Positions 1 to 64,000 of a stretch of DNA of 64,000 nt are shown here, piece by piece. Where the stretch lies: positions 195,913 to 259,912 of the forward strand of contig OY760142.1 of NCBI GenBank assembly GCA_963663225.1, in the 5' to 3' direction. Source of the DNA: Nitrospirota bacterium. Its GTDB lineage: Bacteria; Nitrospirota; UBA9217. How positions within the stretch are numbered: position 1 is the first letter of the stretch; each line of letters begins with the position of its first letter. Position numbers and translations under genes: made by a program. Under the pieces are notes generated by a model. The model searched no databases and was not told where the DNA came from. It saw only the letters and a program-made list of their open reading frames with translations.

Positions 1-2
1 AC

Positions 3-1040
3 TTAAGTGCTGTTTTTATCGACCAACTCGTACAAATCAAGGATTTTCCGTGCATTCGATTTCCAGTTAAACTCGCGCTCTGCATACGCACGGGCTTTCT
101 CTCCCATGTCTTGTATATCCATGGAGAACAGTCGGTCAATTGCTTTTCTGAGTTCCTGAGTGTCCTTCGTCGGCACAAGGATGCCGGTATCGGAATTTAT
201 GATATCTTTTATTCCACCAATAGCGGTGCTGATCACGGGTTTTGAGAATGCATAAGCGAGCGGGATTACACCTGACGTGGTGATATCGGTATACGGAAGC
301 ACAACAATATCACAGGCATTGAAATAGTACTGTATTTCATCGTTGCCAATCCACTTGGCGAAAAGACGCAGCTGGGGCATGGTTTTCGCGTGCTCAGTAA
401 GCATTTTGCATACATTCGCATCTTGCAGTTTGCCAGCAACGATGACGATTGTGTTTTTTCTATCTTTTACGGCATCAAGCAGATATTCATATCCCCTGTT
501 TTCCCGTATAAAGCCAAAGCATAGTATCACGTTGATGTTCTCAGGTATCTTTAAGAAAGCACGGGCCTCTTGCTTCGTGACAGTATTTGGATATGACTCA
601 TTAAAATTGCCGTGAGGAATAACAATATGAGCTTTTTTTGTTTTTGTATCAAACGTATCTTCTGCGCGTTCGATATCATGTCGGCTGTGGAATATGATCG
701 CGTCAGACTTTTCATAAAACCATGCTGAAGATAATTTATCTCGTTCCGTATAACCATGCGGAAGAATATTATGCATTTCCCAGATGATTTTTATTCCGAG
801 GAGCTTGCAGAGATAATAAAAACCCTTCATGATGAAGCTGAATGGGAAAATATACAACCAATGGACATGGATGATTCTATAATCTTGCAGCCTGAAATAA
901 AGCATTTTAATAAGATTCGTGAAGGAGGAATAATGAAAGGGCTTTAAAACAACGACCTGCACACCTTCAGCTTCAAGATGATGCTTCAATTGGTTGATAT
1001 ATTCGTGATTTTTGGGAATGATAAAAATGTTTTTTTTCAT
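3..1040 (-). CDS. glycosyltransferase family 4 (GT-B fold)
   Basis: ORF 3..1163. Start placed at internal ATG (MKKNIFIIPKNHEY) 13 nt downstream of the preceding gene's stop; stop codon at 3-5. C-terminal GT4-like region (VLPYTDITTSGVIPLAYAFSKPVISTAIGGI). Confidence 0.8.
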   Translation of the reverse strand: MKKNIFIIPKNHEYINQLKHHLEAEGVQVVVLKPFHYSSFTNLIKMLYFRLQDYRIIHVHWLYIFPFSFIMKGFYYLCKLLGIKIIWEMHNILPHGYTERDKLSSAWFYEKSDAIIFHSRHDIERAEDTFDTKTKKAHIVIPHGNFNESYPNTVTKQEARAFLKIPENINVILCFGFIRENRGYEYLLDAVKDRKNTIVIVAGKLQDANVCKMLTEHAKTMPQLRLFAKWIGNDEIQYYFNACDIVVLPYTDITTSGVIPLAYAFSKPVISTAIGGIKDIINSDTGILVPTKDTQELRKAIDRLFSMDIQDMGEKARAYAEREFNWKSNARKILDLYELVDKNST

Positions 1041-1053
1041 TTGTTTTCCGGAA

Positions 1054-1848
1054 TCATGCTCTATATTTAAAAAACGCGGACCAGATGCGATAGTACAGTT
1101 TGCTTCCCAGTGCTTTTTTAGCAACTGCCTTCGCGCTATACACAAGTTTTTCCTTTGCAGCATAGGAGGAATCGGCGCCTACAATCTGCCGAAAGCAGCT
1201 TATCGGCATGGATCGTGTGATTACGAACCGGTTAAAAACGGTACTGCTTCCAGTACTTGTTGTTTTATTCAAACCAGGGCAGGATGTTGCCACTCCTTTA
1301 TAGCCGGCCTCCTGCGCCGCACGTAAAACGTTCCGGGAGCAAAACCCGCCTGGCAGAGAAATAAAATCAACAGGCAGAGAAAGTTCTTTTTGCAGCTGTT
1401 GCTTGGATTCCTGCAATTCATGCATCAAAGCTTTTTTGTCAAGGTCTGAAAGAAATACATGATTAAAGCTATGGGACTGAATCGACATGTTTTCTTTGGC
1501 CATTTCCCTGAGATGCGTCCAATCAACATAACCGGGGGAACCAACCCGACTTACCGTAATAAAGAAGGTTGCTTTCATACCATATCGTTTCAGAATTGGA
1601 AGGGCTGCTGCATAGTCGCTGTAATTGCCGTCATCAAAAGAAATGATGACGTACTTCCCATTTTGATCAAGCAACCGGCTATCCAGCAAGTTTCCTAAAT
1701 CAGCGCTGGAAAATCCATTCTTCGATAGATATTGAATATGCTGTTCAAAAATGTCAGTAGAAATAGCATAATTTTCCGTATTATCAGTTCCCTCAAACAG
1801 CGCATGATAAAGGAGTACAGGCACACGTAAAGTATTATTCGTCGGCAT
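1054..1848 (-). CDS. polysaccharide deacetylase (NodB-homology domain)
   Basis: 264 aa ORF with NodB motif VIISFDDGNYSDY and downstream His-containing motifs (SHSFNHVFL). Confidence 0.8.
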   Translation of the reverse strand: MPTNNTLRVPVLLYHALFEGTDNTENYAISTDIFEQHIQYLSKNGFSSADLGNLLDSRLLDQNGKYVIISFDDGNYSDYAAALPILKRYGMKATFFITVSRVGSPGYVDWTHLREMAKENMSIQSHSFNHVFLSDLDKKALMHELQESKQQLQKELSLPVDFISLPGGFCSRNVLRAAQEAGYKGVATSCPGLNKTTSTGSSTVFNRFVITRSMPISCFRQIVGADSSYAAKEKLVYSAKAVAKKALGSKLYYRIWSAFFKYRA

Positions 1849-1851
1849 GTT

Positions 1852-3003
1852 CTATACCATTACTTCCTTGTAAAGCGCAAGGTACCGGGCAGACATACGG
1901 TCAGACGAATAGTTTGCCCGGACTGTTTCATATCCACCTTCAGCATAACGTCTTCGCTTGCCGTCATCTGCAAGCAGTGAAGAAAGTGCATCTTCCAGCC
2001 CCTGAACATCTCCAGGAGCAACAAGAATGCCGTTTTCTTCCTGGATGATATTCGGAATAGCACCTACGCTCGTGGCTATGACCGGCTTCTGCGCCGCCAT
2101 GGCTTCCAGTAATACCATGGGAAGCCCTTCTTTAATTGAAGGAAGGACGAATATATCCATAATGGACAGGAGTTCCGGGATGTCCGTCCGGAAACCGGTG
2201 AAAATTACATTTTTATTCAAGCCGTACTGCTCAGTTTCCTGCTTCAAAAAATCGAGAAGAGGGCCTTCTCCCACGATAAGCATCTTGACAGCTCTGCCGG
2301 AGGCAAAAATATTTCTGGCGGCCTGCAAAAGATACGTATGTCCTTTTTCCACACCGAGATTCCCTATAGTGCCGACCACGAGCTCATTGAGCGAAATCCC
2401 CAGTTCACGTTTAAGTTTTTCCACCGGATGATGGTTCTGAAATCTTGTCAGATCAATCCCATTGTCTATAACACTGATCTTTTCCGCCGGTACGCCTGAA
2501 TTCAACATGTCACTTCTTACACCTTCCGATACGGCGACAATTTTATTAAAAAAACGAATCAGCAGACTGTCAATCCGTCGGTATATGCGTAGTTTCCAGT
2601 GAGACGTAAGCCAGTTATGGTTTGTCGCTACGAGCGGCATGCCTTTTTTTCTGGCCAGCAAGGCATAGAAATTTGACTTATATCCGTGGCAATGAATGAT
2701 ATCAATGTCTTTTTCGCGGACAAATGTCCGTATCGCTTCAACCGCTTTGCTGTCGAATTTTGCCTTGCATGAAAAAACAACCGCAGCAATAGAATTTTTT
2801 CCGGCTTCCTCCACGACTTCCTTGTGGGGATTATAGGTATTCATGATGACGCCGATAACAGGTTCGCACCGTTGCCGCTTCAGACTGCTGCATAGTTCGA
2901 TCGCAACCCGTTCTGCTCCATACAGTCCTCTGCTGCTGATCAAGTGCAAAACTTTCAGGGGTCGCGCAGTATTTGCTGGGTGAGAGGATGTCAACTCTTG
3001 CAC
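1852..3003 (-). CDS. glycosyltransferase family 4
   Basis: 383 aa ORF; C-terminal GT4 signature FVLPSIKEGLPMVLLEAMAAQKPVIATSVGAIP. Confidence 0.8.
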   Translation of the reverse strand: MQELTSSHPANTARPLKVLHLISSRGLYGAERVAIELCSSLKRQRCEPVIGVIMNTYNPHKEVVEEAGKNSIAAVVFSCKAKFDSKAVEAIRTFVREKDIDIIHCHGYKSNFYALLARKKGMPLVATNHNWLTSHWKLRIYRRIDSLLIRFFNKIVAVSEGVRSDMLNSGVPAEKISVIDNGIDLTRFQNHHPVEKLKRELGISLNELVVGTIGNLGVEKGHTYLLQAARNIFASGRAVKMLIVGEGPLLDFLKQETEQYGLNKNVIFTGFRTDIPELLSIMDIFVLPSIKEGLPMVLLEAMAAQKPVIATSVGAIPNIIQEENGILVAPGDVQGLEDALSSLLADDGKRRRYAEGGYETVRANYSSDRMSARYLALYKEVMV

Positions 3004-3648
3004 GTATCATCTCCGCACTTTTTGGCATTTGGCATAATGTCCTGTTTTTGCGCAGGGGCCAAAATCCGGTAGAAAGTCAGAAAAATTAGTTTCATATCAT
3101 AGAAAAATGAACGATGCAGTATGTATTCCTTTGCCATCCGCATTTTTTCCGGGAGAAGCACGGTCAGATAAAAATGTTCCGGGTTGTCCTGTCCTTTCAG
3201 AACGCTTTCTTCATCCCTGAATGTCAGAGATGAAATATCCGTAATGCCCGGGCGCACGCTCAGAATGGTTTCATATTCCTGTTTGTAATACTCGACGTAT
3301 TTCTTTACTTCCGGCCGTGGTCCCACTATGCTCATATCGCCTGTTACAACATTGATAAGCTGCGGCAGTTCATCAATTTTTGTTTTTCTCAATATCCGTC
3401 CAATCGCAGTAACACGTGCGTCGCCGCCCGCAGTAATCTGCAATCCGCTTTTCTGAGCATCACGCACCATGGTCCTGAATTTGTAAATAAAAAACGGTTT
3501 GAACCTCCGGCCCATCCGTTCCTGTTTGAAGAAAACAGGACCATCGCTGCCGAATCTGACTAGAAAAGCGACGACGATAAAGAGCGGCAATAGGACCAGA
3601 AGTCCGATCAAAGCACTGAAAAAATCAAAAAGGCGTTTTATCATCATA
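2991..3648 (-). CDS. polyprenyl-phosphate sugar-1-phosphate transferase (bacterial sugar transferase, short WbaP/PglC type); likely priming transferase
   Basis: N-terminal TM helix, then KIDELPQLINVVTGDMSIVGPRP and SVRPGITD motifs typical of bacterial sugar transferases. Start placed at the tandem ATG pair (MMIKRLFDFF). Confidence 0.75.
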
Positions 3649-3689
3649 GCATGTAAGCATAAATAGCGGTGCGGCGCGTGCACGCGTCG

Positions 3690-4913
3690 TTACTTCTTAT
3701 AGAGCGTGATAATTTCCGTGACAGTCCGAATCACCCGGTCGATATCACTCTCGGTCATTTTCGGATAGATTGGCAGGGAGATTATCCTCTTGTAGGTTTC
3801 GAATGCCACAGGATACTGTTCAGGTTTGTATCCGAAGGTATCCCGGTAATACGGATGGATATGCAACGGAATAAAGTGAACGGAGGTCCCGATTCCCCGC
3901 TGCCTCAGTTCCTCGATGAATCGGTTCCGGTCGATGTTTAGGGTCTCCAGATTCAGTTTGAGCACATACAGATGCCAGCCGTGCTTATATTGCTGGGCAC
4001 CACCCGTTAACTCCGAAGAATTGCTCCCGTCCATCTCCGGAAGTTCAACTGCCGAAAGCTTCGAAAATGCCTGGCTGTATCTTTCGGCGATATATTTTCT
4101 CCGCTTCCATAATTCATCGGCTTTTTTCAGCTGAACAATGCCCAGAGCAGCCGCTGTATCCGTGAGATTGTACTTATAACCCGGCGCTATAATTTCATAA
4201 TACCAGCTTCCTTCCGCCGTATATCTTTTCCAGGCATCCTTGCTGATTCCGTGCAGGCTCATAATCCTCATCCGATCGGCCCACTCGTCGTTGTTCGTTG
4301 TTATCATTCCGCCTTCACCGGTAGAAATATTTTTTGTTGCGTAAAAGCTAAAGCAGGTAATGTCGCCGATTGTTCCGATAATGTCCTTGCCATATACTGC
4401 AGGAAATGCATGCGCCGCATCCTCAATGACCATCAACCCGAATTTTCTGGCGATGGCCATGATCGCCTCCATGGCACAGGGACGACCGGCGTAATGAACG
4501 GGAATGATGGCTTTCGGCAGAGCAGAGCCGCGCTCAGCGCATGAAGACAGATACGCTTCTATGCCGGCGGGGGCAATGTTCATCGTCACCGGGTCAATAT
4601 CAACAAAAACCGGTACTGCTTTGAAGTAACGGATCACTTCGGCGGTGGCAGCAAACGTCATGGGGGTTGTAAGAACCGAATCGCCCTCCTTGATGCCGAT
4701 GGCCTCCAGCGCGAGGTGAAGGGCGGCTGTGCATGAGTTTACCGCGATAGCGTGCTTGCATCCGATGTATTTTGCGAAATCGCTTTCAAATTGTTTTGTA
4801 CGAGGACCGGTTGTTATCCACCCGCTTTTAAGGGTATCTACAACAGCCTGAATTTCCTCGTCTCCGATCAACGGAAGTGAGAAAGGAAGAAAATCATTTT
4901 TATTTGCACTCAT
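3690..4913 (-). CDS. DegT/DnrJ/EryC1/StrS-family PLP-dependent sugar aminotransferase
   Basis: Start at internal ATG (MSANKNDF) preceded by AAGGAG RBS. Family-typical N-terminal region LPLIGDEEIQAVVDTLKSGWITTGP and overall length about 407 aa. Confidence 0.85.
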   Translation of the reverse strand: MSANKNDFLPFSLPLIGDEEIQAVVDTLKSGWITTGPRTKQFESDFAKYIGCKHAIAVNSCTAALHLALEAIGIKEGDSVLTTPMTFAATAEVIRYFKAVPVFVDIDPVTMNIAPAGIEAYLSSCAERGSALPKAIIPVHYAGRPCAMEAIMAIARKFGLMVIEDAAHAFPAVYGKDIIGTIGDITCFSFYATKNISTGEGGMITTNNDEWADRMRIMSLHGISKDAWKRYTAEGSWYYEIIAPGYKYNLTDTAAALGIVQLKKADELWKRRKYIAERYSQAFSKLSAVELPEMDGSNSSELTGGAQQYKHGWHLYVLKLNLETLNIDRNRFIEELRQRGIGTSVHFIPLHIHPYYRDTFGYKPEQYPVAFETYKRIISLPIYPKMTESDIDRVIRTVTEIITLYKK

Positions 4914-4930
4914 CTGACGCTCCTTAACAG

Positions 4931-5710
4931 TTATCTGAATTTTCTGCCGCGGCTCAGGAAACGCTTCACATCTTCCCTGTCCGGCCAACCGTAGTAATTT
5001 CCCTTAGTCATATCGAGCGAACGGGTTGCAACATCGTTCCTGACAATTTTTTCTATGCCTTCAAGCACCATTTCCGCACCAATCTGTTTGGAATGCCGGA
5101 TAAAGGAATCCAGGGTGTCATGCTCACGGATTAGGAATTGCCTCTGGACCAGCACATCGCCCGCGTCGATTTTTTCGTTTACAAAAAACAGCGTGCTCCC
5201 CGCTTCCTTTTCGCCATTTGCAAGGACCCAAAACGACGGCATTACGCCCCGGTAATCAGGCAGCAGCGAACCGTGAAGGTTCAGGCAGCCTTTCGGTGCC
5301 AGCTGGATCAAGTCCTTTTTAAATATCTGCGGACATGATATGGATACGATAAGCTCCGTGTCCCAATCTTTTAAGAGTTGCCGGGTCTCCGGGCTGTTTA
5401 CATCAAGAGCCTGCACATAAGGAATACCGTACGCCGCCAGCACCGACTTAAGCGAATAATATTTTCCTGTTTTGCCGCCAAAACGATCCATCACCTTGTG
5501 TGACAGAACCTGAACGGAAAGCATCCCGGCTTCCCAGAAACCGAACGTTTTTGCATAGCGCAACGCAAGCCCCAGCGTTGTTGTTTTTTTGTAAAGCGGC
5601 GGAACAACGATAACTTTAACCTCATGCCGGCCTTTCAGATTTTCAAGAACAAACTGGTAGAATTCCGGCAAATACAGCGGTTCATCCGGCGTTAAAAAAA
5701 CAATGCGCAT
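4931..5710 (-). CDS. formyltransferase (Fmt/ArnA N-terminal-domain-like)
   Basis: 259 aa ORF with formyl-transferase core LNLHGSLLPDYRGVMPSFWVLANGEKEAGSTLFFVNEKIDAGDVL. Confidence 0.7.
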   Translation of the reverse strand: MRIVFLTPDEPLYLPEFYQFVLENLKGRHEVKVIVVPPLYKKTTTLGLALRYAKTFGFWEAGMLSVQVLSHKVMDRFGGKTGKYYSLKSVLAAYGIPYVQALDVNSPETRQLLKDWDTELIVSISCPQIFKKDLIQLAPKGCLNLHGSLLPDYRGVMPSFWVLANGEKEAGSTLFFVNEKIDAGDVLVQRQFLIREHDTLDSFIRHSKQIGAEMVLEGIEKIVRNDVATRSLDMTKGNYYGWPDREDVKRFLSRGRKFR

Positions 5711-5711
5711 G

Positions 5712-6572
5712 CTATATTCCTGCCTTTTCGCGGTGTTTTTGCAAAATGTCCGTTATTGTCCCGAACCTGCTCAACTGCAGAAGTCCGGCCACTTTTTCCT
5801 CAAATCCGGCACGTCCGATTCCCTGATGCAGTCTGCGAGTGACGGGAACATGCTTCATCATCTCTTGCCATTCCAGCGGGTTAAATTCATACGGATGGCA
5901 GTAAATAACAAAGGGCATATTTTCTTCTTCAATCCGTTTCAGACATCGCTTCAAAAACCAGGCCGGAAACAAACGAAAATATCCGCCTCCTCCTATCGGG
6001 ATACGAAGACCTGCGGGCCGCTTCAACTGGAGGACAGTGACCGGCAGTTCTTCCAGAGGTCCTTCCGGAGTCTCAATCCTGCTGTATCCCCGTGCAAAAC
6101 CTTCTATGCCGTAGCGAGGGGTTTTTAAAGGGAAAATGGACGAATCAAATTTAATACCGCACTCAACCATGACATCAAACGCCCAGAAGTTATCCTTGTC
6201 GATAGAAAAATCAGGAGCACGGAATCCGGTTACCGGTTTTCCGATAATGTCTTCAATCAGTTTGCCTGTCTCCGTTAATTCCTGTTTAAATGCTTTCGGC
6301 GTAAGACTGTAGACCGGTCGATGAGAATACCCGTGCGACTGGACTTCATGGCCGTTCGTACAAATCTCTTTGATCAACTCTGGATACTGTTTCGCAACCA
6401 TCCCCTGGACGAAAAATGTGCCCTTTACATTCAAACGTTCAAGAAAGCCAAGAACATGCCGTGTGTTCCGGACGCAAAGTTCACTGATGGGCGCGTCAAA
6501 GTTGTAAGAAGACTGGTACCAGTCTTCAACATCCACAGAAAAGGCGTGAATACTATTGTTTGCCATATTCAT
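5712..6572 (-). CDS. polysaccharide deacetylase-family protein (DVEDW-type, as in PEP-CTERM-locus deacetylases; possibly a deformylase)
   Basis: 286 aa ORF starting MNMANNSIHAFSVDVEDWYQS, with His-rich catalytic region (HEVQSHGYSHRP). Assignment to the PEP-CTERM-locus subfamily is from recalled motifs only. Confidence 0.7.
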   Translation of the reverse strand: MNMANNSIHAFSVDVEDWYQSSYNFDAPISELCVRNTRHVLGFLERLNVKGTFFVQGMVAKQYPELIKEICTNGHEVQSHGYSHRPVYSLTPKAFKQELTETGKLIEDIIGKPVTGFRAPDFSIDKDNFWAFDVMVECGIKFDSSIFPLKTPRYGIEGFARGYSRIETPEGPLEELPVTVLQLKRPAGLRIPIGGGGYFRLFPAWFLKRCLKRIEEENMPFVIYCHPYEFNPLEWQEMMKHVPVTRRLHQGIGRAGFEEKVAGLLQLSRFGTITDILQKHREKAGI

Positions 6573-7609
6573 TATCTGCTGAGTGATTCGAACCAGCTTG
6601 ATTTGAAATTGAGGAATCGGTTAGCCAACCCAAACAGAAAGCCTGTTCCGAAACCCGTATGAATGCAGAAGATGGAGGCGGCAATGCCGGACCAAAATTT
6701 CATCTCGTGTTTCAGGGCGATTCTCAGGGCTTCCGCTGCAAGTGCAACCAGATAACCGCCTGTGTACAGAAAAAAGCATGCGGCCGCATAGTTGCTGAAC
6801 AGTCCAACACACCCCAGTACGCCGAATCCGGCTACAAGCAGCGCTGGCATGTAATGGCGCCATGAGGCCTGCCGGGGATGCTTTTCCAACACAAATACTT
6901 TCCAATAACCGTATTGCAAAAACTGTTTGAACAGCTGTTTGAACGTTTTTCTAGGAAAATACTGGATCTTGATTCTGCCTGATTGAATGACTTTGCCTCC
7001 ATTCTTTCTCAAACGGAACGATAACTCATCATCCTGATTCCTGATCATGCGTTCGTCATACAAGCCGACTTCAATGAGGCGGCTTTTTTTGAAACAGCCG
7101 CCGTATACCGCATCGGTCTCGCCGATGAAATCTCCCCGATCACGCAAGGCGCCTCCCATGGCTATGGGACTTTTATATGCAAGCGCAATGCTTTGCTGCG
7201 TGTAGGTAACGCCTGCCGGCACCAGCACACCACCGGCATTATCGGCACCGGTCTGCTCCATGAGGCCAATCAGTTCCGTTAAATAGTTTTTCGGATGAAC
7301 GCACCGTACGTCTGCGCGCACAATATATTCCCCCCGAGCCTGCATGATTCCGAGATTCATGCCGTGTGGAACCGTTTTCTGCGGGTTGTCCAGAACGGTC
7401 AGCCCAGGGTATTTAGTCTGAAGCGTTGTATACATATCCCTGGTTCCATCCGTGCTCATGCCGTCAATGACAATAACTTCAAAACCGTCGGCTGGTGCGT
7501 CAAAACCATAAATGTTATCCAGACAGCTTTCAATATGTCCGGCTTCGTTCCTGCAGGGAATCAGGACTGAAGCTTTCAATTTTTGTCCGACGCTGTTTTT
7601 CATGTTCAT
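6572..7609 (-). CDS. glycosyltransferase family 2 with C-terminal transmembrane helices (polyisoprenyl-phosphate glycosyltransferase-like, ArnC/DPM1/GtrB type)
   Basis: 345 aa ORF; N-terminal GT2 region LIPCRNEAGHIE...VIVIDGMSTDGT and about two hydrophobic helices at the C-terminus. Confidence 0.75.
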   Translation of the reverse strand: MNMKNSVGQKLKASVLIPCRNEAGHIESCLDNIYGFDAPADGFEVIVIDGMSTDGTRDMYTTLQTKYPGLTVLDNPQKTVPHGMNLGIMQARGEYIVRADVRCVHPKNYLTELIGLMEQTGADNAGGVLVPAGVTYTQQSIALAYKSPIAMGGALRDRGDFIGETDAVYGGCFKKSRLIEVGLYDERMIRNQDDELSFRLRKNGGKVIQSGRIKIQYFPRKTFKQLFKQFLQYGYWKVFVLEKHPRQASWRHYMPALLVAGFGVLGCVGLFSNYAAACFFLYTGGYLVALAAEALRIALKHEMKFWSGIAASIFCIHTGFGTGFLFGLANRFLNFKSSWFESLSR

Positions 7610-7643
7610 AGCCTGTTCATTCGTCCGTGATACAGCTTGCCGC

Positions 7644-8945
7644 TTAATGGAACTCGTATGCTCCCATATCGAAACCAGTTCCTTGAGGCCGCTTCACGCC
7701 GTCTTTATCCGTCATAACATCCGGCAACGCTACACCTTTATTGATCGCTGCGGAATTCTGCTGAAGGTGGAAATTTTCCTGCCGCGGGTTTATAAACCGC
7801 GGATCGCCGGTCACCGGAGACGTATCCGTCAATTTCAGCAGTTTTACCGGCTTGGGCCAGTACAGGTTGTTCGCGATCCTGATAGTCGAATTTCCTTTTT
7901 CGTTTTTTACATGCTGCGTACTCGCTGTCGAGCCGTCAGCGTTCGACAAGTCGAATATATTATTCTGCACGACGACGTTGTTTATATCCCGTTCGGTTCC
8001 ATAAATCGACAGCGCCGCCCCTCCATTGCCGAAAATAGTATTATTGAAAATTTTTACGTTTGACACAACACCCGGAACATAGATGCCGCTGTGGGGATTG
8101 TTAAAAAGGATATTGTTTCTGATAATAACGTTTTCAATTCTTGCGTGATCATATGCCGCAAGGATGATTCCCGACCGCTGCAGAGAATTGGCGACAATAT
8201 TCCCTTCTATCACAACATCTTTTATCAGCCGCTCAAAACCCGGCTTGTCGCCACCGCGCCGCTGGTCAAAGACATGAATTCCATAGCCGCTCATTCCGCG
8301 AGCTGTGTTGTTTTTTATTTTAATGTTTGTACCGTGGCTGATATAGTAGCAATGACCCTGGGTTCCTACGCTGCTTGCTTTGATATCGCAGACATTCCCT
8401 TCAAGAAGAATATTATTGCCGCTCACACCGATCGCATCCCATGAATATCCGGCTCCTGAAAAATTATTATTTACCAGCTGTATCGTGGTACGGTTGATCC
8501 CGCCCGCACCGATTGACTTTCCGTTTTTAAAATGCAGCCCTTCAATACGGATATAGTCGCATTCGATGATAAAGGGCCTTTGACTGTTCACAAAAACAGG
8601 CGTCTCGTGCGGATACGCTTTTATCGTCACCAACTTTCCGGGTGCGCCGCAGTGGCCGTATTCCGCCCGAAGCCATACTTCACTTTCCTGATAGGTTCCG
8701 CCGCGAACAAGCACGGTGTCTCCCGGCCGCGCTTTTCGCGCCGCGTATTCCACGCTGCCCCAGGGACTGCTCTGAGACCCGCTGTTTCTGTCAGATCCGC
8801 TTGATGATACATAATAGGTGTCTCCCGCGCCGATTGCGGAGACAGGAATCATGGTCAGAATGAGTATAAAAAGAAAAAAACAATATAAGACGGGTTTATA
8901 CACGTTTCCTCCTTGGGATCTCAAGCATCGCTTTGCCGGTGACAA
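7644..8945 (-). CDS. right-handed parallel beta-helix repeat protein with N-terminal TM/signal segment; putative secreted glycanase or polysaccharide lyase
   Basis: 433 aa ORF with repeated PbH1-like turns (VVIEGNIVANS, VIIRNNILFNN, VKIFNNTIFGNGG, VVVQNNIFDLSN, IRIANNLYW). Start uncertain: the ORF overlaps the upstream gene by about 50 nt. Confidence 0.6.
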   Translation of the reverse strand: MSPAKRCLRSQGGNVYKPVLYCFFLFILILTMIPVSAIGAGDTYYVSSSGSDRNSGSQSSPWGSVEYAARKARPGDTVLVRGGTYQESEVWLRAEYGHCGAPGKLVTIKAYPHETPVFVNSQRPFIIECDYIRIEGLHFKNGKSIGAGGINRTTIQLVNNNFSGAGYSWDAIGVSGNNILLEGNVCDIKASSVGTQGHCYYISHGTNIKIKNNTARGMSGYGIHVFDQRRGGDKPGFERLIKDVVIEGNIVANSLQRSGIILAAYDHARIENVIIRNNILFNNPHSGIYVPGVVSNVKIFNNTIFGNGGAALSIYGTERDINNVVVQNNIFDLSNADGSTASTQHVKNEKGNSTIRIANNLYWPKPVKLLKLTDTSPVTGDPRFINPRQENFHLQQNSAAINKGVALPDVMTDKDGVKRPQGTGFDMGAYEFH

Positions 8946-10266
8946 CAGGAACTGAATTTTCGACCTGAGTGGCTTGCTGTTTCGCAGATTTCATTAACAG
9001 AATTCCTCTGTCGGTCAGTCCCCAAAAAACCCAAAAATACGTCCCCATTTCATAATAGGAAAAGCGATCGCCAAAAACATTTGTAATAGCATGCGCTATA
9101 GCGCACCCGATAAAACCGAGCCCGAGACCGCGTTGAAATTGGCTTGTGCCGCCTCTGAACAACTTCCAGCCGCTTCTGAGCGCACCCAAGAAAATGAGCA
9201 GCAATAAGAACGTGCCGATAAGGCCTTGCTCGCACAGAGTCTTTAAATAGAAGTTATGCGTGTCGGACCAGTGTTCGCTGATATGCGCCACGGTAAAGCC
9301 TTTGAACCCGCTCCCGAAAATCGGATATTCATGGAACATGTCCATTGCTGAGTTCCAGAGCATCAGACGTGCCGCTGCGGAAGACTCCAGCTCACCGGTT
9401 CCGCTTTCGGTCATCTGTATACGTTCAACGACTGAAGTCGGCAACACGACCTGCCACAGCAGAACAAGAATCACTACCGCGACTAAGAGACGCCTGTCCT
9501 TCAGAAGGCCATAAACCGCCAACACGCTAAAAGCAGCAAGGTATGCTCCTCGGGAAAACGTAAAAAAGAGCGGATGGAGTGAAAAAATCAATGCCGCCAG
9601 ATACAGCCATTTTCTTTTCCGATCCTTGTCCAGAAGGAAAAGGCCCAGAATAAATGAAAAACAATAGGCGATAAACGCGCCGTAGTGGTTCGAGCCGAGC
9701 CCGGCTACCCAGAAAGGACCCGCGTCCCTGCTTTCATCGACAAAAGACGCGCCTGCAGTAAAATTCCTGAAGCTTTTTACAGCGACGTACAAGACCACCA
9801 GGGTCATGATGACAACCAGTTGTTTCTGTTGTTTTTCGTCCTTGATTGCGCTCACGGTCAGAAAGTAGGTGAAGATCATTACGCAATAACTTTTCCAGAT
9901 CACGAGAACCTGGCTTTCCCGCGTTATGGGTGTGGGAAGGCCGAAATTCAGGCTGACATTCCATACCGAAATATAGCTGACGATAAGGAAAATCAGCACG
10001 ATAACGGAATTATCGGATTTTGAAAAACCTTTTTTATTCACGAAAATGCCGATAAATACTGCAATGATCAGCATGTCGATGAAATCCTTGCCGTACGGAA
10101 AGCTATACAGCTTGTGGTACACGTTCGGCTGCGGTATCAGGGCGACTGCCAGATACAGCGCCCATTCCGCTTTTTTTGCGATGCTGATAATCGCGGTGAT
10201 AATTCCGCCGAAATAAAGCGTGTTGACTAATATCCAACTGATGATTGGTCGTAAAAAAGCTATCAT
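8896..10266 (-). CDS. O-antigen ligase/polymerase-family membrane protein (Wzy_C-like); possibly the exosortase-associated O-glycosylation ligase type
   Basis: 456 aa polytopic membrane ORF with Wzy_C-like motif LHPLFFTFSRGAYLAAF and a large loop containing EHWSDTHNFYLKTLCEQG. Confidence 0.7.
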   Translation of the reverse strand: MIAFLRPIISWILVNTLYFGGIITAIISIAKKAEWALYLAVALIPQPNVYHKLYSFPYGKDFIDMLIIAVFIGIFVNKKGFSKSDNSVIVLIFLIVSYISVWNVSLNFGLPTPITRESQVLVIWKSYCVMIFTYFLTVSAIKDEKQQKQLVVIMTLVVLYVAVKSFRNFTAGASFVDESRDAGPFWVAGLGSNHYGAFIAYCFSFILGLFLLDKDRKRKWLYLAALIFSLHPLFFTFSRGAYLAAFSVLAVYGLLKDRRLLVAVVILVLLWQVVLPTSVVERIQMTESGTGELESSAAARLMLWNSAMDMFHEYPIFGSGFKGFTVAHISEHWSDTHNFYLKTLCEQGLIGTFLLLLIFLGALRSGWKLFRGGTSQFQRGLGLGFIGCAIAHAITNVFGDRFSYYEMGTYFWVFWGLTDRGILLMKSAKQQATQVENSVPVVTGKAMLEIPRRKRV

Positions 10267-10324
10267 ATATTATGCCTGTTGTTTGCCTTGAGCATATAGC
10301 ACCGGTAAATACCGATTGCCGGAA

Positions 10325-11785
10325 TCAAGCCCAGTTTAAACTTCTTTTCAATTTTTCTCTTAGTTCATTTTCTTTATACAACGTTCCGATGCAAATAATG
10401 ATGACTCCTGCAAGGACCTTGACGATAAGGCTTATCCAGACAGTTGCGATGTGGATTTGCAGAACGATAAGGAACATGACGCTTGACAGAGCGAGGTAAT
10501 AAATTAATTTATTAAACTCCAGATTGATGCGCAGATATTTCCTCGACTGAAATGCTCCGAGGAATGTCGCGAGCGAACATGCCGTCAAATTTGCAATAGC
10601 GGCGCCGGTGGTACCGTAGGAGGGAAGCAGCAGTATATTCATGGTAATATTGACGGCAACGGCAAACAGCATAATGCCGAGCATGGTCATTGTTCGTTTT
10701 GCCAAATAGAGGCCGGCGTTGAACAGGCTCCCCATCGCAAATATCATGTAGCCGACAAGGATAACCGGTGAAAAGAAAGCCGCAGCTGCGTATTTTTCAG
10801 AAGCCAGCGTGATAAACAGGTCTTTGGAAACCGCAATATATCCGAAGCAAATGGGTATAAAAGCTATCAGAAGATAATGCATGCTCTTCTGTAAAAAAAC
10901 CTCTGTCTTTTCCTTGCCCTCCTTATTGTAAACCTCCAGATAAATCGGGACAATCGCATAGGATATGGAAAACGTAATAATGTTTGCTATATACATGGCA
11001 AGATTATATCCAACGGCATACAGGCCGAGCATGGCCTCTCCGTGATAAGCAACAATAAGATAACGGTCGGCATAGGACAATGCCAGAAAAGCGCATTCGC
11101 TGAAGAGCAGCGGAAGTCCGAATTTTATCAATCTTTTTGCGAGGTCGCCGGATACCCTTCCCAACTGTACGGGAAACGTTCTAAAAAACCAGGTGAATAA
11201 GACAACGCCGGCCACAAACTCAGAGATTACCACACCGATGAAATATCCGTATAATTCATGAACGACGAACAACAAGAGAAAAAGCGAGAGACCTATGGAC
11301 AGCGCTTTTTCGCATACATTAAGCGCGTTCATGAAAATTGTCTTGCCTTTAACTCGCATGAAATTCATCGCTATAATGTTTAGCGGGCGGATAAACAGAT
11401 AAGCAGCCATAACGCCAAAACAGGTAAGATATGTGGTGTCAATATTGATAAAATGTCTAAGAACGGGAAGAGTCAGCAGATACAGCACGACTGTGACGAC
11501 TGCGAACACAAGGCCTCTGATAAGGACCGTCGTGGAGAATACCGTTAAAGTCTCGGTATCTGAGCTGTTTTCTCCATACAATCTGATAATCCCGTCTGAC
11601 AAGCCGGCTTTGCTGACGGCCACGGCAATAAGCATCGTTGTGGTCACCAATCCCAGAATCCCGTACTGTTCTTTCGTAAGCACCCTTGTTAATATAGGAA
11701 ACGAGATGAAACTGAGCAGCTGTGCCATGCCCATACCGGTAATAAAGTGACTGAATTGTGTAAAAAATTTTCTGACAGCTGACAT
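10325..11785 (-). CDS. oligosaccharide flippase (Wzx/MOP superfamily polysaccharide biosynthesis protein)
   Basis: 486 aa ORF, hydrophobic throughout with about 12-14 predicted helices; N-terminus typical of Wzx flippases. Confidence 0.75.
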   Translation of the reverse strand: MSAVRKFFTQFSHFITGMGMAQLLSFISFPILTRVLTKEQYGILGLVTTTMLIAVAVSKAGLSDGIIRLYGENSSDTETLTVFSTTVLIRGLVFAVVTVVLYLLTLPVLRHFINIDTTYLTCFGVMAAYLFIRPLNIIAMNFMRVKGKTIFMNALNVCEKALSIGLSLFLLLFVVHELYGYFIGVVISEFVAGVVLFTWFFRTFPVQLGRVSGDLAKRLIKFGLPLLFSECAFLALSYADRYLIVAYHGEAMLGLYAVGYNLAMYIANIITFSISYAIVPIYLEVYNKEGKEKTEVFLQKSMHYLLIAFIPICFGYIAVSKDLFITLASEKYAAAAFFSPVILVGYMIFAMGSLFNAGLYLAKRTMTMLGIMLFAVAVNITMNILLLPSYGTTGAAIANLTACSLATFLGAFQSRKYLRINLEFNKLIYYLALSSVMFLIVLQIHIATVWISLIVKVLAGVIIICIGTLYKENELREKLKRSLNWA

Positions 11786-11840
11786 AATAAAATAATGTTT
11801 TGCAGAGCCAATCAGGCAATTCTGCGTCGGAAGCCTGTAT

Positions 11841-12878
11841 TTAAAAACCGGTCAACTTTAGTGCAAAGTACCCTTTTGAGAATCCTCCATGAAGAGACAA
11901 GCTCGAGGCTTCCCACATATTAATCCTTTTTAATGAAAAAGTATCCGAAAGATCATTGACACCTATTTCCGTTGTAACGGCGTATTCATATCCTGCTTCC
12001 TGAACCGCCTTCTTGAGCGCAGAATCGATATTTCCGCATGGATACGAAAAGCTGTTTACCTGCTGCCGGGTGTTCTCTTCTATAATCTGTTTTGAATCAT
12101 ACAGTTCATGTTTCAACTGTATTTTGTCTATCATGGTCGGGTTGTCATGACTGCAGGTGTGAGAGCCGAATTGACCATGATCATGCATCGACGCGATCTG
12201 ATTCCAGCTCATTATAGGATTGCTACTTTTTAATTTTTCGTGGTCTGTCTGCAACTTTTCGTGGAGTATTTTGAGAAGTGAATCTACTTTTTTTGAATCC
12301 CACTCATTAACTCTGGCAAAGAAACCAGACGGGTTTTTCTCAAATTCCTCGAACAACATTGCTACTTCAGAGTTTGTCCGCTGTATAAGTGTCTCTTTGC
12401 TGCCCCATTGCTGCATCTGAATAAGGTAATAATACAATTGATCCCACCAGAACGGATTCTCATCTTTGCTACCGATTTTATCGGCAGTGAGAAAGAATGT
12501 CGCGGTCAAATCCAGTTTTTTAAGCACTGGGTAGGCATTCCGATAGTTATCTTCATAACCGTCGTCAAAGGTAATAATCAGCGAGTTGGAAGGTAACTTA
12601 TTGCCGGGATAATTTTTTTTTAAATCCTGGAACGAAAGAACAGTATACCATTTCTTAATAAAGCGTAGTTGATTCTCAAAACTCTCTACTGTTGTAAACA
12701 GATATGGCAGCGACGCGTCAAGTTTACTGAGCGATTGGCCAGTCACCCTGTGATAGGTTATGATGGTAAGCCGATTACCGGCAATATTGTTCAGAAAACG
12801 GACAAAATGAAATAATCCGGTGTATAGATATAGCAAACCAACGGCTCTTCGAACAGTTTGTTTTATTTTAGTAACCAC
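11841..12878 (-). CDS. membrane-anchored polysaccharide deacetylase (NodB domain)
   Basis: 345 aa ORF; N-terminal TM helix, NodB motif LIITFDDGYEDNY and His motifs (HTCSHDNP). Confidence 0.7.
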   Translation of the reverse strand: MVTKIKQTVRRAVGLLYLYTGLFHFVRFLNNIAGNRLTIITYHRVTGQSLSKLDASLPYLFTTVESFENQLRFIKKWYTVLSFQDLKKNYPGNKLPSNSLIITFDDGYEDNYRNAYPVLKKLDLTATFFLTADKIGSKDENPFWWDQLYYYLIQMQQWGSKETLIQRTNSEVAMLFEEFEKNPSGFFARVNEWDSKKVDSLLKILHEKLQTDHEKLKSSNPIMSWNQIASMHDHGQFGSHTCSHDNPTMIDKIQLKHELYDSKQIIEENTRQQVNSFSYPCGNIDSALKKAVQEAGYEYAVTTEIGVNDLSDTFSLKRINMWEASSLSLHGGFSKGYFALKLTGF

Positions 12879-12919
12879 GAATGCTTCCTTTTCCGTGATA
12901 AAACTGAGCGTATGACTAC

Positions 12920-13996
12920 TTAATGATTTCCCCAGGATAACAACATTCTTTTTAATGAGACAAGCATTTTTATCGCATTAAAAGGAAACACTGAGCACAA
13001 GCGGTAAAACCAGAAGGTGTTATCACAGTACGGATTGTTTATCGATTTAATCACCTTCCAGATTGCTTCCGCTTCATACCGCATGCCTTTTTTTAGATAC
13101 TCTTTGTATAAAAGCACAAGCAACCTTTTGTATTCTCTTTCAATCTCTTCTATTGCGGGTCTGTTCGGACTTTGCGATGGGAAATATATTTTTTTACAAA
13201 TATCGATATGATACCGCAATTTTGTAAGATATTCGACCTGCGTAAGACGATTACCGGCATGACTTCTGTTGCCCGCTGTGGCAATATCCATAAAAATAAG
13301 ATCACAATCCTGCGTCAAATGGGCCATAAGCCAGTAATCTTCCCATGTCAAATAACCTTCCGAAAATCGAATCTTCTTCTCAAAACATTCTCTTTTTGCC
13401 AGAAGTGTCCAAGCACTAATATAGTTATTTTTTAATTCTGCAGAAAATAGATTTCCTGCATATATGTCAAAAGAATCGTTATTATAGGTTATCCCAAAAT
13501 CCCTAGAGCTGTATTGTTTCGAATATACATCTGACCAAGTGCGAATACTTCCTTTTTCCCCCATACCCACCCAGGTATGCAAACCATTATTCGAAATAAT
13601 CCCCGTCTTATCAAATATGTAAAAATCTGAATGCACCGCTTTATAGGTAGGAAAAGCCCGCAACACGTTAAATTGCAATGACAGCTTAAATGGCATCCAT
13701 ATATCGTCAGAATCTAAAAAGGCGAGCCATTCGTTCTGCGCCTCCTGGATTCCACGGTTTCTTGCTGCGCCTGCACCGGCATTTTGCTGGCAAATATATT
13801 TTATTTTACTGCCGAAGCCCAGCACAACTTCCCGCGTATTGTCTGTTGATCCATCATCAACAACAATAATTTCAATATCGCAATTGTGGATATCCTGATC
13901 GAGCACGCTTCGGATTGACTCGGCGATTAAACCAGCACGATTAAAAGTAGGAATTATTACAGATACAGACGGGAACTCAGTCATATTATTAACCAT
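12920..13996 (-). CDS. glycosyltransferase family 2
   Basis: 358 aa ORF; GT2 N-terminus VSVIIPTFNRAGLIAESIRSVLDQ...IEIIVVDDGSTDNT. Confidence 0.75.
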   Translation of the reverse strand: MVNNMTEFPSVSVIIPTFNRAGLIAESIRSVLDQDIHNCDIEIIVVDDGSTDNTREVVLGFGSKIKYICQQNAGAGAARNRGIQEAQNEWLAFLDSDDIWMPFKLSLQFNVLRAFPTYKAVHSDFYIFDKTGIISNNGLHTWVGMGEKGSIRTWSDVYSKQYSSRDFGITYNNDSFDIYAGNLFSAELKNNYISAWTLLAKRECFEKKIRFSEGYLTWEDYWLMAHLTQDCDLIFMDIATAGNRSHAGNRLTQVEYLTKLRYHIDICKKIYFPSQSPNRPAIEEIEREYKRLLVLLYKEYLKKGMRYEAEAIWKVIKSINNPYCDNTFWFYRLCSVFPFNAIKMLVSLKRMLLSWGNH

Positions 13997-15116
13997 GGGT
14001 GGTCAACTTAAACAATTTTTTCGCGAAATCTTTTATACTGAAAATAGACTGTAATAATTGTCCTTTATAACTTTTATTAAATGCACATACTATGACATGT
14101 TTTCTCTCGTTTTCCTTCGCCCATATTCGCTTCCATGTCATGGAGGGTCCGAGAAAATCAAATTCAGTTATGTTACGCTTGAAGACGGCATCAAATTGCA
14201 TCCATTTAAGCGTGTTGCCTACTCCGAATTCATGGTATGTTTCGTCAAATTCAGTTTTTAAATCATACAAGGTGTTTTCATACAGCAGACAAAAGTCAAA
14301 AACAACGGGTGTATTTCCGGCATAAAGAATATAAAGCTCCAACCATGCTTCCCGTGCAGCGGTATACGCCAAGTCACGGTAAAAAGATTTTAGTAATGGT
14401 GTCGAAGAAAGAGCCGTGCCCTCCCTGGCTTTCCAGCTTTTTGCAGCAATTGTGAATACATCATCAAGTGCTTTATCCAACTCAGATGAGTCCTTATAGG
14501 AGATAAGTTTTACAGGACCGTTTTCCTCTAGTTTTTTAAACCTGCTGTTCAAACCTCTCTTAAATCGTGGCTGAAGGTTCTTAATATAGTCATCCCAGCA
14601 GTTCGTTATGGGTATATACGGCGTCGACATTTGAAAATACTGTTTGCAGGAAATGTCTTTTTTCTTCAAAGACGCTAAAAAGTGCTTTTTAGCAGGTGAA
14701 TCGTCGTAAAAATACTCAAGATTCAGTAAATCCCATGTTTCGCCATATTCATTCAGCAAGCATGAGACTATAACATCGCATGCTTGTTCTGGCTTATCAC
14801 TTAATATTAGATCTGCTCTGTTTGAATGAACATTTGCTATAAATTCAATTTTGTTTGCGTTCAGTGTTGTGTTTGTTTTGCCAATGACAGTATATGGTCC
14901 TTGGTTGAACATAAAAGGAGCTATCGCAATAAGTTCGTTTTTATCATATACAAGTATGATAAAGAGCTTATTTTCGGACCGGAAGGCTCTCCACCATGCA
15001 TCCATCCATTCGTGAGTTAGAAAAACAAAGGGGTGAAGACTTCGTTTTAGCAAGTTGTTCCAAGCATTCTTAATCTCCAAAAAATCTTCATATGTATTTA
15101 TGACGTGAACCTTCAT
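13989..15116 (-). CDS. FemAB-like / GNAT-fold acyltransferase (CelD/BioF2-like), paralog 1 of 3
   Basis: 375 aa ORF. Shares N-terminal W-rich motif (THEWMDAWWRAF) and C-terminal EFDFLGPS-type motif with the next two genes. Confidence 0.6.
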   Translation of the reverse strand: MKVHVINTYEDFLEIKNAWNNLLKRSLHPFVFLTHEWMDAWWRAFRSENKLFIILVYDKNELIAIAPFMFNQGPYTVIGKTNTTLNANKIEFIANVHSNRADLILSDKPEQACDVIVSCLLNEYGETWDLLNLEYFYDDSPAKKHFLASLKKKDISCKQYFQMSTPYIPITNCWDDYIKNLQPRFKRGLNSRFKKLEENGPVKLISYKDSSELDKALDDVFTIAAKSWKAREGTALSSTPLLKSFYRDLAYTAAREAWLELYILYAGNTPVVFDFCLLYENTLYDLKTEFDETYHEFGVGNTLKWMQFDAVFKRNITEFDFLGPSMTWKRIWAKENERKHVIVCAFNKSYKGQLLQSIFSIKDFAKKLFKLTTHG

Positions 15117-15127
15117 TTCATGGTATT

Positions 15128-16273
15128 TCAGGATTTTTTGGCGATATATGCAGTCTGGCTGGGCAAACCGGCACTTCTAAATAGTTTTTTTGCTGAGCAT
15201 TTTATACGATATAAAATATTCGAGAGCGTACCATTTATTGTTTTGTTATAAAGAGTAACCGTAAACAAAGGACGGCCATCTTTGGTCCAGCCGCTTTTAT
15301 ATTCCTCGCTTCCCTGTAAGAAGTTATACTCTGTATTGCCGTTTTGAAAGGCTTCTTTGATTGCCTCAAATACAATAGCTTTGCCCGGTCCAAACCGCTC
15401 CCATTTTACGTCCATTCCCTTCTGATAGGAAAATATGCGTCCTTGATAGTTAAAATTATAAGAAGCGGCAATGACGTCTTTTTTGTTTCGCAAAAACCTC
15501 ATGGAAATCCAACCGGAGTTGTTTATGCGTTTTGACAAAGCCTTGTGGAATTCGAGAATCGCGGCATCATTAAAGGTGCTGCGGATTTTTTTTCTACTGG
15601 ATCTGCTCGCATGAATAGCAAACAAGGTATCAAATGCTTCAGGTTCGGCCAGCGGGTCACACGATTCATATGAGAAGCCCTGCGCTTCCAGTTTCTTTTT
15701 TCTGCTTTTCAGGTTGTATCTTTGTTTGGAATCAAGGGTATTTACAAAATCTTCAAAGCTGCCGTGCAACGGAATAAAGTAAGCGTAGGAATCCTGCCGG
15801 ATATTGTAACAGAGGCCGTTCCTGTAATCAGCGCGGTCCTGTTTAGTCCATGAAATAAAGTTGCTGCCCTCAGCAAACAGTCGCAAATCAAGAACGTCCC
15901 ATTCTCTATATTCAGAATACAGGAAATTACAGAGTGCTTCGATGCATGCTTTCGCGTTTTCTTTTGATGCAATAACATCAAGATGGTCAGGATACAGCTC
16001 CCTGCAGCCGCAATAGGTTAATACACGGCCGACAGTACATTCTCTGTTCAAACAAATATTATACGAAGCAAGCGGGAGTATGCCTTTAAGTTCGGAATCC
16101 TCATACACAAATAAAATGAGAGGCATATAGCTTTCACCAAACTGTTCCCACCAGGTATATATCCATTCCCAGGTGCAGAAGATTGATGGAATCGGCATCG
16201 AAGCCGCCAAACAGTTCCAGGCGTCCCTGCTGTTTTCGAATTCCTTCTCAGTTGCGATCTTTACTGTATACAT
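15128..16273 (-). CDS. FemAB-like / GNAT-fold acyltransferase, paralog 2 of 3
   Basis: 381 aa ORF; CTWEWIYTWWEQF N-terminal motif and EYNFLQGSEEYKSGW C-terminal motif, collinear with paralogs 1 and 3. Confidence 0.6.
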   Translation of the reverse strand: MYTVKIATEKEFENSRDAWNCLAASMPIPSIFCTWEWIYTWWEQFGESYMPLILFVYEDSELKGILPLASYNICLNRECTVGRVLTYCGCRELYPDHLDVIASKENAKACIEALCNFLYSEYREWDVLDLRLFAEGSNFISWTKQDRADYRNGLCYNIRQDSYAYFIPLHGSFEDFVNTLDSKQRYNLKSRKKKLEAQGFSYESCDPLAEPEAFDTLFAIHASRSSRKKIRSTFNDAAILEFHKALSKRINNSGWISMRFLRNKKDVIAASYNFNYQGRIFSYQKGMDVKWERFGPGKAIVFEAIKEAFQNGNTEYNFLQGSEEYKSGWTKDGRPLFTVTLYNKTINGTLSNILYRIKCSAKKLFRSAGLPSQTAYIAKKS

Positions 16274-17414
16274 TTTTTATCAGTTTCTTGCCCGGTTTAA
16301 TGACCCGTTGTGACAGGTAATGTACCGCCCTATTGGAGACGTTATTTTTCTTAATAAAAAGCGAGAAATTAAACCGAGTATTGTTTGCCCAGAAGTATTT
16401 ATATTTTTCATCGCCCCGGAGAAAATCAAACTCAGAACATCTCTCGGAAAAAGCTTTTTCGATCATCAGGGATAACAGAACCGTGCCCGCACTTTTTTCT
16501 TCCCCGTGCGCGGACAGTCCTGTTTGGTAATAGTAGTATTTGTTGTTGTACTTTATACAATAATAAAAAGCCTGATAAACCGACTCCTTCAGGAGAAAGG
16601 CAATAATTATTTTGTTTTCATTCAGTAAGTAGCCAACCAAGGATTCGTGGAAACTATAGACCTTGTCTCCTCTGAAGGCAGTCGGATAATTTTTTCTTTT
16701 TGCACGTTCCGCATGAAGCAAGAATAAAGTCTTCAGGTAGTGCTGCAGATTACCGGATTGGCTGTCCAGAATGCGGCATTTCCAGTTTTCCTTTTCCAGC
16801 AGATTTTTTTTCTTGCGCAGAAGTGTATTGCGTGTTTTTCCTGAAAAAGAACCGAGAAAGTCCTCAAAAGTTTTATCGATAGTCAGATAGGGGCAACGAG
16901 AGTCCGCGTTGCATTCAATGAGTAATTTTAGGAGCCCGTTTCGATGATCCGAAAGATACTTTTTTATGCAGGAGTTTTCATGCACGCCTTCCAGTGTTAT
17001 TTCATCCCATTCCATCTCATGCGTCTGTAGATAATCAAATACCAGCTTCGGGAAAAGGTGTTCAACTCTTCTATCGCAAAGAATGTCGAGATGATCGGGA
17101 GCAGTCTCGGAAGAGGAGCAGAATTTGACTGTATTGCGTCGGACACCGAAATATCTTTTTTTCTCGATATAAAACGGCGCAATCCCGACTAGTTGCCCTT
17201 GTGTGTCATAACCACAGACAATAAGTAGTTCTTTCTTTTCGTTTTTAAACGTATTCCACCAGGAAAACATCCACTCCCAAGACAAAAAGAATTCATTCGT
17301 AACGCTTCTGTTCAGGAGTTCGTTCCATTGTTCCCGCAGAAAAGTAAAATCTTTTTCCGAGAGCCGTTTTATAAAAAGAGATTTCACTTCTATGTCTGAC
17401 TTCGTTGTTATCAT
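16248..17414 (-). CDS. FemAB-like / GNAT-fold acyltransferase, paralog 3 of 3
   Basis: 388 aa ORF; LSWEWMFSWWNTF and EFDFLRGDEKYKYFW motifs. Overlaps paralog 2 by 26 nt. Confidence 0.6.
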   Translation of the reverse strand: MITTKSDIEVKSLFIKRLSEKDFTFLREQWNELLNRSVTNEFFLSWEWMFSWWNTFKNEKKELLIVCGYDTQGQLVGIAPFYIEKKRYFGVRRNTVKFCSSSETAPDHLDILCDRRVEHLFPKLVFDYLQTHEMEWDEITLEGVHENSCIKKYLSDHRNGLLKLLIECNADSRCPYLTIDKTFEDFLGSFSGKTRNTLLRKKKNLLEKENWKCRILDSQSGNLQHYLKTLFLLHAERAKRKNYPTAFRGDKVYSFHESLVGYLLNENKIIIAFLLKESVYQAFYYCIKYNNKYYYYQTGLSAHGEEKSAGTVLLSLMIEKAFSERCSEFDFLRGDEKYKYFWANNTRFNFSLFIKKNNVSNRAVHYLSQRVIKPGKKLIKNVYSKDRN

Positions 17415-17454
17415 GAGAATATCGCTATCGCCGCCTCTTTTGCGCTGTTGACGG

Positions 17455-18609
17455 TCAGTTTTCTCTGGTGAGAATTACCTGTTTAAAGATTGTCTCATAA
17501 TTTTCTATCATATGTTCCAGGCTGAATTTTTCTTCCACCCTTTTTTTTGCGGCCGTGCTGAACTGTTGCGCCGTTATCGGATCATCCAAGATGGACCAGA
17601 TGGCTTCCGCCAGCGCGTGGGAATCTCCGGGCGGGACCAAAAAACCCGTCTCACCCTGGACAACTGCTTCGGCATTGCCGCCGACCGTTGTTGCCACTAC
17701 CGGCTTGGAAGAAGCCATGTATTCCAAAATCGTGTTTGAAAAACCTTCACTTAATGAAGCCACAACGGCAACATCGAATATGGAAATTATTTCCGGAACA
17801 TCTCTGCGCCTTCCCAGAAAATGCACATTCCGGGAAACACCAAGTTTTTCGGCCATTGTCTGCATACTGCTGATTGAATAACCCATGTCAGTTGTATCAC
17901 TGCCGGCGATGAGAAACTCAACATCGGATCTTCTTTTGCAAATACGCGAAGCGGCCTCAATGAGATACGTAATGCCTTTTATGCGGCGAAGATTTGCGAC
18001 GAGTCCCACTACCGGATGAGCAGGGTCAATACCGATTTCTTTTTTAATATCTGAGCACGTTCTGCGGCACGTATTGTATTCCCGCAAATCAACTCCATTG
18101 TAAATCGAAACTATCCGTTTTTCAGGAAACCAGCCTTGTTTAACTATCTCCTGTTTGACTGCATCGCATACGGTTATCTCCCGATCAAAAAAACCACCGA
18201 TAAGTTTGTACGCCATCTTATGATGCGAGCGCGTTTTGAAGCCCATGTCTCTTCTGCTTGAAATAACCGGAATATTGCATGCTTTAGCAAGGATTAAGCC
18301 GTAAAAATCTGAAGTTTCGTGATACGTTACGATGAGCGAAATATTCTTATTTTTAATCAACCTGCGCAGAAAAAAGATATTTTTTATCCCATTGACAGTA
18401 TAGATCCCACCCCGCAAAAGGTCAAAGACTGAGTGGCCTTCTTCGCGCATTTCCTGAGCAAGCTGGCCGGAATAGATGCAAGCCATGTAAAGATTAAATT
18501 TCTCTTTATCAATACCTTTTAGCAGCTGTGTAATATTGCGTTCAGATCCCGCCATTCCCATGAACGTGTCAGTCAGGATCAGCACATTATATTTATTTGT
18601 CATTTCCAT
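17455..18609 (-). CDS. glycosyltransferase family 4
   Basis: 384 aa ORF; VVASLSEGFSNTILEYMASSKPVVATTVGGNAEAV GT4 signature. Confidence 0.8.
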   Translation of the reverse strand: MEMTNKYNVLILTDTFMGMAGSERNITQLLKGIDKEKFNLYMACIYSGQLAQEMREEGHSVFDLLRGGIYTVNGIKNIFFLRRLIKNKNISLIVTYHETSDFYGLILAKACNIPVISSRRDMGFKTRSHHKMAYKLIGGFFDREITVCDAVKQEIVKQGWFPEKRIVSIYNGVDLREYNTCRRTCSDIKKEIGIDPAHPVVGLVANLRRIKGITYLIEAASRICKRRSDVEFLIAGSDTTDMGYSISSMQTMAEKLGVSRNVHFLGRRRDVPEIISIFDVAVVASLSEGFSNTILEYMASSKPVVATTVGGNAEAVVQGETGFLVPPGDSHALAEAIWSILDDPITAQQFSTAAKKRVEEKFSLEHMIENYETIFKQVILTREN

Positions 18610-18633
18610 AATTTCAACACATTTTTAGCAAAA

Positions 18634-19332
18634 TTACTTTTCTTCTTGTTTTTTGTCTATGGTGTCTGGTTTTGTGCCAGATGATTCTTGGTTCGGTTTC
18701 GAGAAATCGACGGAAAGCAAATGACATTTTAAATCTTTTCTGAATGTTTTCGAGGCCATGATATCCTGCACTTCGAATTTATTCTTACCTTTAAATAAAT
18801 AGTCAAACTTCGTCAGGCCCTGTCGCTCCCATTCCATGAGGCATTTTTGCTTATATTTTTCTACTGTTGAAACACGTATTGCGGGATTTCCTATCATGAT
18901 ACTGCCCGGTTTTACATCGTTGATAACCGTAGCATAGGGGCCGATGATTGAATTTTTTCCAATTCTAACTCCGGCGGATATAGTAGCATGAGCTCCTATA
19001 AAGCAATTATCTTCTATGATGACTTTTCCAAAAAAACGTAAATGCGGGAGCTCGTCTCTGAAAATTACGCTCGCGCCGTCATGCGTCATGAGATCCACGC
19101 CATACGCTATGGAAACACTATCGCCGATTTCAACCAGATAAGGTTCTGAACTCAAGCTTCTAATTTGAAGAAAACAATTTTTCCCGACTATTGCGCCCTG
19201 TTTTCTGAATTTTTCTGCAATCGTAACGTCATTGTAGCGGAATCGTTCGTAAATTCTGTGAAGAATGTAAGCAACCATGTACAAGGGTGCGAGCAAAATT
19301 CTTAGCTTTTTACAGTACATAGACACCTGCAA
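18634..19332 (-). CDS. hexapeptide-repeat (left-handed beta-helix) acyl/acetyltransferase, paralog A
   Basis: 232 aa ORF; N-terminal hydrophobic helix; conserved block AEKFRKQGAIVGKNC...EPYLVEIGDSV...MTHDGASVIF...GKVIIEDNCFIGAHATI shared with 25990..26589 and 28749..29378. Confidence 0.7.
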   Translation of the reverse strand: MQVSMYCKKLRILLAPLYMVAYILHRIYERFRYNDVTIAEKFRKQGAIVGKNCFLQIRSLSSEPYLVEIGDSVSIAYGVDLMTHDGASVIFRDELPHLRFFGKVIIEDNCFIGAHATISAGVRIGKNSIIGPYATVINDVKPGSIMIGNPAIRVSTVEKYKQKCLMEWERQGLTKFDYLFKGKNKFEVQDIMASKTFRKDLKCHLLSVDFSKPNQESSGTKPDTIDKKQEEK

Positions 19333-19361
19333 TATCCATTAAATTTTTTACCGCAAACGCA

Positions 19362-20459
19362 CTATTTAACGTCGCAACGGAAATTTCCCGAATAATCCAC
19401 GCTACCATTTTTGGCGAGTACCACGAGGTTCATTTTTCTAAAACTCGGCACTAAACCCAGCGGTGCATAATCTTCAAAATTCAGATATGTTGCATTTTCA
19501 AATACTACTCCCTTCGCGTTCATCTCTTCCGCACGTTTTACGGCTTCATACAGGAGTGCTGCTATATGCGGCATGCTGCATTCTTTAAAAGGATTTACAA
19601 TCAGGAAGTCGACAACAATAAAAAATTGTGTTTTGCTTTCCTTGATCGTTTCTAACGGATAAAAATTTATAAAAGCGTTTATTTCACCATCGCGTTCTAC
19701 TACAAAAGTTCTGTGCGTGGGATGGCCAAAACAGTAGTGTTTGAGCTGATCTTCCGCCATGGTCAGCATAAAATGCGGTGCATCGGGAATTTTATTAAAC
19801 AATTGCGTCAACTGTCCGGCATCAGCTTCTTCTGCAATTCTTATTCTGGCAGAACCGGGCAACGGAGAATTGTCTTGCAGGTATTTTTTCAAACGTGCGG
19901 GCATGACTACACACTGGTTGAATGTTGAATAAGTTTTTCGCTTCACCTGAAAATATTTTGCCGACAGTTTATCACCTATGCTTTTTAATGGCTTTCCTTC
20001 TTCAATATAGGCAAATGTCGCGCTGCAGTCGGGCTCATAGAAATCTGCATCAGGGTGAAATAAATGAGTATGTTCGGCCAACTGCATTACACAATCCATC
20101 CTGTGGCGTAAATCAAGCCGGGGAGAAACTGCAAGGTGGGTGTTTAAATATGAATTCATTACATTCCCATTACAGATCATTTTTCTAGGGAGAAAACTCT
20201 GAAAGGCCACTAATTCATCATCAAGGAACGCTCCAAGAAGTATGTTTTTGTCAGTATTGGGTCCTCCATACAACCACAGTAAATAGTCCTGGGGAAATAC
20301 CGGGCTTCCTGTTTTGCCGTACAATTGGCTCCAGATAGAATTCAAAAATGTGCCTATTTTCTGCATTTCTTGCAATGAAAGACGCGAAAATTTCAGCAAT
20401 CGTTCATGCCGCAGCAATTTTATAAAAGAAGTAAGTGGTTGTCCGTTTTTAATTTGCAT
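19362..20459 (-). CDS. hypothetical protein (possible GNAT-like acyltransferase fold; function unknown)
   Basis: 365 aa ORF in operon context with no overlap conflicts. I recognise no diagnostic motif; the segment LLGAFLDDELVAFQSF is only weakly GNAT-like. Confidence 0.45.
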   Translation of the reverse strand: MQIKNGQPLTSFIKLLRHERLLKFSRLSLQEMQKIGTFLNSIWSQLYGKTGSPVFPQDYLLWLYGGPNTDKNILLGAFLDDELVAFQSFLPRKMICNGNVMNSYLNTHLAVSPRLDLRHRMDCVMQLAEHTHLFHPDADFYEPDCSATFAYIEEGKPLKSIGDKLSAKYFQVKRKTYSTFNQCVVMPARLKKYLQDNSPLPGSARIRIAEEADAGQLTQLFNKIPDAPHFMLTMAEDQLKHYCFGHPTHRTFVVERDGEINAFINFYPLETIKESKTQFFIVVDFLIVNPFKECSMPHIAALLYEAVKRAEEMNAKGVVFENATYLNFEDYAPLGLVPSFRKMNLVVLAKNGSVDYSGNFRCDVK

Positions 20460-20509
20460 GTATTATGTCCAAGATGTCGCCATGGTCGCTCAAGGTGAAT
20501 TATTTCGGT

Positions 20510-22138
20510 CTATTTGTCCGACGTTCCGTAAACGCTGCTGAGCAGCGCTCTGTCTATTTTCTTGCTTTTATTTTTGGGAAGCTGTTCGAGTCTGACAAGA
20601 TGCTGCGGGATCATATATCGGGGCAGGCTCTTTTTCAGGTTGTGGTGAATCTCTTCATGGCAGTCCGCGGCCGCCTCGTAAACAAGTTTGAGTGACTTAA
20701 TTTCACCGTTTTCCCGGACCGGGATGACAACATTACCCGTCACTGAATCAACTTTTGAAACAACTCTCTCGATTTCCTGCAAATTGATTCGATATCCGAA
20801 AAATTTGATCTGACTGTCCTTGCGGCCATGGATGCAGTAGCCGACCCCGGGAATAAAAGACGCGACATCCCCGGTCCTGTAAAACGGCACCCCGTGCTCA
20901 TCCCTTCCAAAAACCTTGTTCGTTTTGTCAGGATCATTCCAATATCCGATAGACAAATGAGGAGAATGGACGATGAGCTCTCCTCGCTCTTCATTTTCCG
21001 GGAAGTCGGTTTTGTCAAGCGTGAAACGGATTCCCATGATCGGGAAACCGATGGGAACGGCGCCTCCGTCCTCGCCCTTGTAATCGTTCAGCGAGAAAAC
21101 AGCCATCAGTGACGATTCAGTAGATCCATAGCCGTTGATAAACTTTGCGTTGGGCAGCATGGCCATCACAGTTGCCAAAATATTCCGGTTGGCGGGTTCT
21201 CCGCCGAGCAAAACAGTTTTTAGCCCCTGAAGATGCTCCGGCTTGATCAGACCGCTGTTTACGAGAGCGTTCAGCGTCGAGGTGACCAGCAGCGTTCTGG
21301 TGACTTTGTACGTATATGTAAGGTCCAGAATGTCCTTCGGAAAAATTACTTCTTCTGGGTAAACAGCAAGTGTTCCACCTGAACACAGCGGTGGAAATAT
21401 GTCAGCGGTTGAGGCGGAGAATGCGGTTGCATTCAGCCCACTGGTCACGTCATCCACGTTATAACCCAGGGTATCGATCACCCACTGGACATTCTTGAAA
21501 ATATTGCCGTGGGGAATCATGACGCCTTTCGGCTCGCCGGTGGAGCCTGACGTGAAATAAATCATCGCCAGATCATTCGGCAAAAGGTCTACTTTTTGTG
21601 GATCATCCCGCCGCGCGCTTCCGAACGGCAATTTGACGAAATCGCGTTCTTCGCCATCGTCAAGCAGAACGGCCTGAAAACGCCCTGGAGATAGTTCCGC
21701 ACATTTTCTGAACAGGTCAGCTGAAAAGCGGTCGGCAAAAACGCGAAGCGGCGATATTTCAATCAATAAATCAGTCAGTCTGGCCGGCGGTGTTTTGGTG
21801 TCCAGAGGAACAACGACTCCTCCCGCTCTTATGATGCCGATCATGGCGGCATACAGATAGATTGACCTGTTCATCATGAGTGCGACACGATCGCCTTTTT
21901 TCAGACCACTCTCCTGCAGATACTGTGAAACATCGAGAGTCAGTTCGCGCAGTTCATGATAGGTCCATGCTTTGTCATACAGCCGTATCGCGGCTTTTGA
22001 TGCGTGCAAAGCAAACATCTTATCGAGCAGATCCATGATGGTAGAAACGGCTGATTGATTTTCTGCTTGTTTCTGGTTTATCGCGGTGTTTTTTTCCATG
22101 GGATTCTTTTTGACAATTGCATTGTCCTGAAGTTCCAT
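20510..22138 (-). CDS. adenylate-forming enzyme (AMP-dependent synthetase/ligase, acyl- or aminoacyl-activating), ligase 1
   Basis: Start placed at internal ATG (MELQDNAIV) 2 nt after the upstream stop. AMP-binding motifs YFTSGSTGEPKGV, GYGSTE and YRTGD are present. Confidence 0.8.
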   Translation of the reverse strand: MELQDNAIVKKNPMEKNTAINQKQAENQSAVSTIMDLLDKMFALHASKAAIRLYDKAWTYHELRELTLDVSQYLQESGLKKGDRVALMMNRSIYLYAAMIGIIRAGGVVVPLDTKTPPARLTDLLIEISPLRVFADRFSADLFRKCAELSPGRFQAVLLDDGEERDFVKLPFGSARRDDPQKVDLLPNDLAMIYFTSGSTGEPKGVMIPHGNIFKNVQWVIDTLGYNVDDVTSGLNATAFSASTADIFPPLCSGGTLAVYPEEVIFPKDILDLTYTYKVTRTLLVTSTLNALVNSGLIKPEHLQGLKTVLLGGEPANRNILATVMAMLPNAKFINGYGSTESSLMAVFSLNDYKGEDGGAVPIGFPIMGIRFTLDKTDFPENEERGELIVHSPHLSIGYWNDPDKTNKVFGRDEHGVPFYRTGDVASFIPGVGYCIHGRKDSQIKFFGYRINLQEIERVVSKVDSVTGNVVIPVRENGEIKSLKLVYEAAADCHEEIHHNLKKSLPRYMIPQHLVRLEQLPKNKSKKIDRALLSSVYGTSDK

Positions 22139-22142
22139 CGCT

Positions 22143-23354
22143 TTACACGACAATTTCAGCAGGCAGCGCGTGACTGAGAAAATGAAGCGGGCTTGCTGAA
22201 AAACCATATGCTCCTGAATTAAAGAAGAGGAGAACGTCGCCTTCCTCGATGTCGGCAGCCAGTTCAATATCAGTTGCCAATACATCGTCGGGAATGCAAA
22301 GGCTGCCGGTTATTGTGTACCTGATTTCAGCACCGGATTTTTCCTCTCCTGACAGTGTATCAATCTCGTAGTTACGCCGTATTACCTGTCCAATACCGCC
22401 GGCCGCCGCATAGTGTTGATGCATACCGCCGTCAACGACAAGAAATTCACGAGCGTAGCCCTTCTTGCGATACAACACGTGAACCGCGTAAAGCCCGCAT
22501 TCCGCCACCAGAAAGCGGCCTGGCTCGATGATGAACGTGGTGTTTCTGAGCGGAGCCGTAAGCTCTTCATCGGCAAAAAGTCTGGAGAGACCTTCCCTAA
22601 GCGCCGCAAGATCGAGCGGGGGTTTTTTCCCGAACATATCTATCCCCCAGCCGCCGCCAAAGTTTATTTTTTCGATGACAATTCCGTATTTGTTCGCAAT
22701 TTCGACGCTTTTTTCGAGAATAAAGCGATAATTGCTCAAAATCTTGTCTGATTCCTGATATTGTGAACCAAGATGCAGGTGCAGGCCCCGGAAGCGGAGC
22801 ATCTCCGGGTGGGATTTGATTACGGCAATGGCTTCCTCCAACTGGTCTTCAGGAATGCCGAACTGGGTATCTCCTCCCATCTTCATGGCTGAGGCCGCAG
22901 GACGCGTTTTGGGGTTTACCCTGATGCCCACGTTTCCGGCTTTCTTTTTTGCGCGGCAAAGTTTCGCTATCGTGTGTATTTCTGAAACGCTTTCAGCATT
23001 TATGCAGGAAACACCGGCATCGATCGCCTGCGATAATTCATCAAGGGTTTTTCCGGGACCGGTGAATTCTATGCTATCTGACGAAAATCCGGCAATCAGT
23101 GCCGCCGCGAGTTCCCCCCCCGAGGCCACGTCGGCACCCATGCCAAGTGCGTTCATTGTTCTTAAGATGTCATTATTGGGATTGGCCTTGAACGCATAAT
23201 GGATTTTGAAATGCTCTGGCAGACAATCTGACAGGTCACGATACTTTTTTTCAATGACCTTTTTAAAATAACAAAAAACCGGAAGCTTTCTCCCATCAAG
23301 AAAAGCGAGAAGTTCCGATTTTGGTATCAGCTTGTAAAATTCTTGCTTGTTCAT
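22143..23354 (-). CDS. PLP-dependent decarboxylase, Orn/DAP/Arg decarboxylase fold (diaminopimelate-decarboxylase-like)
   Basis: 403 aa ORF; HYAFKANPNNDILRTMNALGMGADVASGGEL and GLHLHLGSQ motifs. Confidence 0.8.
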   Translation of the reverse strand: MNKQEFYKLIPKSELLAFLDGRKLPVFCYFKKVIEKKYRDLSDCLPEHFKIHYAFKANPNNDILRTMNALGMGADVASGGELAAALIAGFSSDSIEFTGPGKTLDELSQAIDAGVSCINAESVSEIHTIAKLCRAKKKAGNVGIRVNPKTRPAASAMKMGGDTQFGIPEDQLEEAIAVIKSHPEMLRFRGLHLHLGSQYQESDKILSNYRFILEKSVEIANKYGIVIEKINFGGGWGIDMFGKKPPLDLAALREGLSRLFADEELTAPLRNTTFIIEPGRFLVAECGLYAVHVLYRKKGYAREFLVVDGGMHQHYAAAGGIGQVIRRNYEIDTLSGEEKSGAEIRYTITGSLCIPDDVLATDIELAADIEEGDVLLFFNSGAYGFSASPLHFLSHALPAEIVV

Positions 23355-24951
23355 ATTTGTTTTTTATTTCCGCGTATCGAACTTTGCCGTTTTCAGCCAG
23401 GGGCAGACTTTTCACAATGTTGATGTTGTCAGGCACCATATACGACGGCAGGCGTTCCTTCATATGTTTGATAAGGTCTTCTTTTTTTAGACCGTCACAG
23501 GAAATGATTTCCGCTATTATGTTGTGGCCTTTCCGATCATCCGGAATTCCCACTACCGCGCAGTGTGTCACTCCAGGATGTTCCAGAATGCAGCTTTCCA
23601 CTTCTTTGGGATAAATTCTGAATCCTGAGCTCTTGATCATTCCATCTTCACGTCCCAAAACATACAGAAAACCATCGCGGTCGATTTTTCCACGGTCACC
23701 GGTAAAAACCACCTTGCCCGCAGAGATCGTTGGCTTTAAACACGCGGGTATCTCTGCAAGTTTTTTCTGCGAACCAGCAACTTCATTGATATACCCAAGC
23801 ATGGTGCCAGCACCGTAATGAATTATTTCTCCTTCTTCGTCCGGGGATGCGATTTGGGTATTGTCTTTCAAAATAAAAATGCGAGTCCCCTTAACCGGAC
23901 GGCCTACCGATGTCATTTTACCATCATAGTCGTTCGCTTTTAATATGCCGCTTCTGAACGTTTCACTCTGCCCGTATGTTTTTATTATTTTCGTCCTCGG
24001 GAAATAATGCTTCAACTGTTCCAAATATTTTCGTGCGAGGTCTCCTCCGGAAACAGTGATGTATCGCAATGTTTTCGTATCTTCCGGGAAGCCGTCTTCT
24101 CGGGGAACAGAAAGCATATCGGCCCAGATGGTAGGCACTGCGGAAATCCCTGAGATATTAAATCGTTTGATTGCCGTTGCAATATCCCGTGGAAACCAGG
24201 AATTCAAAATAATAAGATGGGCGCCCGATAAAATGCTCGAAAAGAGCTGATTCAGTCCGACATCAAACGAAAAAGGCAGCAGGCTGAGCAAACAATCTTC
24301 CCTGTTAATTTCAAAATCTTCAATTTCTGTGGTGACTCTGACGTACAGATCGTCGCGATCGATTAACACACCCTTTTGCTCACCTGTCGATCCTGAAGTA
24401 AATAAGCAGTATCCGCGTTTTTTCTGGGAATTTGAGAATGGAGCATGTATCCGGGGATCGCCCATGCCGTCAATTGCTGCAGAAGCGCCGGATTGTTGAG
24501 ATTCCTGGACCCTGCGAGCCGGGATAAAATTCAAAAACTCGATTCCATCGCTACAAAGAGCAAACCGCATATTCGATGTAATAGCATCTTCAGACGACAT
24601 AATCTGCTTTACCGTGCTTCTGTTGAGAATGATAAATTTAGGTTTGGCAACTCTCGCCAATCTTATTACGTGAGGTGGCTTCAGCCTCGAATTCAATGAA
24701 CAGGCGGCGCCGCCGGCCAAAATGGCACCAAGAATGGTTACTGCTGCATCGATGGACTTGTTCATGTAACTAGCAACCAGATCATTCGGCTGCATCCCCT
24801 CTCTGGTAAAGAAGTCTGCAACTTCTTTTACTTTTCGAGCCAGCATGCCATAGGTCAGGGTTTGGAGTGTTCCCCCGGGCAAACAGTGGGAAATCGCAGC
24901 TTTGTCATTGTGTCGCGCAAATGCCTGCTCTATGCGTCGGGAAAGAATCAA
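23296..24951 (-). CDS. adenylate-forming enzyme (AMP-dependent synthetase/ligase), ligase 2
   Basis: 551 aa ORF; LFTSGSTGEQKGV, YGQSE and FTGDRG motifs. The first codon appears to be TTG, overlapping the stop of the upstream carrier-protein gene. Confidence 0.75.
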   Translation of the reverse strand: MILSRRIEQAFARHNDKAAISHCLPGGTLQTLTYGMLARKVKEVADFFTREGMQPNDLVASYMNKSIDAAVTILGAILAGGAACSLNSRLKPPHVIRLARVAKPKFIILNRSTVKQIMSSEDAITSNMRFALCSDGIEFLNFIPARRVQESQQSGASAAIDGMGDPRIHAPFSNSQKKRGYCLFTSGSTGEQKGVLIDRDDLYVRVTTEIEDFEINREDCLLSLLPFSFDVGLNQLFSSILSGAHLIILNSWFPRDIATAIKRFNISGISAVPTIWADMLSVPREDGFPEDTKTLRYITVSGGDLARKYLEQLKHYFPRTKIIKTYGQSETFRSGILKANDYDGKMTSVGRPVKGTRIFILKDNTQIASPDEEGEIIHYGAGTMLGYINEVAGSQKKLAEIPACLKPTISAGKVVFTGDRGKIDRDGFLYVLGREDGMIKSSGFRIYPKEVESCILEHPGVTHCAVVGIPDDRKGHNIIAEIISCDGLKKEDLIKHMKERLPSYMVPDNINIVKSLPLAENGKVRYAEIKNKYEQARILQADTKIGTSRFS

Positions 24952-25220
24952 GCTTCATCTCCCGCCAATTTCTTTTCAATAAAATACGATATTTTGCTTA
25001 TGGAGTCGAAATTGTCCAAAGAAAGTTCCGCCGGATAAAAAATAACGTCAAATTTCTCTGAAAAAGCCTCAATAATCTGGATTGCTCCGAGAGAGTCGAT
25101 TAGCCCGCTGTCGATCAGCGAATCCTCTTCACCAATACTAGTACCACTCCCATTGCCATCCTTTGCGGCAATCTCTGTTATTATTTGTTTAACCGCTCCT
25201 TTTATTTCTGCTAACTCCAT
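24948..25220 (-). CDS. acyl/peptidyl carrier protein (phosphopantetheine-binding)
   Basis: 90 aa ORF; carrier-protein serine motif GLIDSLGAIQIIE; GGGGGG RBS-like run 8-13 nt upstream of the ATG. Confidence 0.75.
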   Translation of the reverse strand: MELAEIKGAVKQIITEIAAKDGNGSGTSIGEEDSLIDSGLIDSLGAIQIIEAFSEKFDVIFYPAELSLDNFDSISKISYFIEKKLAGDEA

Positions 25221-25282
25221 GCTGAATGCCCCCCATTCAACGATTATTTTTATAATGATGCAGCAATGTATATTTTTTTGAC

Positions 25283-25993
25283 TTACCTTTGCAGGAGATC
25301 CCGCAAGAGGTTATCCAGTATCTCATACGCTTTTTGGTTTAAGTGTGTTCCGTCTCCACTGTTTAACTCATCACGAAGAGAACGCTCGCGGTCGCTTTTC
25401 CGTAATGCAGCCTCGAGGTCAATCAGCGTGATTTTCTCTTTTTTGGCGTAATCCCGAATCCAGTCATTGTAGGCCAAAATGCCTTCTATTTTGCCTTGCA
25501 CAGCCTCCGCGCGTGCGCGTGTAACAGGGACAACGGTCGCCAATATCACCTCTACGCGCGCGTCACGAATCCGCTTGACCCATTTTTGCACCAGTTCCTG
25601 CTGAAGGGCGATGTCGCCTGGAAAATAGGACGAACATTCTTTAATAACAATAATGTTCGGCAACACGGGTGACGGCCGGAAAAAACCCTTTATGTATGAC
25701 AGCGTAAAGTGAAACTTTCTTTTCGGACGCATCAGGATTTCATCGATTGCTTCCGTTTTATCAAACTGATACACCGCTATAAATTCGACGCTATGAGCGC
25801 GGTCACCCGTCCGCTGGGAATACTCTGCAAGTTTCCATGCCTTCCCGATGGAAGCCCCGACAAACATCACGTTTTTTTTGGAGGCATCCGCTTTACCCTG
25901 ATCCTGGATTTGCGTACAACCGGTCAGCACAAGCAAGCCTGCCGCTACAACGAAGAATATTTTTTTTACGGCCTTAATCATAGAGAACCTCAC
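25283..25993 (-). CDS. lipoprotein, putative SGNH/GDSL-type hydrolase
   Basis: 236 aa ORF; signal peptide with lipobox (LVLTGCTQ); C-terminal SGDGTHLNQKAYEIL resembles the SGNH block V (DGxH). Block I is not canonical. Confidence 0.5.
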   Translation of the reverse strand: MRFSMIKAVKKIFFVVAAGLLVLTGCTQIQDQGKADASKKNVMFVGASIGKAWKLAEYSQRTGDRAHSVEFIAVYQFDKTEAIDEILMRPKRKFHFTLSYIKGFFRPSPVLPNIIVIKECSSYFPGDIALQQELVQKWVKRIRDARVEVILATVVPVTRARAEAVQGKIEGILAYNDWIRDYAKKEKITLIDLEAALRKSDRERSLRDELNSGDGTHLNQKAYEILDNLLRDLLQR

Positions 25994-26589
25994 GCAAGGT
26001 CATCCTTGAACAATTTCAGCAAATGTTGTTTTAAATGTTGGCTATTTTGGCGTGCATATTTTGTGGACCACCAATTTTCGTCATTTTCCAGCTGTATGTC
26101 GGGTGGCTTTTGCATCTTCCATCGCTCAAGACATTTTTCCTTGTATTTCAATACAGAACCGAACGGCCGCGCAGGCACTCCCATAACAATAGTATCAGGG
26201 GGAACATCCGCGATCACAACTGAACCGGCACCGACAATCGAATTTTTTCCGATTCTGATACCCGGAAACAGGATGGCGTTCTGACCGATGATGCAATTAT
26301 CTTCTATTACGATGGGACCGAATATCTGAAGGTCCGGCACCTCATGCCTGAAAACCCAGGCGCCTCCATCGTGAGTCATGAATTTCACTCCCTGAGCAAT
26401 ACCGACGTGATTTCCGATTTTAATGAGATACGGTTCAGTGCCGAGCTGGGTTGGAATTATTCTGCAATGCTCTCCTATCTGGACCCCTTGTTTTCTGAAA
26501 TATTCCGCGATAGTATCCGCATTATACTTTCGAAGTTCATACGCTTGCAGCAACCGGGCTACAACTTTTTTAAGCACCTTAAAAATCAT
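25990..26589 (-). CDS. hexapeptide-repeat acyl/acetyltransferase, paralog B
   Basis: 199 aa ORF; [15 protein letters not shown]...EPYLIKIGNHV...MTHDGGAWVF...GPIVIEDNCIIGQNAIL, collinear with paralogs A and C. Confidence 0.7.
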   Translation of the reverse strand: MIFKVLKKVVARLLQAYELRKYNADTIAEYFRKQGVQIGEHCRIIPTQLGTEPYLIKIGNHVGIAQGVKFMTHDGGAWVFRHEVPDLQIFGPIVIEDNCIIGQNAILFPGIRIGKNSIVGAGSVVIADVPPDTIVMGVPARPFGSVLKYKEKCLERWKMQKPPDIQLENDENWWSTKYARQNSQHLKQHLLKLFKDDLA

Positions 26590-26615
26590 TGACCTGACTC
26601 CTTTTGTATTCCCGC

Positions 26616-28700
26616 CTAGTTTACAGCGTGTGCGTGAGCACGGTCGCTTTCGTCTGCCGTTAAAATGAGATCAACCAGCTCTTTTCTGGTTTCCTCAAAA
26701 AAATCTGGAGTCCATTCCGATTCTCCATCCTGACGACAGACTGGTTCTCCGGATTTGCCTCGGATTCTTGAGAAAAAGTCTTCATAACGGGAAGTGTCTA
26801 TTCCTTTCCGCTTCAATACAGAAACCCGCTTTACAAGCTGATACAGCAGCTTATGGTCATTAATCCCCTCGCGGATTGCTTCCCATTTGAGCGTCGGCAC
26901 CGGACCGGACGGAGCTGGATAGGCCAGATACAGATCGTGCCCCGGTGTATCCGCCTTTTCCGGGAGGCCGCTTGCATTCTGCGTATTCTGAAATGTCCAG
27001 GATGACATTCCGTCAATGTTCTTCATCCACGTGTAATATCCGTACACATACCGTGCATAGGCGGGATTATCACATTGAGTAGTTATATTATTATTGTATA
27101 TCCAGTAACGTGAACCATTTTGATGGGCGGCCTGCATCTCGTGTTCATTCATTTCCGCAGAGCACAGATAATCAACCGGCGAGAACTGATCGTATCGAAG
27201 AGACGTAAGCATTGTTTTTCCACCCGACTCTTTTACGGCCTTAAGCAGCACGGGCGTTACAGCATATCGTTTCTTCTGTAAATCCTGCTGTGAATCATCC
27301 GGTTCATCGATAGGTAAAAATATGACCGGTGGGCAGTGATTTTCTTTTGCAAATTCCGTAACTGTTCTGACAAGATGACGTAGACGCTCCTCGTGTACTT
27401 TTTGATCAAAACCTTTTATGTTTCCCGGATGCTTCGGTTTGGCAGTTTGGATAAGATGTCCCATATACCAGATGACAGGCTTTGTAAATCCGGTGTCTCG
27501 TGCCGCGAGAAGAGCGGCGAAAACATCGTCCAGAACCAGGGTGCCGTCATCCCGGGTAAGAGCGACGAAGGGAGAATGGATTGAAAGCGTAGTCATGCCA
27601 TGCTCTCTATAGTTTTTCAAAACTGCTCGCGCCGAGCGCCGGAGTTCGTTCTTCTCTTTCTCATTCCATGGAAAGACAAGCTCCGTAAATTCGTACGTCA
27701 TGAGCATGAAATAGTCTTTATCCGGGATATCTTCTGTAATAATGGGGAGAACCATAATCTGGAGCGGTATTGTTTTACTCTTCCCATATTGCGGCAAAAC
27801 CGTTATTGTTCCCGTGTACTTGCCCGGCAGAACGGATTGATCAATTTTTGCTGTTAGCCAGAAACGGCAATGACCTCCTTTTTTAACGGAAGTCTTGCTC
27901 TTAGATCTGATCAGGGCAGGGAGCCGCCTGAATTCTCCTGGCGGGAGGCCTGTCGAATCCTCTACTGATTCGACAACCCCGATTTTAATTTTTTCTTTTG
28001 CGATGGTCCCCTGCGGGCCGTTCAAATCTTCAATTGCTAATTTTACCGTTCCGAGGTTCCTGCTAGAAAATAAGGAAATACTGATTGGAAGATATATATT
28101 TCGTGCCGTCCGTATTGATATTTCGCGAATGCTTTCCGCCGCTTCCGGCACCGTCCCCGGATATTCATAGAGTAGCGGAGACCGCAAAAAAACAACATAG
28201 CCGTCGGGGAAATCGACATCATTCGTTTTTATCTTCGCGGATTCATTCCGTAACGGCATCTCACGGTAGGCGATGGGAGTATGTATCCGTTCGGAATCGT
28301 TATAGTTCCTCAGCTCGGATTGCAATACAGACTGGGTAATAAAAACCGTGAAGATCCGTTGATCGTCTGCGGCCTCCAGCTGAATGTCGTATTTCCCTTC
28401 AGACAACGGGGATGGAAGATCGAAAAGAAGATTGCCGTTTTTCTCCCGTACCAGTATGGTCTGTGCCTGTGCAATAATATTGCCGTCCCGACAAAGAGTT
28501 CCTTTGACCTTCAGCCGGTCAATATGCTCCGCACCGCCAGAAACAGTAAACGCAGCATAAAGCGCTTTCTTCAGCTGAACTTGGTCAAGCACCGCTACTC
28601 TATCCCGAAGAATTAGAGAATCTATATGGATTGATTTTGTTTTGCAGGCTGGGCAAAGAACAGCAACGACAAGAGCAAATATCCCAAGAAGTCTTTTCAC
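26616..28700 (-). CDS. large secreted lipoprotein, function unknown (possibly a glycan-active enzyme)
   Basis: 694 aa ORF with signal peptide and lipobox (ALVVAVLCPACK); aromatic-rich; no motif I can assign. Confidence 0.55.
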   Translation of the reverse strand: MKRLLGIFALVVAVLCPACKTKSIHIDSLILRDRVAVLDQVQLKKALYAAFTVSGGAEHIDRLKVKGTLCRDGNIIAQAQTILVREKNGNLLFDLPSPLSEGKYDIQLEAADDQRIFTVFITQSVLQSELRNYNDSERIHTPIAYREMPLRNESAKIKTNDVDFPDGYVVFLRSPLLYEYPGTVPEAAESIREISIRTARNIYLPISISLFSSRNLGTVKLAIEDLNGPQGTIAKEKIKIGVVESVEDSTGLPPGEFRRLPALIRSKSKTSVKKGGHCRFWLTAKIDQSVLPGKYTGTITVLPQYGKSKTIPLQIMVLPIITEDIPDKDYFMLMTYEFTELVFPWNEKEKNELRRSARAVLKNYREHGMTTLSIHSPFVALTRDDGTLVLDDVFAALLAARDTGFTKPVIWYMGHLIQTAKPKHPGNIKGFDQKVHEERLRHLVRTVTEFAKENHCPPVIFLPIDEPDDSQQDLQKKRYAVTPVLLKAVKESGGKTMLTSLRYDQFSPVDYLCSAEMNEHEMQAAHQNGSRYWIYNNNITTQCDNPAYARYVYGYYTWMKNIDGMSSWTFQNTQNASGLPEKADTPGHDLYLAYPAPSGPVPTLKWEAIREGINDHKLLYQLVKRVSVLKRKGIDTSRYEDFFSRIRGKSGEPVCRQDGESEWTPDFFEETRKELVDLILTADESDRAHAHAVN

Positions 28701-28748
28701 AATCGTTCAGTCATCTATGATAAAGAGATGCAGAGGGTGAAATAAAGA

Positions 28749-29378
28749 TCACTTTTTATCCCGGTAGAGGCTGATAAGATGCTCCTGCAGTAACCTGCAA
28801 TCACGGTTTTTCAGCTGCTGAATCCGTTCCGGCGACCGGGATTCGCTCTGCTGAATGCCTGCAAAATATGCCGAGGGACACTGTTTTTTCCATAATGCCA
28901 ATACTTTCTCTTTATATTTGTCGGTCGTTGAAACAATTCTTGCAGGATTTCCGGCCACGATTGCTCCTTCAGGGACATCCTTGGTCACAACTGCACCCGC
29001 CCCTACAATTGCATTCGGTCCGATTTTAACATTTCCCAGAATGATTGCGTTAAGGCCGATAAAACAATTATCGGCTATCTCAATGGGGCCGAACCGTTGC
29101 ACGCTGGGGTGTTCGTCGGTAAAGATCCAAGGCGACCCGTCATGGCTCAGAAAAATCACGTTCGGTGCTATCGTGCAATGGCTGCCGATTCTGATTAAAT
29201 ACGGCTCCTGTCCTAGCGAGCTTACGTATATTCTGTTGCGGTCGCCGATGATCGCTCCCTGCTTCCTAAAATATTCCGCAATGGTGAATTCGTTGTACCG
29301 GTTCAGTTCAATACTATGCTGAATGCGCCGTTTTACGCTTTGTACAATTTTAATCAGTGCGTTTACCATCACAACCAC
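28749..29378 (-). CDS. hexapeptide-repeat acyl/acetyltransferase, paralog C
   Basis: 209 aa ORF; [15 protein letters not shown]...[11 protein letters not shown]...[10 protein letters not shown]...[17 protein letters not shown]. Confidence 0.7.
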
Positions 29379-29423
29379 CGAACCTCACTTGCTTTTCTTG
29401 CGATAAGAACATCACCAACAGAT

Positions 29424-30443
29424 CTATAATCCCAGTTTCTTTTTTGCGTTATTTATAAACGCCAACTCCGGATCGGAGTATATTTTTTGATACCCGTCTT
29501 CCCTTGTCATTACTCCGTCCCGGACCATGTTGGCGATTTCCCACACGTACGGGTGAAAACCATGGCGTTTCAGATGGACATCATTCCCGAAGGCATTGAG
29601 AAGACAGTTCGTGGAATTGCTGTCCGTGTCCTGAGGCGCCGTCCACCCGAATTCTCCGATCTGTTCAACCAGTGTTCCTTCGTGGTAAAACTCCCAGGCC
29701 ATGGGGTGAACGTTATAGGGGAACCGTTCCTGCATGGCGAAATGCTTCTCATTCAGAAAATATGATTCGATATCGGTTCCAGCCACTTCGCGCAGCGGAT
29801 TCAGGACCGCTTCCTGCGACATTTTGACGAGTGACGGATTCGTTCTCATAATCGAGGACTGCACCGGCGCCTGTCCAGGCGACCACCCGTATCCGATCAT
29901 GGGTATTTCCTGTTCAATGGCTGTTTTCAAACAGTATGACTTCACAATAGCCATACACGAGGTACAGATGGTACTTGCTCGTTCAAGCGTTTTTTTCGAA
30001 TATAGATCGCGGTCTGCTGCAACTGCAAAAATTTTTTTCAAAATGTCCCAGCGCGGTTTGAAAAAAATATGGTCCACATTCAACCGATCAGTCACCCGCC
30101 GAATGTTCGCCACGGCCGTCTCGGACACGAACCCGTTGTCCAGACTGACTGCCAGCACCCGCAGTCGGTATTTGTTTTTGAGCAGACTCATGGTGTAGGT
30201 CGAGTCTTTCCCGCCGCTATATGCCATCAAAATATCATAGGATCGGCGCCGGGCTGCCGGTCCTCCTGTCTGCTCCAGTAAATCCAGGAACTTCCGTTCA
30301 TATCTTTTTTTGTCTTCGGCGTGTTTTTTTTCCTTTCCGGCGGCCTGCTGGCAGTGCACGCAAACACCGGCTTCATCAAAACTGATGCCGGGAAAGGTTC
30401 CCGGCAATATGCAGCGCGTACAAACGGTTATATTAGATGACAT
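29424..30443 (-). CDS. N-acetyl sugar amidotransferase-like PP-loop ATPase (WbuX/PseA-like)
   Basis: Start at internal ATG (MSSNITVCTRC). N-terminal zinc-ribbon cysteines CTRC...CVHC followed by PP-loop motif YSGGKDS. Confidence 0.65.
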   Translation of the reverse strand: MSSNITVCTRCILPGTFPGISFDEAGVCVHCQQAAGKEKKHAEDKKRYERKFLDLLEQTGGPAARRRSYDILMAYSGGKDSTYTMSLLKNKYRLRVLAVSLDNGFVSETAVANIRRVTDRLNVDHIFFKPRWDILKKIFAVAADRDLYSKKTLERASTICTSCMAIVKSYCLKTAIEQEIPMIGYGWSPGQAPVQSSIMRTNPSLVKMSQEAVLNPLREVAGTDIESYFLNEKHFAMQERFPYNVHPMAWEFYHEGTLVEQIGEFGWTAPQDTDSNSTNCLLNAFGNDVHLKRHGFHPYVWEIANMVRDGVMTREDGYQKIYSDPELAFINNAKKKLGL

Positions 30444-31305
30444 GGTTTGCAGTCCTTTTCTTCGTGGCCCGTATTGCTCGTATTTTGTCTCCATCTTTGA
30501 AATACTCGATATTCTGATAACCGCCGCTTTTTTCGATTACTCGGGTGACCAGGGTCTCCTGCCGTTCACCGATTTCAAAGAGCAGGACTCCGTCCGGCTT
30601 CAGCAACGGCTGCGCATCTGTGATCAGCCGGCGGTAGATGTTAATCCCGTATGGCCCGCCGTCAAGCGCGACGAGCGGCTCATGGTCAATAATTTCGGCA
30701 GACAGTTTGCTGAGTGAGCTTGTCGGTATATAAGGCGGATTACATACGATGCAGTCTATATTTTCTTCGTATTCCACTCCTGCATAAGGCGCGAACAGGT
30801 CTCCGACCGCGAGAGAAATCCTGTCCTCGAGCTTGAACTTTGCCACGTTCCGGCGGGCTATCTCCACCGCGGCAGAACTGATGTCACTGGCCAGAACCGA
30901 TACCTGTTGTGCCTGCAGGGCAATGGATACTGCGATGTTTCCGCAGCCGGTTCCTACTTCGATCAGCGTGAGGGTCTTGCCGGCAGATTCTTTTTTACAC
31001 AGCGATTCAAGAACTGCGTTCACTAATACTCTGGTTTCATCGGTCGGAATCAGCGTATCCGGAGTGCAGAAAAACATGCGTCCCATAAAATGCGCTTTAC
31101 CGAGAATATACTCCCAGGGCATTCCTTTTTTCCTTTTTTGAATCGCAAGTTCAAGATTGATCTGTTCCCCCTCCGCATGCGTTAAGGTCGCTCCCCGCAG
31201 CGCGCCGCTCGACAGCAGGTCAAAAAGGCGCAAAGTCTCGTAAAGAGAGTTTTCCGTGCCGGCTTGTTCAATCAAAGTATAACTGCGTAAAAAATCATGG
31301 AACAT
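30433..31305 (-). CDS. HemK/PrmC-family SAM-dependent methyltransferase (NPPY-type)
   Basis: 290 aa ORF; SAM-binding LIEVGTGCGNIAV and catalytic CNPPYIP motif. Confidence 0.7.
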   Translation of the reverse strand: MFHDFLRSYTLIEQAGTENSLYETLRLFDLLSSGALRGATLTHAEGEQINLELAIQKRKKGMPWEYILGKAHFMGRMFFCTPDTLIPTDETRVLVNAVLESLCKKESAGKTLTLIEVGTGCGNIAVSIALQAQQVSVLASDISSAAVEIARRNVAKFKLEDRISLAVGDLFAPYAGVEYEENIDCIVCNPPYIPTSSLSKLSAEIIDHEPLVALDGGPYGINIYRRLITDAQPLLKPDGVLLFEIGERQETLVTRVIEKSGGYQNIEYFKDGDKIRAIRATKKRTANHVI

Positions 31306-31319
31306 GAATAATAACCTCG

Positions 31320-32870
31320 TTATTCGTTTACGGCCATCAAGAGTGTTTTGCTGATTTTACCCGTTGTAGTCTTTGGAAGAGTTTCCAGAATTTCTACATA
31401 CTTGGGAACCATAAAGTTTTCGAGATGGTCCGCGCAATATTTCAAAATATCCTTTTCCGTCAGGCGCGCACCGTTCTCCAGCGCGACATACGCTTTAATT
31501 GCCTGGCCGAAAATTTCATCCGGAACACCAACGACTGCCGCCTCCACAATGCCGTCGAGCGCATACAGTACATTTTCCACTTCCTTCGGACTGACTTTTT
31601 CACCCTTGCATTTTATGATATCGTCTTTTCTTGCAACAAAATAAAAATATCCGTCCTCGTCCGTTCTGAAAAGATCACCGGTGTATAAGAGCCGCTCTCC
31701 TGGATACGTGCCCGGCTTCAGACGTTTTGCCGTTTCTTCGGGCAGATCCCAATATCCAAGCATTACATTGGAACCTCTCACCACCAATTCTCCCACCTCT
31801 CCGGGTGGCATCCGTCGGCCTTTTTCATCGACGATGAAAATTTCTTCATTCGGCATGCCTTTTCCCACGGAAGTGGGTTTTTTCTCAAGATCTGCCGGAG
31901 GCAGATAGGAAACCCGTTTGCATTCCGTCAAGCCGTACATCGAGTAGAGCTTTGCCTGGGGGAAAAGCTCACGCAATCTTTTTATATGGCTGACCGGCAG
32001 TGCCGCAGCGGTATTGGTAATGTACCGCAGAGTACTGAAGTCATATTTCTGAATATCTTTCATTTGCAGCAGAAGAGAAAAAATCGTCGGAACGCCGGGA
32101 AAACCCGTAACCTTTTCTTCAGTCATTACTTTAAGGACTTGAGCAGGGTAGGCAAAGGATTTTTCCAGCACGACGGTAGCGCCGACTCTGAATCCCATAA
32201 GAATCTGGTAAAGGCCGTAATCGAAGGTGAGCGGCAGCACATTGATAATGATATCCTGATCGGTATTGTCAAGATATGTCGTTATTGAATGCGCAGCCGA
32301 AACCATGTTCAGGTGAGAGAGCATGACCCCTTTCGGATTTCCCGTTGATCCAGAAGTATAAACGATGGAAGCCAGATCGAGATCAATGCATGTTTTTTTT
32401 ATGGAGCCGTTTATCGCATTGTTGCACGTAATTTTCTCAAAGGACAGAGGGGAGGACGCCAGACCGCTCCATATAACCGTTTGGAGATGGGGGGAAGTCG
32501 TGGACGCCACGACGTCCTTCCGGGCGTTCTGGGTAATCATTACCTTTGCCCTGCTGTTGTTCAGAATATACTCAAGTTTTCCGGACTTGGTCGTGTGATT
32601 GATCATCATGAATGCCGCGTTTGCCTTGAGTATTCCGAAAAGCGCAATGACTGCTTCGACCGAGTTGTCCATGAATACGGCGACCCGGTCGCCGCGCTCA
32701 ACTCCGGACGCCGCAAGAGCATGGGCAAGACGTTCTGAACGGGAATCTATATCAGCATACGTAAAACGCTTTCCCTGATAAATCAGCGCTGTTTTTTCCG
32801 GAAATTTTTGTGCGCTGGTTTCGAGAAAATGATTGACAAGTGTATGTCTGAACATGGCGGTGTCCATCAT
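31320..32870 (-). CDS. adenylate-forming enzyme (AMP-dependent synthetase/ligase), ligase 3
   Basis: 516 aa ORF; YTSGSTGNPKGV, YGLTE and YTGDL motifs. Confidence 0.8.
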   Translation of the reverse strand: MMDTAMFRHTLVNHFLETSAQKFPEKTALIYQGKRFTYADIDSRSERLAHALAASGVERGDRVAVFMDNSVEAVIALFGILKANAAFMMINHTTKSGKLEYILNNSRAKVMITQNARKDVVASTTSPHLQTVIWSGLASSPLSFEKITCNNAINGSIKKTCIDLDLASIVYTSGSTGNPKGVMLSHLNMVSAAHSITTYLDNTDQDIIINVLPLTFDYGLYQILMGFRVGATVVLEKSFAYPAQVLKVMTEEKVTGFPGVPTIFSLLLQMKDIQKYDFSTLRYITNTAAALPVSHIKRLRELFPQAKLYSMYGLTECKRVSYLPPADLEKKPTSVGKGMPNEEIFIVDEKGRRMPPGEVGELVVRGSNVMLGYWDLPEETAKRLKPGTYPGERLLYTGDLFRTDEDGYFYFVARKDDIIKCKGEKVSPKEVENVLYALDGIVEAAVVGVPDEIFGQAIKAYVALENGARLTEKDILKYCADHLENFMVPKYVEILETLPKTTTGKISKTLLMAVNE

Positions 32871-33142
32871 CAGGCGTTTTGGACCGCAACCGGTCCCGTA
32901 CTTGCTTTTTTGGCGACAAAATCGGCGAGCTTGCCGATGGAATCAAAGTTATCGGGTATTATTTCATCATCGGTTACGGCGAACCCGAATTTCTCTTCGA
33001 CAAAGGACACTAGTTCGAGCACGCCGGTTGAGTCGATAATGCCTTTTTCCAGAAAAGAGACCTCGTCGGTCAGTGTATGGTCATCCTGACCATATAAAAA
33101 GTTTTCTATGACAAAGGCTCTGATTACATCTTTCTGTTGCAT
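32870..33142 (-). CDS. acyl/peptidyl carrier protein (phosphopantetheine-binding), second copy
   Basis: Start at internal ATG (MQQKDVIRAF) with GGGGGAG RBS 7 nt upstream; carrier serine motif GIIDSTGVLELVSF. The longer ORF-track start at 33232 lacks this support. Confidence 0.7.
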   Translation of the reverse strand: MQQKDVIRAFVIENFLYGQDDHTLTDEVSFLEKGIIDSTGVLELVSFVEEKFGFAVTDDEIIPDNFDSIGKLADFVAKKASTGPVAVQNA

Positions 33143-33251
33143 AGTGGTGCTCCCCCTTTTGCTGGTTAATCGTATCTCTGTACACGTATATGTATATGTT
33201 AAAATGCCCGATAGAGCTGAGTTGATATGCATCCAGACGATCGCGGGATAA

Positions 33252-35192
33252 TCAACGAATGCTCCGTTTTTTTACCTGAAATTGTTTTATAAACTGGTCA
33301 TACAGCAGCATCGTAGAAACAATACCGACAATGGCCATATTGTCCTTGAATCCCAAAACAGGGCTTTGTCTGCATTTTTTTACCAGGGTGGACACTGACC
33401 TGGGGTTGAAAAAACCGACTTCCTGCAGTTGCTTTTCTGAAAGGATTTCCTCAATATAGTCGGGTGACTCCTTTGCAAAAAAGCTTTTCGCGTCAGGGGC
33501 CATATAGGGCTGCTTAGTTCTCTTCACCACCGCCGGAGGCAGTAAGTTCCTCATGCTTTTCTTGAGAATATACTTTTCCGTAAGGGCGCACATTCTGATT
33601 GTGGGGGGCAGTTTGCAGGAAAACTCCACAAGCCGGTGATCAAGAAACGGGAACCTTCCTTCTATCGAATGCGCCATGGCAACCCGGTCACCCTGCGATG
33701 AGAGCAGATAGCCAGAAAGCAAAGTCTTGATTTCCATGTACTGCGCCTGTGAAATGTCGTCAAATGCACTGAAATCATCCGACAATAAATCCGTCAAATC
33801 ATACAGATTGTTATACCCGCGCAGCGTGTCTTTCAGTGCATCGGAAAAGAATGATTTTATTTTCGCAGTCGTGTTCCAGCGCGGAACATGAGAAAAGTAT
33901 TGGGGAGGATATTTGTCCGCATCCGTGTTAAAGAATGCTTCCGCGTATTTGACTGACCGCACCGGAGAATGCGCGAGATATGGATACAGACGTTTTAGAA
34001 TCAGCTGCCTGAAACGGGAATCAGGATTTTTTTCCAAAAATCTTCGTACTTTGGTTTCCTTAAAAATATCATAACCGGCTAATATTTCATCCGATCCTTC
34101 CCCCGTCAAAACAACCTTATATCCGCTTTCCCTGACCAGTTTTGACAAAAGAAAAAGTGGCGCCGGTGCAGTGCGCACAATGGGCTTCTCCGTATGCCAG
34201 ACAACGTCCGGGAACACATTTCCGATATCGGCATAGGAACACTTGATATCGCTGTGGTCGGTCCCCAGATAGTCGATCATCTGCTTCTGATAGGAGCTTT
34301 CATCATAAACTTCATCGGCAAAGGTGACTGAAAATGTCCTTAAGGGCGTATCAGTGTATTTTTTTATAAGCGTCGTAATGACTGAAGAGTCTATTCCTCC
34401 GCTGAGGTATGCGCCCACCGGGACGTCAGCCCTCAGTTGGAGCCTTGTAGAGTCGATCAAAAGACTGCGCAATTCTTCGGCATACTGAGTTTCCGTTTTT
34501 GAACATGCATCGGGAGTAAAATCAGGATCCCAATACCGTTTCTGGACCAGTACACCGCGGGTAATGGTAATAGAATGTCCGGCGGGAAGTTCGAAAATAT
34601 CTTTGAAGGCAGTCCTTGGCGGAATGGTCATCCAGAAGGTGAATATCTGGTCCAGAGCGCACGGATCTATTTCCCTCTTTACGCGGGAATCGGCAAACAG
34701 GGATTTTATCTCCGATGCAAACAGCAGCGAATCTTCGATCCGGGTATAGAAAAGCGGACGAATACCCAGCCGGTCTCGCGCTATGAAGAAGACATCACCG
34801 GTTTTGTCCCAGATGGCAAATGCAAACTGGCCGTTCAGATAACCAAGGCATTCCGTACCGTATTCTTCATAAAGATGTACAATTACCTCGGTATCGGATT
34901 TTGTATAAAAAACGTGGCCTTTCTTCTGGAGAAATTCCCGCAGTTCGATGTAATTGAATATTTCACCGTTGAAAATGATTGCAATGGTTCTGTCTTCATT
35001 GTAAATCGGCTGGTTTCCACCCGCAAGGTCGATAATACTCAACCTGGCGTGCGCCAGTCCCGCCCGCAGATCACGATGGAATCCGTATCCATCCGGACCG
35101 CGATGCTGCACCATCTCAATCATGTCCTTCAGGACATCCAGGGATATTTCCCTGTCGCGATGGAGGTTAAAAATGCCTGCTATGCCGCACAT
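33252..35192 (-). CDS. asparagine synthase (glutamine-hydrolysing)-family amidotransferase
   Basis: 646 aa ORF; N-terminal nucleophile MCGIAGIF; synthetase-domain PP-loop SGGIDSS. Confidence 0.85.
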   Translation of the reverse strand: MCGIAGIFNLHRDREISLDVLKDMIEMVQHRGPDGYGFHRDLRAGLAHARLSIIDLAGGNQPIYNEDRTIAIIFNGEIFNYIELREFLQKKGHVFYTKSDTEVIVHLYEEYGTECLGYLNGQFAFAIWDKTGDVFFIARDRLGIRPLFYTRIEDSLLFASEIKSLFADSRVKREIDPCALDQIFTFWMTIPPRTAFKDIFELPAGHSITITRGVLVQKRYWDPDFTPDACSKTETQYAEELRSLLIDSTRLQLRADVPVGAYLSGGIDSSVITTLIKKYTDTPLRTFSVTFADEVYDESSYQKQMIDYLGTDHSDIKCSYADIGNVFPDVVWHTEKPIVRTAPAPLFLLSKLVRESGYKVVLTGEGSDEILAGYDIFKETKVRRFLEKNPDSRFRQLILKRLYPYLAHSPVRSVKYAEAFFNTDADKYPPQYFSHVPRWNTTAKIKSFFSDALKDTLRGYNNLYDLTDLLSDDFSAFDDISQAQYMEIKTLLSGYLLSSQGDRVAMAHSIEGRFPFLDHRLVEFSCKLPPTIRMCALTEKYILKKSMRNLLPPAVVKRTKQPYMAPDAKSFFAKESPDYIEEILSEKQLQEVGFFNPRSVSTLVKKCRQSPVLGFKDNMAIVGIVSTMLLYDQFIKQFQVKKRSIR

Positions 35193-36145
35193 CGCTTCCC
35201 TGAATGGTCGCGGTACCAGTTGATTGTTTCAACAAGACCGCGGTTGATGGGATATTGGGGGTTATATGCAAGTTGTTTGCGCGCGAGATCCACATCAGCG
35301 AGGGAATCCCTTACATCACCGGAACGTTTCGGACGGTAGATGATTTCCGAGCTTGACGATGTCTCCTTCTGAATCAATTGAGCAAGATCAAGGACGGTTA
35401 TCCGCTGACCATATGCGATGTTAAAAACTCTGCCCGGTATCTGGTCAATGGTCAAAGCGTTCAAATTTGCGGAAACGACATCATCGATATAGCTGAAGTC
35501 CCGCGTTTGCAGGCCGTCGCCTTCTATCGGAAGAGGTTCGTTCTGGAGCGCTTTTGTAATAAATTTCGGGATAACCGCCGCATAGTCTGAGGCAGGGTTT
35601 TGTCTGCGGCCATACACGTTAAAATATCTCAGGCCGATAATCTGCATGCCGTAAAGATTGGAAAAAACCGAGGCGAGCATCTCCTTCGAAGCTTTAGAAA
35701 CAGCATACGGCGACTTCGGGTTGAGCGGCATGCTCTCACGCTTCGGTAATTCCGGCGTATCACCGTAGACGGAGGAAGAACTGGCGAACACTATCCGTTT
35801 GCAGCCGTACTCCGCAGCGATATGAAACAGATTTGTCGTACCGGTGATATTTACATCAATGGTCTTTATCGGATCTTTGACGCTTTTGGAGACGCTCGGT
35901 ACCGCCGCCTGATGGGATATCAGCGAAATATTTTCGGACTTTATTATGGATCTCAACAGTCCGCCGTCAAGAATGCTTCCATGAATAAATTTCATATTGT
36001 CGCTTTCCTGTATATCGAGGACATTCTCCATTTTCCCCGTGCTCAAATCATCCAGGACAACGACACGGTATCCGCGCAACAGCAATGCCTCGGCTATGTT
36101 GCTCCCGATAAATCCTGCTCCGCCCGTTACTAATACTGACTCCAT
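35180..36145 (-). CDS. NAD-dependent epimerase/dehydratase (extended SDR; UDP-sugar 4-epimerase-like, WbpP/TviC type)
   Basis: 321 aa ORF; Rossmann motif VTGGAGFIGSNI and catalytic YxxxK (PYAVSKASK). Confidence 0.8.
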   Translation of the reverse strand: MESVLVTGGAGFIGSNIAEALLLRGYRVVVLDDLSTGKMENVLDIQESDNMKFIHGSILDGGLLRSIIKSENISLISHQAAVPSVSKSVKDPIKTIDVNITGTTNLFHIAAEYGCKRIVFASSSSVYGDTPELPKRESMPLNPKSPYAVSKASKEMLASVFSNLYGMQIIGLRYFNVYGRRQNPASDYAAVIPKFITKALQNEPLPIEGDGLQTRDFSYIDDVVSANLNALTIDQIPGRVFNIAYGQRITVLDLAQLIQKETSSSSEIIYRPKRSGDVRDSLADVDLARKQLAYNPQYPINRGLVETINWYRDHSGKRCAA

Positions 36146-36174
36146 AATTCCTCCTTGGAATAAAACAATGCTTC

Positions 36175-37485
36175 TTAAAATATCTGTCTGAATTCGAGAA
36201 TGAACCGATTGTTCGAGTAATTGTTCGCCATAATGTCATACGAATGGCTGTTTGCAAACCGATATTCAAAAGACAGGGTCGCCTTCTCAGATAATTGTTG
36301 GTCAAGTCGAAGTGTTGAAAGAACGATTTTCGTTACGCCGCCGGTAGCGGTTGTATCGTTTACATCCTGATAGCCGGCCCCCAGTGTACCGGTTGTAAGT
36401 GTAGCAAAACGGTATAGTGCCGACCCCTGTACTTGCTGGGTTCTGGACAACCGCTGATTCGACAGAGCGTCACGATATTCATTCCATCCTCCTGAAAGGG
36501 TGACAACGGCCCTCGGCCAGGTATTTGAAATGCTGGCAGTATACTGGTCATCCAGCGTAACAAGACGCACCGGATCCTGAACAACATACCTGCGCGCACC
36601 CAAAGCGAATGTCAGGGTTGATATCCGATGGTTCAGACCTCCGTCCCAGAACCAGTAATCCTTTCTTGGATGATTTTGGTTGGGGTCCGCTTTCGGCTCA
36701 AAATCGAACCAGGTTTTGCCGCCCCGGGCGAAAATATAGGCATTTTCTGCGTACGCATACTGTGGTCCGGCGTATACGTCAACCTGGGTATAATTTGAAA
36801 TGTGGTTGAAATCATGCGTATATCGCGCTCCTGCGGTAAATGTCATGCGTGAAGAAAGATTGATCCCCAGGTCGCCGTATGCAATATGTTCCAGGTGGTT
36901 GACGGTTTCAGCCTGGCTTGCGACGCTGCCGTTGAGGTAGCGAACATCCTGGAAAATGTATCCGAATACAGTCCGCGAGTTCGTAGAGGGTCGGAGAATG
37001 AGATACGGATTAACCGCAAATATGTTTTGATCAACCTGGTTGGCGGTGGGACTCTGCTGCGTGTAATCGATGCTGACGTTTTGAGATACCCTGCTGTAGT
37101 CGTCCCGCACTTCAACATACAGATAGTCCTGAATAAGTTCAGTCCGGTTTCTCAGAAAAAGCAGATGAGAATAGTCGTTCTGGATACGGTGCCGGGTATA
37201 ATAGTAATAGCTGTACGTATAGTTCAGGTCCCAGTCCCAGAAGGAAGTTGTATATTTTAATCGAATTGACGGGGATAGTCTGGTGATAAAGGACTCGATT
37301 TTATTTTCATCGCGTTGCAGAAAAACGTTGTCATTATACTCTTCACTCACCATAATAGAAGGCTCAATCCTGAACACGGCGCCTTCTGTTTCCAGCGCAA
37401 AGCAGGTAAGCATAAAAACAATGGCCGCAGCAACAAGTCCTGATATTCGCAAGGAAGCCCCCCTTCGGGAAAGTATATGGATCAT
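36175..37485 (-). CDS. outer-membrane beta-barrel protein (PEP-CTERM/EPS-locus-associated type)
   Basis: 436 aa ORF; N-terminal signal peptide; alternating-hydrophobic, Tyr/Asn-rich body; C-terminal residues FRQIF ending in Phe, as in OM beta-barrels. Confidence 0.65.
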   Translation of the reverse strand: MIHILSRRGASLRISGLVAAAIVFMLTCFALETEGAVFRIEPSIMVSEEYNDNVFLQRDENKIESFITRLSPSIRLKYTTSFWDWDLNYTYSYYYYTRHRIQNDYSHLLFLRNRTELIQDYLYVEVRDDYSRVSQNVSIDYTQQSPTANQVDQNIFAVNPYLILRPSTNSRTVFGYIFQDVRYLNGSVASQAETVNHLEHIAYGDLGINLSSRMTFTAGARYTHDFNHISNYTQVDVYAGPQYAYAENAYIFARGGKTWFDFEPKADPNQNHPRKDYWFWDGGLNHRISTLTFALGARRYVVQDPVRLVTLDDQYTASISNTWPRAVVTLSGGWNEYRDALSNQRLSRTQQVQGSALYRFATLTTGTLGAGYQDVNDTTATGGVTKIVLSTLRLDQQLSEKATLSFEYRFANSHSYDIMANNYSNNRFILEFRQIF

Positions 37486-38432
37486 TTTTTTCCTGTCCTA
37501 TTCAAAATAGTATCCAGCCAGGTCTTAATCTTTTGAATTGCCGTATTAATCGTTTTTTCCGTCTGATCCATCAGTTTAGCAGCTTTGAGCGCTCCGGCCT
37601 GTTCCACTGCCGAAGAGCGGTCATAGTACGGCATCCCCTGCGATGAAAGATAGTGTGGAACATTATTGAAGACTGTCCCGAATACATGGGTGTCATTCAG
37701 GAGTGCCAGCGCCTGCCCTGCTGATTTCACCGGCGTCCGGCCGGCTTGAACCACGAAAATAGCTCCATCTATGTACTCCTTTAAATACAGGGCTTCAGCG
37801 GTGGTCAGAAGCGGAGAAGAGTCAAAGATAATATACCGGTCACGGTATCGGTATTTCATTTCCCGCACAAGGTCTTTCATTTTTTCGGATGCGAGAAGCT
37901 CGGACGGATTGCTCGGCGGATTGCCGGCAGGCAGCAATACCAGTTTGCCGATTCCCGTTTTGATAAGGATATCGGAAAGCTGCACCTTTGCCTGCAGATA
38001 ATCGCTCAGACCGTACTGCGGGGTTATGCCGAGATAGGTATGAATCGACGGCTGGCGAAGGTCCGTATCGATCAGGAGGACGGTATGATCGATTTCCTGC
38101 GCCATCGTAATAGCCAGATTGATCGCGGTGACTGTTTTCCCTTCTCCCGCAAGTGCGCTGGTAACAAGGAGACTGTTCAGAAAATCTTTTTCCGTGCTTT
38201 TAAAAATTCTTGCCCGCAGCTTTTTGTATTCCTCCGCGGAAGGGGCGGTCGGATCGGTTATGCAAACGATATGTTTATTAACGGCAGTGGGGTCGATTAT
38301 GGATTCTCCCACCTCGAAAACCGGCGTCGAGCTCTGCCGCTCTCGTGCCACACTTATCGTCGATGATGATTCTCTTCCGCCCTGCCTCAACTGCGCAGCT
38401 TTTTCCAATGCTTTCTCTATTCTGCTCATCAC
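37482..38432 (-). CDS. BY-kinase catalytic protein (Wzc C-terminal-domain-like tyrosine autokinase, CpsD type)
   Basis: 316 aa ORF; Walker A SALAGEGKTV, Walker A' VLLIDTDLRQP, Walker B YIIFDSSP; Tyr pair near the C-terminus (PYYDRSS). Confidence 0.8.
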   Translation of the reverse strand: MMSRIEKALEKAAQLRQGGRESSSTISVARERQSSTPVFEVGESIIDPTAVNKHIVCITDPTAPSAEEYKKLRARIFKSTEKDFLNSLLVTSALAGEGKTVTAINLAITMAQEIDHTVLLIDTDLRQPSIHTYLGITPQYGLSDYLQAKVQLSDILIKTGIGKLVLLPAGNPPSNPSELLASEKMKDLVREMKYRYRDRYIIFDSSPLLTTAEALYLKEYIDGAIFVVQAGRTPVKSAGQALALLNDTHVFGTVFNNVPHYLSSQGMPYYDRSSAVEQAGALKAAKLMDQTEKTINTAIQKIKTWLDTILNRTGKK

Positions 38433-38449
38433 AGGTCTCCCGTGTATGG

Positions 38450-40012
38450 TTATAGGATCCGTACTCCTAAGATCTGACTAATAACTTCCTCAAGCAAAAC
38501 CAAACCGACAATGCCGAGATAGATGGCAGCGGCTTTATAATATTTTCTGTCGAGCAGCCGCGATGCCGCCCGGTCCTCTTCCGTTTCAATTTGCGGCACA
38601 GTCGCCAAAAGGGGAAGCTTGAGGCCGTTTTCAAGCAAATCTTCATTTTTAAAGGTTGGATCTAAATAATCGAGCGCAACCACCGAAGCAATACCCGCGA
38701 TTATTCCCAAAAACAGTCCAACCAGGATCATTTTTACCCTATTCGGGAAAATTGGTAGATGCGGTTCGACAGGCGGATCCATAATCTTGAAGGTAGAATT
38801 TTGCCCCAGTTCCAGATCTCTTGATACCCTCGCGCTTTCCAACTTGATCAAAAGATCGTCATAAATTCTCTGATAAACAGCTCGATTGCGTTGCAGTTTC
38901 GTCCATTCCTCCTGCTCTTTCGGCATCTTTCTGAGAAGTGACTGCCCCTCCTGCTGCTGTTTCGTCAGTTCTCCCTGGCGCGCGCGCAGTGTCTCAATTT
39001 CCGTCTCGGTCCTGGCCAACTCTTCCCGCAACTGCTGGTAAACCGGATTGACAGCCGCAGTCTCTGTTCCGGCACCTTCATGTCGCTGTGTAGAAGCCAT
39101 TGCAATCTGTTTTTTCAACTCCTCAATTTCATTCTTAACTTTTATTACTTCCGGATAATCCTCGGTATATTTCGTCGTCAAGAGGATGAGTTGATTGTTC
39201 AACTGGCTTAACCGTGCCTGCGGTGATCCTTCTCGGGTAACAAAGGCAACGGTCAGCTCTTTTTCACCCGAAAGCTGTTTTTTGAGGCTTTCCCGTTTCT
39301 TTTCCAGTTCACGAAGTTTGATTTCCGCATCGATTTTTCCGGATTGGAAGGTTTCGATTCTGCTGACTACCGTATTTTCGCTCTGCGGCACCAGCGTCGG
39401 ATGCTGCTCCCTGAACTCCCGTATAAGCTTATCGGAGGCATCAAGTTTCTCCCGGTATTCATTCAATTCTTTTTCGATAAAACTGAATGCTCCGTAAACA
39501 TCCTGCGTCCGGGAGCTTTCGTTTATCGCTATGCATTCGCTGATGTGGGTATTCACCAGGCTGGTCACTTTTTTCGGATCACCGCCGCGATACGCAATTG
39601 AAAAATAGAGGTCAGATGCTGTAGCTCCACCGCTCCGGACGGTAACCGTAAGGCTTTTTCGCATTCCTTCAATCAGGCTTTCGTATTGAGTCGGATTGCT
39701 GATTTTGTCGTCGAGATTGAGCTTTTTAATGACGCGTTCAATAAGGCTTCTGCTGGTTAAAATATTTCTCAGGTTTCTCAGCCGCTCTTCCAGGCTTACC
39801 GTGACACCCACGCCCTGCATCAGGGGGTTGATCAGAGATGTGCCCTGGATGTACACCGTGGCGTTTGCTTCGTATGTCTTGGGCATAAGGAAACCGCCCC
39901 AGGTAAAGACGGATATCACGATAAGCGCCACAGCAATCGCCAGATATCTTCTTTTGTACAGGATGCCGAGATAATACTTAAAATCAATTTTAAAGGCGCC
40001 GTTTTCTTCCAT
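38450..40012 (-). CDS. polysaccharide co-polymerase / chain-length determinant protein (Wzz/GumC-like)
   Basis: 520 aa ORF; TM helix near the N-terminus, long charged coiled-coil periplasmic region, C-terminal TM helix. Confidence 0.75.
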   Translation of the reverse strand: MEENGAFKIDFKYYLGILYKRRYLAIAVALIVISVFTWGGFLMPKTYEANATVYIQGTSLINPLMQGVGVTVSLEERLRNLRNILTSRSLIERVIKKLNLDDKISNPTQYESLIEGMRKSLTVTVRSGGATASDLYFSIAYRGGDPKKVTSLVNTHISECIAINESSRTQDVYGAFSFIEKELNEYREKLDASDKLIREFREQHPTLVPQSENTVVSRIETFQSGKIDAEIKLRELEKKRESLKKQLSGEKELTVAFVTREGSPQARLSQLNNQLILLTTKYTEDYPEVIKVKNEIEELKKQIAMASTQRHEGAGTETAAVNPVYQQLREELARTETEIETLRARQGELTKQQQEGQSLLRKMPKEQEEWTKLQRNRAVYQRIYDDLLIKLESARVSRDLELGQNSTFKIMDPPVEPHLPIFPNRVKMILVGLFLGIIAGIASVVALDYLDPTFKNEDLLENGLKLPLLATVPQIETEEDRAASRLLDRKYYKAAAIYLGIVGLVLLEEVISQILGVRIL

Positions 40013-40021
40013 GCAACCCTC

Positions 40022-40918
40022 CTAAAACCAGCTTGTCTTGACCGTAACCACATCACCAGGCCGTAAGGTGAAATTTTTGCCTATGTCTCCGTTCATGACA
40101 TCTTTTATTTTTACTTTATGATTCTGAACCGCATCGCCTTCCTTTCGGGAGACAAGAACGTTGTTTTTGCTTGCGAACTCGGTAAAACCTCCCGCAGCCA
40201 GTATAGCGTCAAGAGCCGTCATGCCTTCGCTATAAGGGATAATGCCCGGCGTCCTGACCGCACCGGTCACTCGAATGCGGTTGCTGAACCCTCCTGGGAG
40301 ATAAATGATATCATTCGGTTCAAGCTTTACATCCTGGGAGTAATCGCCTTTTCCCACCAGTTGCTCAAAACTGACGGCAACTTTTTTCCCGGCTCTCAGC
40401 AAATAGGCATTGGGTAAATCAATGTTGCTGACTGATCCCAACTGTGCAAGAAGCTGCAGCAGCGTTGTATTTCTTCTGAGTGTAATCTGTCCGGAAGCTG
40501 CTCCACCGGCTCCGGCAGCGGCGCTGGCTGTTTGTCCGGCTGTGTCTGACAGCAACGCATTTGATCGGGAGACGCCGTCTCCGAAAACATACACTTTAAA
40601 ACTATTAATTGCCGTCACCGTGATGCTGACGACCGGCGCTTTTACATACCGCAGGAGCTCTTTTTCAATGACTTTTTTCAATTCAAGGGGGGTTTTGCCT
40701 TCCGCCTTGATGTCGCCGACAAGAGGCATTGAGACCATTCCATCCGGTCTTACCGGAACATGAACACTCAATTCATTGTTTCCCCATACTGATATCTGCA
40801 GCATGTCTTCCGCACCGATGACGTATCCTTCCGCATGAGCTGTTTTCATGTTCAGAGACAGCAGCGTCATTAAAAAAACCGATAAAACGGCCAAGACCAT
40901 CTTGTACGTTGATCTCAT
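40022..40918 (-). CDS. polysaccharide export protein (Wza-like)
   Basis: Start at internal ATG (MRSTYKMVLAVL) preceded by GGGGGG RBS; signal peptide; Poly_export-like region PVRPDGMVSMPLVGDIKAEGKTPLEL. Confidence 0.75.
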   Translation of the reverse strand: MRSTYKMVLAVLSVFLMTLLSLNMKTAHAEGYVIGAEDMLQISVWGNNELSVHVPVRPDGMVSMPLVGDIKAEGKTPLELKKVIEKELLRYVKAPVVSITVTAINSFKVYVFGDGVSRSNALLSDTAGQTASAAAGAGGAASGQITLRRNTTLLQLLAQLGSVSNIDLPNAYLLRAGKKVAVSFEQLVGKGDYSQDVKLEPNDIIYLPGGFSNRIRVTGAVRTPGIIPYSEGMTALDAILAAGGFTEFASKNNVLVSRKEGDAVQNHKVKIKDVMNGDIGKNFTLRPGDVVTVKTSWF

Positions 40919-41113
40919 AATTTCCCCCCGCAATTTTTTCGCAGAATAGCACCGCATTTTTGCAATGCTCCGCCCTCTCAGTCACAGACACGTGCCGGAG
41001 GGATAAAAAACCATTGTTTACATCCACTTCTTGCACAGCATCAGCTCCAAAAAACATTGTTCCGTGTTTGGTCGCTGATTTTTACGATCGAACGGCGAGC
41101 ATTCAATTGTTTG

Positions 41114-41767
41114 TCAACACAATGATTCTACTTCCTGGGCTGCCACTCGTATGGAAACGCTTCTGCCGAGCAGTTCTACAGTAACCTGGAACAGATATTC
41201 GTTTTCTTTCCGGATCAGAATGCCTTCTGCATTTTTGAGCGGGCCGTTTTTAATCCGGATCCGGGTCCCCTGTTTCAAGTGCGGATAGACATCCAGCTCT
41301 TTGCCGCTCTCGACGAGAAGCCGTAAGGAATCTATCTCTTCGGGAGCAACCGGTGTCGGCTTGCCGGGTTCCAGCGAGATGAAAGTCACAACCCCTCGTG
41401 TCCTCAGCACGTCTAGGAACGCCTCAGGTCCGGGACTAATTTTCACGAAAAGGTATCCTGGAAACAGTGGATATTTGACGATCTTTTTTCTGTCTTTCCA
41501 CTGGCTGACCCGCTTTGCAGCAGGCAGAAATGCTTCCAGATTTTTTTCAGTCAGTTCATCCAGAACAACGAATTCATGCCGCGATTTTACATGAACGGCA
41601 TACCAGCATACCGTCTGCTCTGCCGGCGATTGTCGACTAAAATGAGATTCCGAAAACACTATAGACCGTGCCAGTTCACATTGATTCATGAGTTCCACGT
41701 TTCCTTTTATTTCCGTATTCCCGATTTTCCAGTCCATGCAGGCGACAGGAAAGGACTTACCGATCAC
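41114..41767 (-). CDS. NusG-paralog transcription antiterminator (UpxY/LoaP/RfaH-like)
   Basis: NGN-domain motif CWYAVHVKSRHEFVV...YPLFPGYLFVK and C-terminal KOW-like GTRIRIKNGPLKNAEGIL. True start uncertain; candidate Met codons at 41767, 41737 and 41689. Confidence 0.7.
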   Translation of the reverse strand: MIGKSFPVACMDWKIGNTEIKGNVELMNQCELARSIVFSESHFSRQSPAEQTVCWYAVHVKSRHEFVVLDELTEKNLEAFLPAAKRVSQWKDRKKIVKYPLFPGYLFVKISPGPEAFLDVLRTRGVVTFISLEPGKPTPVAPEEIDSLRLLVESGKELDVYPHLKQGTRIRIKNGPLKNAEGILIRKENEYLFQVTVELLGRSVSIRVAAQEVESLC

Positions 41768-41791
41768 CGTTTAGGCAAAACATGCATAATT

Positions 41792-42688
41792 TTATTCCGG
41801 ATCCTGTATCCCCAGAGCATGAAGAAGAGCGGAATAATCGATACTTTTTCTCACACCCTGATCATGAGAACCCCAATAGAGCGTTTCAAAGTCGAGGTCC
41901 TTTACGATATCCCGGACCATAGCGGGGTCAACCTCTTTCGTTTCTTCAATAAAAGCGGTCAACAGCAGGAAGTCACACATGATGTTTACCAGCCGTGGGA
42001 CTCCCTTTGTGTACTGGTAAATAAGATCAATGCTCCCATCGGAAAACGTTACGGCGTCTCTGTTGCCAGCCACTTCATGACGGTGCAGAATATACTCTAG
42101 CGTCTCTTCTTTTGTCAGCGGGCTGATCCGGCAATTGATGCTGATGCGCTGACGAAGTTGACGCAGCTGCGGTAGGGCAAGAACATCCCTCAGTTCAGGC
42201 TGGCCGACGAGAACAATTTGCAGCAGTTTCGAGGTGCTGGTCTCCAGATTTGACAGCATCCTGATTTCTTCCAGCAGATCAGGCTTTAGGTTCTGCGCCT
42301 CATCAATAATAAGAACCGGATTAAAGCGCCTCGCATGCTGTTCTATCAGAAAATCATTCAGGTCTTTGAACAGCGTGACTTTGTCCTTTCCTTGCACTGC
42401 AAGCCCGAAATCATCATTGATCATAGCGATCAACTGTTCGGAAGTAACTTTTGTGTTAAAAATCTTAGCGAGAGTGACATTGCCTGCCAGTCTTTTAATA
42501 AGATCGCTGATAAGCGTCGTTTTACCTGAGCCGACTTCTCCCGTCAGGAGTATAAAGCCCGCCTTTTCCCGTATTCCATATTGCAGATAGTGAATCGCCC
42601 GTTTATGGGTTCTGCTCATGTACAGGAAATCAGGGTTCGGTATAAGCTCAAACGGTTTTGTTTTAAAATTAAAAAATGCTTCATACAT
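41792..42688 (-). CDS. ExeA-like AAA ATPase (secretion-ATPase type found in PEP-CTERM/EPS loci)
   Basis: 298 aa ORF; Walker A LLTGEVGSGKTTL and Walker B LIIDEAQNL. Confidence 0.75.
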   Translation of the reverse strand: MYEAFFNFKTKPFELIPNPDFLYMSRTHKRAIHYLQYGIREKAGFILLTGEVGSGKTTLISDLIKRLAGNVTLAKIFNTKVTSEQLIAMINDDFGLAVQGKDKVTLFKDLNDFLIEQHARRFNPVLIIDEAQNLKPDLLEEIRMLSNLETSTSKLLQIVLVGQPELRDVLALPQLRQLRQRISINCRISPLTKEETLEYILHRHEVAGNRDAVTFSDGSIDLIYQYTKGVPRLVNIMCDFLLLTAFIEETKEVDPAMVRDIVKDLDFETLYWGSHDQGVRKSIDYSALLHALGIQDPE

Positions 42689-42777
42689 AGAATTGCTGTC
42701 CTTCCTGCACAGGTTTCTAGGGAACCGCTGCCGTAGTGCCTCCTGCCGGTAGCGCTCTAACTAACCTGTTGCCTGCT

Positions 42778-43200
42778 TCATATTTCTACTCTTATTTCCG
42801 GCTTCGCTGCATTGCTGACCAGAGCTGATTCAGCACCGCTTTTACAGTTTTCCATGATTTGATTTACGAGATCCCGGAATTTCGTATAATCAAGCGGCTT
42901 TATCATACAATGCAGCAGTGATTTGTCCACGTTATCGAGCATGATTGCCAAATCTCGGTTCAGCCGGTCAGAAAGGATGATGACCGGAAGTTTTGTTTTA
43001 ACAAGCTCTGCCAGTACGACTGCCCCATATGGATAGCTTGTTATGACGAGACCGAAATCTTCGCAGTTCAGTATTGATGTGATGCTTTGAAGATCGCTGG
43101 TAACAATAGTGGAATACTTTTCTTTTTCCAGTATTGCCGAGCAGATACGTGCAAATCTTGCTTCATCAATTATTAATATCTTCTTTGTTTGGATTTCCAT
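42778..43200 (-). CDS. stand-alone receiver-like domain protein lacking the canonical phospho-acceptor Asp (atypical or pseudo-receiver)
   Basis: 140 aa ORF; beta1 KILIIDEA, conserved Ser/Thr (PVIILSD) and Lys (IKPLD) positions present, but the expected Asp after beta3 is Thr/Ser (GLVITSYP). Confidence 0.55.
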   Translation of the reverse strand: MEIQTKKILIIDEARFARICSAILEKEKYSTIVTSDLQSITSILNCEDFGLVITSYPYGAVVLAELVKTKLPVIILSDRLNRDLAIMLDNVDKSLLHCMIKPLDYTKFRDLVNQIMENCKSGAESALVSNAAKPEIRVEI

Positions 43201-43333
43201 GGCAATAATACTAATAGCAAATTCAATGCCTGAGATAAAAGTCCAATTATTAAGGCAGTTTCAATTTAAAAAATCAGCTTTCCAGAAATTTGTTTCTCAA
43301 GTATACACATTTCAAAAAAAGTCGTTGTTTTCG

Positions 43334-43352
43334 GTTGTATCCAATGGATACA
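43334..43352. promoter_or_regulatory. perfect 19-bp palindrome in the divergent EPS/glmS promoter region; candidate dimeric regulator binding site
   Basis: TTGTATCCA-A-TGGATACAA read directly from the sequence, within the 498-bp AT-rich intergenic region 43201-43698. Confidence 0.35.
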
Positions 43353-43698
43353 AAATTGACAACGTATTGGAAACTAACAATTTATATTTTATAACTGTTT
43401 CTTTTAGAAACACATTTTGGTGTGCGGTTATCTCGTTTTCCTATTATTTTATTGCCGACAGCATTTTTTTTGGGCATTTTTTTACACAGGTGGCTATGAA
43501 AACATCCTTTTTTTCACGGTCCTTCAGCAGAACCATTCTTGCAATCCTTTATAAAACAATGAATTTCTCCATCCATTTTCGTTAAGAAAGAAACTGATTT
43601 TTTGAGCATGTTTTTTGCTAGTTACTATTCTCAAAAAGTACGCATTTCTGCAGGGCAAAGACTCAAAGCAAGTTTTTATCAAGAGGAGGCTTTGGTTT

Positions 43699-45528
43699 AT
43701 GTGTGGTATTGTCGGATACGTTGGTAAAACTGGTTCTCTCCAGGTGCTCGTTGACGGACTTAAGCGACTTGAATACCGGGGATATGATTCAGCAGGCATA
43801 GCTTTTGTCAACGGGAATGGCCTTGAAGTGTGCAAAACCAAGGGGAAACTCAAGGATCTTCAGCGTATGCTCCCCGATCCTGCTCCTGCAGTACGAATGG
43901 GGCTTGGCCATACACGCTGGGCCACCCACGGTGGTCCTTCATCGGTCAATGCACATCCACACCGTGTTGAAGGCATTGCCGTAGTGCATAATGGAATTAT
44001 AGAAAACTACAGGGAATTGAAGACAACTTTGGAAAGCGAAGGGCATACTTTTCTCTCTGAAACAGACACTGAGGTTGTGCCGCAACTGATTGCAAAATAT
44101 ATGAACAAAGGCCTTCCGATCAGGGAAGCAATTCGGTCAGCCGTTGCTCAGCTGCACGGTTCTTATGCGCTTGGTATCATCAGCGAGCAGCATCCCAATA
44201 CCCTTTTTGCAGTAAGAAAAGGAAGCCCGCTCGTTCTTGGAATCGGCACGGATGATTTTTACTTCGCTTCCGACATTCCGGCAATCCTTCCTTACACCCG
44301 CAAATTCATATTCATGGAAGACGGACAGCTGTGCACCCTCACCGGGGAAGGAATGGATATTCGACTTGTTGAATCCGATGCCGTTGTCTCCAATTTAGGC
44401 AAGGTAATAGAGATCGACTGGACGTCCGATATGGCCGAAAAAGACGGCTATGATCACTTCATGCACAAGGAAATATACGAGCAACCCCGTGCAATCACTG
44501 CGACAATCAGCGAACGCCTACAAAGTCCTCTTAACTTTCTTTCCGAGCTTGGAATCTACGTCCAAAGAAAATCGGATGTAAAAAAGCTGCACATCGTTTC
44601 CTGCGGCACGTCGTATCACGCGGCGCTCGTCGGGAAATATATGATTGAAAATATTGTTCGCATTCCGGTAAGCGTTGATATCGCCTCGGAATATCGCTAT
44701 CGGCAGCCCATCATTGAGAAGGGTACGCTTTTTGTTGCAATCACTCAATCGGGGGAAACAGCTGATACGCTTGCGGCTCAGCGCGAAGCGAAACGTCTTG
44801 GAGCATTGACGCTCACCATCTGCAATGTCGTGGGAAGCACATCAACACGCGAAGCTGATTCGGTTCTTTACACCCGATCAGGGCCGGAAATCGGTGTCGC
44901 ATCTACGAAAACATTTACTTCGCAGATGGCGGCATTATGTGTTTTGGCTCTTGCCATGGGGTTCAAAAAATCCACGATTTCTCAGGCAGAATATGACGCG
45001 CTGAAGTCTCATCTTATTGAAATTCCCGCGCTCATAGAGAAGACATTGCAATCGGATGCAAAAATCAAGGAGCTTGCAAAAACCCTCGCGCAGGCAAAGG
45101 ATTTTTTGTATCTCGCGCGGGGAATAAACTATCCACTTGCTCTCGAAGGGGCCTTAAAATTAAAGGAAATTTCTTATATACACGCCGAGGGGTATCCGGC
45201 AGGCGAAATGAAACATGGTCCCATAGCTCTCATCGACCAGAATCTGCCGGTTGTTGTGGTCGCCTCCTCAAATGATCTTTTTGAAAAGATATTCTCCAAC
45301 ATAGAAGAAGTGAAAGCCCGGGGAGGACGGGTTGTTGCAATAACTGATATCCCCGAGGCGATGAAGGGAAAGGCTGATGATGTCATAACCGTACCATCAA
45401 CCCATCCGCTGCTTACTCCCTTTGTTAACGTAATCCCTCTCCAGCTCCTTGCATACCATATCGGCGTGCTGAGAAACTGCGATGTGGATCAGCCACGAAA
45501 CCTTGCGAAAAGCGTGACGGTTGAATAA
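43699..45528 (+). CDS. glmS: glutamine--fructose-6-phosphate aminotransferase (isomerising)
   Basis: Start ATG at 43699 preceded by AGAGGAGG RBS; N-terminal MCGIVGYVG nucleophile; two SIS domains; characteristic C-terminus AKSVTVE. Confidence 0.95.
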   Translation: MCGIVGYVGKTGSLQVLVDGLKRLEYRGYDSAGIAFVNGNGLEVCKTKGKLKDLQRMLPDPAPAVRMGLGHTRWATHGGPSSVNAHPHRVEGIAVVHNGIIENYRELKTTLESEGHTFLSETDTEVVPQLIAKYMNKGLPIREAIRSAVAQLHGSYALGIISEQHPNTLFAVRKGSPLVLGIGTDDFYFASDIPAILPYTRKFIFMEDGQLCTLTGEGMDIRLVESDAVVSNLGKVIEIDWTSDMAEKDGYDHFMHKEIYEQPRAITATISERLQSPLNFLSELGIYVQRKSDVKKLHIVSCGTSYHAALVGKYMIENIVRIPVSVDIASEYRYRQPIIEKGTLFVAITQSGETADTLAAQREAKRLGALTLTICNVVGSTSTREADSVLYTRSGPEIGVASTKTFTSQMAALCVLALAMGFKKSTISQAEYDALKSHLIEIPALIEKTLQSDAKIKELAKTLAQAKDFLYLARGINYPLALEGALKLKEISYIHAEGYPAGEMKHGPIALIDQNLPVVVVASSNDLFEKIFSNIEEVKARGGRVVAITDIPEAMKGKADDVITVPSTHPLLTPFVNVIPLQLLAYHIGVLRNCDVDQPRNLAKSVTVE

Positions 45529-45633
45529 ACAGGGTTTTCTCGGCGCAGCACGAAGAGGTCGGAGGACCTTATCCGCCCGGATGGAATGGGACACTCCGCA
45601 TGCTTCAACAAACAGCTGTGGCCGTCCGGTCCT

Positions 45634-45669
45634 AAAAAAAGGCGTTGCAGGATTAGTCCTGCAACGCCT
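45634..45669 (-). terminator. intrinsic terminator between convergent glmS and the iron-sulfur flavoprotein operon (strongest in the minus direction)
   Basis: Perfect 13-bp stem AGGCGTTGCAGGA / TCCTGCAACGCCT with 4-nt loop. The A7 run on the plus strand gives a U-run after the hairpin for the minus-strand transcript. Confidence 0.7.
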
Positions 45670-45697
45670 CTCTCAACACACAATCTTTATCTAGGAA

Positions 45698-48600
45698 TCA
45701 ATAATCATATTTTGGTTTTTTGCAGAAAAGCCCCTTGTCTCTTGCTGCATTGATAAGGGAAAATGACTCGACAGCATTGTCGGCAATCCCTTTATAGTGC
45801 GGCATCTTTTCAGCAATCAATCCTCTGACATGATCCATGCTATACGATTTCCCCGTTGCCTCCTGCAGTATCATGTTCAGGACCTCGAAGTTTGATACGC
45901 CCTGAAGCGGATCGAAAGCCTTTTTGAATTTCACGACTTTTCCATCAAAGGAAACAATCGATCCTTCCGATTCGATATTCGGAGCATACGGAAGAACAAC
46001 CTCGGCGCTGGCGGTTATATCATTCTCGAAAGACGAGAGCGCAGCAACAAAGTCGACCCCTTTCGGAGAAAGATCAGAGATACTTATATTTTCATTCAGC
46101 GAAAGTATCGCCTTGATTTTCCCTTTCTGCAAGGATTCCTTAATCGCTTTGAGTTTGTCAGCCGAGGAGAACCCGGTCGAGCCGTCGAACACGATATCCC
46201 GGTACCCCTGGCTGTTGCTGTTTTTGTGGATAACGGCGATGCCGTTATTCGCCTTGTTCATGCGGCCCGTGCTGAGCAACAGGTTAACGGCTGCCTTGAT
46301 ATCCTTGAGGTTTGCGCCATCAACCGTATCATTATAAAGAACAATGGCGTTCTTTGCGCCGTCAAGCAGGGCTGCCGCGACAGTCTCAACTTTATCCAGG
46401 TTTTTGGGATACGTTTCCTTGAGGACTCCCGACTTGAATTTTTCAAATCCCTCAATGGCAGCTGCCGCTTTGGCGTCGAATGCCTTGTTGCTGATCACAC
46501 TCTTGAGAATGGCATTGATTATCTGCCCTTCCTCACCGGTCTTGCAATCAATATGGACGGACACGTATTTCTCAAGTTCAGAATTGAGCGGTCCTATCTG
46601 GACAAGCTGTGCGCCCTTTGCAACTGCCCTTTTTACCTGGAAACCGAACACAGGGCTGTTCAGCGTCAGTCCGGAGCCGATATTGATAATCACGTTTGCC
46701 TTTGCCACATCTTCGCGCGTGGCGGAAGAAATATTCATACCCGTCATCTCGCTGATATCGGGTATCTCCGCACGCACGATATCTTCTGCAGAGGCTATAT
46801 TGGAAGAACCGTAATGCTTTGCTATCGACGAAAGAAGGAATACTTCCTCATTCGTCGCGGACGGAGAAACAAGGAACAGCAGGGAGTCGCCGCCCTGTTT
46901 GCTTTTGATATCATTGAGCCGCGCCGTTAATTTAGCGATCGCCGTCCGGATGGGAACGGCCCCCTTCCCATTCTCATAGCTTTCAGCAATTCTGCCGTCC
47001 TGCTTCAAATAGGTGCTCTCGAATCTGCCTTTCTTGCACAGTTCTCCTTCAACATATTTTTCATAGGGTTTCGCGGTCAGATAGAAAATATCCCGGTCGT
47101 ATGCGTTGATGTCGATTTCGCAAGCAACGCTGCAGTCGGAACAAACCGACCGTTTCGCCGTGGTTTTAAACGGCGCCTGTCTCTTGAAGGGGTAGTTGAA
47201 CTCGATTGCCCCTGTGGGACAGACTTCGATGCAGTTGCCGCAGGAAATGCATGAGGTTTCCGCAAGCGGTCTATCCATTGACGGCTTCACCACGGTTGAG
47301 TAGCCGCGGTTTATAAACCCGAGGGCATGAATGCCGATCAGGTCTCCGCAATACCGTACGCACCTTCCACAGAGCACGCATTTGTTCGGATCGAGTGAAA
47401 TATAGGGGTGCTGATCGTCAACCTTGGATTTTTTAAATTTGCCAGTATATGCCTTCTGCACCGCACCGACTGCGGTGGAGTAATCCTTGAGGTCGCAGTC
47501 ATAAATGGTGACGCAACCGCAGGCAAGGCACCGGTTTGCTTCGTGGGAAACGATTTCAGGAGTGACCCCGAGATCAACTTCATCGAACGTCTTGATTCTT
47601 TCCGCGGGATCCAGCTTTTTGCTATGGCTGCGTTCGACCTGTTCGATATGCGCAAAGGACGCCTTGTCGAGTTTTTCAAGCGCCGCCTTGTCGCTGACGA
47701 ATTCATCGTGAATCGGAACGATTTTGCCAGTCGAAATATATTTGTCGATGACCGTCGCGGCCTTTCTTCCCATGCCGATGGCATCAATGGCCGCCATGGG
47801 CCCGCTCGCAACGTCGCCGCCGGCAAAAATCCCCGAAATATTCGTAGCTGTCGACTTCGGATCGAAATCAATTGTTTTCCATTTGGTTGTTTTTATTTCA
47901 CCAAACGTCTTGTTTGCCAGCGAGGAGAGATCGGCTTCCTGGCCAATCGCGGAAACGATCATATCGCACTTGAATACAAACTCGGAATTTTCCTTCTGGA
48001 TCGGCTTTCTTCTGCCGCTCGCATCCGGCTCTCCCAGATACATCTCAAAGCACTCGAGACCGATCAGTTTTCCATTCTCGGCAACCACTCTCTTGGGAGC
48101 CGTAAGCATCTTAAACTCGATGCCCTCTTCGACCGAATCATGGATCTCTTCCTTATCGGCAGGCATTTCATCCAGCGTACGGCGGTACAAGAGCGCCACT
48201 TTGTCTGCTCCGCACCGGACTGCCGTTCTCGCCACGTCGATCGCCGTGTTGCCGCCGCCGACAACCGCCACGGTTCCGCTCAAGCGCGGCAGAACAGCCG
48301 CCTTTTTGACATCTTCAAGGAATTTGATGCCGGTCTGAACAAAGGGAGAATTTTCTCCATCAATGCCCATGGGTTTTCCGACCCAGGAACCGATGGCAAG
48401 ATAAACGGCGCTGTATCCCTTTGCCTTTAATTCATCAAGAGTGATGTCTTTTCCGAGCTTCACTCCTGTCTCGACATTTATGCCGTGGGAAATAATGAAG
48501 TTGACTTCCTTATCGAGCACTTTTGCAGGCAAGCGATATTCGGGGATTCCGTAGCGCACCATACCGCCGAGCTTCGGCTGAGCTTCGAAAATGGTGACTT

Positions 48601-49249
48601 CATATCCCTTCTTGGCAAGAAAATACGCGCAGGTCAGACCCGAAGGGCCACCGCCGACAACCGCGACTTTTTTGCCGTTCTTCGGAGCAAGGACGGGTTT
48701 CTCAAGCCTGTCATATTCAAGGTCGGCCACATAGCGTTTTACGAAGTTCAAAGCGGCCGGAGTATCCGTATAGTTTCTTCTGCAATTCCCCTCGCAATAC
48801 TTCACGCAAACCCTGCCGCACATGAGAGGCATCGGGTTGGTCTCCCTGATCAGTTCGAGAGCCTCTTTATATTTGCCTGCGCCTGCAAGAGCAAGATATC
48901 CCTGGATATCCACTGAAGCCGGGCATCTTGTGTTGCACGGCCCCCTGCAGTCGGCATAGTGGGTTGAAAGAATAAGCTCAAGAGCCGATTTTCTCGACGC
49001 CACCGCTGCGGGGCTGTCCGTCTCTATCTCCATACCGTCTGCAGCAGGCACGGCACAGGAGACGAGTATTTTTTTCGATTTCATTTCCTCGACTGAACAT
49101 ACAAGGCAGGAACGATGGGGCTCAAGCCGCGGCTCATAACACATGGCCGGGATATCGAAACCATTGTCCCTTGCCACCTGCAGTATGGTCTTGCCAGGTT
49201 CGGTAACTATGCTTTTTCCGTTGATTTTTATTGTAATGGTATTTGCCAT
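45698..49249 (-). CDS. multidomain iron-sulfur flavoprotein: NuoG/HydA-like N-terminus fused to GltD/NfnB-like FAD/NAD(P)H domain, with a NuoG-like C-terminal region (Stn/Nfn-type large subunit candidate)
   Basis: 1183 aa ORF; N-terminal 2Fe-2S ferredoxin cysteines (MCYEPRLEPHRSCLVCSVEE); dinucleotide motifs VAVVGGGPSGLTCAYFL and VAVVGGGNTAIDVA; several CxxCxxCxxxCP ferredoxin motifs. I could not find [FeFe]-hydrogenase H-cluster motifs. Confidence 0.7.
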   Translation of the reverse strand: MANTITIKINGKSIVTEPGKTILQVARDNGFDIPAMCYEPRLEPHRSCLVCSVEEMKSKKILVSCAVPAADGMEIETDSPAAVASRKSALELILSTHYADCRGPCNTRCPASVDIQGYLALAGAGKYKEALELIRETNPMPLMCGRVCVKYCEGNCRRNYTDTPAALNFVKRYVADLEYDRLEKPVLAPKNGKKVAVVGGGPSGLTCAYFLAKKGYEVTIFEAQPKLGGMVRYGIPEYRLPAKVLDKEVNFIISHGINVETGVKLGKDITLDELKAKGYSAVYLAIGSWVGKPMGIDGENSPFVQTGIKFLEDVKKAAVLPRLSGTVAVVGGGNTAIDVARTAVRCGADKVALLYRRTLDEMPADKEEIHDSVEEGIEFKMLTAPKRVVAENGKLIGLECFEMYLGEPDASGRRKPIQKENSEFVFKCDMIVSAIGQEADLSSLANKTFGEIKTTKWKTIDFDPKSTATNISGIFAGGDVASGPMAAIDAIGMGRKAATVIDKYISTGKIVPIHDEFVSDKAALEKLDKASFAHIEQVERSHSKKLDPAERIKTFDEVDLGVTPEIVSHEANRCLACGCVTIYDCDLKDYSTAVGAVQKAYTGKFKKSKVDDQHPYISLDPNKCVLCGRCVRYCGDLIGIHALGFINRGYSTVVKPSMDRPLAETSCISCGNCIEVCPTGAIEFNYPFKRQAPFKTTAKRSVCSDCSVACEIDINAYDRDIFYLTAKPYEKYVEGELCKKGRFESTYLKQDGRIAESYENGKGAVPIRTAIAKLTARLNDIKSKQGGDSLLFLVSPSATNEEVFLLSSIAKHYGSSNIASAEDIVRAEIPDISEMTGMNISSATREDVAKANVIINIGSGLTLNSPVFGFQVKRAVAKGAQLVQIGPLNSELEKYVSVHIDCKTGEEGQIINAILKSVISNKAFDAKAAAAIEGFEKFKSGVLKETYPKNLDKVETVAAALLDGAKNAIVLYNDTVDGANLKDIKAAVNLLLSTGRMNKANNGIAVIHKNSNSQGYRDIVFDGSTGFSSADKLKAIKESLQKGKIKAILSLNENISISDLSPKGVDFVAALSSFENDITASAEVVLPYAPNIESEGSIVSFDGKVVKFKKAFDPLQGVSNFEVLNMILQEATGKSYSMDHVRGLIAEKMPHYKGIADNAVESFSLINAARDKGLFCKKPKYDY

Positions 49250-49260
49250 GGTTTTCAGCC

Positions 49261-51030
49261 CTAATCCTTATAGATAGCGTTGAAATTGCACACCGTAAAG
49301 CATTTGCCGCACTTAACGCACTGTTCCTGGTTGACGGTATGAGGTTTCTTCCGTTCTCCCGTGATCGCCTTTGTGGGGCAATCGCGCGCGCAGAGAGTAC
49401 ACCCTGTGCACTTCTCCGGCTTAATGACGAACTTCACCAGTGCCGCGCAGGAATGCGCCGGACAAACATGGTCTCTGATATGCGCAAGATATTCATCCTT
49501 GAAGTATTTGAGCGTCGTGAGCACGGGGTTCGGCGCGGTGACTCCCAGGCCGCAGGAGGAAGACTTCCCGATATAATCAGCAAGTTCCTGAAGCTTCGCA
49601 ATGTCCTCTTCCTTGCCCTTCCCGGCAACAATGCGTTCGAGAATCTCCAGCATGCGGAGCGTTCCGATCCTGCAGGACGTGCATTTGCCGCAAGATTCGT
49701 TCTGGGTAAACTCAAGGAAGAACCGGGCCAGCTCAACCATGCAGGTATCTTCGTCCACGACGATCATGCCGCCGGAACCCATAATGGCGCCGAGCTTGGT
49801 TATTTCCTCGTAATCGATTTTCGTATTCGCGAGAGATGCCGGGATGCAGCCTCCGGAAGGGCCGCCCATCTGAACGCCCTTGAACTTTTTGCCGTTCCTG
49901 ATCCCGCCGCACACTTCATTCACAATTTCGTTAATGGTGATGCCCATCGGAACTTCAACAAGTCCGGCTTTGCTTGCCTTGCCGGCTATCGCAAACACCT
50001 TGGTGCCTTTGCTTTTCTCCGTCCCATACGCTGCATATTTTGCCGCACCGTTCAGAACAATCCACGGCACGTTGGCAAACGTCTCCACGTTGTTGATATT
50101 GGTGGGTTTGCCCCACAAACCTTTTGCCGCAGGATAGGGAGGCCGAACTTTCGGCGTGCCCCGTTTTCCCTCAATGGATGACATCAGGGCAGTCTCTTCA
50201 CCGCAGACAAAAGCACCGGCCCCTTCTTTCACCTTCAGCTTGAAGGAGAACTTGCTGCCGAAAATATTGCTGCCGAGCATGCCTTTCTTTTCGAGGATCG
50301 CAATGGACCGCTGAAGACGCCGCACTGCCATGGGATACTCTGCTCTGCAGTAGATATATCCCTCGGAAGCGCCGATGGCATATCCGCAGATCATCATGCC
50401 TTCGAGAACAGAGTGGGGATCGCCCTCCAACACGCTTCTGTCCATAAAAGCCCCGGGGTCGCCCTCGTCAGCATTGCAAATAACGTATTTTTTATCGTTC
50501 TTGGACTGGCTTGCGAATTTCCATTTCATTCCGGTGGAGAATCCTCCGCCGCCCCTTCCCCGCAGTCCCGACGCGATCATCATTTCAATAACCTGATCCG
50601 GTGTCATTTCCGTCAGGACCTTTTTAATTGCCTTGTATCCGTCCTTGCCAAAATACTCATCCAGGGAATCAGGATCAATGGTACCGCAATTGCGGAGAAC
50701 AATTTTCACCTGTTTCTTCAGGTAGTCATACTCCTGGCCTTCTTTCTTGTCCCGTATGATCACCCATTCCTCGACCGGTTTCTGGTCGGTAACGTGGCTA
50801 TCAAATATCTTTTTTGCCTTTTCCTCGGTGACGTCACCGTAAAGAAATGTCTGAGCCCCCGTACTTACTTCGACCAAAGGCTCCCGATAGCACATGCCGA
50901 CGCAGCCGGTTGCAGAGACCGCAACTGATGATTTAGGAGCATTCCCCGACAAATTCGTTAAAGCATCAAAAACCTTTTGCGCTCCTGCCGAGACGCCGCA
51001 GGTAGCCATTCCAACAGTAATATTTATCAC
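49261..51030 (-). CDS. NuoF/HndC/HydB-like NADH-binding FMN iron-sulfur subunit
   Basis: 589 aa ORF; N-terminal thioredoxin-like 2Fe-2S region; GLRGRGGGGFSTGMKW (NADH/FMN site); ESCGKCTSCR (4Fe-4S); C-terminal two ferredoxin motifs (CTGCTLCARDCP, CVKCGKCFTVC). Confidence 0.85.
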   Translation of the reverse strand: MINITVGMATCGVSAGAQKVFDALTNLSGNAPKSSVAVSATGCVGMCYREPLVEVSTGAQTFLYGDVTEEKAKKIFDSHVTDQKPVEEWVIIRDKKEGQEYDYLKKQVKIVLRNCGTIDPDSLDEYFGKDGYKAIKKVLTEMTPDQVIEMMIASGLRGRGGGGFSTGMKWKFASQSKNDKKYVICNADEGDPGAFMDRSVLEGDPHSVLEGMMICGYAIGASEGYIYCRAEYPMAVRRLQRSIAILEKKGMLGSNIFGSKFSFKLKVKEGAGAFVCGEETALMSSIEGKRGTPKVRPPYPAAKGLWGKPTNINNVETFANVPWIVLNGAAKYAAYGTEKSKGTKVFAIAGKASKAGLVEVPMGITINEIVNEVCGGIRNGKKFKGVQMGGPSGGCIPASLANTKIDYEEITKLGAIMGSGGMIVVDEDTCMVELARFFLEFTQNESCGKCTSCRIGTLRMLEILERIVAGKGKEEDIAKLQELADYIGKSSSCGLGVTAPNPVLTTLKYFKDEYLAHIRDHVCPAHSCAALVKFVIKPEKCTGCTLCARDCPTKAITGERKKPHTVNQEQCVKCGKCFTVCNFNAIYKD

Positions 51031-51043
51031 GGTTAACCTCGCC

Positions 51044-51601
51044 TCAATTCCGCGCTTTGCGCTGATATTCCTTCAACAGCTTCCGTACACTCTGGGCTGT
51101 CAGCTTTCCATGCACATCCTCGTTGATGAAAATAACCGGCCCGATACTGCAGCAACCGAGACATGCGACCGTCTCAACGGTAAACAAACCGTCATTTGAC
51201 GTATCAGAGGAGTCGTCCAGCTTGAGTTCTTCTTTAATAACATTAAGAAGCATGGTCGAATCGTTAACATGACAGGCCGTTCCATCACAAACCTTGAGAA
51301 GATTTTTTCCCGGCGGCTTCAGCCGGAACTGCTTATAAAATGTCACGACGCTGTAAATGTCGCTTTCAGCAGCGCCAGTCAACTGGCTGATTTCATGGAT
51401 AGATTCTTCAGGAACGTATCCGTTCTCCACCTGCACCTTCTGCAGAAGTGGAATAACGTCACTTTTGCTTGCCCCTTTTGCAGCAACTTCAGGGGGGAAA
51501 AACTTAAACGTCGCGTTCTTGAGCACCCTCTGCCTCCTTAAACTCTGCGATTTCGTACCCGAACGATCACGATAGTGCATTTCGTGACGTTGCAAACTCA
51601 T
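51044..51601 (-). CDS. NuoE/HndA/HydC-like thioredoxin-fold [2Fe-2S] subunit
   Basis: 185 aa ORF; cluster-binding cysteines in CDGTACHV and CLGCCSIGPV. Start may be later than the ORF-track start. Confidence 0.8.
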   Translation of the reverse strand: MSLQRHEMHYRDRSGTKSQSLRRQRVLKNATFKFFPPEVAAKGASKSDVIPLLQKVQVENGYVPEESIHEISQLTGAAESDIYSVVTFYKQFRLKPPGKNLLKVCDGTACHVNDSTMLLNVIKEELKLDDSSDTSNDGLFTVETVACLGCCSIGPVIFINEDVHGKLTAQSVRKLLKEYQRKARN

Positions 51602-51776
51602 TATTTTAACCTTTTTATACCCTTTTTACAAGAAAACTTTTCGGATAAGAGCAAACGGAAAATGCACCGATAAGAATTATATAATGAAAAACCCTGCTGC
51701 AGTGCTGTCTTCCTGGTAAAAACACTTATGCAATTTCCGCTGTTGCTTACAACAAGCAAAATGCAGAAAACAATTC

Positions 51777-51823
51777 AAAAAAAAGGAGCGCCCCCCGGCT
51801 AAATTCCGCAGGGGTAGCGCTCC
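51777..51823 (-). terminator. putative intrinsic terminator downstream of the malic enzyme gene
   Basis: Imperfect GC-rich hairpin (GGAGCGCCCC ... GGGGTAGCGCTCC). An A8 run on the plus strand gives a U-run after the hairpin on the minus strand, about 100 nt past the stop at 51922. Confidence 0.5.
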
Positions 51824-51921
51824 CGGTCTATAGTCGCTACTCACAACAGTGCATGTTTGTTAACCAGCTGTAAAGAACATATCCACGCAATCGCGAATAG
51901 ATCGGATGTGGCGCAGGTTCC

Positions 51922-53241
51922 TTAGAGCTGATGTTTGTAGGATTTCACGAACGCACTCATACGATCGCGAGCGTCGAATACGCGTTTGCGCAGGTCTTTT
52001 GCATACTGATCCAAGTCAAGTTTAACCGTGGCAACGCCTTCATCCATGGCTGCCTTGGCAACCGCAACCGGCTCGAGGTCGATCAGACGGGTATCAAGCG
52101 CCTTCGGGATGATGTAGTCCAGACCATAGGTCAGCGACTTCACATTATACGCATCACAAACTTCCTGCGGTACCGGCTTTTTGGCCAGGTCAGCGATAGC
52201 TTGCGCTGCAGCTTTCTTCATATTTTCGGTGATTGCAGTTGCGCCGCAGTCCAGAGCTCCGCGGAAGATATAGGGGAACCCGGAAACGTTGTTCACCTGG
52301 TTCGGGAAGTCAGAACGGCCCGTTCCCATGATCAGGTCCGGACGAGCTGCCTTTGCATCGGGATACGGAATTTCCGGATCAGGGTTCGCCATGGCGAACA
52401 TGATCGGATTTTTGGCCATGCTCTTAACCATTGCAGGAGATACAAGGTTCGCCTGCGAAAGGCCGAGGAACATGTCTGCGCCCTTGAATGCTTCTTCAAG
52501 CGATGAGAAAGCCTTTTTCTGGGCAAACAGCTTTTTGTACTCGTTGAGGTCGGTACGACCCGCATGAATATGGCCTTTGGTGTCGAACAGGGAGATGTTT
52601 TCCTGAGGAACACCGAGCAAAACATAGAATTTGCAGCAGGCAATACCGGCAGCACCGGCGCCCGAGCAGACCACTCTCATGTCAGAGGCTTTCTTGCCTG
52701 AAATATCGATGGCATTGATCAAGCCTGCACCGGAGATGATCGCCGTACCATGCTGGTCATCATGGAATACCGGTATTTTCATGATCTTTTTCAGTTTTTC
52801 TTCAATATAGAAGCAATCGGGTGCGCCGATGTCTTCGAGATTGATGCCGCCAAAAGTCGGCTCTAATGCCTTCACAATTTCAATGATTTTATCCGGATCC
52901 TTGACATCAAGATTGATATCATAGGAATCAATGTCCGAGAAAATCTTGAACAAGATTCCCTTGCCTTCCATGACCGGCTTTGCAGCTGCTGGGCCGAGGT
53001 TTCCAAGTCCCAGGATGGCGGTACCGTTGGTGACAATTGCCACCAGGTTGCCCTTACCTGTGTACTTGTAAACATCTGCGGGATTTGCCGCAATTGCGCG
53101 GCAAGCGTCAGCAACACCTGGCGAGTAGGCCGTTGCCAGATCCTTCTGGGTAAAGTAGGGCTTTGTCGGAATGACTGTGCATTTCCCCGGAGGAAACACA
53201 TTATGATACTTCAATGCTTCTTCTTTCGTTACCAGTGCCAT
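51922..53241 (-). CDS. malic enzyme (NAD(P)-dependent malate dehydrogenase, decarboxylating; short type without PTA domain)
   Basis: 439 aa ORF; AAGGAGG RBS; malic-enzyme N-terminus [13 protein letters not shown] and dinucleotide-binding [12 protein letters not shown]. Confidence 0.9.
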
Positions 53242-53364
53242 TTTACTACCTCCTTTTGTCTATAAAGTTATTTCCCGGCATTTTTACTTCAAATTCTATC
53301 ACGGCATATTGTTTTTAGGGATACAACTGGATCCTGCAACTGTACAAATACTCATGCTGCAAAA

Positions 53365-53380
53365 AGCAAGGAACATGCCA
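53365..53380 (-). promoter_or_regulatory. sigma-54 (-24/-12) promoter upstream of the malic enzyme gene
   Basis: Minus-strand reading TGGCATG-TTCC-TTGCT versus consensus TGGCACG-N4-TTGCW (11 of 12 positions, correct GG-N10-GC spacing), about 124 nt upstream of the ATG and adjacent to a sigma-54 activator gene. Confidence 0.5.
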
Positions 53381-53673
53381 ATTATTATAATGGTATATAG
53401 GACTTATTTTACAGAGGATTAGCTGTTTTTAGAATAACTTCACGCTTGTTTCTGAATATAACGAAACTCATGGATGTGATTCGAAAAAAACTATAATTTT
53501 ATTATTTACAGCAAGATATGAACTATAATAAAAATTATAGGCCATAACTTTTTATACTGATTATTTATTATATATTTTTTACCTGCCCCACAGGGATGTG
53601 TTTCACCTTTATAAAGCGGCCTATCATAGCACAAATCACTTTTTTAGCAATAAAAAAAGCAGAGAGCCTGACA

Positions 53674-55098
53674 TTATTCTTCGCTCGAAGTTTCCTGCTG
53701 CTGTTTAAGGCGCTTGCTCAGCGCTGGCTGCGATATGCCCAAAAATCGGCTTGCCACAGACTGATTCCCTCTCGCACGCTTCATGGCTTCCGCAATGAGA
53801 AGCCCCACGGTCTGCTGAATGGAAGGCAGAGTTTCCACACTTTCGAAGATATTCGCGGAATCAGCATGAAAACGCGAAGGGGTCCGGTCATGTGAAGCAC
53901 TTATCTTTTTAAATTGTTTGGTTGAAACAGTGCCCGAGGCGGACTGAGCAACGGCGTCGAACACCATCGAACGCAGTTCCCGGATATTGCCCGGGAAATT
54001 ATACTGTTCAAGAAGCGGGACCAGATCAAAGGCATAATTCAGCTTGTCCTTTCCGAGAGAACGGGCCGCTTCCTCCAGAAAATAATCGAGCAGCAGCGGG
54101 ATGTCTTCCTTTCGATCGCGAAGCGGAGGCAGGTGTATATGGTGCGTGTGCAAACGGAAAAAAAGGTCCTTTCGCAATTCTCCCCGCGCCTGTTTTTCAG
54201 TAAGGTTCTGGTTCGTGGAAGCGATAACGCGCGCATTCAACCGTTTCGGCCTGTCGCTGCCTAAGGGAAAGTAATCTCCCTCCTGAAGAAGACGCAGAAG
54301 CTTCACCTGCGATGCATTGTTCAGGTCGCCTATTTCGTCCAAAAAAAGAGTCCCCAGGGCCGCCTGTTCCACCATGCCGCTTCTCGGCTGGTCCGCGCCG
54401 GTAAAGGCGCCTTTTACGTGTCCAAACAAGGTATCGGTAAACATGGCATCATCAAGTCCTCCCACATTCACCGATACCAGCGAACCCTTGCAGCCGCTTA
54501 AGGTATGGACTGCATTGACGATGAGCCCTTTTCCCACGCCGCTTTCACCCGTAACCAGCAGCGGCTGGCTGCTTTTGGCTACCGCTTCCACGTATTGGAA
54601 AATCGTTTTCATCGTTTTATTCAGCGTAATGATGCCTTCAAACGCGTGGGGATCCCGGAGTGAATCCGACAGAAAACTCCTGGTCATCTCGCGGTTCTCC
54701 GAACGCATTTCTATGATTTTTATCGCATGCTGGATTGCGGTAATAATCCGGCATTCTTCGGCAGTCTTGACCATATAATCGAAAGCGCCGTGTTTCATGC
54801 AGGTGACCGCGGTCTCGAGCTGGCTTATGCCGCTGCAGACAATCACTATTATCTCGGGGAACTGTTCGTTTATCAGTTTCAGAAGTTCTTCTCCCGAGAG
54901 GTTGGGCATCGTGAGATCCAGCAGCACAATGCCGATCTCCTGCTGGGCCAGTATCTCTAAAACATCACGGCTGTCCTGGCAGGACATCACATTGGTGATG
55001 CCTGCATGCCTCTCAAGGGACATGCGCATGGATCGGATCCATGCCTGCTCATCATCCACGATCAGGATGCGAAATGACGGATACCCTGCTGCACTCAT
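53674..55098 (-). CDS. sigma-54-dependent response regulator (NtrC family: receiver + AAA+ sigma-54 activation domain + HTH)
   Basis: Start placed at ATG forming an ATGA overlap with the kinase stop; receiver ILIVDDE...LLDLTMP; Walker A GESGVGKG; GAFTGA motif; C-terminal HTH (RARGNQSVASRFLGISQPALSKRLK). Confidence 0.85.
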   Translation of the reverse strand: MSAAGYPSFRILIVDDEQAWIRSMRMSLERHAGITNVMSCQDSRDVLEILAQQEIGIVLLDLTMPNLSGEELLKLINEQFPEIIVIVCSGISQLETAVTCMKHGAFDYMVKTAEECRIITAIQHAIKIIEMRSENREMTRSFLSDSLRDPHAFEGIITLNKTMKTIFQYVEAVAKSSQPLLVTGESGVGKGLIVNAVHTLSGCKGSLVSVNVGGLDDAMFTDTLFGHVKGAFTGADQPRSGMVEQAALGTLFLDEIGDLNNASQVKLLRLLQEGDYFPLGSDRPKRLNARVIASTNQNLTEKQARGELRKDLFFRLHTHHIHLPPLRDRKEDIPLLLDYFLEEAARSLGKDKLNYAFDLVPLLEQYNFPGNIRELRSMVFDAVAQSASGTVSTKQFKKISASHDRTPSRFHADSANIFESVETLPSIQQTVGLLIAEAMKRARGNQSVASRFLGISQPALSKRLKQQQETSSEE

Positions 55099-56906
55099 GC
55101 CTGAACCTCCCATTCTGCCACAGGCAGTTTGATAATTACGGTTGCTCCCTCGCCGGGCTTGGAATTAAAACTGAGCGTTCCCCCATGCTCCTTCACAATT
55201 CCCGCGGAGATCGCAAGCCCGAGACCCGTTCCGCCGCTGTCCCTCTTGGTGGTAAAAAAGGGATCGGTCACGCGGTTCAGATGTTCCGGCGGAATGCCGA
55301 TTCCATCGTCGTGCACCCTGATGATAATCGTCCCGACTTCACGCTCATATGAGGTCATGACAAATATCCCTTTGTCGACAAACGGCAAGCCGGGAAACGA
55401 GCTCATAATATCTACCGAAGGCTGTGGCGTGCGCTCCGGCTTCTGCCGGTTGGCGCTCTCAACGGCCTGCGCCGCATTCAACACAAGGTTTACAATCACC
55501 TGTTCGAGCCGGTGCGGATTGCCCTTGATCAAAGGAAGCGGTTCCGTGCAATAAACAGCGCAGTGGATGGCCGAGCTTTTCAACGAGTGTTCCAGCAGCC
55601 GGACGGAAGTCCGCACCACATTGTTCACGTCGAACAGCTCCTTGGAATTGGAATCGTTTTTCCGCGAAAAGTGCTTGAGATCGTCGACAATGCGCTTGAT
55701 GCGCTTTACCGCAACCTGCATCTCGTCAAGAAGCTGGGGAAGTTCCTTGCGCATCCGTGAATACGGCAGACCACCCATTAAAAATTCCCCGTGTTCACGG
55801 TAATAAGCATCAAGAATCGGGTCGGCATCTTTGATGACCTCGCTGACCAGCGGCAAATTAAAAAGAAGCAGACCGTTCGGATTGTTGATTTCATGGGCCA
55901 CGCTCGAGACAAGAACACCCAGGGCAGCCATCTTATCGGCCTGGATCAACCGCTGGTGCTGAAGCCTCAGCTCTTCATCCATGCGTTTGCGTTCTTCCAC
56001 CTCGCGGTTCAGGGCAGCGGTCCTGGCGGCAACCCGCATCTTCAGCAGTCTGGACCAAATAATGGACGCAAGAAGGCCGAAAATAAGCGCGGAAACAATG
56101 TACATGTTGTATTTTTTCAGCCATTTCCAGGAAGCATACTCTGTATCCACATTTCCCAGCCATTTTTCCTGCAGTTCCTGATACCGGCCCGTCTCTTTGA
56201 GAAATGCCAGCCCTTCATTGAATTTTTCCAATGTAGCCAGGTTCCCTTTTCTGAAGGCAAAGCAGTACTTGCTGGTATCGATATTCTTGGCAACCAGTTC
56301 TACGTTTGTGATCTTTAAATCGGTAATCAGATATGTTGCCTGAAGCGTTTCCAGCACGGCATAGTCATGTTTAGCCGAGGCAAGCATCTTCACTGCCTCC
56401 GCAATGGACGAAACAGTGACTATCTGAATTTGGCTCCATGCCGCCCGGGAGTAATCGTGTTTTCCATCCAGGCTCACAAGAACGACTTTCTTTCCGCGGA
56501 GATCATCAAGGGATGAAACCGGAGATGCGTCTGTTCTGGCGAAGATGGAATGAGAAATTGCGGAATGCGGCGAAGAAAGGTCCAGGATATGCGCCCGTTC
56601 TTCCGAAAAGGGAAGGCCTTCGATAACATCAATACGGCCGGTTTCCACATCCCTGAATATCGTGGACCATGATTTTTCCAGCTTAAACGTGACTTCAACG
56701 TCCATGGTCTCGGCTATGGCTTTTGTCAACTCCACAATGAAACCGGCGGGCTTGCCATCTCTGTCAATGAACTCATACGGTGGATGGGCGCTGTTGCCGC
56801 CTACAACGATCATGTGTTTGGAGTTATCGGTGTTCTCCGCGGCCAGAGTCTGAGCATGGAGAGCTGGTAATAACAGCAGCAGACAGATGAAGGCTCTCAC
56901 CATCAT
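55095..56906 (-). CDS. sensor histidine kinase with N-terminal periplasmic solute-binding (SBP type 3-like) domain
   Basis: 603 aa ORF; signal peptide; periplasmic domain about 230 aa; one TM helix; HisKA H-box (LVSSVAHEINNP); HATPase motifs (HDDGIGIP, GGTGLGLAI). Confidence 0.8.
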   Translation of the reverse strand: MMVRAFICLLLLLPALHAQTLAAENTDNSKHMIVVGGNSAHPPYEFIDRDGKPAGFIVELTKAIAETMDVEVTFKLEKSWSTIFRDVETGRIDVIEGLPFSEERAHILDLSSPHSAISHSIFARTDASPVSSLDDLRGKKVVLVSLDGKHDYSRAAWSQIQIVTVSSIAEAVKMLASAKHDYAVLETLQATYLITDLKITNVELVAKNIDTSKYCFAFRKGNLATLEKFNEGLAFLKETGRYQELQEKWLGNVDTEYASWKWLKKYNMYIVSALIFGLLASIIWSRLLKMRVAARTAALNREVEERKRMDEELRLQHQRLIQADKMAALGVLVSSVAHEINNPNGLLLFNLPLVSEVIKDADPILDAYYREHGEFLMGGLPYSRMRKELPQLLDEMQVAVKRIKRIVDDLKHFSRKNDSNSKELFDVNNVVRTSVRLLEHSLKSSAIHCAVYCTEPLPLIKGNPHRLEQVIVNLVLNAAQAVESANRQKPERTPQPSVDIMSSFPGLPFVDKGIFVMTSYEREVGTIIIRVHDDGIGIPPEHLNRVTDPFFTTKRDSGGTGLGLAISAGIVKEHGGTLSFNSKPGEGATVIIKLPVAEWEVQA

Positions 56907-57394
56907 AGTGATTTAGCTTGCCTCTGGGATTGGTGGGGTTTTACGAATAACATAATTTGTGTAACTTACTGCATTATAAGGAGAAAGTCAAGCAACATAT
57001 GAGTTTTTGCCTGTTAAGAACAAAAAAACCGCTGCCTTCATCTTTGTATTGACAAACCCGGCCCGTTGAGAGCAAATTCTTCATACGATTTGACATAATA
57101 CAGGTGTGCAATTGTAAAAAAAGGGCTGCCGTAACCAGCAGGGTAACCATCCCTAAAGGGCTCCACGCTCGCCTCATCAAAGACGCCACACAACTGCGTT
57201 TCTCCTAAAAAAGCTATTCCATACATTGCATATTAGCCGTAGCATGACGACTATTCCGAATTTTGAATATTAGTCATTTAAATATGCTTTTAAATTCAGT
57301 CGGATACAGCAAATTCTTTCTTAAATTCATTGGCCATCATTTCAATTATATGCTATATTTCCCGAAGAACTAATATCTGGTTAGTCTAACTGAA

Positions 57395-58072
57395 ATGGCG
57401 AAAAACGATTTATACATATCCCCTTTTGAAGGCAAAACACCCGAAGAACGTTTTGTAGCCTATATTGATATTCTTGGCTTTGGTAAAGAAGTAAACGATA
57501 ACTTAGAAGCTGCCATAGACGTTTATGAAGATTTGATTGGTCATTGTCATTTATTAGGTCGCCTAGTAAATCTGTCAATCTATTCCGATTCAATTATTCT
57601 GCAATCTGCAAAATTGATTGACGTCGCATATGTAGCGACAATGGTTCAATTTATTGCTCTTACACGAAATTATCTGGTACGAGGAGGCATCGCGGTCGGG
57701 AAGCATCTTGAATCGAGGCAAAATGGAAATTTATTCGTGGTCAGCAAAGCATTAGTAAAAGCTGTAAAACAGGAGAAGCTAAATCAAACCCAAGAGACAC
57801 CGTGTATTACCCTTCATCATGAAATAAATCCAGTTCCGTCGGTCGTATTAAATGATCCTGCACGCATTGTTGTTGAATACAAGGGACAAAACATTGTTAA
57901 TCCTTTCAATCCCCACATGGAATCAAGCCAAAGAGATGGAATACATTCTCAACTAATTGAACTACGTGACAGATGTCCCGAGAAGGACCAACCGAAATAC
58001 ACTTGGTATATAGAATTGATGGATTTCATTCTAAGAACATATGGGGAAAGTGGACGACAGCGGCCAAATTAG
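57395..58072 (+). CDS. hypothetical protein with minimal nucleotide-cyclase-like palm domain (class III cyclase / GGDEF / Cas10-palm superfamily-like)
   Basis: 225 aa ORF in a low-GC stretch. FVAYIDILGFGK resembles the cyclase metal-binding motif FADIVGFT, with a second Asp about 40 residues later (SIYSDSIIL) and RGGIAVGKH resembling RIGIHTG. Assignment rests on motif resemblance only. Confidence 0.45.
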   Translation: MAKNDLYISPFEGKTPEERFVAYIDILGFGKEVNDNLEAAIDVYEDLIGHCHLLGRLVNLSIYSDSIILQSAKLIDVAYVATMVQFIALTRNYLVRGGIAVGKHLESRQNGNLFVVSKALVKAVKQEKLNQTQETPCITLHHEINPVPSVVLNDPARIVVEYKGQNIVNPFNPHMESSQRDGIHSQLIELRDRCPEKDQPKYTWYIELMDFILRTYGESGRQRPN

Positions 58073-58156
58073 ATATACCAACAACACCGGCGAGAGGGAC
58101 AGAGAATCACGCCCTCCTCATGGCGGCGTTAGCGGAATATTCTGGTAATCAATCGC

Positions 58157-58975
58157 ATGACTATACCATACATAAAACAATATGAAACCCAATTACATTC
58201 GCGACATTATATTCGAAATGCGACTGCTGCAAATTATTGGTATGATTTTTCTGCAAATCGTGTATCCACTTATGTTAATAATTACCATGACGATTTCTGC
58301 ATGGTTATCAATGGCTCAGAAACTGAGAACGACGCCTATGTCTTGCCATATAAAGTCTTTAAAGGTTTTTTTACTGAAGATTACCTTGATCACCGAAACC
58401 GTTGGAATGGTACCATCAAAGACAATATCATCAAACTCACATTGACAGCGAATAACAAGCCAAACAAATATCTATCCGTTGGTGCTTTTTATAATGCCTT
58501 TTCATTTCTCGTCTCAAACCTGCCCGATGAGAATGAAATTCATGTAGTAACGACAGATAGCTTAGAAATCAATCTTTCAAATCTGCAGAAACTGATTCAG
58601 GAGTTTAACGAGCATTACTCAAGTATTGCTCCGGAAAAGCGGATTACCGTATCGGAACGAATCGCGAGACCCAATGCAATCACAGATTATATTAAGAAAA
58701 TTCAAAAATTTACTTGCCAGATATGCAAGCTTCCCGGCTTTCAACAAAAAAACGGTTCCAAATATATCGAAGCCCATCACATCATAGAACTGCATGACTT
58801 AATTCCAGGATCATACTGCTCTGACAACATCATTACAGCCTGCCCAACTTGTCATAGGAAGCTACATTACGCATCTGTATTGTACCAGACTCAAAACGAG
58901 CAAATAGTATCTGTCATTATTAATGGCCAAGCTTATTCTTTTCAAAGAAATGTTATTTCTGAAAAAGTAAAGTAG
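58157..58975 (+). CDS. HNH-endonuclease-domain protein with N-terminal domain of unknown function
   Basis: 272 aa ORF; C-terminal HNH/zinc-finger motif CQICKLPGF...YIEAHHIIELHDL...CPTCHRKLHY; the N-terminal 190 aa have no motif I can assign. Confidence 0.6.
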   Translation: MTIPYIKQYETQLHSRHYIRNATAANYWYDFSANRVSTYVNNYHDDFCMVINGSETENDAYVLPYKVFKGFFTEDYLDHRNRWNGTIKDNIIKLTLTANNKPNKYLSVGAFYNAFSFLVSNLPDENEIHVVTTDSLEINLSNLQKLIQEFNEHYSSIAPEKRITVSERIARPNAITDYIKKIQKFTCQICKLPGFQQKNGSKYIEAHHIIELHDLIPGSYCSDNIITACPTCHRKLHYASVLYQTQNEQIVSVIINGQAYSFQRNVISEKVK

Positions 58976-58992
58976 GGCCTAACGTGTCGTTC

Positions 58993-59159
58993 GAGTCCCG
59001 CGCTCAAGCAGCGCGGGGCTCAACTCGTCGTTCTCCCCTCGCTTCGCAAACGAGGGGAGAATCCCGGGGCTGAGCCTAAGCCCCATCCCCTTGCAAAAAC
59101 GCTCGGGGAGAACCAGGGGCTCGAAACCTACCGCTAACGCGGAGGCTCAGCCCCGGGAT
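58993..59159. repeat. GC-rich cluster of nested hairpins / inverted repeats downstream of the HNH gene
   Basis: Hairpin 58993-59021 (GAGTCCCGCGC/GCGCGGGGCTC, one mismatch); perfect 10-bp hairpin 59032-59060 (TCTCCCCTCG/CGAGGGGAGA); 16-bp inverted repeat pair ATCCCGGGGCTGAGCC (59061-59076) and GGCTCAGCCCCGGGAT (59144-59159). Confidence 0.6.
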
Positions 59160-59205
59160 TAGTCCATGACAGAAGCTATTCACACCCGTAAGGAGACTTT
59201 TCACA

Positions 59206-59952
59206 GTGGACATCCCACGGATATTCAACATTACTGAAAGTGCTCACCGCATCCACAACCCGTTCACAGCCGAAAAGCTCGCCACTCTCGGCGCGGCGCT
59301 GCGTCTGGAATCGGGAGCCCGAGTGCTCGACCTCGGCAGCGGTTCTGGAGAGATGCTGTGTACCTGGGCACGCGATCACGGCGTCATCGGCACCGGCATC
59401 GACATGAGCAAGTTATTCACCGAGCAAGCGAAACTCCGTGCTGAAGAACTCGGCGTCGCCCATCAAGTCAAGTTCATCCATGGCGATGCTGCCGGCTATG
59501 TCTCTGACGAGAAGGTCGATGTGGCAGCCTGTCTCGGTGCCACTTGGATCGCCGGGGGATTCACGGGCACTATCGAACTTCTGGCGCGGAGCCTGCGCAC
59601 CGGAGGGATCATCCTCATCGGCGAGCCCTACTGGCGGCAGTTACCGCCGACGGAAGATGTTGCCAAGGGGTGTCTTGCCAACTCAATCTCCGACTTTCTC
59701 ATGCTTCCAGAACTTCTCGCGTCTTTCGGCCACCTTGGCTACGATGTCGTTGAAATGGTTCTGGCTGACCAAGACGGCTGGGACAGATACGAGGCGGCCA
59801 AATGGCTCACCATGCGCCGATGGCTTGAAGCCAATCCCGACGACGAGTTAGCGAAAGATGTTCGAGCCAAACTGACCTCGGAACCCGAGCGCTACGCCGC
59901 TTACACGCGTGAATACCTGGGCTGGGGTGTGTTCGCGCTGATGCCGCGGTGA
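59206..59952 (+). CDS. class I SAM-dependent methyltransferase
   Basis: 248 aa ORF with GTG start preceded by AAGGAGA RBS; motif I VLDLGSGSGEM. GC-rich coding sequence (by eye). Confidence 0.75.
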   Translation: MDIPRIFNITESAHRIHNPFTAEKLATLGAALRLESGARVLDLGSGSGEMLCTWARDHGVIGTGIDMSKLFTEQAKLRAEELGVAHQVKFIHGDAAGYVSDEKVDVAACLGATWIAGGFTGTIELLARSLRTGGIILIGEPYWRQLPPTEDVAKGCLANSISDFLMLPELLASFGHLGYDVVEMVLADQDGWDRYEAAKWLTMRRWLEANPDDELAKDVRAKLTSEPERYAAYTREYLGWGVFALMPR

Positions 59953-60077
59953 TGCGGGGATTACCGGGCGACTCAAAAAGTGGAGAAAATCCAATCATGC
60001 CTACCAAGTCATTTAAGCCTATACCGCTGCGCGGAGAGGTTTAATTCAGGCATTAAATATCGAGGTGTATTGAAATT

Positions 60078-61292
60078 ATGGCTCATATCTCGCTGCAAGA
60101 ACTCCAATCCCGCTGGGACCGCTGTCGAAAGCTGCTGAAGGAGCATGTCCCTGCTGCAGAAGGTCTGTTCGTCTTTTCCCGACTGAACATCTATTACTTC
60201 ACCGGCACCTTCGGGAATGGCGTGTTCTATCTTCCGCTCCAGGGCGAACCTGTGCTGCTCTGCAGGCGCGGCTATGATCGCGCATCCATCGAATCGCCCG
60301 TGAAAAGGATCGTTCCGTTTTACAGTTACAAGGACGTGGAAGGTGTGCTCCGGGATGCGGGAGCGCCGATGGGCAAAACCGTTGCCGTGGAGATGAATGG
60401 GCTTTCATGGATGCTGGGAAACAGCTTCTCCAAGTATCTGCCTGGCAGCTCGTTCCTGTCCGATGACAAGGTGATCTCGATGACGCGGAGCCGGAAGTCC
60501 GCGTGGGAATTGGAGCGGATTCGGACCGCAGGGGCAAAGCATAAGACCTGCCTGGTTGACCTGCTTCCGCGGCTCCTGCAGAAAGGCATGTCCGAACTCG
60601 AGATGGCGCATACCATTTCTCACCTTTTCTTCTCCCAAGGCCATCAGGGCATCCTGCGCACGGAGAATTACGGGGAAGAGGTCTACCTCGGCTATATCTC
60701 CATCGGCGAGAGTGGGAATTATCCCAGTGTGTTCAACGGACCCCTCGGCCTGCGCGGTGTCCATCCGGCGATACCTCACATGGGTTCCCAGCAGGTGCTC
60801 TGGGAAGAAGGAATGCCGTTGACCATCGATAACGGATTCATGCATGAAGGCTATCAGACGGACAAGACCCAGGTCTACTGGCTTGGAGAGAGGAACACGA
60901 TCCCCTCTCAGGTCCAGGCAGCGTTCGACTGCTGCGTCGAGATCCAGGCGCGGACCGCGGAGCAACTGAAACCCGGCGTCCGGCCGTCGGACCTTTGGGA
61001 GCAGAGCCTGCAATATGCGGAGAAAAAGGGCTTCGAAGACGGGTTCATGGGCCTGGACCGGAACAAGGTGCCCTTTTTGGGCCACGGCATCGGTCTCGCC
61101 ATTGATGAGTATCCGGCAATTGCGAAAGAGTTTGATCTACCTCTTGAAGAGAGCTGTGTGCTGGCCATCGAGCCGAAGATAGGAATTCCCTGCGTGGGCA
61201 TGGTCGGCGTGGAGAACACCTTCGAAGTCACGGCCAAGGGCGGGAGGTGCCTCACCGGAGAGAAACACGAGATCATTTGCGTGGCATCGTAG
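60078..61292 (+). CDS. M24-family metallopeptidase (Xaa-Pro aminopeptidase/creatinase-like)
   Basis: 404 aa ORF; N-terminal creatinase-like domain; M24 metal-binding region FLGHGIGLAIDEYP and C-terminal LAIEPKIG...GVENTF. Confidence 0.8.
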   Translation: MAHISLQELQSRWDRCRKLLKEHVPAAEGLFVFSRLNIYYFTGTFGNGVFYLPLQGEPVLLCRRGYDRASIESPVKRIVPFYSYKDVEGVLRDAGAPMGKTVAVEMNGLSWMLGNSFSKYLPGSSFLSDDKVISMTRSRKSAWELERIRTAGAKHKTCLVDLLPRLLQKGMSELEMAHTISHLFFSQGHQGILRTENYGEEVYLGYISIGESGNYPSVFNGPLGLRGVHPAIPHMGSQQVLWEEGMPLTIDNGFMHEGYQTDKTQVYWLGERNTIPSQVQAAFDCCVEIQARTAEQLKPGVRPSDLWEQSLQYAEKKGFEDGFMGLDRNKVPFLGHGIGLAIDEYPAIAKEFDLPLEESCVLAIEPKIGIPCVGMVGVENTFEVTAKGGRCLTGEKHEIICVAS

Positions 61293-61535
61293 AATCTGAA
61301 CAGACATCGAGGGACACGACAGATTATCGATGGCGACTATTTCTATCACATGAAATCTCCGACTCCTCCATTATCCTTCCCCTTCTAAACCCGCGTAAAC
61401 CGTGCACTAAAATTTGCTAAAAACATTCTCAGTACAGAAATTCTGCTCATACAATATGTAAGAACATCCAGCTTAATTTCGTTTGCATTACCTCCTGCTC
61501 AATGAGATAATGCAGTTAAATTTTCTGGAGATTTT

Positions 61536-62363
61536 ATGTCATTTATTCCCGGCCTTGTGCCAGTAAAAAACTCCACCAAAGACGACTGGTGGTTTATCAT
61601 CTGTGGTTCCAGCCTTCTGGTTACCCTGTCAGAAACCGACGCAGCTGTTCCCCGCTCACCCCAAATAGCGTTTCTGAAAGAAAAGCTCTCGAAAATATCA
61701 TATCTGGGAAGGTTGGACGACGCAGGATGTTTTGTTGCCGAACTGCAGGAACGCGGAGAAGAACTTCAAGGGATGCGCTTGCAGGAATTACGTCCTCTTC
61801 TCGGGTTGCTGAGCGATGAAATGTTTTCCATTGCCGGCCGCGCTTTTCAGCTCCTGCACTGGGACCAAACGCACCAGTTCTGCAGCAGATGCGGGTCGCG
61901 CACAGGACCAAAGAAGGATGAACGGGCAAAATTGTGCCCTCAGTGCGGCCTGGTCGATTACCCGGCCATCTCTCCGGCAATCATCGTGGCTGTCGTTAAA
62001 GACCGTGAAATACTTCTGGCACAGGCCCGGCGGTTCGTCACCCGGTTCTACAGCGTGCTCGCCGGTTTTGTTGAGCCCGGAGAAACCTTTGAGGAATGTG
62101 TACAACGAGAAGTCAAGGAGGAAGTGGGCCTCGACGTGGACCGCATCGAATATTTCGGCAGCCAGCCATGGCCCTTCCCCAATTCCCTGATGGTCGCCTT
62201 TACGGCGGTACATGCAGGCGGTGAAATCAAGATCGACGGGACAGAAATCGTCGACGCGCAATGGTTTGCAGCGAACGCCCTTCCCGAAATACCCAAAAAA
62301 GGAGCAATTGCCCGGCGATTGATCGACTGGTTTGTGGAGAATCAAAAAAGCACTACTGCCTGA
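61536..62363 (+). CDS. nudC: NAD+ diphosphatase (NADH pyrophosphatase, Nudix family)
   Basis: 275 aa ORF; zinc ribbon CSRCGSRT...CPQCG; Nudix box GFVEPGETFEECVQREVKEEVGL; NudC-specific SQPWPFPNS. Confidence 0.9.
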   Translation: MSFIPGLVPVKNSTKDDWWFIICGSSLLVTLSETDAAVPRSPQIAFLKEKLSKISYLGRLDDAGCFVAELQERGEELQGMRLQELRPLLGLLSDEMFSIAGRAFQLLHWDQTHQFCSRCGSRTGPKKDERAKLCPQCGLVDYPAISPAIIVAVVKDREILLAQARRFVTRFYSVLAGFVEPGETFEECVQREVKEEVGLDVDRIEYFGSQPWPFPNSLMVAFTAVHAGGEIKIDGTEIVDAQWFAANALPEIPKKGAIARRLIDWFVENQKSTTA

Positions 62364-62504
62364 CGGGCGACGGGCAGATGCCGGAAAAACGCTGCGGGAA
62401 CCAAAAACATGTGCCTCCGCTCTATAAAACAAAAGGCAGAGTGCTCTGCATACTGCACTTCGCACCCTGCCTCATAACGAGTTTCAAATATATTGCAATA
62501 GTAT

Positions 62505-63077
62505 TTATTTTCTCGATGTATCGATGATGTATCCTGCTATGAGACCGCCTACTTGCAAAGGTAACATTTTATCCGTAGCACCGGCAGAATACGCTCCTGC
62601 AAATGGGTTTGTATCCTCTCTGATATCTCGTTCACTCACAAGGTTTCCCGAAGCAGCATCGATCAGCTTCACATGAACAGTCATCTCTGATCTTCCTGCC
62701 ATGTCACCGAGCCAGATTCGTGCCCCAGTACCCACAATCCTCATTTGAGTCAATTCCCCTTGCACGATCAGCGTCGAATCCGACCGCTCTGCAGTCGAAA
62801 CATATTTTACATTTTCAAACAAATTTGATTTCATCAACTCTGCGGCACAACTTGATTGAGCATCCGCTAACACTCCCTTCGGATTATCAGTTTCCTGGAC
62901 GCCCCTCGGAGTTATGAAAAAATTTACCAGTTGGACATTTTTATATTTCATATCAGCTTTAGATAGTCTTTCATACGGATTTGTTTTGACTTCTTCGTTA
63001 CGATGACACGCTGATACAACCAACAGCACGCTTAAGATACCTACCACAACCATTGATAACCTTGCAGAATTCCTCAT
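62505..63077 (-). CDS. lipoprotein, function unknown
   Basis: 190 aa ORF with signal peptide and lipobox (LLVVSACH). Confidence 0.6.
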   Translation of the reverse strand: MRNSARLSMVVVGILSVLLVVSACHRNEEVKTNPYERLSKADMKYKNVQLVNFFITPRGVQETDNPKGVLADAQSSCAAELMKSNLFENVKYVSTAERSDSTLIVQGELTQMRIVGTGARIWLGDMAGRSEMTVHVKLIDAASGNLVSERDIREDTNPFAGAYSAGATDKMLPLQVGGLIAGYIIDTSRK

Positions 63078-63249
63078 TATCTTCCTCTCCTTTTGCGAAC
63101 TGCCTCTAAAATAAATTTTATTTGCCTATTATTTTATGTAATTTAGTGCAATTTTATGCAATTCTACGCTTTTCTTTGCATTAAATCAAATTTATTTCCT
63201 ATCTCACCAGAGACGTTTGACTATTTATATAAAACCAATTTATTTGTTG

Positions 63250-63278
63250 TTGACATATTTAAATTGTTATTGTATGTT
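63250..63278 (+). promoter_or_regulatory. putative sigma-70-type promoter for the downstream response-regulator gene
   Basis: TTGACA, 17-nt spacer, TATGTT, about 90 nt upstream of the ATG at 63369, in an AT-rich intergenic region. Confidence 0.3.
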
Positions 63279-63368
63279 TTATTTTACGCATATTTATATT
63301 TATTTCGGATTCTAACTATTTTCCGTTTGGATCAATGAAGGCAGGTCGTTTGAGGAGCATTTATTTTG

Positions 63369-64000
63369 ATGACAGAGCAGTCTTTAAATAGGAACCACGT
63401 AATACTAGTTGTTGATGATGATCATCCGGTACTTGAAGCAATAAGCGCGCAGCTTGACGCATGTGGATATACCGTAGTAACGTGCCTCAATGCACAGGAA
63501 GCCATTGACAAGTATCAATCCACCGACATTGATGTTATTCTTACGGACATCAAGATGCCCGGGCTTTCCGGCATCGAGCTTGCTGAAAGAATCCACGCAT
63601 TAAACGCCGATGTTCCGATTATTCTCATCACTGCATACGCAGATATAAAAACCGCTGTTGACGCGATCCATGGGGGCGCTTTTGATTTTATAACCAAACC
63701 GTATAAATTCGATTATCTGAAGGAATCAGTGAAAAAGGCAATACGATTTACTGAAATGGTTCGGCATGAGAAGGACTATAAGCGCATCCTTGAAGAAGAG
63801 GTCAGACAAAAGACCAAATCTCTTTCTGATATGAGCAGGGAGTTTATCGTACGTTTGACAACGGTTGCGGAATTCAGGGACGAAGATACAGGCGCGCATA
63901 TTTCGAGGATAGGATTGTATGCGAAGGAGATCTCCGAAACTCTCGGCATGCCTTTCGATTTTATCGACCGAATAAGTCTTGCAGGCTCACTCCACGATAT
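63369..64000 (+). CDS. response regulator with receiver domain and HD-GYP-type phosphodiesterase domain (RpfG-like); 3' end truncated by the window edge
   Basis: ATG at 63369 preceded by GAGGAG RBS; receiver LVVDDDHP...ILTDIKMPGLSG...KP; start of HD-GYP domain EFRDEDTGAHISRIGLYA...LAGSLHDI. Not in the ORF track because no stop lies within the window. Confidence 0.75.
   Translation, partial: MTEQSLNRNHVILVVDDDHPVLEAISAQLDACGYTVVTCLNAQEAIDKYQSTDIDVILTDIKMPGLSGIELAERIHALNADVPIILITAYADIKTAVDAIHGGAFDFITKPYKFDYLKESVKKAIRFTEMVRHEKDYKRILEEEVRQKTKSLSDMSREFIVRLTTVAEFRDEDTGAHISRIGLYAKEISETLGMPFDFIDRISLAGSLHD

Follow-up and report, generated by a model that had tools for sequence, protein, structure and literature searches.

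An exopolysaccharide operon of probable exosortase W ancestry without an exosortase block in a Nitrospirota bacterium

Exopolysaccharide (EPS) loci of the exosortase W type are common in Nitrospirota. The exosortases of related loci score 579.6 and 465.3 against NF038142 (cut-off 425); as XrtA they were rejected, with scores of 188 and 144 against TIGR03109 (cut-off 208). In locus L009 the gene order is export, GNVR, kinase, outer-membrane protein (OMP), ATPase, exosortase/EpsI, ligase, AsnB, carrier protein (ACP), ligase. Loci L019 and L016 have AsnB, ACP, ligase, (HemK), WbuX, deacetylase, exosortase and FemAB, and L091 has epimerase (Epim), AsnB, ACP, ligase, WbuX-like, deacetylase and exosortase/EpsI. 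The block that follows the AsnB module in these relatives contains a PEP-CTERM protein (one locus), a TIGR03006 deacetylase, exosortase W/EpsI and a TIGR03019 FemAB protein. The relatives' deacetylase and FemAB proteins pass TIGR03006 and TIGR03019 (402, 394 and 391.6), and the PEP-CTERM protein, in L019, lies directly upstream of the exosortase block and scores 21.5 bits against TIGR02595 (cut-off 16). Class-3, or short, OPX proteins are described as partnering an outer-membrane beta-barrel (PMC9601211, PMC9603273).

The locus considered here spans positions 3-43200 of a 64,000-nt stretch of contig OY760142.1 (the window), and all coordinates are positions in that stretch, on the minus strand unless noted. 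The original prediction counted 40 consecutive minus-strand genes lying mostly less than 60 nt apart, and the count holds: the list of ORFs of 100 amino acids (aa) or more has 39 on the minus strand, and a 90-aa carrier-protein gene at 24948-25220 occupies a seeming 332-nt gap. If best-guess start codons are used, 14 of the 39 junctions are overlaps, 35 do not exceed 60 nt and the widest gap is 201 nt. The cluster was also rightly expected to run past coordinate 1, by a single gene in the 93%-identical relative L002. There the operon has as its extra last gene a 658-aa PglF/WbpM-like dehydratase and then ends; a convergent gene and then unrelated genes follow. We infer that the 43-kb cluster is a single operon giving a single transcript, with 40 genes in the window and one just outside it. 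Upstream, an AT-rich leader/promoter region of 414 nt (43201..43614) separates the operon from the divergent flank gene glmS (43615..45528, plus strand; TIGR01135 819, cut-off 418), which lies outside the operon and whose product provides amino-sugar precursor. The region contains a sigma-54-like -24/-12 match at 43216-43231, although such matches are no commoner in the window than in shuffles. The sigma-54 regulator g45 was rejected as PrsR-type (TIGR02915 275.6, cut-off 502.6). The first operon gene encodes a 140-aa receiver-like protein (g39, 42778..43200; Pfam Response_reg 19.2 bits, cut-off 30.2), whose counterparts also open the operon in L001, L012 and L022; it is probably a pseudo-receiver, with Thr, by eye, at the expected acceptor-Asp position.

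Curated cut-offs for NCBIfam families associated with XrtA/PEP-CTERM systems are exceeded by five core proteins: the ExeA-like, system-associated ATPase (g38, 41792..42688; TIGR03015 399.9, cut-off 324.5; Pfam AAA_22), the periplasmic class-3 OPX exporter (g36, 40022..40912; TIGR03027 212.5, cut-off 180), the polysaccharide co-polymerase or chain-length determinant (g35, 38450..40012; TIGR03007 398.5, cut-off 278.9; Pfam Wzz and GNVR), the BY-type tyrosine autokinase that forms the other half of a split Wzc (g34, 37482..38429; TIGR03018 234.2, cut-off 230.7), and an outer-membrane protein, a putative beta-barrel partner of the exporter (g33, 36175..37485; TIGR03016 141.7, cut-off 90.9). The exporter has only Poly_export, SLBB and SLBB_2 domains and no Wza_C by Pfam, and in having Poly_export and SLBB alone it resembles the published class-3 OPX proteins (PMC9601211, PMC9603273). 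The outer-membrane protein bears a signal peptide and ends in Phe; a PDB profile search for a beta-barrel fold gave no matches, and its single-sequence AF2 model, with a pLDDT of 32, is unreliable for fold. Between the ATPase and the exporter lies a NusG paralogue of the UpxY family of transcription antiterminators (g37, 41114..41737; NF033644 127.6, cut-off 100); NusG paralogues also recur in related loci.

The core is followed by the module. A TviC-like, NAD-dependent sugar epimerase (g32, 35180..36145; top NCBIfam match TviC, 239 bits, under cut-off) adjoins the AsnB-type glutamine amidotransferase (g31, 33252..35192), an adjacency common to the window, L012, L091 and L093. The amidotransferase passes TIGR01536 (516.5), scores 484 against TIGR03108 (cut-off 816.9) and is 69-77% identical to AsnB of related Nitrospirota loci (77% for L091). 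Next come an acyl/peptidyl carrier protein (g30, 32870..33142; PP-binding; ACP-like NF052616, 57 bits), whose length of 90 aa is taken from called orthologues, and an AMP-forming ligase (g29, 31320..32870; top match TIGR03098 492.4, cut-off 592.4). Both amidotransferase and ligase fall under their cut-offs, yet orthologues in real exosortase loci do likewise: those in exosortase-bearing L019 score 489.5, equal to g31, and 501.9. A HemK/PrmC-family methyltransferase (g28, 30433..31305; TIGR03534 208, cut-off 199.1) is kept inside the module in L018, L019 and L093, and a WbuX-like PP-loop N-acetyl-sugar amidotransferase (g27, 29424..30494; TIGR03573 151.2, cut-off 203.2) is the final gene common to the window and the exosortase W loci.

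The prediction of a hallmark exosortase/PEP-CTERM gene set, to be checked by profile scores, is sustained for the five core proteins, the ATPase and outer-membrane protein among them, but not for the deacetylase or the GNATs, which are generic, and the amidotransferase scores under its cut-off. The Polysacc_deac_1 and DUF3473 deacetylase (g07, 5712..6572) was rejected as a true TIGR03006 enzyme: it scores 228.1 (cut-off 276.2), is 35-42% identical to the relatives' TIGR03006 orthologues and is taken to be a generic paralogue. The window GNATs have no TIGR03019 match and were likewise set aside as generic paralogues of FemAB. The prediction drew on exosortase A loci, whereas the relatives' enzyme is exosortase W. 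Together, the core families and the module synteny support membership of the locus in an exosortase-associated EPS lineage.

Set beside exosortase W loci, the window has the same AsnB-ACP-ligase-HemK-WbuX module and the same core of export proteins and ATPase, but is without the exosortase block. The block (TIGR03006, exosortase W/EpsI, TIGR03019) is missing from the window and from its close relatives L001 and L002, and after WbuX its place is taken by lineage-specific genes for acyl/aminoacyl decoration, glycosyltransferases, Wzx and Wzy, which together fill about 22 kb. That the window has no exosortase, as first stated, is confirmed on several counts. Among its annotated proteins none matches PF09721 or a TIGR02602-type model; tblastn with a relative's exosortase finds no match in the window; a scan of six-frame open frames, 80 codons or longer, with an HMM of six related exosortases gives none; and the only polytopic membrane proteins of the cluster are Wzx and Wzy. 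Neither a remnant of an exosortase nor a PEP-CTERM tail occurs in the window. A second species, represented by MAG CAZYEF01 (L093 and L003), has the same exosortase-less layout, with a common order of OMP, Epim, AsnB, ACP, ligase, HemK, WbuX, hexapeptide acyltransferase (HexAT), GH123, HexAT, GDSL, ACP and ligase. Usable dN/dS estimates come from 31 gene comparisons between the window and its relatives and are 0.03-0.17, except for two L001 outliers at very low divergence (0.27 and 0.63); for two L093 comparisons dS was not computable, which left them without an estimate. With dS of about 0.8-1.4 against L093, the low ratios indicate that the exosortase-less layout is old and functional, and by these estimates it is under purifying selection in the second species. 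The locus appears to derive from an exosortase W-type EPS locus, the loss of the block being read from synteny rather than from a rooted phylogeny. A Wzx/Wzy-dependent EPS operon of exosortase W ancestry, with the exosortase block gone from the locus, is the probable explanation of the whole. The genes present, the families to which they belong, their synteny, the missing block and the purifying selection are observed; the sugar chemistry, the translocon pairing, antitermination and the single transcript are deduced.

A serious alternative, to which we give slightly less than an even chance, is that the operon forms the EPS arm of a full exosortase/PEP-CTERM system and cooperates with an exosortase (W or A) and substrates encoded at other sites of the 3.26-Mb genome. 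The five core families were defined through co-occurrence with exosortase A, the homologous locus of the nearest relatives beyond genus level includes exosortase W, AsnB and the ligase score level with their orthologues from loci that have an exosortase, and the sequence read spans only about -10 kb to +64 kb. However, the suggestion of an exosortase just past coordinate 1 finds no support, the leftward 10 kb in L002 being without one; with the window this makes about 74 kb in which none occurs, and the usual neighbours TIGR03006 and TIGR03019, any PEP-CTERM tail and the regulators PrsK, PrsR and PrsT are missing too. A partial check of exosortase W clusters was also negative: in a search with the nearest relative's exosortase W as query, no representative of the 120 best clusters lies on this lineage's contigs, and none of 20 clusters opened (0/20) holds a protein of the 3,255,001-bp source genome.

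The genes beyond WbuX agree with the functions first listed for the cluster, all of which are confirmed by NCBIfam or Pfam; several enzyme identities are best matches under curated NCBIfam cut-offs. Two hexapeptide-repeat acyltransferases of the NeuD/PglB/VioB family (g26, 28749..29378, 71.6 bits; g24, 25990..26589, 64.8 bits) flank a 694-aa secreted GH123-like glycoside hydrolase (g25, 26616..28700), which has weak Pfam GH123_N matches and one N-terminal hydrophobic segment (residues 1-22) and whose L093 orthologue bears GH123_cat. Then follow a secreted GDSL esterase/acylhydrolase (g23, 25283..25993; Pfam Lipase_GDSL_2 37, cut-off 32.9), the second carrier protein noted above (PP-binding 26.6, cut-off 20.8), which is below the 100-aa ORF limit and has an orthologue called in L093, an AMP-forming ligase (g22, 23296..24951; top match TIGR03098 345.2, cut-off 592), a PLP-dependent decarboxylase of DAP-decarboxylase fold (g21, 22143..23354; top match TIGR03099 353.4, cut-off 478.5) and an amino-acid adenylation-type, DltA-like enzyme (g20, 20510..22285; TIGR01733 275.2, cut-off 317.4; DltA-like models about 216 bits), which brings the whole cluster to three adenylating ligases, two carrier proteins and one PLP decarboxylase. 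A 365-aa protein (g19, 19362..20459) has no NCBIfam match and only a weak NMT_C (GNAT-fold) match of 19.5 bits. A third hexapeptide-repeat acyltransferase (g18, 18634..19332; NeuD/PglB/VioB family, 55 bits) and three tandem FemAB-like Acetyltransf_6 GNATs (g14, g15, g16, 13989..17414; PF13480 87.6, 81.2, 64.2) are also present. There are three GT4 glycosyltransferases (g17, 17455..18609, top match TIGR03088 171.9, cut-off 409; g03, 1852..3003, top match TIGR03088 160, cut-off 409; g01, 3..1040, the last gene in the window, GT4 NCBIfam matches), two GT2 enzymes (g13, 12920..13996; g08, 6572..7609; both with GT2-family NCBIfam matches) and, with g07, three polysaccharide deacetylases (g12, 11841..12878, Pfam Polysacc_deac_1 88.1; g02, 1054..1848, PgaB/PdaB-type NCBIfam matches). 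A Wzx-type MOP flippase (g11, 10325..11785; Polysacc_synt 85.7, Polysacc_synt_3 70.5; about 12-14 hydrophobic segments) precedes a Wzy_C-domain membrane protein, polymerase or ligase (g10, 8896..10266; Pfam Wzy_C 67.2, cut-off 31.7; about 9-10 TM segments), and a secreted, lyase-/epimerase-like right-handed beta-helix protein (g09, 7644..8945; Pfam Beta_helix) has a C-terminal choice-of-anchor Q domain. The remaining genes encode a formyltransferase-fold N-acyl/formyl transferase (g06, 4931..5710; Pfam Formyl_trans_N 89; ArnA/Fmt-like NCBIfam matches), a DegT/PseC/ArnB-type sugar aminotransferase (g05, 3690..4988; TIGR03588 392, cut-off 423.5) and a small, 230-aa PglC-like priming transferase for polyprenyl-phosphate sugar-phosphate transfer (g04, 2991..3683; Pfam Bac_transf 197.5) whose TIGR03025 match (220.9, cut-off 295.6) is confined to the C-terminal catalytic domain.

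The Wzy_C domain is common to WaaL- and PglL-type ligases, and this left part could instead be a protein O-glycosylation or LPS O-antigen pathway in which g10, the sole Wzy_C-type protein of the cluster, is an O-oligosaccharyltransferase or WaaL-type ligase that moves a lipid-linked glycan, begun on a bacillosamine-like sugar, to proteins or lipid A-core. The top NCBIfam match of g10 is TIGR03097, [quoted passage not shown], and a PglF/PglE/PglC-like initiating set is present. This is improbable: the match, at 70 bits, is far under the cut-off of 188, g10 as a ligase would leave the pathway without a polymerase, and the operon encodes a full high-molecular-weight export set (PCP-2a-type co-polymerase, BY-kinase, OPX, outer-membrane protein) of which O-antigen and O-glycan pathways make no use. 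Marginally less probable still is a chance run of two or more independent co-directional clusters, split into the export/regulation core with the AsnB module (about 29.4-43.2 kb) and glycan/acyl-decoration clusters (about 0-29.4 kb): the fall in GC to 0.375-0.44 at 10.3-20.5 kb suggests mosaic origin, L012 and L091 have far shorter gene sets past WbuX and the L007 AsnB module stands apart from any export core, but the priming transferase, glycosyltransferases, flippase and polymerase are all confined to the left part and the export machinery to the right, so that neither half would be functional alone, while junctions over the proposed boundaries are at most 62 nt, terminator-like sites are near shuffle expectation (29 versus 20.6 +/- 4.9, counted region-wide over 24.5-44 kb) and the joined order is kept in the second species.

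For the favoured Wzx/Wzy-dependent EPS operon, a pathway can be proposed from the predicted enzymes. The PglF-like dehydratase, the PseC/ArnB-like aminotransferase and the formyltransferase-fold enzyme would make a 4-amino-4,6-dideoxy-HexNAc derivative, which the PglC-like phosphoglycosyl transferase would put on the lipid carrier, and the five glycosyltransferases would lengthen the repeat unit. The TviC-like epimerase and AsnB-type amidotransferase may contribute uronamide formation, although the cluster has no UDP-GlcNAc 6-dehydrogenase to feed this branch. Decoration and trimming would fall to the WbuX-like amidotransferase, the adenylating ligases, carrier proteins and decarboxylase, together with the three FemAB-like GNATs, three hexapeptide acyltransferases, three deacetylases and the methyltransferase. 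The unit would be flipped by Wzx and polymerised by the Wzy_C protein, and the split Wzc would hand the polymer to the periplasm-only class-3 OPX, which probably pairs with the TIGR03016 outer-membrane barrel in a composite translocon. Antitermination by the UpxY-type NusG paralogue, whose gene lies near the 5' end, probably sustains RNA polymerase over the 43 kb. In Aquincola, exopolysaccharide is still produced without PEP-CTERM protein expression (PMC9850573), which implies that EPS synthesis is in principle independent of the sorting arm. The retention of the polysaccharide genes where the exosortase block is missing suggests that the polysaccharide machine works with no exosortase in the locus.

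In the ORF list (minimum length 100 aa), the operon at 3-43200 is an uninterrupted run of 39 minus-strand ORFs, numbered here g01 to g39 from left to right, with g39 transcribed first. The sole apparent hole, at 24951-25283, is occupied by the gene for a 90-aa phosphopantetheine carrier protein, so the operon has 40 genes, and the ORF list with this addition bears out the 40 consecutive minus-strand genes of the original prediction. Because that gene lies there, the 332-nt "gap" is rejected as the site of a promoter or leader within the operon. When start codons are assigned by best guess, 35 of the 39 junctions are 60 nt or less, 14 being overlaps, and the largest gap (201 nt) separates a NusG paralogue from the exporter gene. 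The right boundary is a 414-nt AT-rich intergenic region followed by the divergent glmS. All functions named in the original prediction are recovered in profile searches, and further genes encode the UpxY-family NusG paralogue, a receiver-like first gene product, a TviC-like epimerase, a HemK-family methyltransferase, a WbuX-like amidotransferase, three hexapeptide acyltransferases, a GDSL esterase, a GH123-like secreted hydrolase, a beta-helix protein, a formyltransferase-fold enzyme, and a PseC/ArnB-like aminotransferase. The first gene (42778-43200, minus strand) encodes a putative pseudo-receiver, with a sub-threshold Response_reg match and, as judged by eye, Thr at the position of the expected phospho-acceptor Asp; a similar gene is kept at the operon start in a close relative (L001) and in two other loci with related genes (L012 and L022).

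Rfam and tRNA scans of the window give no match. A -24/-12-like site at 43216-43231, upstream of the operon, is not claimed as a sigma-54 promoter: sites with at most two mismatches number 24 in the window, against 32.8 expected in shuffles. The best -24/-12 match in the window, TGGCATGTTCCTTGCT (53365-53380, minus strand, one mismatch, with the motif count overall not above chance), lies upstream of a malic-enzyme gene, between that gene and one for a sigma-54-dependent response regulator. Also outside the operon, a 1183-aa fusion with ferredoxin, GltD-like flavoprotein, and molybdopterin domains adjoins NuoF-like and NuoE-like genes (45698-51601, minus strand); by the domains of the L001 orthologues, this group resembles a formate dehydrogenase linked to NAD(P)H, or a hydrogenase-type module. 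At 57395-59952 (plus strand), an unknown 225-aa ORF, an HNH-domain protein (272 aa; PADLOC type IV restriction-like, 36 bits), and a SAM methyltransferase (248 aa; PADLOC mad2, 60 bits) may together form a small restriction or defence islet.

The set for a Wzx/Wzy-dependent EPS or capsule pathway is complete (Bac_transf 197.5, Polysacc_synt 85.7, Wzy_C 67.2, Wzz with GNVR, TIGR03018, and Poly_export with SLBB), and we infer that g10, the Wzy_C protein, is the polymerase. The exporter g36 has 296 aa and only the domains Poly_export, SLBB, and SLBB_2, without the outer-membrane-spanning Wza_C; it scores 105.7 bits against the EpsY model NF041843. Class-3 or short OPX proteins depend on a co-encoded outer-membrane beta-barrel (PMC9601211, PMC9603273). 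The product of g33, with a signal peptide, a terminal Phe, and a score above the TIGR03016 ("outer membrane protein") cut-off, is the obvious candidate for the beta-barrel partner of g36 in a composite class-3 OPX/beta-barrel translocon, a type in which the OPX interacts with a co-encoded barrel of 16-18 strands. A single-sequence AF2 model of g33 is unusable (pLDDT 32), and a g33 profile finds no relative among PDB sequences. The EPS pathway of Myxococcus xanthus, with its EpsY/EpsX translocon, is likewise Wzx/Wzy-dependent (PMC9601211, PMC9603273), and in both systems the OPX protein is short, with Poly_export and SLBB but not Wza_C, and the PCP and kinase genes have a gene for an outer-membrane protein next to them. 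However, g33 is a TIGR03016 protein with no homology shown to the M. xanthus barrel EpsX, and both its barrel fold and its pairing with g36 are putative.

The NusG paralogue scores 127.6 against a cut-off of 100 for the UpxY family (NF033644) and plausibly supports read-through of the 43-kb transcript. As in UpxY- or RfaH-controlled operons (Bacteroides capsule; enterobacterial rfa/cps), it is encoded close to the 5' end of a polysaccharide operon that is very long, although it is the third gene here and the first there. No cis recruitment element is matched by Rfam in the window; the 201-nt gap (40913-41113, minus strand) has just one loose string, GGGCGGAGCATTG, resembling the enterobacterial ops element.

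The original prediction assigned these genes to a locus of the exosortase/PEP-CTERM-associated kind, and profile scoring against those families upholds this for five core proteins: the TIGR03015 ATPase (399.9 bits, curated cut-off 324.5), the TIGR03007 chain-length determinant (398.5 / 278.9), the TIGR03018 tyrosine kinase (234.2 / 230.7), the TIGR03027 exporter (212.5 / 180), and the TIGR03016 outer-membrane protein (141.7 / 90.9). It is not upheld for the deacetylase and the GNATs, and the amidotransferase, ligases, and decarboxylase fall below the cut-offs. The TIGR03108 amidotransferase (484 / 816.9), the two TIGR03098 ligases (492.4 and 345.2 / 592.4), and the TIGR03099 decarboxylase (353.4 / 478.5) nevertheless have these as their best or second-best families. 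Also below the cut-offs are a TIGR03097 ligase-like protein (70 / 188), two TIGR03088 GT4 enzymes (160 and 172 / 409), a TIGR03013 priming transferase (157.6 / 393), and the TIGR03006 deacetylase g07 (228.1 / 276.2), while an NCBIfam search finds no TIGR03019 FemAB match among g14-g16. Orthologues in L019, an exosortase-bearing locus, serve as the control for the sub-cut-off scores. Its AsnB amidotransferase (489.5, TIGR03108) and ligase (501.9, TIGR03098) are below the cut-offs as in the window; because these orthologues score alike, the shortfall of the amidotransferase and the ligase is probably a phylum effect, and the TIGR03108 and TIGR03098 cut-offs appear not to discriminate in Nitrospirota. 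The TIGR03006 deacetylases of L019 and L012 (402 and 394) and the TIGR03019 FemAB of L019 (391.6) are above the cut-offs. As an XrtA-system deacetylase, g07 is rejected on its sub-cut-off score and its identity of 35-42% to the true TIGR03006 orthologues of relatives; by these comparisons, g07 and the GNATs of the window are genuinely different paralogues.

No exosortase profile (TIGR02602, PF09721, TIGR03109, NF038142) matches any annotated protein of the window. Neither tblastn nor an HMM built from six related exosortases detects an exosortase or a remnant in the window or in L001 and L002, the loci of close relatives, and Wzx and Wzy are the sole polytopic membrane proteins of the cluster. 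The statement that the window has no exosortase thus agrees with profile, tblastn, HMM, and membrane-topology evidence alike. An all-frame motif scan finds no PEP-CTERM tail in the window; the same scan recovers the tails of L019 and of another comparison locus (L035). In an HMM scan of 89 C-terminal tails and two positive controls, TIGR02595 matches at most two members, and the PEP-CTERM negative for the window is based on these at most two matching tails (the two positive controls included) together with the motif scans. For the left flank, L002 was used, a MAG locus that is 93% identical to window positions 1-11045. Left of the window it has one more operon gene, for a 658-aa membrane-anchored PglF/WbpM-like UDP-GlcNAc 4,6-dehydratase, and beyond it a convergent gene for an 846-aa beta-helix protein, then a CRP-family regulator, manC, and phosphomannomutase. 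By this flank, no exosortase lies immediately beyond the left edge of the window, and the suggestion that it might be just past coordinate 1 finds no support in L002, whose operon ends after one further gene. Of the two-component pair PrsK/PrsR and the TPR lipoprotein PrsT, PrsT has no match near the operon and the kinase does not match PrsK; g45 and g46, to the right of the operon, are rejected as PrsR and PrsK, having generic NtrC-type and histidine-kinase matches below the cut-off (275.6 / 502.6 for the sigma-54 regulator, TIGR02915). As far as they are testable, the defining features of an exosortase/PEP-CTERM locus are missing: the exosortase, PEP-CTERM cargo, Prs regulators, TIGR03006, and TIGR03019. 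Otherwise the cluster is an ordinary Wzx/Wzy EPS operon, though an unusually large and richly decorated one.

Synteny was compared across 80 metagenome loci and several contigs with Pfam domains, anchored on the amidotransferase and tabulated against the window proteins. Exosortases occur in related loci of this sample, within a gene order that is conserved. L009 (GCA_016213945.1) has the order export, GNVR, kinase, outer-membrane protein, ATPase, fused Exosortase_EpsH and EpsI, ligase, AsnB, ACP, ligase. In L019 and L016 the order is ATPase, AsnB, ACP, ligase, (HemK), WbuX, deacetylase, exosortase/EpsI, FemAB, aminotransferase. L091, which among the loci compared is the nearest one outside the genus (AsnB 77%), has Bac_transf, Epim, AsnB, ACP, a double ligase, a WbuX-like protein, a deacetylase (DUF3473), exosortase/EpsI, and GT2. 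The EpsH and EpsI fusions (L009:6905-8452, L019:17277-18932, L091:9391-10968) are exosortase W by NCBIfam; exosortases of the related loci score 579.6 and 465.3 against a cut-off of 425 for NF038142, and 188 and 144, below the cut-off of 208, for XrtA (TIGR03109). "Exosortase W" is the NCBI name for homologues in MAGs of Nitrospirota, Methylomirabilota, and Deltaproteobacteria, and no paper on it was found within the library searched. On this evidence, Nitrospirota exosortase loci belong to the W type. In L019, a small PEP-CTERM protein of at most 109 aa (15969-16295, plus strand), with a canonical tail (TIGR02595 21.5 / 16), is encoded between WbuX and the deacetylase-exosortase W pair.

Like the window, the exosortase W loci of Nitrospirota and neighbouring phyla (for example L009, L019, L016, L091) have an OPX protein, a chain-length determinant, a BY-kinase, the TIGR03016 protein, the TIGR03015 ATPase, and the AsnB-ACP-ligase-(HemK)-WbuX module, in which AsnB is 69-77% identical; they often have a NusG paralogue too. 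The stretch that the window has in common with related loci, at 29.4-42.7 kb, comprises the export core and Epim-AsnB-ACP-ligase-HemK-WbuX. Directly after the module, however, the exosortase W loci have the TIGR03006 deacetylase, the exosortase W/EpsI fusion, and usually the TIGR03019 FemAB, whereas the window has none of these and instead about 22 kb of other genes. In order from WbuX, these encode a HexAT, the GH123-like secreted protein, a HexAT, and GDSL; ACP, a ligase, the decarboxylase, an adenylation enzyme, an unknown protein, and a HexAT; GT4, three GNATs, GT2, and a deacetylase; Wzx, Wzy, the beta-helix protein, and GT2; a deacetylase paralogue, the formyltransferase, the aminotransferase, and a small priming transferase; and GT4, a deacetylase, and GT4. 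The ATPase also differs, being about 100 aa shorter than in the exosortase W loci: it has 298-313 aa and stands at the operon start in the window (41792-42688) and L012, while in L009, L019, and two further loci (L018 and L092) it has 388-402 aa, follows the kinase or the outer-membrane protein, and carries the extra part C-terminally. Giant secreted proteins adjoin the AsnB module elsewhere, namely a 1097-aa repeat lipoprotein (L012:15867-19157, plus strand) and Malectin/beta-helix proteins of 675-1277 aa (L007:778-9693 and 17185-21018), to which the window has no counterpart. The best description of the locus is a derivative of the exosortase W locus type of Nitrospirota that lacks the exosortase and has an enlarged region of decoration and glycosyltransferase genes.

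Within that enlarged region, nine genes at 10325-20459 (Wzx, deacetylase, GT2, three GNATs, GT4, HexAT, and the unknown protein) have a GC content of 0.375-0.44, against 0.45-0.50 for most other operon genes, which suggests that the stretch at 10.3-20.5 kb is a horizontally exchanged, serotype-like variable core. From established knowledge of the families, the PglF-like dehydratase, DegT-type aminotransferase, formyltransferase-fold enzyme, and PglC-like small transferase would make and prime a sugar of the 4-amino-4,6-dideoxy-HexNAc type. A hexosaminuronamide could come from the TviC-like epimerase together with the AsnB-type enzyme, as the analogy to WbpS/WbtH-type amidotransferases suggests; the cluster has no UDP-GlcNAc dehydrogenase. 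The sets of ligase, carrier protein, decarboxylase, and FemAB-like GNATs would attach acyl or aminoacyl groups, and the secreted GH123-like, beta-helix, GDSL, and deacetylase proteins may trim the polymer in the periplasm.

The layout is shared by close relatives, which are MAGs labelled uncultured Nitrospiraceae or Nitrospirota. L001 is 97% identical to window positions 31784-52681. In a second species, the same left-end genes occur at 77% nucleotide identity (L003), and the gene order of the window is kept from the outer-membrane protein as far as the second ligase (L093, from MAG CAZYEF01). The names attached to amidotransferase homologues, Nitrospirota or Dissulfurispiraceae, fall in the class Thermodesulfovibrionia. 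All compared genes are full length in the window and its relatives. Values of dN/dS are 0.03-0.17, except that two comparisons with L001, at very low divergence, give 0.27 and 0.63, and two with L093 have no value since dS is not computable; dS against the second species (L093) is about 0.8-1.4. The exosortase-less layout is not degenerate.

An exosortase elsewhere in the genome was addressed by proxy, with the L091 exosortase W searched against a protein database (261 clusters at E <= 1e-20, the best 120 of which reach down to 34% identity). Among the best 120 of the 261 clusters, no representative comes from the contigs of this lineage (3,255,001; 146,438; 107,463; 119,955; and 85,407 bp), and several AsnB-bearing contigs of relatives (37,329; 23,606; 11,181; 379,792; 195,630; and 247,275 bp) do recur there. 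Nor does any protein of the 3.26-Mb source genome appear in the 20 exosortase W clusters opened, of which 10 are the nearest to the query outside its own cluster and 10 were taken from the clusters that have at least three members. The chance of an exosortase W elsewhere in the genome is lowered, not removed, and little is said about other exosortase types. It is a tentative proposal, at somewhat less than even odds, that the lineage has no exosortase or PEP-CTERM protein at all while the five core proteins and the module remain under purifying selection, so that the core serves polysaccharide assembly and export and the module modifies the glycan rather than cargo. If true, this would be a natural uncoupling experiment: the TIGR03015 ATPase, the TIGR03016 outer-membrane protein, and the other core families would be polysaccharide components, not protein-sorting machinery, and the AsnB module would act on the glycan, not on PEP-CTERM cargo.

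The exosortase A/PEP-CTERM EPS loci (Haft et al. 2006; zooglan-type, Zoogloea and Aquincola) belong to a different phylum from the window. Those loci and the window alike have TIGR03015, TIGR03007, TIGR03018, TIGR03027, and TIGR03016, and in each case the EPS cluster is large and also encodes an AsnB-type amidotransferase, a cassette of ligase and decarboxylase, deacetylases, and GT4 enzymes. In contrast to those loci, the window has no exosortase, EpsI, PEP-CTERM gene, PrsK/PrsR/PrsT, or TIGR03013 EpsB_2, and TIGR03006, TIGR03019, TIGR03108, TIGR03098, TIGR03099, TIGR03097, and TIGR03088 are below cut-off or absent. In Aquincola, exopolysaccharide is still produced without expression of the PEP-CTERM protein (PMC9850573); therefore an EPS machine without a sorting arm is biologically reasonable. 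The locus in the window is a homologue of the EPS arm of exosortase-type loci and functions as that arm does. The gene set itself is unsurprising to a specialist. To our knowledge, no role in relation to the exosortase has ever been given to the "XrtA/PEP-CTERM system-associated" proteins. In one and the same phylum, this core and the AsnB-ACP-ligase-WbuX module are found together with the exosortase W block in some genomes, and here they stand without it; the exosortase-less form is conserved across at least two species; this matched comparison could help assign roles to "PEP-CTERM-associated" families. If the genome is without an exosortase altogether, the core families would be reassignable to polysaccharide export and modification, and automatic "PEP-CTERM system" annotations in such genomes would be misleading.

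Follow-up and report, generated by a model that had tools for sequence, protein, structure and literature searches.

The four consecutive genes at 3690–7609 of the 64,000-nucleotide stretch analyzed here (the window) belong to two modules. A CE4 deacetylase gene (DA) and an N-formyltransferase gene (FT) constitute a widespread, uncharacterised two-gene cassette. It is separate from a backbone in which the genes for a membrane glycosyltransferase (GT2), an aminotransferase (AT), a phosphoglycosyl transferase (PGT) and a GT4 enzyme lead on to a PglF-like gene. The identities of the genes, their intact catalytic motifs, the modularity and the coupling of DA to FT are documented below. Our best explanation, to which we give about an even chance, is that the two modules form one Wzx/Wzy-dependent XrtA/PEP-CTERM-type operon and that DA-FT swaps N-acetyl for N-formyl on a surface polysaccharide.

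Gene layout

The preliminary description had proposed a cluster of aminotransferase, formyltransferase, deacetylase and GT2 genes. The cluster is real: four consecutive minus-strand ORFs occupy the same coordinates and their Pfam assignments agree. They lie inside a >42-kb XrtA/PEP-CTERM-type, Wzx/Wzy exopolysaccharide locus, carried by a Nitrospiraceae-like MAG, with the following features.

1054–1848, minus strand: second CE4 deacetylase (DA2), without DUF3473 (Pfam PF01522); backbone
1852–3003, minus strand: GT4 glycosyltransferase (Pfam Glycos_transf_1/Glyco_transf_4); backbone
2991–3683, minus strand: small PglC-type polyprenyl-phosphate phosphoglycosyl transferase, PGT (Pfam Bac_transf, E=2e-58); backbone
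3690–4913, minus strand: DegT-family PLP sugar aminotransferase, ArnB/PseC-like, AT, 407 aa (Pfam DegT_DnrJ_EryC1, E=1e-127, 427 bits); backbone
4931–5710, minus strand: stand-alone N-formyltransferase, FT, 259 aa (Pfam PF00551 Formyl_trans_N, E=4e-25); cassette gene 2
5712–6572, minus strand: CE4 deacetylase with DUF3473 C-terminal half, DA, 286 aa (Pfam PF01522 Polysacc_deac_1, E=1e-21, and PF11959 DUF3473, E=4e-29); cassette gene 1
6572–7609, minus strand: membrane GT2, ExoA-like/PcManGT-like, 345 aa (Pfam PF00535 Glycos_transf_2, E=8.5e-21); backbone
7644–8945, minus strand: secreted right-handed beta-helix protein, upstream of GT2 (Pfam Beta_helix); backbone

The spacing from GT2 to PGT is operon-like. 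The GT2 stop and the DA start share 1 nt, and a gap of 1 nt lies between DA and FT. A 17-nt gap with a ribosome-binding site separates FT from AT, whose true start is the ATG at 4913 (preceded by AAGGAG), and PGT follows AT after ~6 nt. In a 93%-identical relative (L006), a PglF-like dehydratase is encoded just past the position of the window's left edge.

Separate conservation of backbone and cassette

In three loci (L096, L097 and L098) the gene order is conserved for orthologs of Wzx, Wzy, the beta-helix protein, GT2, AT, PGT, GT4, DA2 and PglF. Identities to the window proteins are 60–63% for GT2, 67–72% for AT, 63% for PGT and 55–60% for GT4; orthologs of DA2 (54%, in L096) and of the beta-helix protein (64–66%, in L096 and L098) occupy the same positions as in the window. 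None of the three loci contains FT or a DUF3473 gene, and in them GT2 directly abuts AT. The AT orthologs from these three loci resemble the window AT as closely as do those from cassette-bearing loci, and PGT comes after AT in all orthologous loci.

The cassette was followed through 83 FT loci from Nitrospirota, Thermodesulfobacteriota, Actinomycetota, Chloroflexota, Planctomycetota, Verrucomicrobiota and other groups. DA lies immediately upstream of FT on the same strand in 73, with a 4-nt overlap in 42 of these; ten loci have no adjacent DA. Counting fusions, DA is adjacent or fused in about 90%. One protein (P0433) is an FT-DA fusion, FT is found fused to CE4 and to GT2 domains, and on a haloarchaeal plasmid a CE4 gene overlaps the FT gene. 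A DegT aminotransferase is present within 10 kb in only 11–13 of the 41–44 loci flanked on each side by 8 kb or more (about a quarter; 10-kb flanks were examined), and the compact contexts SDR-DA-FT and GT4-DA-FT contain no aminotransferase. GT2-AT-PGT blocks occur without DA or FT, and in most lineages DA-FT is found with neither AT nor this GT2, so the four genes do not form a single evolutionary unit. It is therefore unlikely that transient formylation is an obligatory step tied to this AT and GT2.

Activities encoded by the four genes

The family closest to DA is TIGR03006, the XrtA/PEP-CTERM deacetylases, although its score of 228 bits is under the cut-off of 276. In the family alignment D14, H80 and H84 never vary, and H226 hardly does. 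No signal peptide or transmembrane segment was found in the sequence, and DA is predicted to be cytoplasmic. Similarity to ArnD is of the generic CE4 kind (23% identity over only 82 aa), phmmer gave no match at E<0.01, and a ~43-residue segment of ArnD is absent from DA in the alignment. DA was thus rejected as an ArnD-type deformylase, a member of a different CE4 subfamily, and the initial assignment of its DVEDW N-terminus to the PEP-CTERM type rather than to ArnD was borne out.

FT belongs to an uncurated family. The Pfam match covers only residues 99–214, and every NCBIfam match is far under its cut-off (fmt, 102 bits against 201.5). The triad N144/H146/D182 and the LLPxYRG folate loop (SLLPxYRG in FT) are invariant in the family alignment; the triad aligns with N102/H104/D140 of ArnA, to whose formyltransferase domain FT is 31% identical. 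The AlphaFold2 (AF2) model (pLDDT 91.9) was similar to the ArnA formyltransferase domain, Fmt and WbkC alike in Foldseek (TM 0.65–0.71 for all three; WbkC about 0.65–0.72). The N-terminal region is family-specific: the motifs VPPxYK and RYxxxFG are invariant there, and residues about 45–77 form a helical hairpin. The C-terminal tRNA-binding domain of Fmt is missing. The placement with Fmt that would have counted against the Arn reading was not seen: FT does not group with Fmt and is equidistant from Fmt, ArnA and WbkC. From these residues, DA and FT both look active, and the product of the locus very probably includes an N-formylated amino sugar, as had been suggested.

These data bear on the possibility that the gene order is fortuitous, with DA and FT acting on unrelated substrates (FT, for example, in one-carbon or tRNA metabolism) and sharing no function. 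JGI pipelines do call FT homologs 'methionyl-tRNA formyltransferase', and Fmt scores about equal to ArnA for FT. Such a role is nevertheless extremely improbable given the missing Fmt domain and the low fmt score, and chance gene order is effectively refuted by the conservation statistics: the 73/83 adjacency, the CE4 and GT2 domain fusions and the constant location in glycan loci exclude it.

AT is ArnB-like, as first described. It is 40% identical to E. coli ArnB over its full length, with the PLP lysine aligned, and ArnB (1mdo, 312 bits) was the top match in a PDB search, in which PglE scored about 135 bits. Against NCBIfam, PseC (392 bits) and ArnB (379 bits) both fall under their equivalog cut-offs.

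The AF2 model of GT2 (pLDDT 87.7) has an interface helix (223–243) followed by three transmembrane helices (250–269, 273–300 and 303–333), which accords with the predicted C-terminal membrane helices. Its best full-length Foldseek match is PcManGT (6yv7, TM 0.62/0.62). JGI annotation calls GT2 homologs 'ExoA'. The accompanying claim of an ArnC-like lipid-carrier enzyme fails: an NCBIfam search gave no ArnC family match, identity to ArnC is 21% over 120 aa, RADVRC stands at the place of the ArnC DADLQN, and ArnC has two juxtamembrane and two transmembrane helices. Since every ArnC feature tested failed, GT2 was rejected as an ArnC-type polyprenyl-phosphate glycosyltransferase.

Proposed acetyl-to-formyl exchange and comparison with known systems

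We propose that the PglF-like UDP-GlcNAc 4,6-dehydratase and AT would produce a UDP-4-amino-4,6-dideoxy-HexNAc-type sugar, that the small PGT would load it onto undecaprenyl phosphate, and that the GT4s and the membrane GT2 would lengthen the lipid-linked repeat unit. DA-FT would be a mobile tailoring cassette that has been inserted into the backbone between GT2 and AT. Cytoplasmic DA would take the N-acetyl group off an amino sugar in the growing unit, lipid- or nucleotide-linked, and the translationally coupled FT would formylate the exposed amine with N10-formyl-tetrahydrofolate as donor. The net effect would be replacement of acetyl by formyl, with the N-formyl sugar staying in the finished polymer. 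The reaction order, the substrate and the stage at which DA and FT act are what we infer here. A dispensable cassette needs a net chemical change, and therefore deacetylation followed by formylation fits, whereas formylation followed by deformylation does not. VimE/VimA, NodB/NodA, LpxC/LpxD and MshB/MshC follow a deacetylate-then-re-acylate logic; ArnA/ArnD protect and deprotect.

Several points weigh against this exchange. In E. coli, too, arnA overlaps its neighbour arnD by 4 nt, so adjacency alone does not fix the reaction order. The amine could come straight from the ArnB-like AT beside FT. Exopolysaccharide loci can be longer than 40 kb, so that an aminotransferase may sit beyond the examined 10-kb flanks, and ten of the 83 FT loci have no DA next to FT.

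Known NDP-sugar N-formyltransferases act on NDP-sugars, on amines from DegT aminotransferases. By that classical route FT would formylate the 4-amino group of the AT-made nucleotide sugar (as do WbkC, VioF and the ArnA N-domain), PGT would move the 4-formamido sugar onto the lipid carrier, and DA would independently de-N-acetylate another residue. FT adjoins AT not only in the window but also in relatives from Nitrospirota, Thermodesulfobacteriota and Thermoanaerobaculia, in some actinobacterial loci (L058, L072 and L081) it lies immediately before a small PGT and DA is absent, it has the size and fold of these enzymes, and no PglD-like acetyltransferase lies beside AT, so that the 4-amine may be free. 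We nonetheless regard the route as possible but rather unlikely: DA accompanies FT far more often than DegT does, AT orthologs match the window AT equally well with or without the cassette, and the N-terminal half of FT, which holds the acceptor site in NDP-sugar enzymes, is family-specific and has no Pfam match.

An Arn-like transient formylation, in which FT formylates the AT product to pull transamination, GT2 or PGT transfers it to a polyprenyl carrier and DA deformylates it on the lipid, is improbable. An ArnB-like AT, an FT with the ArnA-type triad, a CE4 enzyme and a membrane GT2 do stand side by side, co-oriented and tightly packed, and the adjacent FT and CE4 genes are comparable to arnA and arnD. 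GT2 and DA, however, are not of the ArnC and ArnD types, and a search of the window found no homologs of ArnT, ArnE/F or the ArnA dehydrogenase and no UDP-GlcA decarboxylase (the ArnA-decarboxylase equivalent). The genes lie instead in an exopolysaccharide locus of the Wzx/Wzy type, in which the PGT is PglC-type and an Arn-type flippase is absent. Most DA-FT loci lack an aminotransferase in the flanks examined. The backbone exists without FT and DA; flux therefore does not depend on formylation, and a cassette that adds a formyl group only to remove it again would make no net change. With genes that do not co-vary in evolution, the Arn pathway logic originally put forward is not upheld. The ArnB-like AT, the N-formyl sugar and the PEP-CTERM-type deacetylase survive from that analogy, and only AT resembles its Arn counterpart.

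The backbone recalls the initiation modules of bacillosamine/AAT-type systems (PglF-PglE-(PglD)-PglC; EpsC-EpsN-EpsM-EpsL), in which the genes for a membrane PglF-like 4,6-dehydratase, a DegT enzyme and a small Bac_transf PGT likewise lie together, but no PglD-like acetyltransferase adjoins AT, which is nearer ArnB/PseC than PglE. GT2 resembles ExoA and PcManGT (PDB 6YV7) in its architecture, in which the GT-A domain leads into an interface helix and then three C-terminal transmembrane helices, although identity is only about 20–30%; homologs on rhizobial megaplasmids are 28–30% identical (the S. meliloti pSymB match comes from a record without gene annotation). FT has the fold, Asn-His-Asp triad, folate loop and size (about 250–270 aa, no Fmt C-domain) of WbkC, VioF, WlaRD, FdtF/QdtF, WbtJ, Rv3404c and PseJ, and differs in its coupling to a deacetylase and in its N-terminal region. 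A literature search on the DA and FT families found no biochemical data.

The closest parallel to the proposed exchange is VimE with the FemAB-like VimA (TIGR03019) of Porphyromonas and Tannerella, a step of the Wbp/Vim pathway, together with its homolog in XrtA/PEP-CTERM loci, the TIGR03006-TIGR03019 gene pair. VimA sets which amino acid (Ser or Gly) joins the C-2 amine of the sugar, on genetic evidence, and the CE4 enzyme VimE was proposed, not demonstrated, to remove the acetyl group first; the same gene pair has been remarked in PEP-CTERM loci (PMC7468200). TIGR03006 deacetylases 33–37% identical to DA are encoded directly upstream of, and overlapping, FemAB/GNAT genes on D. vulgaris pDV, on a Vibrio plasmid and in Halobaculum. 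In each case a cytoplasmic CE4 gene precedes, and often overlaps, the gene for an N-acyl-transferring enzyme in a glycan locus, and the proposed logic is removal of N-acetyl and transfer of a different acyl group onto the exposed amine. DA is likened to this system through TIGR03006 members, below whose cut-off it scores. Its partner is a folate-dependent FT rather than a FemAB/GNAT aminoacyl transferase, and the new acyl group would be formyl.

Genes of the cluster and the surrounding locus

Positions 3690-7609 hold four successive minus-strand ORFs, transcribed in the order GT2 (membrane glycosyltransferase), DA (CE4/DUF3473 deacetylase), FT (formyltransferase) and AT (DegT aminotransferase). 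A phosphoglycosyl transferase gene (PGT) starts ~6 nt past AT.

Table. The gene cluster in order of transcription
GT2: 6572-7609, minus strand; 345 aa; Pfam Glycos_transf_2 (E = 8.5e-21)
DA: 5712-6572, minus strand; 286 aa; Polysacc_deac_1 (E = 1e-21) and DUF3473 (E = 4e-29)
FT: 4931-5710, minus strand; 259 aa; Formyl_trans_N (E = 4e-25), residues 99-214 only
AT: ATG at 4913 (the ORF as listed extends to 4988), minus strand; 407 aa; DegT_DnrJ_EryC1 (E = 1e-127)
PGT: 2991-3683, minus strand; small Bac_transf phosphoglycosyl transferase

The stop of GT2 and the start of DA share 1 nt, a gap of 1 nt lies between DA and FT, and the 17-nt gap between FT and AT carries an AAGGAG ribosome-binding site; the junctions among the four genes are operon-like. 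The four adjoining genes named in the preliminary description are real, with coordinates, Pfam families and tight junctions all borne out.

The cluster belongs to a single minus-strand exopolysaccharide locus that runs from position 1 to ~42.7 kb. The head of the locus (36175-42688) encodes five XrtA/PEP-CTERM families that score above the NCBIfam cut-offs (ATPase, export protein, chain-length determinant, tyrosine autokinase and outer-membrane protein), together with an UpxY antiterminator. No exosortase gene (EpsH/XrtA) was found within the 64-kb window. The middle of the locus contains AsnB-type and WbuX-type amidotransferases, a TviC-like SDR, hexapeptide acyltransferases, adenylating enzymes with an ACP and a PLP decarboxylase, further GT2 and GT4 genes, three tandem FemAB-like (Acetyltransf_6) genes, two more CE4 genes, a Wzx flippase, a Wzy-like polymerase and a β-helix protein. 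The nearest relative is an uncultured Nitrospiraceae MAG (locus L006), whose FT shares 93% protein identity.

Several features of the window stand apart from the cluster. A PrmC/HemK-like glutamine-N5 methyltransferase homolog (30433-31305, above the TIGR03534 cut-off) lies inside the polysaccharide locus, an odd setting for a release-factor methyltransferase, and overlaps the gene for a WbuX-like N-acetyl-sugar amidotransferase (29424-30494) by ~60 nt. Region 20510-25283 encodes an adenylation-domain enzyme, an XrtA-associated PLP decarboxylase, an acyl-CoA ligase and a small PP-binding carrier protein. As listed, the ORFs of the first two share ~140 nt, and the decarboxylase therefore probably starts further downstream. 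At 45698-51601, NuoF- and NuoE-like genes adjoin one for a 1183-aa protein in which a GltD-like NADPH oxidoreductase is fused to a NuoG/formate-dehydrogenase-like module. Their products form a soluble multi-flavin/FeS complex that is unrelated to the polysaccharide locus.

Comparison with the Arn pathway

The preliminary description had matched AT, FT, GT2 and DA with ArnB, ArnA, ArnC and ArnD, implying that an amino sugar is transiently formylated. Each window gene was compared with its counterpart in the arn operon of E. coli K-12. AT and ArnB align over the full length at 40% identity, the PLP lysine included, and ArnB is the top PDB match of AT (312 bits, against ~135 bits for PglE). With the ArnB equivalog model NF008658, AT reaches 378.6 bits (cut-off 631); its score with the PseC model is higher (392). 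The genomic context, with a PglF-like dehydratase and a PglC-like PGT, points to a 6-deoxy-HexNAc as the AT substrate.

[quoted passage not shown] It scores 94.9 bits against the ArnA model NF005998 (cut-off 777) and is a stand-alone protein of 259 aa without the ArnA dehydrogenase domain, for which the sole match in the window was a generic SDR (35183-36235, 35 bits). FT retains the Asn-His-Asp triad and the SLLPxxRG folate loop of Formyl_trans_N enzymes, and the triad residues are invariant in 18 diverse homologs. The AF2 model (pLDDT 91.9) matched the ArnA formyltransferase domain in Foldseek (E = 7e-18). Affiliation was gauged by proxy, from bit scores (PDB and NCBIfam) and from TM-scores in Foldseek, and no clear one emerged: TM-scores to ArnA, Fmt and WbkC were 0.65-0.71, and sequence scores were about equal (Fmt 70, ArnA 70 and WbkC 61 bits). 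A methionyl-tRNA formyltransferase (Fmt) was ruled out because FT lacks the C-domain (there is no Formyl_trans_C match, and the chain stops at residue 259) and is constantly linked to glycan loci; its score with the Fmt model TIGR00460 is 101.7 bits (cut-off 201.5). The family to which FT belongs comprises proteins of 250-260 aa with 46 invariant positions, among them N-terminal motifs peculiar to the family. It contains about 757 clusters at 50% identity (E ≤ 1e-30), which are now mislabelled "methionyl-tRNA formyltransferase".

ArnC-type glycosyltransferases have a DADLQN metal motif, two juxtamembrane and two transmembrane (TM) helices and a C-terminal hairpin (PMC12690121). The C-terminal helices noted for GT2 are present in its AF2 model (pLDDT 87.7), which shows three TM helices in addition to one interface helix. 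At the DXD position, where ArnC, GtrB and DPMS have DADLQ(N/D/H), GT2 has RADVRC, with D100 and R102 invariant. Identity to E. coli ArnC is 21% over 120 aa, and phmmer with ArnC gave no match to the GT2 ORF. The best full-length structural match was the three-TM mannosyltransferase PcManGT (6YV7, TM-score 0.62), and no ArnC, GtrB or DPMS structure was among the Foldseek top 50. Motif, TM layout, identity, phmmer and Foldseek all argue against an ArnC-type lipid-carrier transferase. The name "ExoA" for GT2 homologs comes from JGI product names only, as the rhizobial pSymB records are unannotated.

DA likewise cannot be regarded as an ArnD ortholog. The two share 23% identity over 82 aa, ArnD has a segment of ~43 residues that is not found in DA, and the GGGYFR and HPYEF motifs of DA are absent from ArnD. 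With ArnD, ArnT, ArnE and ArnF as phmmer queries, no match was obtained among window ORFs of at least 60 aa at E < 0.01, and the flippase in the window is of the Wzx/MOP type. Ara4N was ruled out as the product, since Ugd, a decarboxylase and ArnT are all missing. What survives of the Arn analogy is the resemblance of AT to ArnB and, generically, of FT to ArnA, whereas GT2, DA and the absence of ArnT, ArnE/F and a decarboxylase speak against it, and as an interpretation of the cluster it is largely wrong. A neighborhood of aminotransferase, formyltransferase, GT2 and CE4 genes should not automatically be annotated as Arn-like.

Distribution of the DA-FT pair

A genome scan for FT yielded 80 loci, and counts were made across 83 loci. 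They occur in Nitrospirota, Thermodesulfobacteriota, Actinomycetota, Chloroflexota, Planctomycetota, Verrucomicrobiota, Eisenbacteria, Binatia and others. A DUF3473-type DA gene lies immediately upstream of FT on the same strand in 73 of the 83 loci, and 42 of these 73 pairs share a 4-nt stop/start overlap. Where at least 8 kb was available on both sides (41-44 loci), DA was present in 38/41 and a GT4 in 32/41, followed by a small PGT (20-22 of 41-44), any DegT aminotransferase within the 10-kb flanks (11-13 of 41-44) and an orthologous GT2 (7-8 of 41-44).

Fusions were also found (P0433, P0384, P0499 and P0474). FT is joined to a CE4/DUF3473 domain in P0433 (578 aa), to a synthase-like membrane GT2 (642 aa) and to a soluble GT2 (519 aa) in two others, and to ~790 aa without any Pfam match in a 1052-aa protein. 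In a glycan locus on a plasmid of Haloarcula halobia (NZ_CP119788.1; L090, 8177-9801), a CE4 gene overlaps an FT-family gene by 4 nt. With the window DA this CE4 protein shares only 19% identity, suggesting that CE4 and FT became associated long ago or on more than one occasion. DA and FT form a conserved unit. We found no account of this DUF3473 cassette in the searchable literature; its gene families are already known, and loci of this type are commonplace in environmental bacteria, while the cassette is widespread and uncurated.

The remainder of the cluster also occurs without the pair. Around GT2 homologs of 59-65% identity, a conserved block comprises Wzx, Wzy, β-helix, GT2, AT, PGT, GT4, CE4, GT4 and PglF-like dehydratase genes. 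The dehydratase, a 658-aa membrane PglF-like UDP-GlcNAc 4,6-dehydratase, follows the last GT4 in L006, beyond the left edge of the window. In L096, L097 and L098, whose proteins are 53-72% identical to those of the window (AT 67-72%), GT2 abuts AT, and there is no FT or DUF3473 gene. The block is thus a backbone consisting of a bacillosamine/AAT-type initiation module and elongating transferases. It works in the absence of DA and FT, and the window differs from the cassette-less loci in that DA-FT is inserted between GT2 and AT. The cassette-containing locus L004, in which EpsH/EpsI lie downstream of the backbone block, and the cassette-less L096 come from one metagenome sample (JGI 3300057025). 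Their co-occurrence is consistent with the cassette being a strain-level variable tailoring element.

Putative acyl exchange and related systems

By analogy with the VimE/VimA pair described below, we propose that DA would remove an N-acetyl group to leave a free amine, which FT would then formylate, so that acetyl is exchanged for formyl. We regard this exchange as about evenly poised between right and wrong. A free amine is required by FT, and the enzyme family of DA generates such amines from N-acetyl sugars. DA keeps the CE4 Asp-His-His metal triad and the catalytic His/Asp motifs (PF01522, E = 1e-21); D14, H80 and H84 are invariant in the family alignment and E16, R118 and H226 nearly so. 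Both proteins lack a signal peptide and TM segments and the folate cofactor of FT is cytoplasmic, which would place the chemistry before Wzx flipping. The adjacency of the genes cannot fix the order of the reactions, because arnA and arnD are themselves adjacent with a 4-nt overlap. A dispensable cassette should nevertheless make a net change, which favors deacetylation followed by formylation; the Arn-like alternative, in which the amine is formylated and later deformylated, yields no net change and is in our view very improbable.

Alternatively, the neighboring ArnB-like AT may supply the amine to FT directly, with DA acting independently. A few loci in which FT lies beside a PGT without DA fit this explanation. 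An aminotransferase in place of a missing DA is not a clear-cut pattern, as L058 and L072 lack both. The compact SDR-DA-FT and GT4-DA-FT contexts contain no aminotransferase. We consider direct supply by AT unlikely. To our knowledge, all characterized sugar N-formyltransferases use NDP-amino sugars that derive from aminotransferases; acetyl-to-formyl exchange, if correct, would add a second route to N-formyl sugars that is independent of aminotransferases. The large unannotated FT family would then also gain a function, as would one branch of the DUF3473 deacetylases. The GT4-DA-FT arrangement mirrors the logic of MshA/MshB and BshA/BshB.

The remark that the deacetylase is of the PEP-CTERM type was well founded. 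DA scores 228.1 bits against TIGR03006 (cut-off 276.2), true members of which pair with TIGR03019 FemAB-like genes. The TIGR03006 sisters of DA (33-37% identity) lie in the same arrangement upstream of FemAB-family/GNAT genes, as seen in D. vulgaris pDV, a Vibrio plasmid and Halobaculum. Since the downstream partner of DA is FT and not FemAB, we assign DA to a sister subfamily of TIGR03006.

In the Wbp/Vim pathway, the CE4 protein VimE is the proposed deacetylase for the acetyl group at C-2, after which the FemAB-like VimA adds Ser or Gly, the latter shown by interspecies complementation; the gene pair has been noted in PEP-CTERM loci, including that of D. vulgaris (PMC7468200). VimA matches TIGR03019. 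A CE4 protein from a Parabacteroides plasmid (H71) was considered as a link to VimE and dropped, because it lies in a GT87-GT2-CE4 setting that lacks VimA. Such a trio, with a DA homolog of 27% identity, is found on a Parabacteroides distasonis plasmid (NZ_OY725756.1; L099, 4079-6789), where it adjoins LPS-core genes (GT9, InaA kinase) in a context unlike the Vim and FT pairings. In the window, the three tandem FemAB-like/Acetyltransf_6 paralogs (13989-17414) lie beside a GT2 and a CE4 deacetylase gene; the CE4 genes concerned are at 11841-12878 and 1054-1848. Together with DA-FT, these genes may allow several deacetylation and re-acylation steps in the manner of VimE/VimA.

As a tentative proposal, which we hold to be somewhat short of probable, the DUF3473-CE4/FT pair may be an undescribed N-acyl exchange system that produces 2-formamido (N-formyl-hexosamine-type) residues from N-acetyl sugars without an aminotransferase. 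It would be a mobile cassette of surface-glycan loci in at least ten bacterial phyla, with a similar pair on a haloarchaeal plasmid. In XrtA loci, the pair may be a competitor of VimA-like aminoacylation for one and the same amine and so cap sites at which PEP-CTERM proteins would otherwise be attached. The DA-FT finding would generalize the VimE/VimA idea, with DUF3473 deacetylases exposing amines for interchangeable N-acylating enzymes, and this bears on the decoration of XrtA/PEP-CTERM polysaccharides.

Follow-up and report, generated by a model that had tools for sequence, protein, structure and literature searches.

Why three related acyltransferase genes should lie apart from one another in a single operon, with genes for exported proteins between them, is the question raised by a 64-kb stretch of DNA, referred to here as the window. 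The region appears to represent the tailoring section of a long minus-strand XrtA/PEP-CTERM exopolysaccharide (EPS) operon of a Nitrospiraceae-like bacterium, an assignment that forms part of the overall explanation we judge probable. XrtA/PEP-CTERM loci were reportedly defined by Haft et al. in 2006 (TIGR030xx families), and the operon shares with them an export protein, a chain-length determinant, a tyrosine autokinase and an outer-membrane protein, the marker set being above the NCBIfam cutoffs (given in brackets) for TIGR03027 at 212 bits (180), TIGR03007 at 398 (279), TIGR03018 at 234 (231) and TIGR03016 at 142 (91). In addition, the operon contains FemAB-like genes and genes for an AsnB-type amidotransferase, ACP, ligase and PLP decarboxylase. 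With scores short of the XrtA-specific equivalog cutoffs, its ligase, decarboxylase and amidotransferase are related variants. The operon differs from the defined loci in that no exosortase (XrtA) gene was found among its scanned ORFs in the window; in related loci XrtA/EpsI is located between the WbuX-like gene and a deacetylase, and the exosortase gene of this operon may be located beyond the ends of the window. Three CE4 deacetylases, a WbuX-like amidotransferase and a DegT aminotransferase hint at HexNAc chemistry, and a sugar formyltransferase-like protein is encoded as well. The features are listed below. The WbuX-like gene has orthologs of 67% identity in loci L003 and L006 and a conserved position after the ACP2-ligase pair in related loci; this pair lies directly downstream of the AsnB-like amidotransferase gene, and the AsnB-ACP-ligase-WbuX block is kept in L003, L006 and L109.

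Features of the tailoring section, with positions in the window, strand and basis of assignment
Feature	Position	Strand	Basis
LbH1, divergent, rare LbH acyltransferase paralog, 232 aa	18634..19332	-	Hexapep above GA
GNAT/NMT_C-like protein, 365 aa, between ligase and LbH1	19362..20459	-	weak NMT_C match only
LIG_20510, stand-alone NRPS A-domain/DltA-like adenylating enzyme	20510..22285	-	TIGR01733 275 bits; DltA, NRPS matches
PLP-dependent decarboxylase, DAP-decarboxylase fold, exosortase-A-associated type	22143..23354	-	TIGR03099 353 bits (<478 cutoff); Orn_Arg_deC_N 151 bits
LIG_23296, AMP-forming ligase, exosortase-A-associated type	23296..24951	-	TIGR03098 345 bits, under cutoff
ACP1, DltC-like carrier protein, DSL phosphopantetheine-attachment motif	24948..25220	-	PP-binding above GA
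Predicted exported SGNH-fold lipoprotein, 236 aa	25283..25993	-	Lipase_GDSL_2 above GA
LbH2, LbH acyltransferase paralog, SGNH-paired clade, 199 aa	25990..26589	-	Hexapep above GA
Predicted exported GH123-fold glycoside hydrolase (DUF4091 type), 694 aa	26616..28700	-	AF2 model, Foldseek, invariant D465-E466
LbH3, LbH acyltransferase paralog, core clade, 209 aa	28749..29378	-	Hexapep above GA
WbuX-like N-acetyl-sugar amidotransferase (PP-loop ATPase)	29424..30494	-	TIGR03573 151 bits, under cutoff
Second carrier pair: AMP-ligase LIG_31320 (31320-32870) and ACP2 (32870-33232)	31320..33232	-	TIGR03098 492 bits; ACP matches

The three acyltransferases, LbH1, LbH2 and LbH3, are collinear, as the preliminary description had proposed, with 63 invariant columns, pairwise identities of 39-46% in global alignments (39-41% for LbH1 against the other two) and BLASTP identities of 46-51% (E 1e-47 to 1e-60). 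The invariant positions include a non-repeat N-terminal YN..TIAE(Y/K)FRKQG, EPYL, (T/S)HDG, FG, DNC.IG and a C-terminal KYK.K.L..W; the similarity thus reaches well beyond the hexapeptide repeats and is therefore true paralogy rather than repeat-driven resemblance. A shared AEYFRKQG, given earlier for all three genes, holds except in LbH1, which reads AEKFRKQG. All three contain the LbH domain (PF00132 at 36-45 bits and PF14602 at 32-37 bits, against a gathering threshold of 27 bits), and a PDB sequence search matched 114 LbH chains. Judged from their sequences, the three genes are intact and none is pseudogenised: they retain all family-invariant residues, and dN/dS values of 0.05-0.065 (0.059 for LbH1, 0.062-0.064 for LbH2 and 0.052-0.065 for LbH3) indicate strong purifying selection.

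The closest solved relatives of LbH1-3 by sequence are maltose/galactoside O-acetyltransferases (3hjj at E 6e-16, 1kqa, 1ocx), with the polysialic acid O-acetyltransferase also among them. Like WcaF/WcaB of colanic acid, maltose O-acetyltransferase and LacA, the proteins are about 200 aa long, and they appear to share the MAT/GAT/WcaF layout, in which an N-terminal helix and a GA.IG motif precede two stretches of LbH, the first of them short, that are parted by a loop carrying a conserved His, with a C-terminal extension at the end. The candidate for this loop residue, His84 in (T/S)HDG, is invariant in the three paralogs and all 16 clade members, and in the HMMER alignment it falls two residues from the His of the MAT 'ATHP' motif. 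No TM-grade hydrophobic segment was detected in any of the three. They differ from the named enzymes in carrying a family signature of their own (YN..TIAE(Y/K)FRKQG...EPYL...HDG...FG...DNC.IG...KYK.K.L..W), which is characteristic of exosortase-type EPS loci, and in lying far below all equivalog cutoffs; the best scores for WcaF, NeuD/PglB/VioB, Mac, LacA, Vat, WbbJ and EpsC are 55-72 bits against NCBIfam cutoffs of 150-475 bits, and none of the three should take one of these names.

The paralogs fall into three clades, each with positional orthologs and its own conserved neighbour, and each copy has orthologs of 57-69% identity in other phyla-level lineages with the neighbours conserved. They are old paralogs, anciently diverged, and not local duplicates. 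The LbH2 clade (L006_b, L108, L109 and L110 at 65-68% identity) is tied to the SGNH gene: an LbH2-clade gene lies immediately upstream of it in the window and in L006, L008, L009, L108, L109 and L110, which covers all loci at which the stretch preceding a close SGNH homolog was inspected. LbH3 belongs to a core block; it is 56-60% identical to L001_b, L003, L005_b and L007, and the order deacetylase-LbH3-GT2-GH123, with a CE4 deacetylase, is found in L003, L006 and L007. LbH1, with orthologs of 57-89% identity in L009, L017, L018 and L029, is placed in an accessory cassette of ACP, adenylating enzymes, PLP decarboxylase and A-domain-like ligase. The preliminary description had called the paralogs dispersed; other genes do separate them, but each is tied to a partner (LbH2 to the SGNH gene, LbH3 to the core block and LbH1 to the carrier-protein cassette). 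Distinct acylation jobs are favoured over redundancy because separate conserved clades have separate conserved neighbours, with linkage counts that are small, at 4 to 7 loci per pairing. The earlier proposal of several acylation sites thus fits the data better than redundancy does, and multi-site acylation by LbH1-3 is likely.

LbH2 and its partner are translationally coupled: the two genes overlap by 4 nt, or are set 9 nt apart, with the SGNH gene second, should translation of the latter begin at the ATG of codon 5. The 236-aa product matches PF13472 at 37 bits (cutoff 32.9), and its AF2 model (pLDDT 90.4) gave 98 Foldseek matches in the PDB at E<=1e-3, of which the best 50 are all SGNH proteins except de novo designs on a GDSL-like scaffold. 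Carbohydrate and sialate O-acetylesterases and PatB are among the matches, and the best are esterases/acylhydrolases. From the model and from 62 aligned sequences, in which G46-A47-S48-x-G50 (block I) and D214-G215-x-H217 (block V) are invariant, we are confident that the protein has an SGNH fold with invariant Ser48, Asp214 and His217 and a canonical lipobox (LLVLTGC, Cys26, passing a PROSITE PS51257-type rule). It departs from known SGNH esterases in reading GAS instead of GDS in block I and in lacking the block III GxND oxyanion-hole motif throughout the family; an invariant K118-E119-C120..Y123-F124-P125 follows the third strand (114-117), and the only invariant Asn of the family, N176, is located elsewhere than block III. 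With Ape1/PatB and the SGNH carbohydrate and sialate O-acetylesterases the protein shares an exported SGNH fold and a Ser-Asp-His triad, known here from sequence and model. In the Ape1 system, the gene for a periplasmic esterase is a neighbour of the one for the acetyltransferase, and the esterase edits what the acetyltransferase makes; here a cytoplasmic LbH enzyme, instead of an MBOAT/SGNH pair, is the partner. A role of the SGNH partner as a periplasmic de-acylase is plausible; an SGNH fold by itself fits an esterase and a transferase alike, so periplasmic acyl editing is something that we infer for this protein.

The 694-aa protein had been listed as a lipoprotein of unknown function; its size and export are upheld, and fold prediction now gives it a probable family. 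In the AF2 model (pLDDT 83.8, pTM 0.85), beta-sandwiches at the N-terminus are followed by a (beta/alpha)8 barrel and then by a C-terminus made of helices, and the 22 highest-ranking Foldseek matches are without exception beta-N-acetylgalactosaminidases/hexosaminidases of the GH123 type (578-639 aligned columns, E 1e-25 to 1e-18). Weak sequence matches were obtained to 8p4l, 8k2j and 5fqe. The protein shares with the GH123/DUF4091 enzymes (BvGH123 5l7u, CpNga123 5fqe, NgaDssm 8k2j and the Niabella enzyme 8p4l) the same three-part fold over about 600 columns at TM 0.5-0.67 and a conserved YP..GP...WE..R.G..D segment of the DUF4091 region that aligns by sequence. The candidate for their catalytic DE pair is D465-E466, which does not vary across 55 homologs and comes after barrel strand 459-462, at its C-terminal end; DUF4091 enzymes use a DE motif, conserved in 94% of DUF4091 proteins, in a substrate-assisted mechanism (PMC11087588). 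The protein is only 10-16% identical to the known enzymes and differs from them by one more beta-sandwich at the N-terminus and by a long stretch of helices at the C-terminus; where they are catabolic, it is encoded within a biosynthetic EPS operon and predicted to be exported and probably lipidated. The GH123 catalytic-domain model PF13320 was not reported for it by hmmscan, which gave only the N-terminal PF22680 and PF19543, both below cutoff; PF13320 is listed in precomputed annotations of its homologs, including the 92%-identical P0121.

Near the N-terminus of the 694-aa protein, a strongly hydrophobic segment precedes Cys19, a conserved residue. The lipobox there, LCPAC, has Pro at -2 and fails the strict PROSITE-type rule, which 6 of 55 homologs pass, while a Cys stands at or after the end of the hydrophobic segment in 35 of the 36 homologs having such a segment; 'short' homologs proved to be mis-called starts. 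The protein is thus predicted to be exported and is probably, not certainly, lipidated. The suggestion in the preliminary description that both interleaved proteins are exported hydrolases agrees with the predicted folds, yet editing of the acyl pattern would apply to the SGNH protein only. With a modelled GH123 fold and an invariant Asp-Glu pair, the 694-aa protein would cut sugar linkages and not esters, and the same features ruled it out as an acyl hydrolase or editing enzyme.

The surroundings of LbH1 raise a separate possibility. LbH1 is separated from the SGNH gene by five further genes, absent from the preliminary description, which encode a GNAT-like protein, a PLP decarboxylase, an ACP and two adenylating enzymes. 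DltC is the best NCBIfam match of ACP1, and the true start of LIG_20510 is probably Met50, at about nt 22138. A LIG_20510-type gene is directly upstream of the LbH1 orthologs in L017, L018 and L029; the GNAT/NMT_C-like gene has an ortholog only in L009 (70% identity). LbH1 itself is rare, with a single full-length 50%-identity cluster representative, at 64%. It is conceivable, if doubtful, that LbH1, and perhaps one or more of the other copies, does not work with acetyl-CoA and transfers an ACP1-tethered acyl or aminoacyl group to an amino or hydroxyl function in the repeat unit of the EPS, the transferred group being activated by LIG_23296 and/or LIG_20510 with the decarboxylase as likely modifier, in an NRPS-like tailoring of the polysaccharide. 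LbH enzymes with carrier-bound donors do exist, namely LpxA and LpxD. The Pls/PosA polymerisation domain, which uses carrier-bound aminoacyl donors, has been modelled as three LbH units (PMC10522769). The DltC-like character of ACP1 is in line with such a route, as is the position of LbH1-clade genes after a LIG_20510-type enzyme in all four independent lineages with visible upstream DNA (window/L009, L017, L018 and L029). LbH1-3 also all match the Pls/PosA terminal-domain model TIGR02353 weakly (E 1e-8 to 1e-10), but no better than they match a dozen acetyl-CoA LbH families; their similarity to LpxA/LpxD and Pls/PosA is generic-LbH only, with the TIGR02353, LpxA and LpxD matches sub-threshold. 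A cassette of similar ACP/ligase/LbH composition is the tetronate group (wbeK-O) of Vibrio cholerae O1. That system has a dedicated five-gene group for tetronate N-acylation (PMC3441752). What it, LpxA/LpxD and Pls/PosA share with the window is an LbH fold, a carrier protein and an adenylating enzyme in one polysaccharide or lipid pathway. The evidence for a carrier-bound donor is one of adjacency, and the arrangement occurs in only a handful of loci; against it, the GNAT-like gene between ligase and LbH1 could encode the real transferase of the cassette, and LIG_20510 lacks the A4 Asp (FSAS instead), which makes an alpha-amino acid an improbable substrate.

Rather unlikely, too, is that LbH1-3 are PglD/VioB/QdtC-like N-acetyltransferases, and not O-acetyltransferases, acting on amino sugars made by DegT or exposed by CE4 de-N-acetylases. 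The NeuD/PglB/VioB sugar N-acetyltransferase subfamily is their best NCBIfam match (E 1e-15 to 1e-20), QdtC, VioB and WlbB-type structures are among the LbH PDB matches, and the DegT, formyltransferase-like and deacetylase genes of the operon would suit such chemistry. However, the NeuD-family matches are confined to the C-terminal LbH part (profile 100-202) and reach 55-72 bits where the cutoff is 161, the N-terminal Rossmann-like domain of PglD/NeuD is absent from LbH1-3, the top structures and the architecture fit the MAT/GAT/WcaF O-acetyltransferase class, and the tight pairing of LbH2 with an esterase fold suits an ester product, not an amide. The SGNH lipoprotein, for its part, could be an AlgX/AlgJ/PatB/OatA-like periplasmic O-acyltransferase acting after export, as PatB O-acetyltransferases among its fold matches (8tlb, 7tjb), matches of several homologs to the AlgX acetyltransferase model PF16822 and the atypical block III would allow; we regard this as distinctly unlikely. 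An MBOAT or AT3 membrane acyl-translocase is the obligatory partner of the AlgX/PatB-type mechanism, and none was found among the operon ORFs of at least 150 aa; the best fold matches are esterases/acylhydrolases, and a cytoplasmic LbH enzyme, such as the invariant partner is, would be unable to donate across the membrane. That the three LbH genes are redundant or decaying duplicates without separate roles is highly improbable: LbH1 has a TTG start in its longest ORF (with an ATG at codon 5) and a lineage-specific K/E-rich, low-complexity C-terminal tail, but purifying selection, retention of the invariant residues and the conserved orthologs and neighbours of each copy all argue otherwise.

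We therefore favour, as the probable explanation, three LbH acyltransferases with SGNH editing and GH123 trimming in an XrtA operon. LbH1-3 would be soluble, cytoplasmic acyltransferases with a left-handed beta-helix, members of the WcaF / maltose-galactoside O-acetyltransferase class, each adding an acyl, probably acetyl, group to a different position of a sugar-nucleotide or lipid-linked repeat unit before export; several LbH copies acting at different positions are normal for a polysaccharide locus, and colanic acid has two. After export, the SGNH lipoprotein would most likely remove or redistribute the ester installed by LbH2, a periplasmic O-deacylation comparable to that by the Ape1 esterase in peptidoglycan O-acetylation. 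The GH123-like protein would cleave beta-linked N-acetylhexosamine linkages of the polymer by a substrate-assisted mechanism through Asp465/Glu466. PslG, PelA, PgaB and BcsZ have a processing role in other EPS systems, and the GH123-like protein may be alike to them in role. A bolder version, which we consider unlikely, has the cassette assemble on ACP1 an unusual group, either acyl or derived from an amino acid, that LbH1 passes to the XrtA-type EPS, in parallel with a write-then-erase O-acyl cycle of LbH2 and the SGNH protein that gates export or polymerisation. If LbH1 were carrier-dependent in this way, it would represent an NRPS-like decoration route for a secreted polysaccharide and the first functional assignment of the long-unexplained 'exosortase-A-associated ligase/ACP/decarboxylase' genes.

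Together, the three LbH genes, the exported esterase-like protein and the exported GH123-type glycosidase are a conserved and essentially ordinary set for polysaccharide decoration and trimming. An LbH module is unsurprising in a polysaccharide locus, and its value lies in better annotation and in two hypotheses, the LbH2-SGNH dyad and the LbH1-carrier cassette. Testable assignments are provided by three acyltransferase clades that are not redundant and have a defined partner each, an SGNH protein in the case of one LbH clade, and the GH123-type glycosidase implies a beta-HexNAc-containing polymer. XrtA/PEP-CTERM loci are drivers of floc and biofilm formation in many environmental bacteria, including Nitrospirota, Thermodesulfobacteriota and wastewater organisms, and their tailoring genes have so far mostly carried only generic names.

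The three left-handed beta-helix acyltransferase genes (LbH1, LbH2 and LbH3) had been reported in a preliminary description of this DNA as dispersed collinear paralogs, and our analysis bore out both the three open reading frames and their relationship. A three-way alignment contains 63 invariant columns, and invariant positions outside the hexapeptide region include an N-terminal non-repeat block (YN..TIAE[Y/K]FRKQG), the motifs EPYL, (T/S)HDG, FG and DNC.IG, and a C-terminal helix (KYK.K.L..W). Pairwise identities are 46-51% by BLASTP (E 1e-47 to 1e-60) and 39-46% in global alignments, and all three proteins score above the Pfam Hexapep gathering threshold; judged from these comparisons of sequence, the paralogy is genuine and not a repeat artefact. 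The family is large: over 1179 homologs have E<=1e-10, and 805 clusters were counted at 50% identity; its members carry generic names only. The closest solved structures are the maltose, galactoside and polysialic-acid O-acetyltransferases, and LbH1-3 missed all named NCBIfam equivalogs by a wide margin. The N-terminus forms an amphipathic helix, and no hydrophobic segment of transmembrane grade was found in LbH1, LbH2 or LbH3, which are therefore predicted to be cytoplasmic. Pseudogenisation is ruled out for all three genes by dN/dS values of 0.052-0.065 against the orthologs in the related loci L009 and L008.

Identity matrices and a neighbor-joining tree of LbH1-3 together with LbH genes of related loci resolved three clades. 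The LbH3 clade (56-60% identity) includes genes of L003, L006 and L007, which lie after an XrtA-associated deacetylase and before a glycosyltransferase and a GH123-like gene, and also L001_b and L005_b (the suffix marking separate LbH genes of one locus). The LbH2 clade comprises L006_b and genes of L108, L109 and L110 (65-68%), with L001_a and L005_a as its sister group, and the LbH1 clade comprises genes of L017, L018 and L029 (57-67%). LbH1 is rare, with one full-length representative (64% identity) in the 50%-identity cluster library; the pattern IEDNCFI being unspecific, a search of metagenomes with the LbH1 alignment returned mostly generic LbH proteins and only two useful close relatives, L028 and L029. 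This clade structure rules out a recent tandem duplication, and the copies are therefore regarded as old lineages with distinct functions rather than as products of local duplication.

Essentially all open reading frames of at least 150 aa between positions 3 and 42688 were scanned with NCBIfam and Pfam. The scans placed these genes in a single long exopolysaccharide operon of XrtA/PEP-CTERM type on the minus strand, in which four markers exceeded curated NCBIfam cutoffs: the export protein, the chain-length determinant, the tyrosine autokinase and the TIGR03016 outer-membrane protein. In the order of transcription, the next genes after these markers encode an epimerase, an AsnB-type amidotransferase, the carrier protein ACP2, an AMP-ligase, a PrmC/HemK-like methyltransferase, a WbuX-like amidotransferase, LbH3, a 694-aa protein, LbH2, a 236-aa SGNH protein, the carrier protein ACP1, a second AMP-ligase (LIG_23296), a PLP decarboxylase, an A-domain-like ligase (LIG_20510), a 365-aa GNAT-like protein and LbH1. 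Farther downstream follow, in this order, genes for a GT4 glycosyltransferase, three FemAB-like Acetyltransf_6 paralogs, GT2 enzymes, three CE4 deacetylases, a flippase, a Wzy-like protein, a pectate-lyase-like protein, a formyltransferase-like protein, a DegT aminotransferase and a PglC-type priming transferase. The scanned reading frames include no exosortase, AT3 or MBOAT gene. The operon components all belong to already known kinds, and several acyltransferase copies per polysaccharide locus are routine. The nearest genome locus, L009 from an uncultured Nitrospiraceae MAG, is about 95% identical and has an identical gene order.

Features of the exopolysaccharide operon and their coordinates in the window
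Feature	Position	Strand	Remark
Three CE4 polysaccharide deacetylases	1054-1848, 5712-6572, 11841-12878	-	one DUF3473/XrtA type, one PgaB-like
DegT aminotransferase overlapping sugar-formyltransferase-like gene	3690-5710	-	
Pectate-lyase-like beta-helix protein	7644-8945	-	C-terminal 'choice-of-anchor Q' domain
Tandem Acetyltransf_6/FemAB-like trio	13989-17414	-	375/381/388 aa
LbH1	18634-19332	-	232 aa
SGNH protein	25283-25993	-	236 aa
LbH2	25990-26589	-	199 aa
GH123-like protein	26616-28700	-	694 aa
LbH3	28749-29378	-	209 aa
PrmC/HemK-type protein N5-glutamine methyltransferase	30433-31305	-	overlaps WbuX-like reading frame
NusG-domain paralog	41114-41767	-	adjoins AAA_22 ATPase

The three CE4 deacetylases and the DegT/formyltransferase-like pair point to a HexNAc or amino-sugar polymer that is de-N-acetylated and then re-acylated. 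The FemAB-like proteins, encoded just past LbH1 and the GT4 gene, are a second paralog trio of the operon and may attach acyl or amino-acid substituents. The NusG-domain paralog heads the operon of about 40 kb and probably acts on this operon specifically as an RfaH/LoaP-type antiterminator. The PrmC/HemK-type gene (TIGR03534, 208 bits against a cutoff of 199) is conserved in just two loci, the close relatives L008 and L009.

LbH1 orthologs come after a stand-alone A-domain/DltA-like enzyme of the LIG_20510 type in L009, L017, L018 and L029, and the full cassette of ACP1, LIG_23296 and PLP decarboxylase is present in the first three of these loci. By adjacency alone, LbH1 may take a carrier-bound donor from its cassette. 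LpxA and LpxD are precedents for LbH enzymes with such donors. A further precedent is the LbH-type polymerisation domain of Pls/PosA (PMC10522769). A special likeness of LbH1-3 to the Pls/PosA terminal domain was rejected, as many acetyl-CoA LbH families gave E-values that were at least as good. The FRKQGA.IG segment of the LbH proteins is an ordinary WcaF-type motif. A tetronate gene group exists in V. cholerae (PMC3441752), and the literature yielded nothing specific on its ACP/LbH genes beyond the group's existence, nor anything specific on acetyltransferases in PEP-CTERM loci. LIG_20510 has the A3 motif TSGSTGEPKG and, instead of FDxS, the A4 motif FSAS; the other two ligases have FDVG and FDYG. 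The Asp of the FDxS motif binds the alpha-amino group, and this residue is missing from LIG_20510. The longest LIG_20510 reading frame (20510-22285, minus strand) shares 143 nt with the decarboxylase gene; its real start is probably Met50.

The segment that holds LbH1 and the GNAT-like gene (18634-20459 in the window, 18194-20073 in L009) is far more diverged than the remaining locus: dS against L009 is 1.07 for LbH1 versus 0.27 for LbH2 and LbH3, and identity to the L009 ortholog falls to 70% for the GNAT-like protein versus 87-99% for the other proteins. This divergence suggests recombinational exchange or faster evolution of the sub-cassette.

The SGNH reading frame overlaps the LbH2 stop by 4 nt, and L008, L009 and L006 have a gene of the LbH2 clade directly upstream of their SGNH homolog. 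This arrangement recurs in all three loci reached from distant SGNH homologs of 46-53% identity (L108, L109 and L110), none of which has a nearby GH123 gene. The SGNH protein exceeds the Pfam Lipase_GDSL_2 threshold, and its AF2 model (pLDDT 90.4) matched SGNH acylhydrolases, acetyl-xylan and sialate O-acetylesterases and PatB O-acetyltransferases in Foldseek. Ser48 (GASIG) and Asp214/His217 (DGTH) are invariant in 62 SGNH sequences, in which the GxND of block III is replaced by an invariant K-E-C..Y-F-P (residues 118-125, with Cys120 strictly conserved); this atypical oxyanion-hole region might bear on esterase versus transferase chemistry. The N-terminus meets a PS51257-like lipobox rule, and an N-terminal hydrophobic segment occurs in 57 of the 62 homologs but a canonical lipobox in only 10; export is general in the family and lipidation lineage-specific.

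A Dlt-like D-alanylation system would account for the DltA-like ligase, the DltC-like ACP and the SGNH-fold protein as a DltD analogue, but it was rejected: the scanned reading frames include no MBOAT (DltB) gene, and in loci that lack the cassette the SGNH gene tracks LbH2, not the ACP. The esterase reading of the SGNH protein is favoured over a transferase because the scanned part of the operon has no MBOAT or AT3 partner. In L005 (14938-16703), an AT3 (Acyl_transf_3) gene lies directly 5' of the gene for a 223-aa GDSL protein, which matches the classic split arrangement of OafA/OatA-type O-acetyltransferases; the LbH2-SGNH pairing of the window contrasts with it.

Sequence matches of the 694-aa protein to GH123 enzymes are weak but two-sited. 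In Foldseek, the top 22 matches of its AF2 model (pLDDT 83.8, pTM 0.85) are all of GH123 type (E 1e-25 to 1e-18, about 600 columns). The pair D465-E466 is invariant in 55 homologs, follows a barrel strand and agrees with the DE motif that is the hallmark of substrate-assisted catalysis among DUF4091 enzymes (PMC11087588). This segment aligned with no GH123 enzyme in a profile search or a sub-sequence search (residues 400-540) of PDB sequences, and its putative equivalence to the GH123 DE pair is by fold and strand position only. The N-terminus of the protein combines a signal-peptide-like segment with a conserved Cys19 in a non-canonical lipobox; homologs that seemingly have no signal are mis-called starts. 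The gene recurs as a core component of such loci in MAGs of Nitrospirota and Thermodesulfobacteriota. On its modelled fold, we predict a glycoside hydrolase, not an acyl hydrolase. The pectate-lyase-like protein is a second candidate for polymer cleavage.

The earlier proposal of several acylation sites with possible periplasmic editing by neighbouring hydrolases is partly supported: the observation stands, the LbH genes are of three distinct lineages and the 236-aa protein has an SGNH fold with a triad, but the 694-aa protein is a predicted GH123-type glycosidase. The operon encodes three functional, distinct predicted LbH acyltransferases in conserved gene pairings, an exported SGNH-fold protein with an intact triad and an exported protein of GH123 fold that carries a DE pair. 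We propose that the LbH enzymes would act in the cytoplasm, acylating different positions of a HexNAc-rich repeat unit, and that the SGNH lipoprotein may remove or redistribute the LbH2-installed ester after export. In the periplasm, the GH123-like enzyme would trim beta-HexNAc linkages, as PslG, PelA, PgaB and BcsZ trim their own polymers in other systems. The conserved LbH2-SGNH dyad and the LbH1-carrier cassette offer leads of modest interest that lend themselves to testing.
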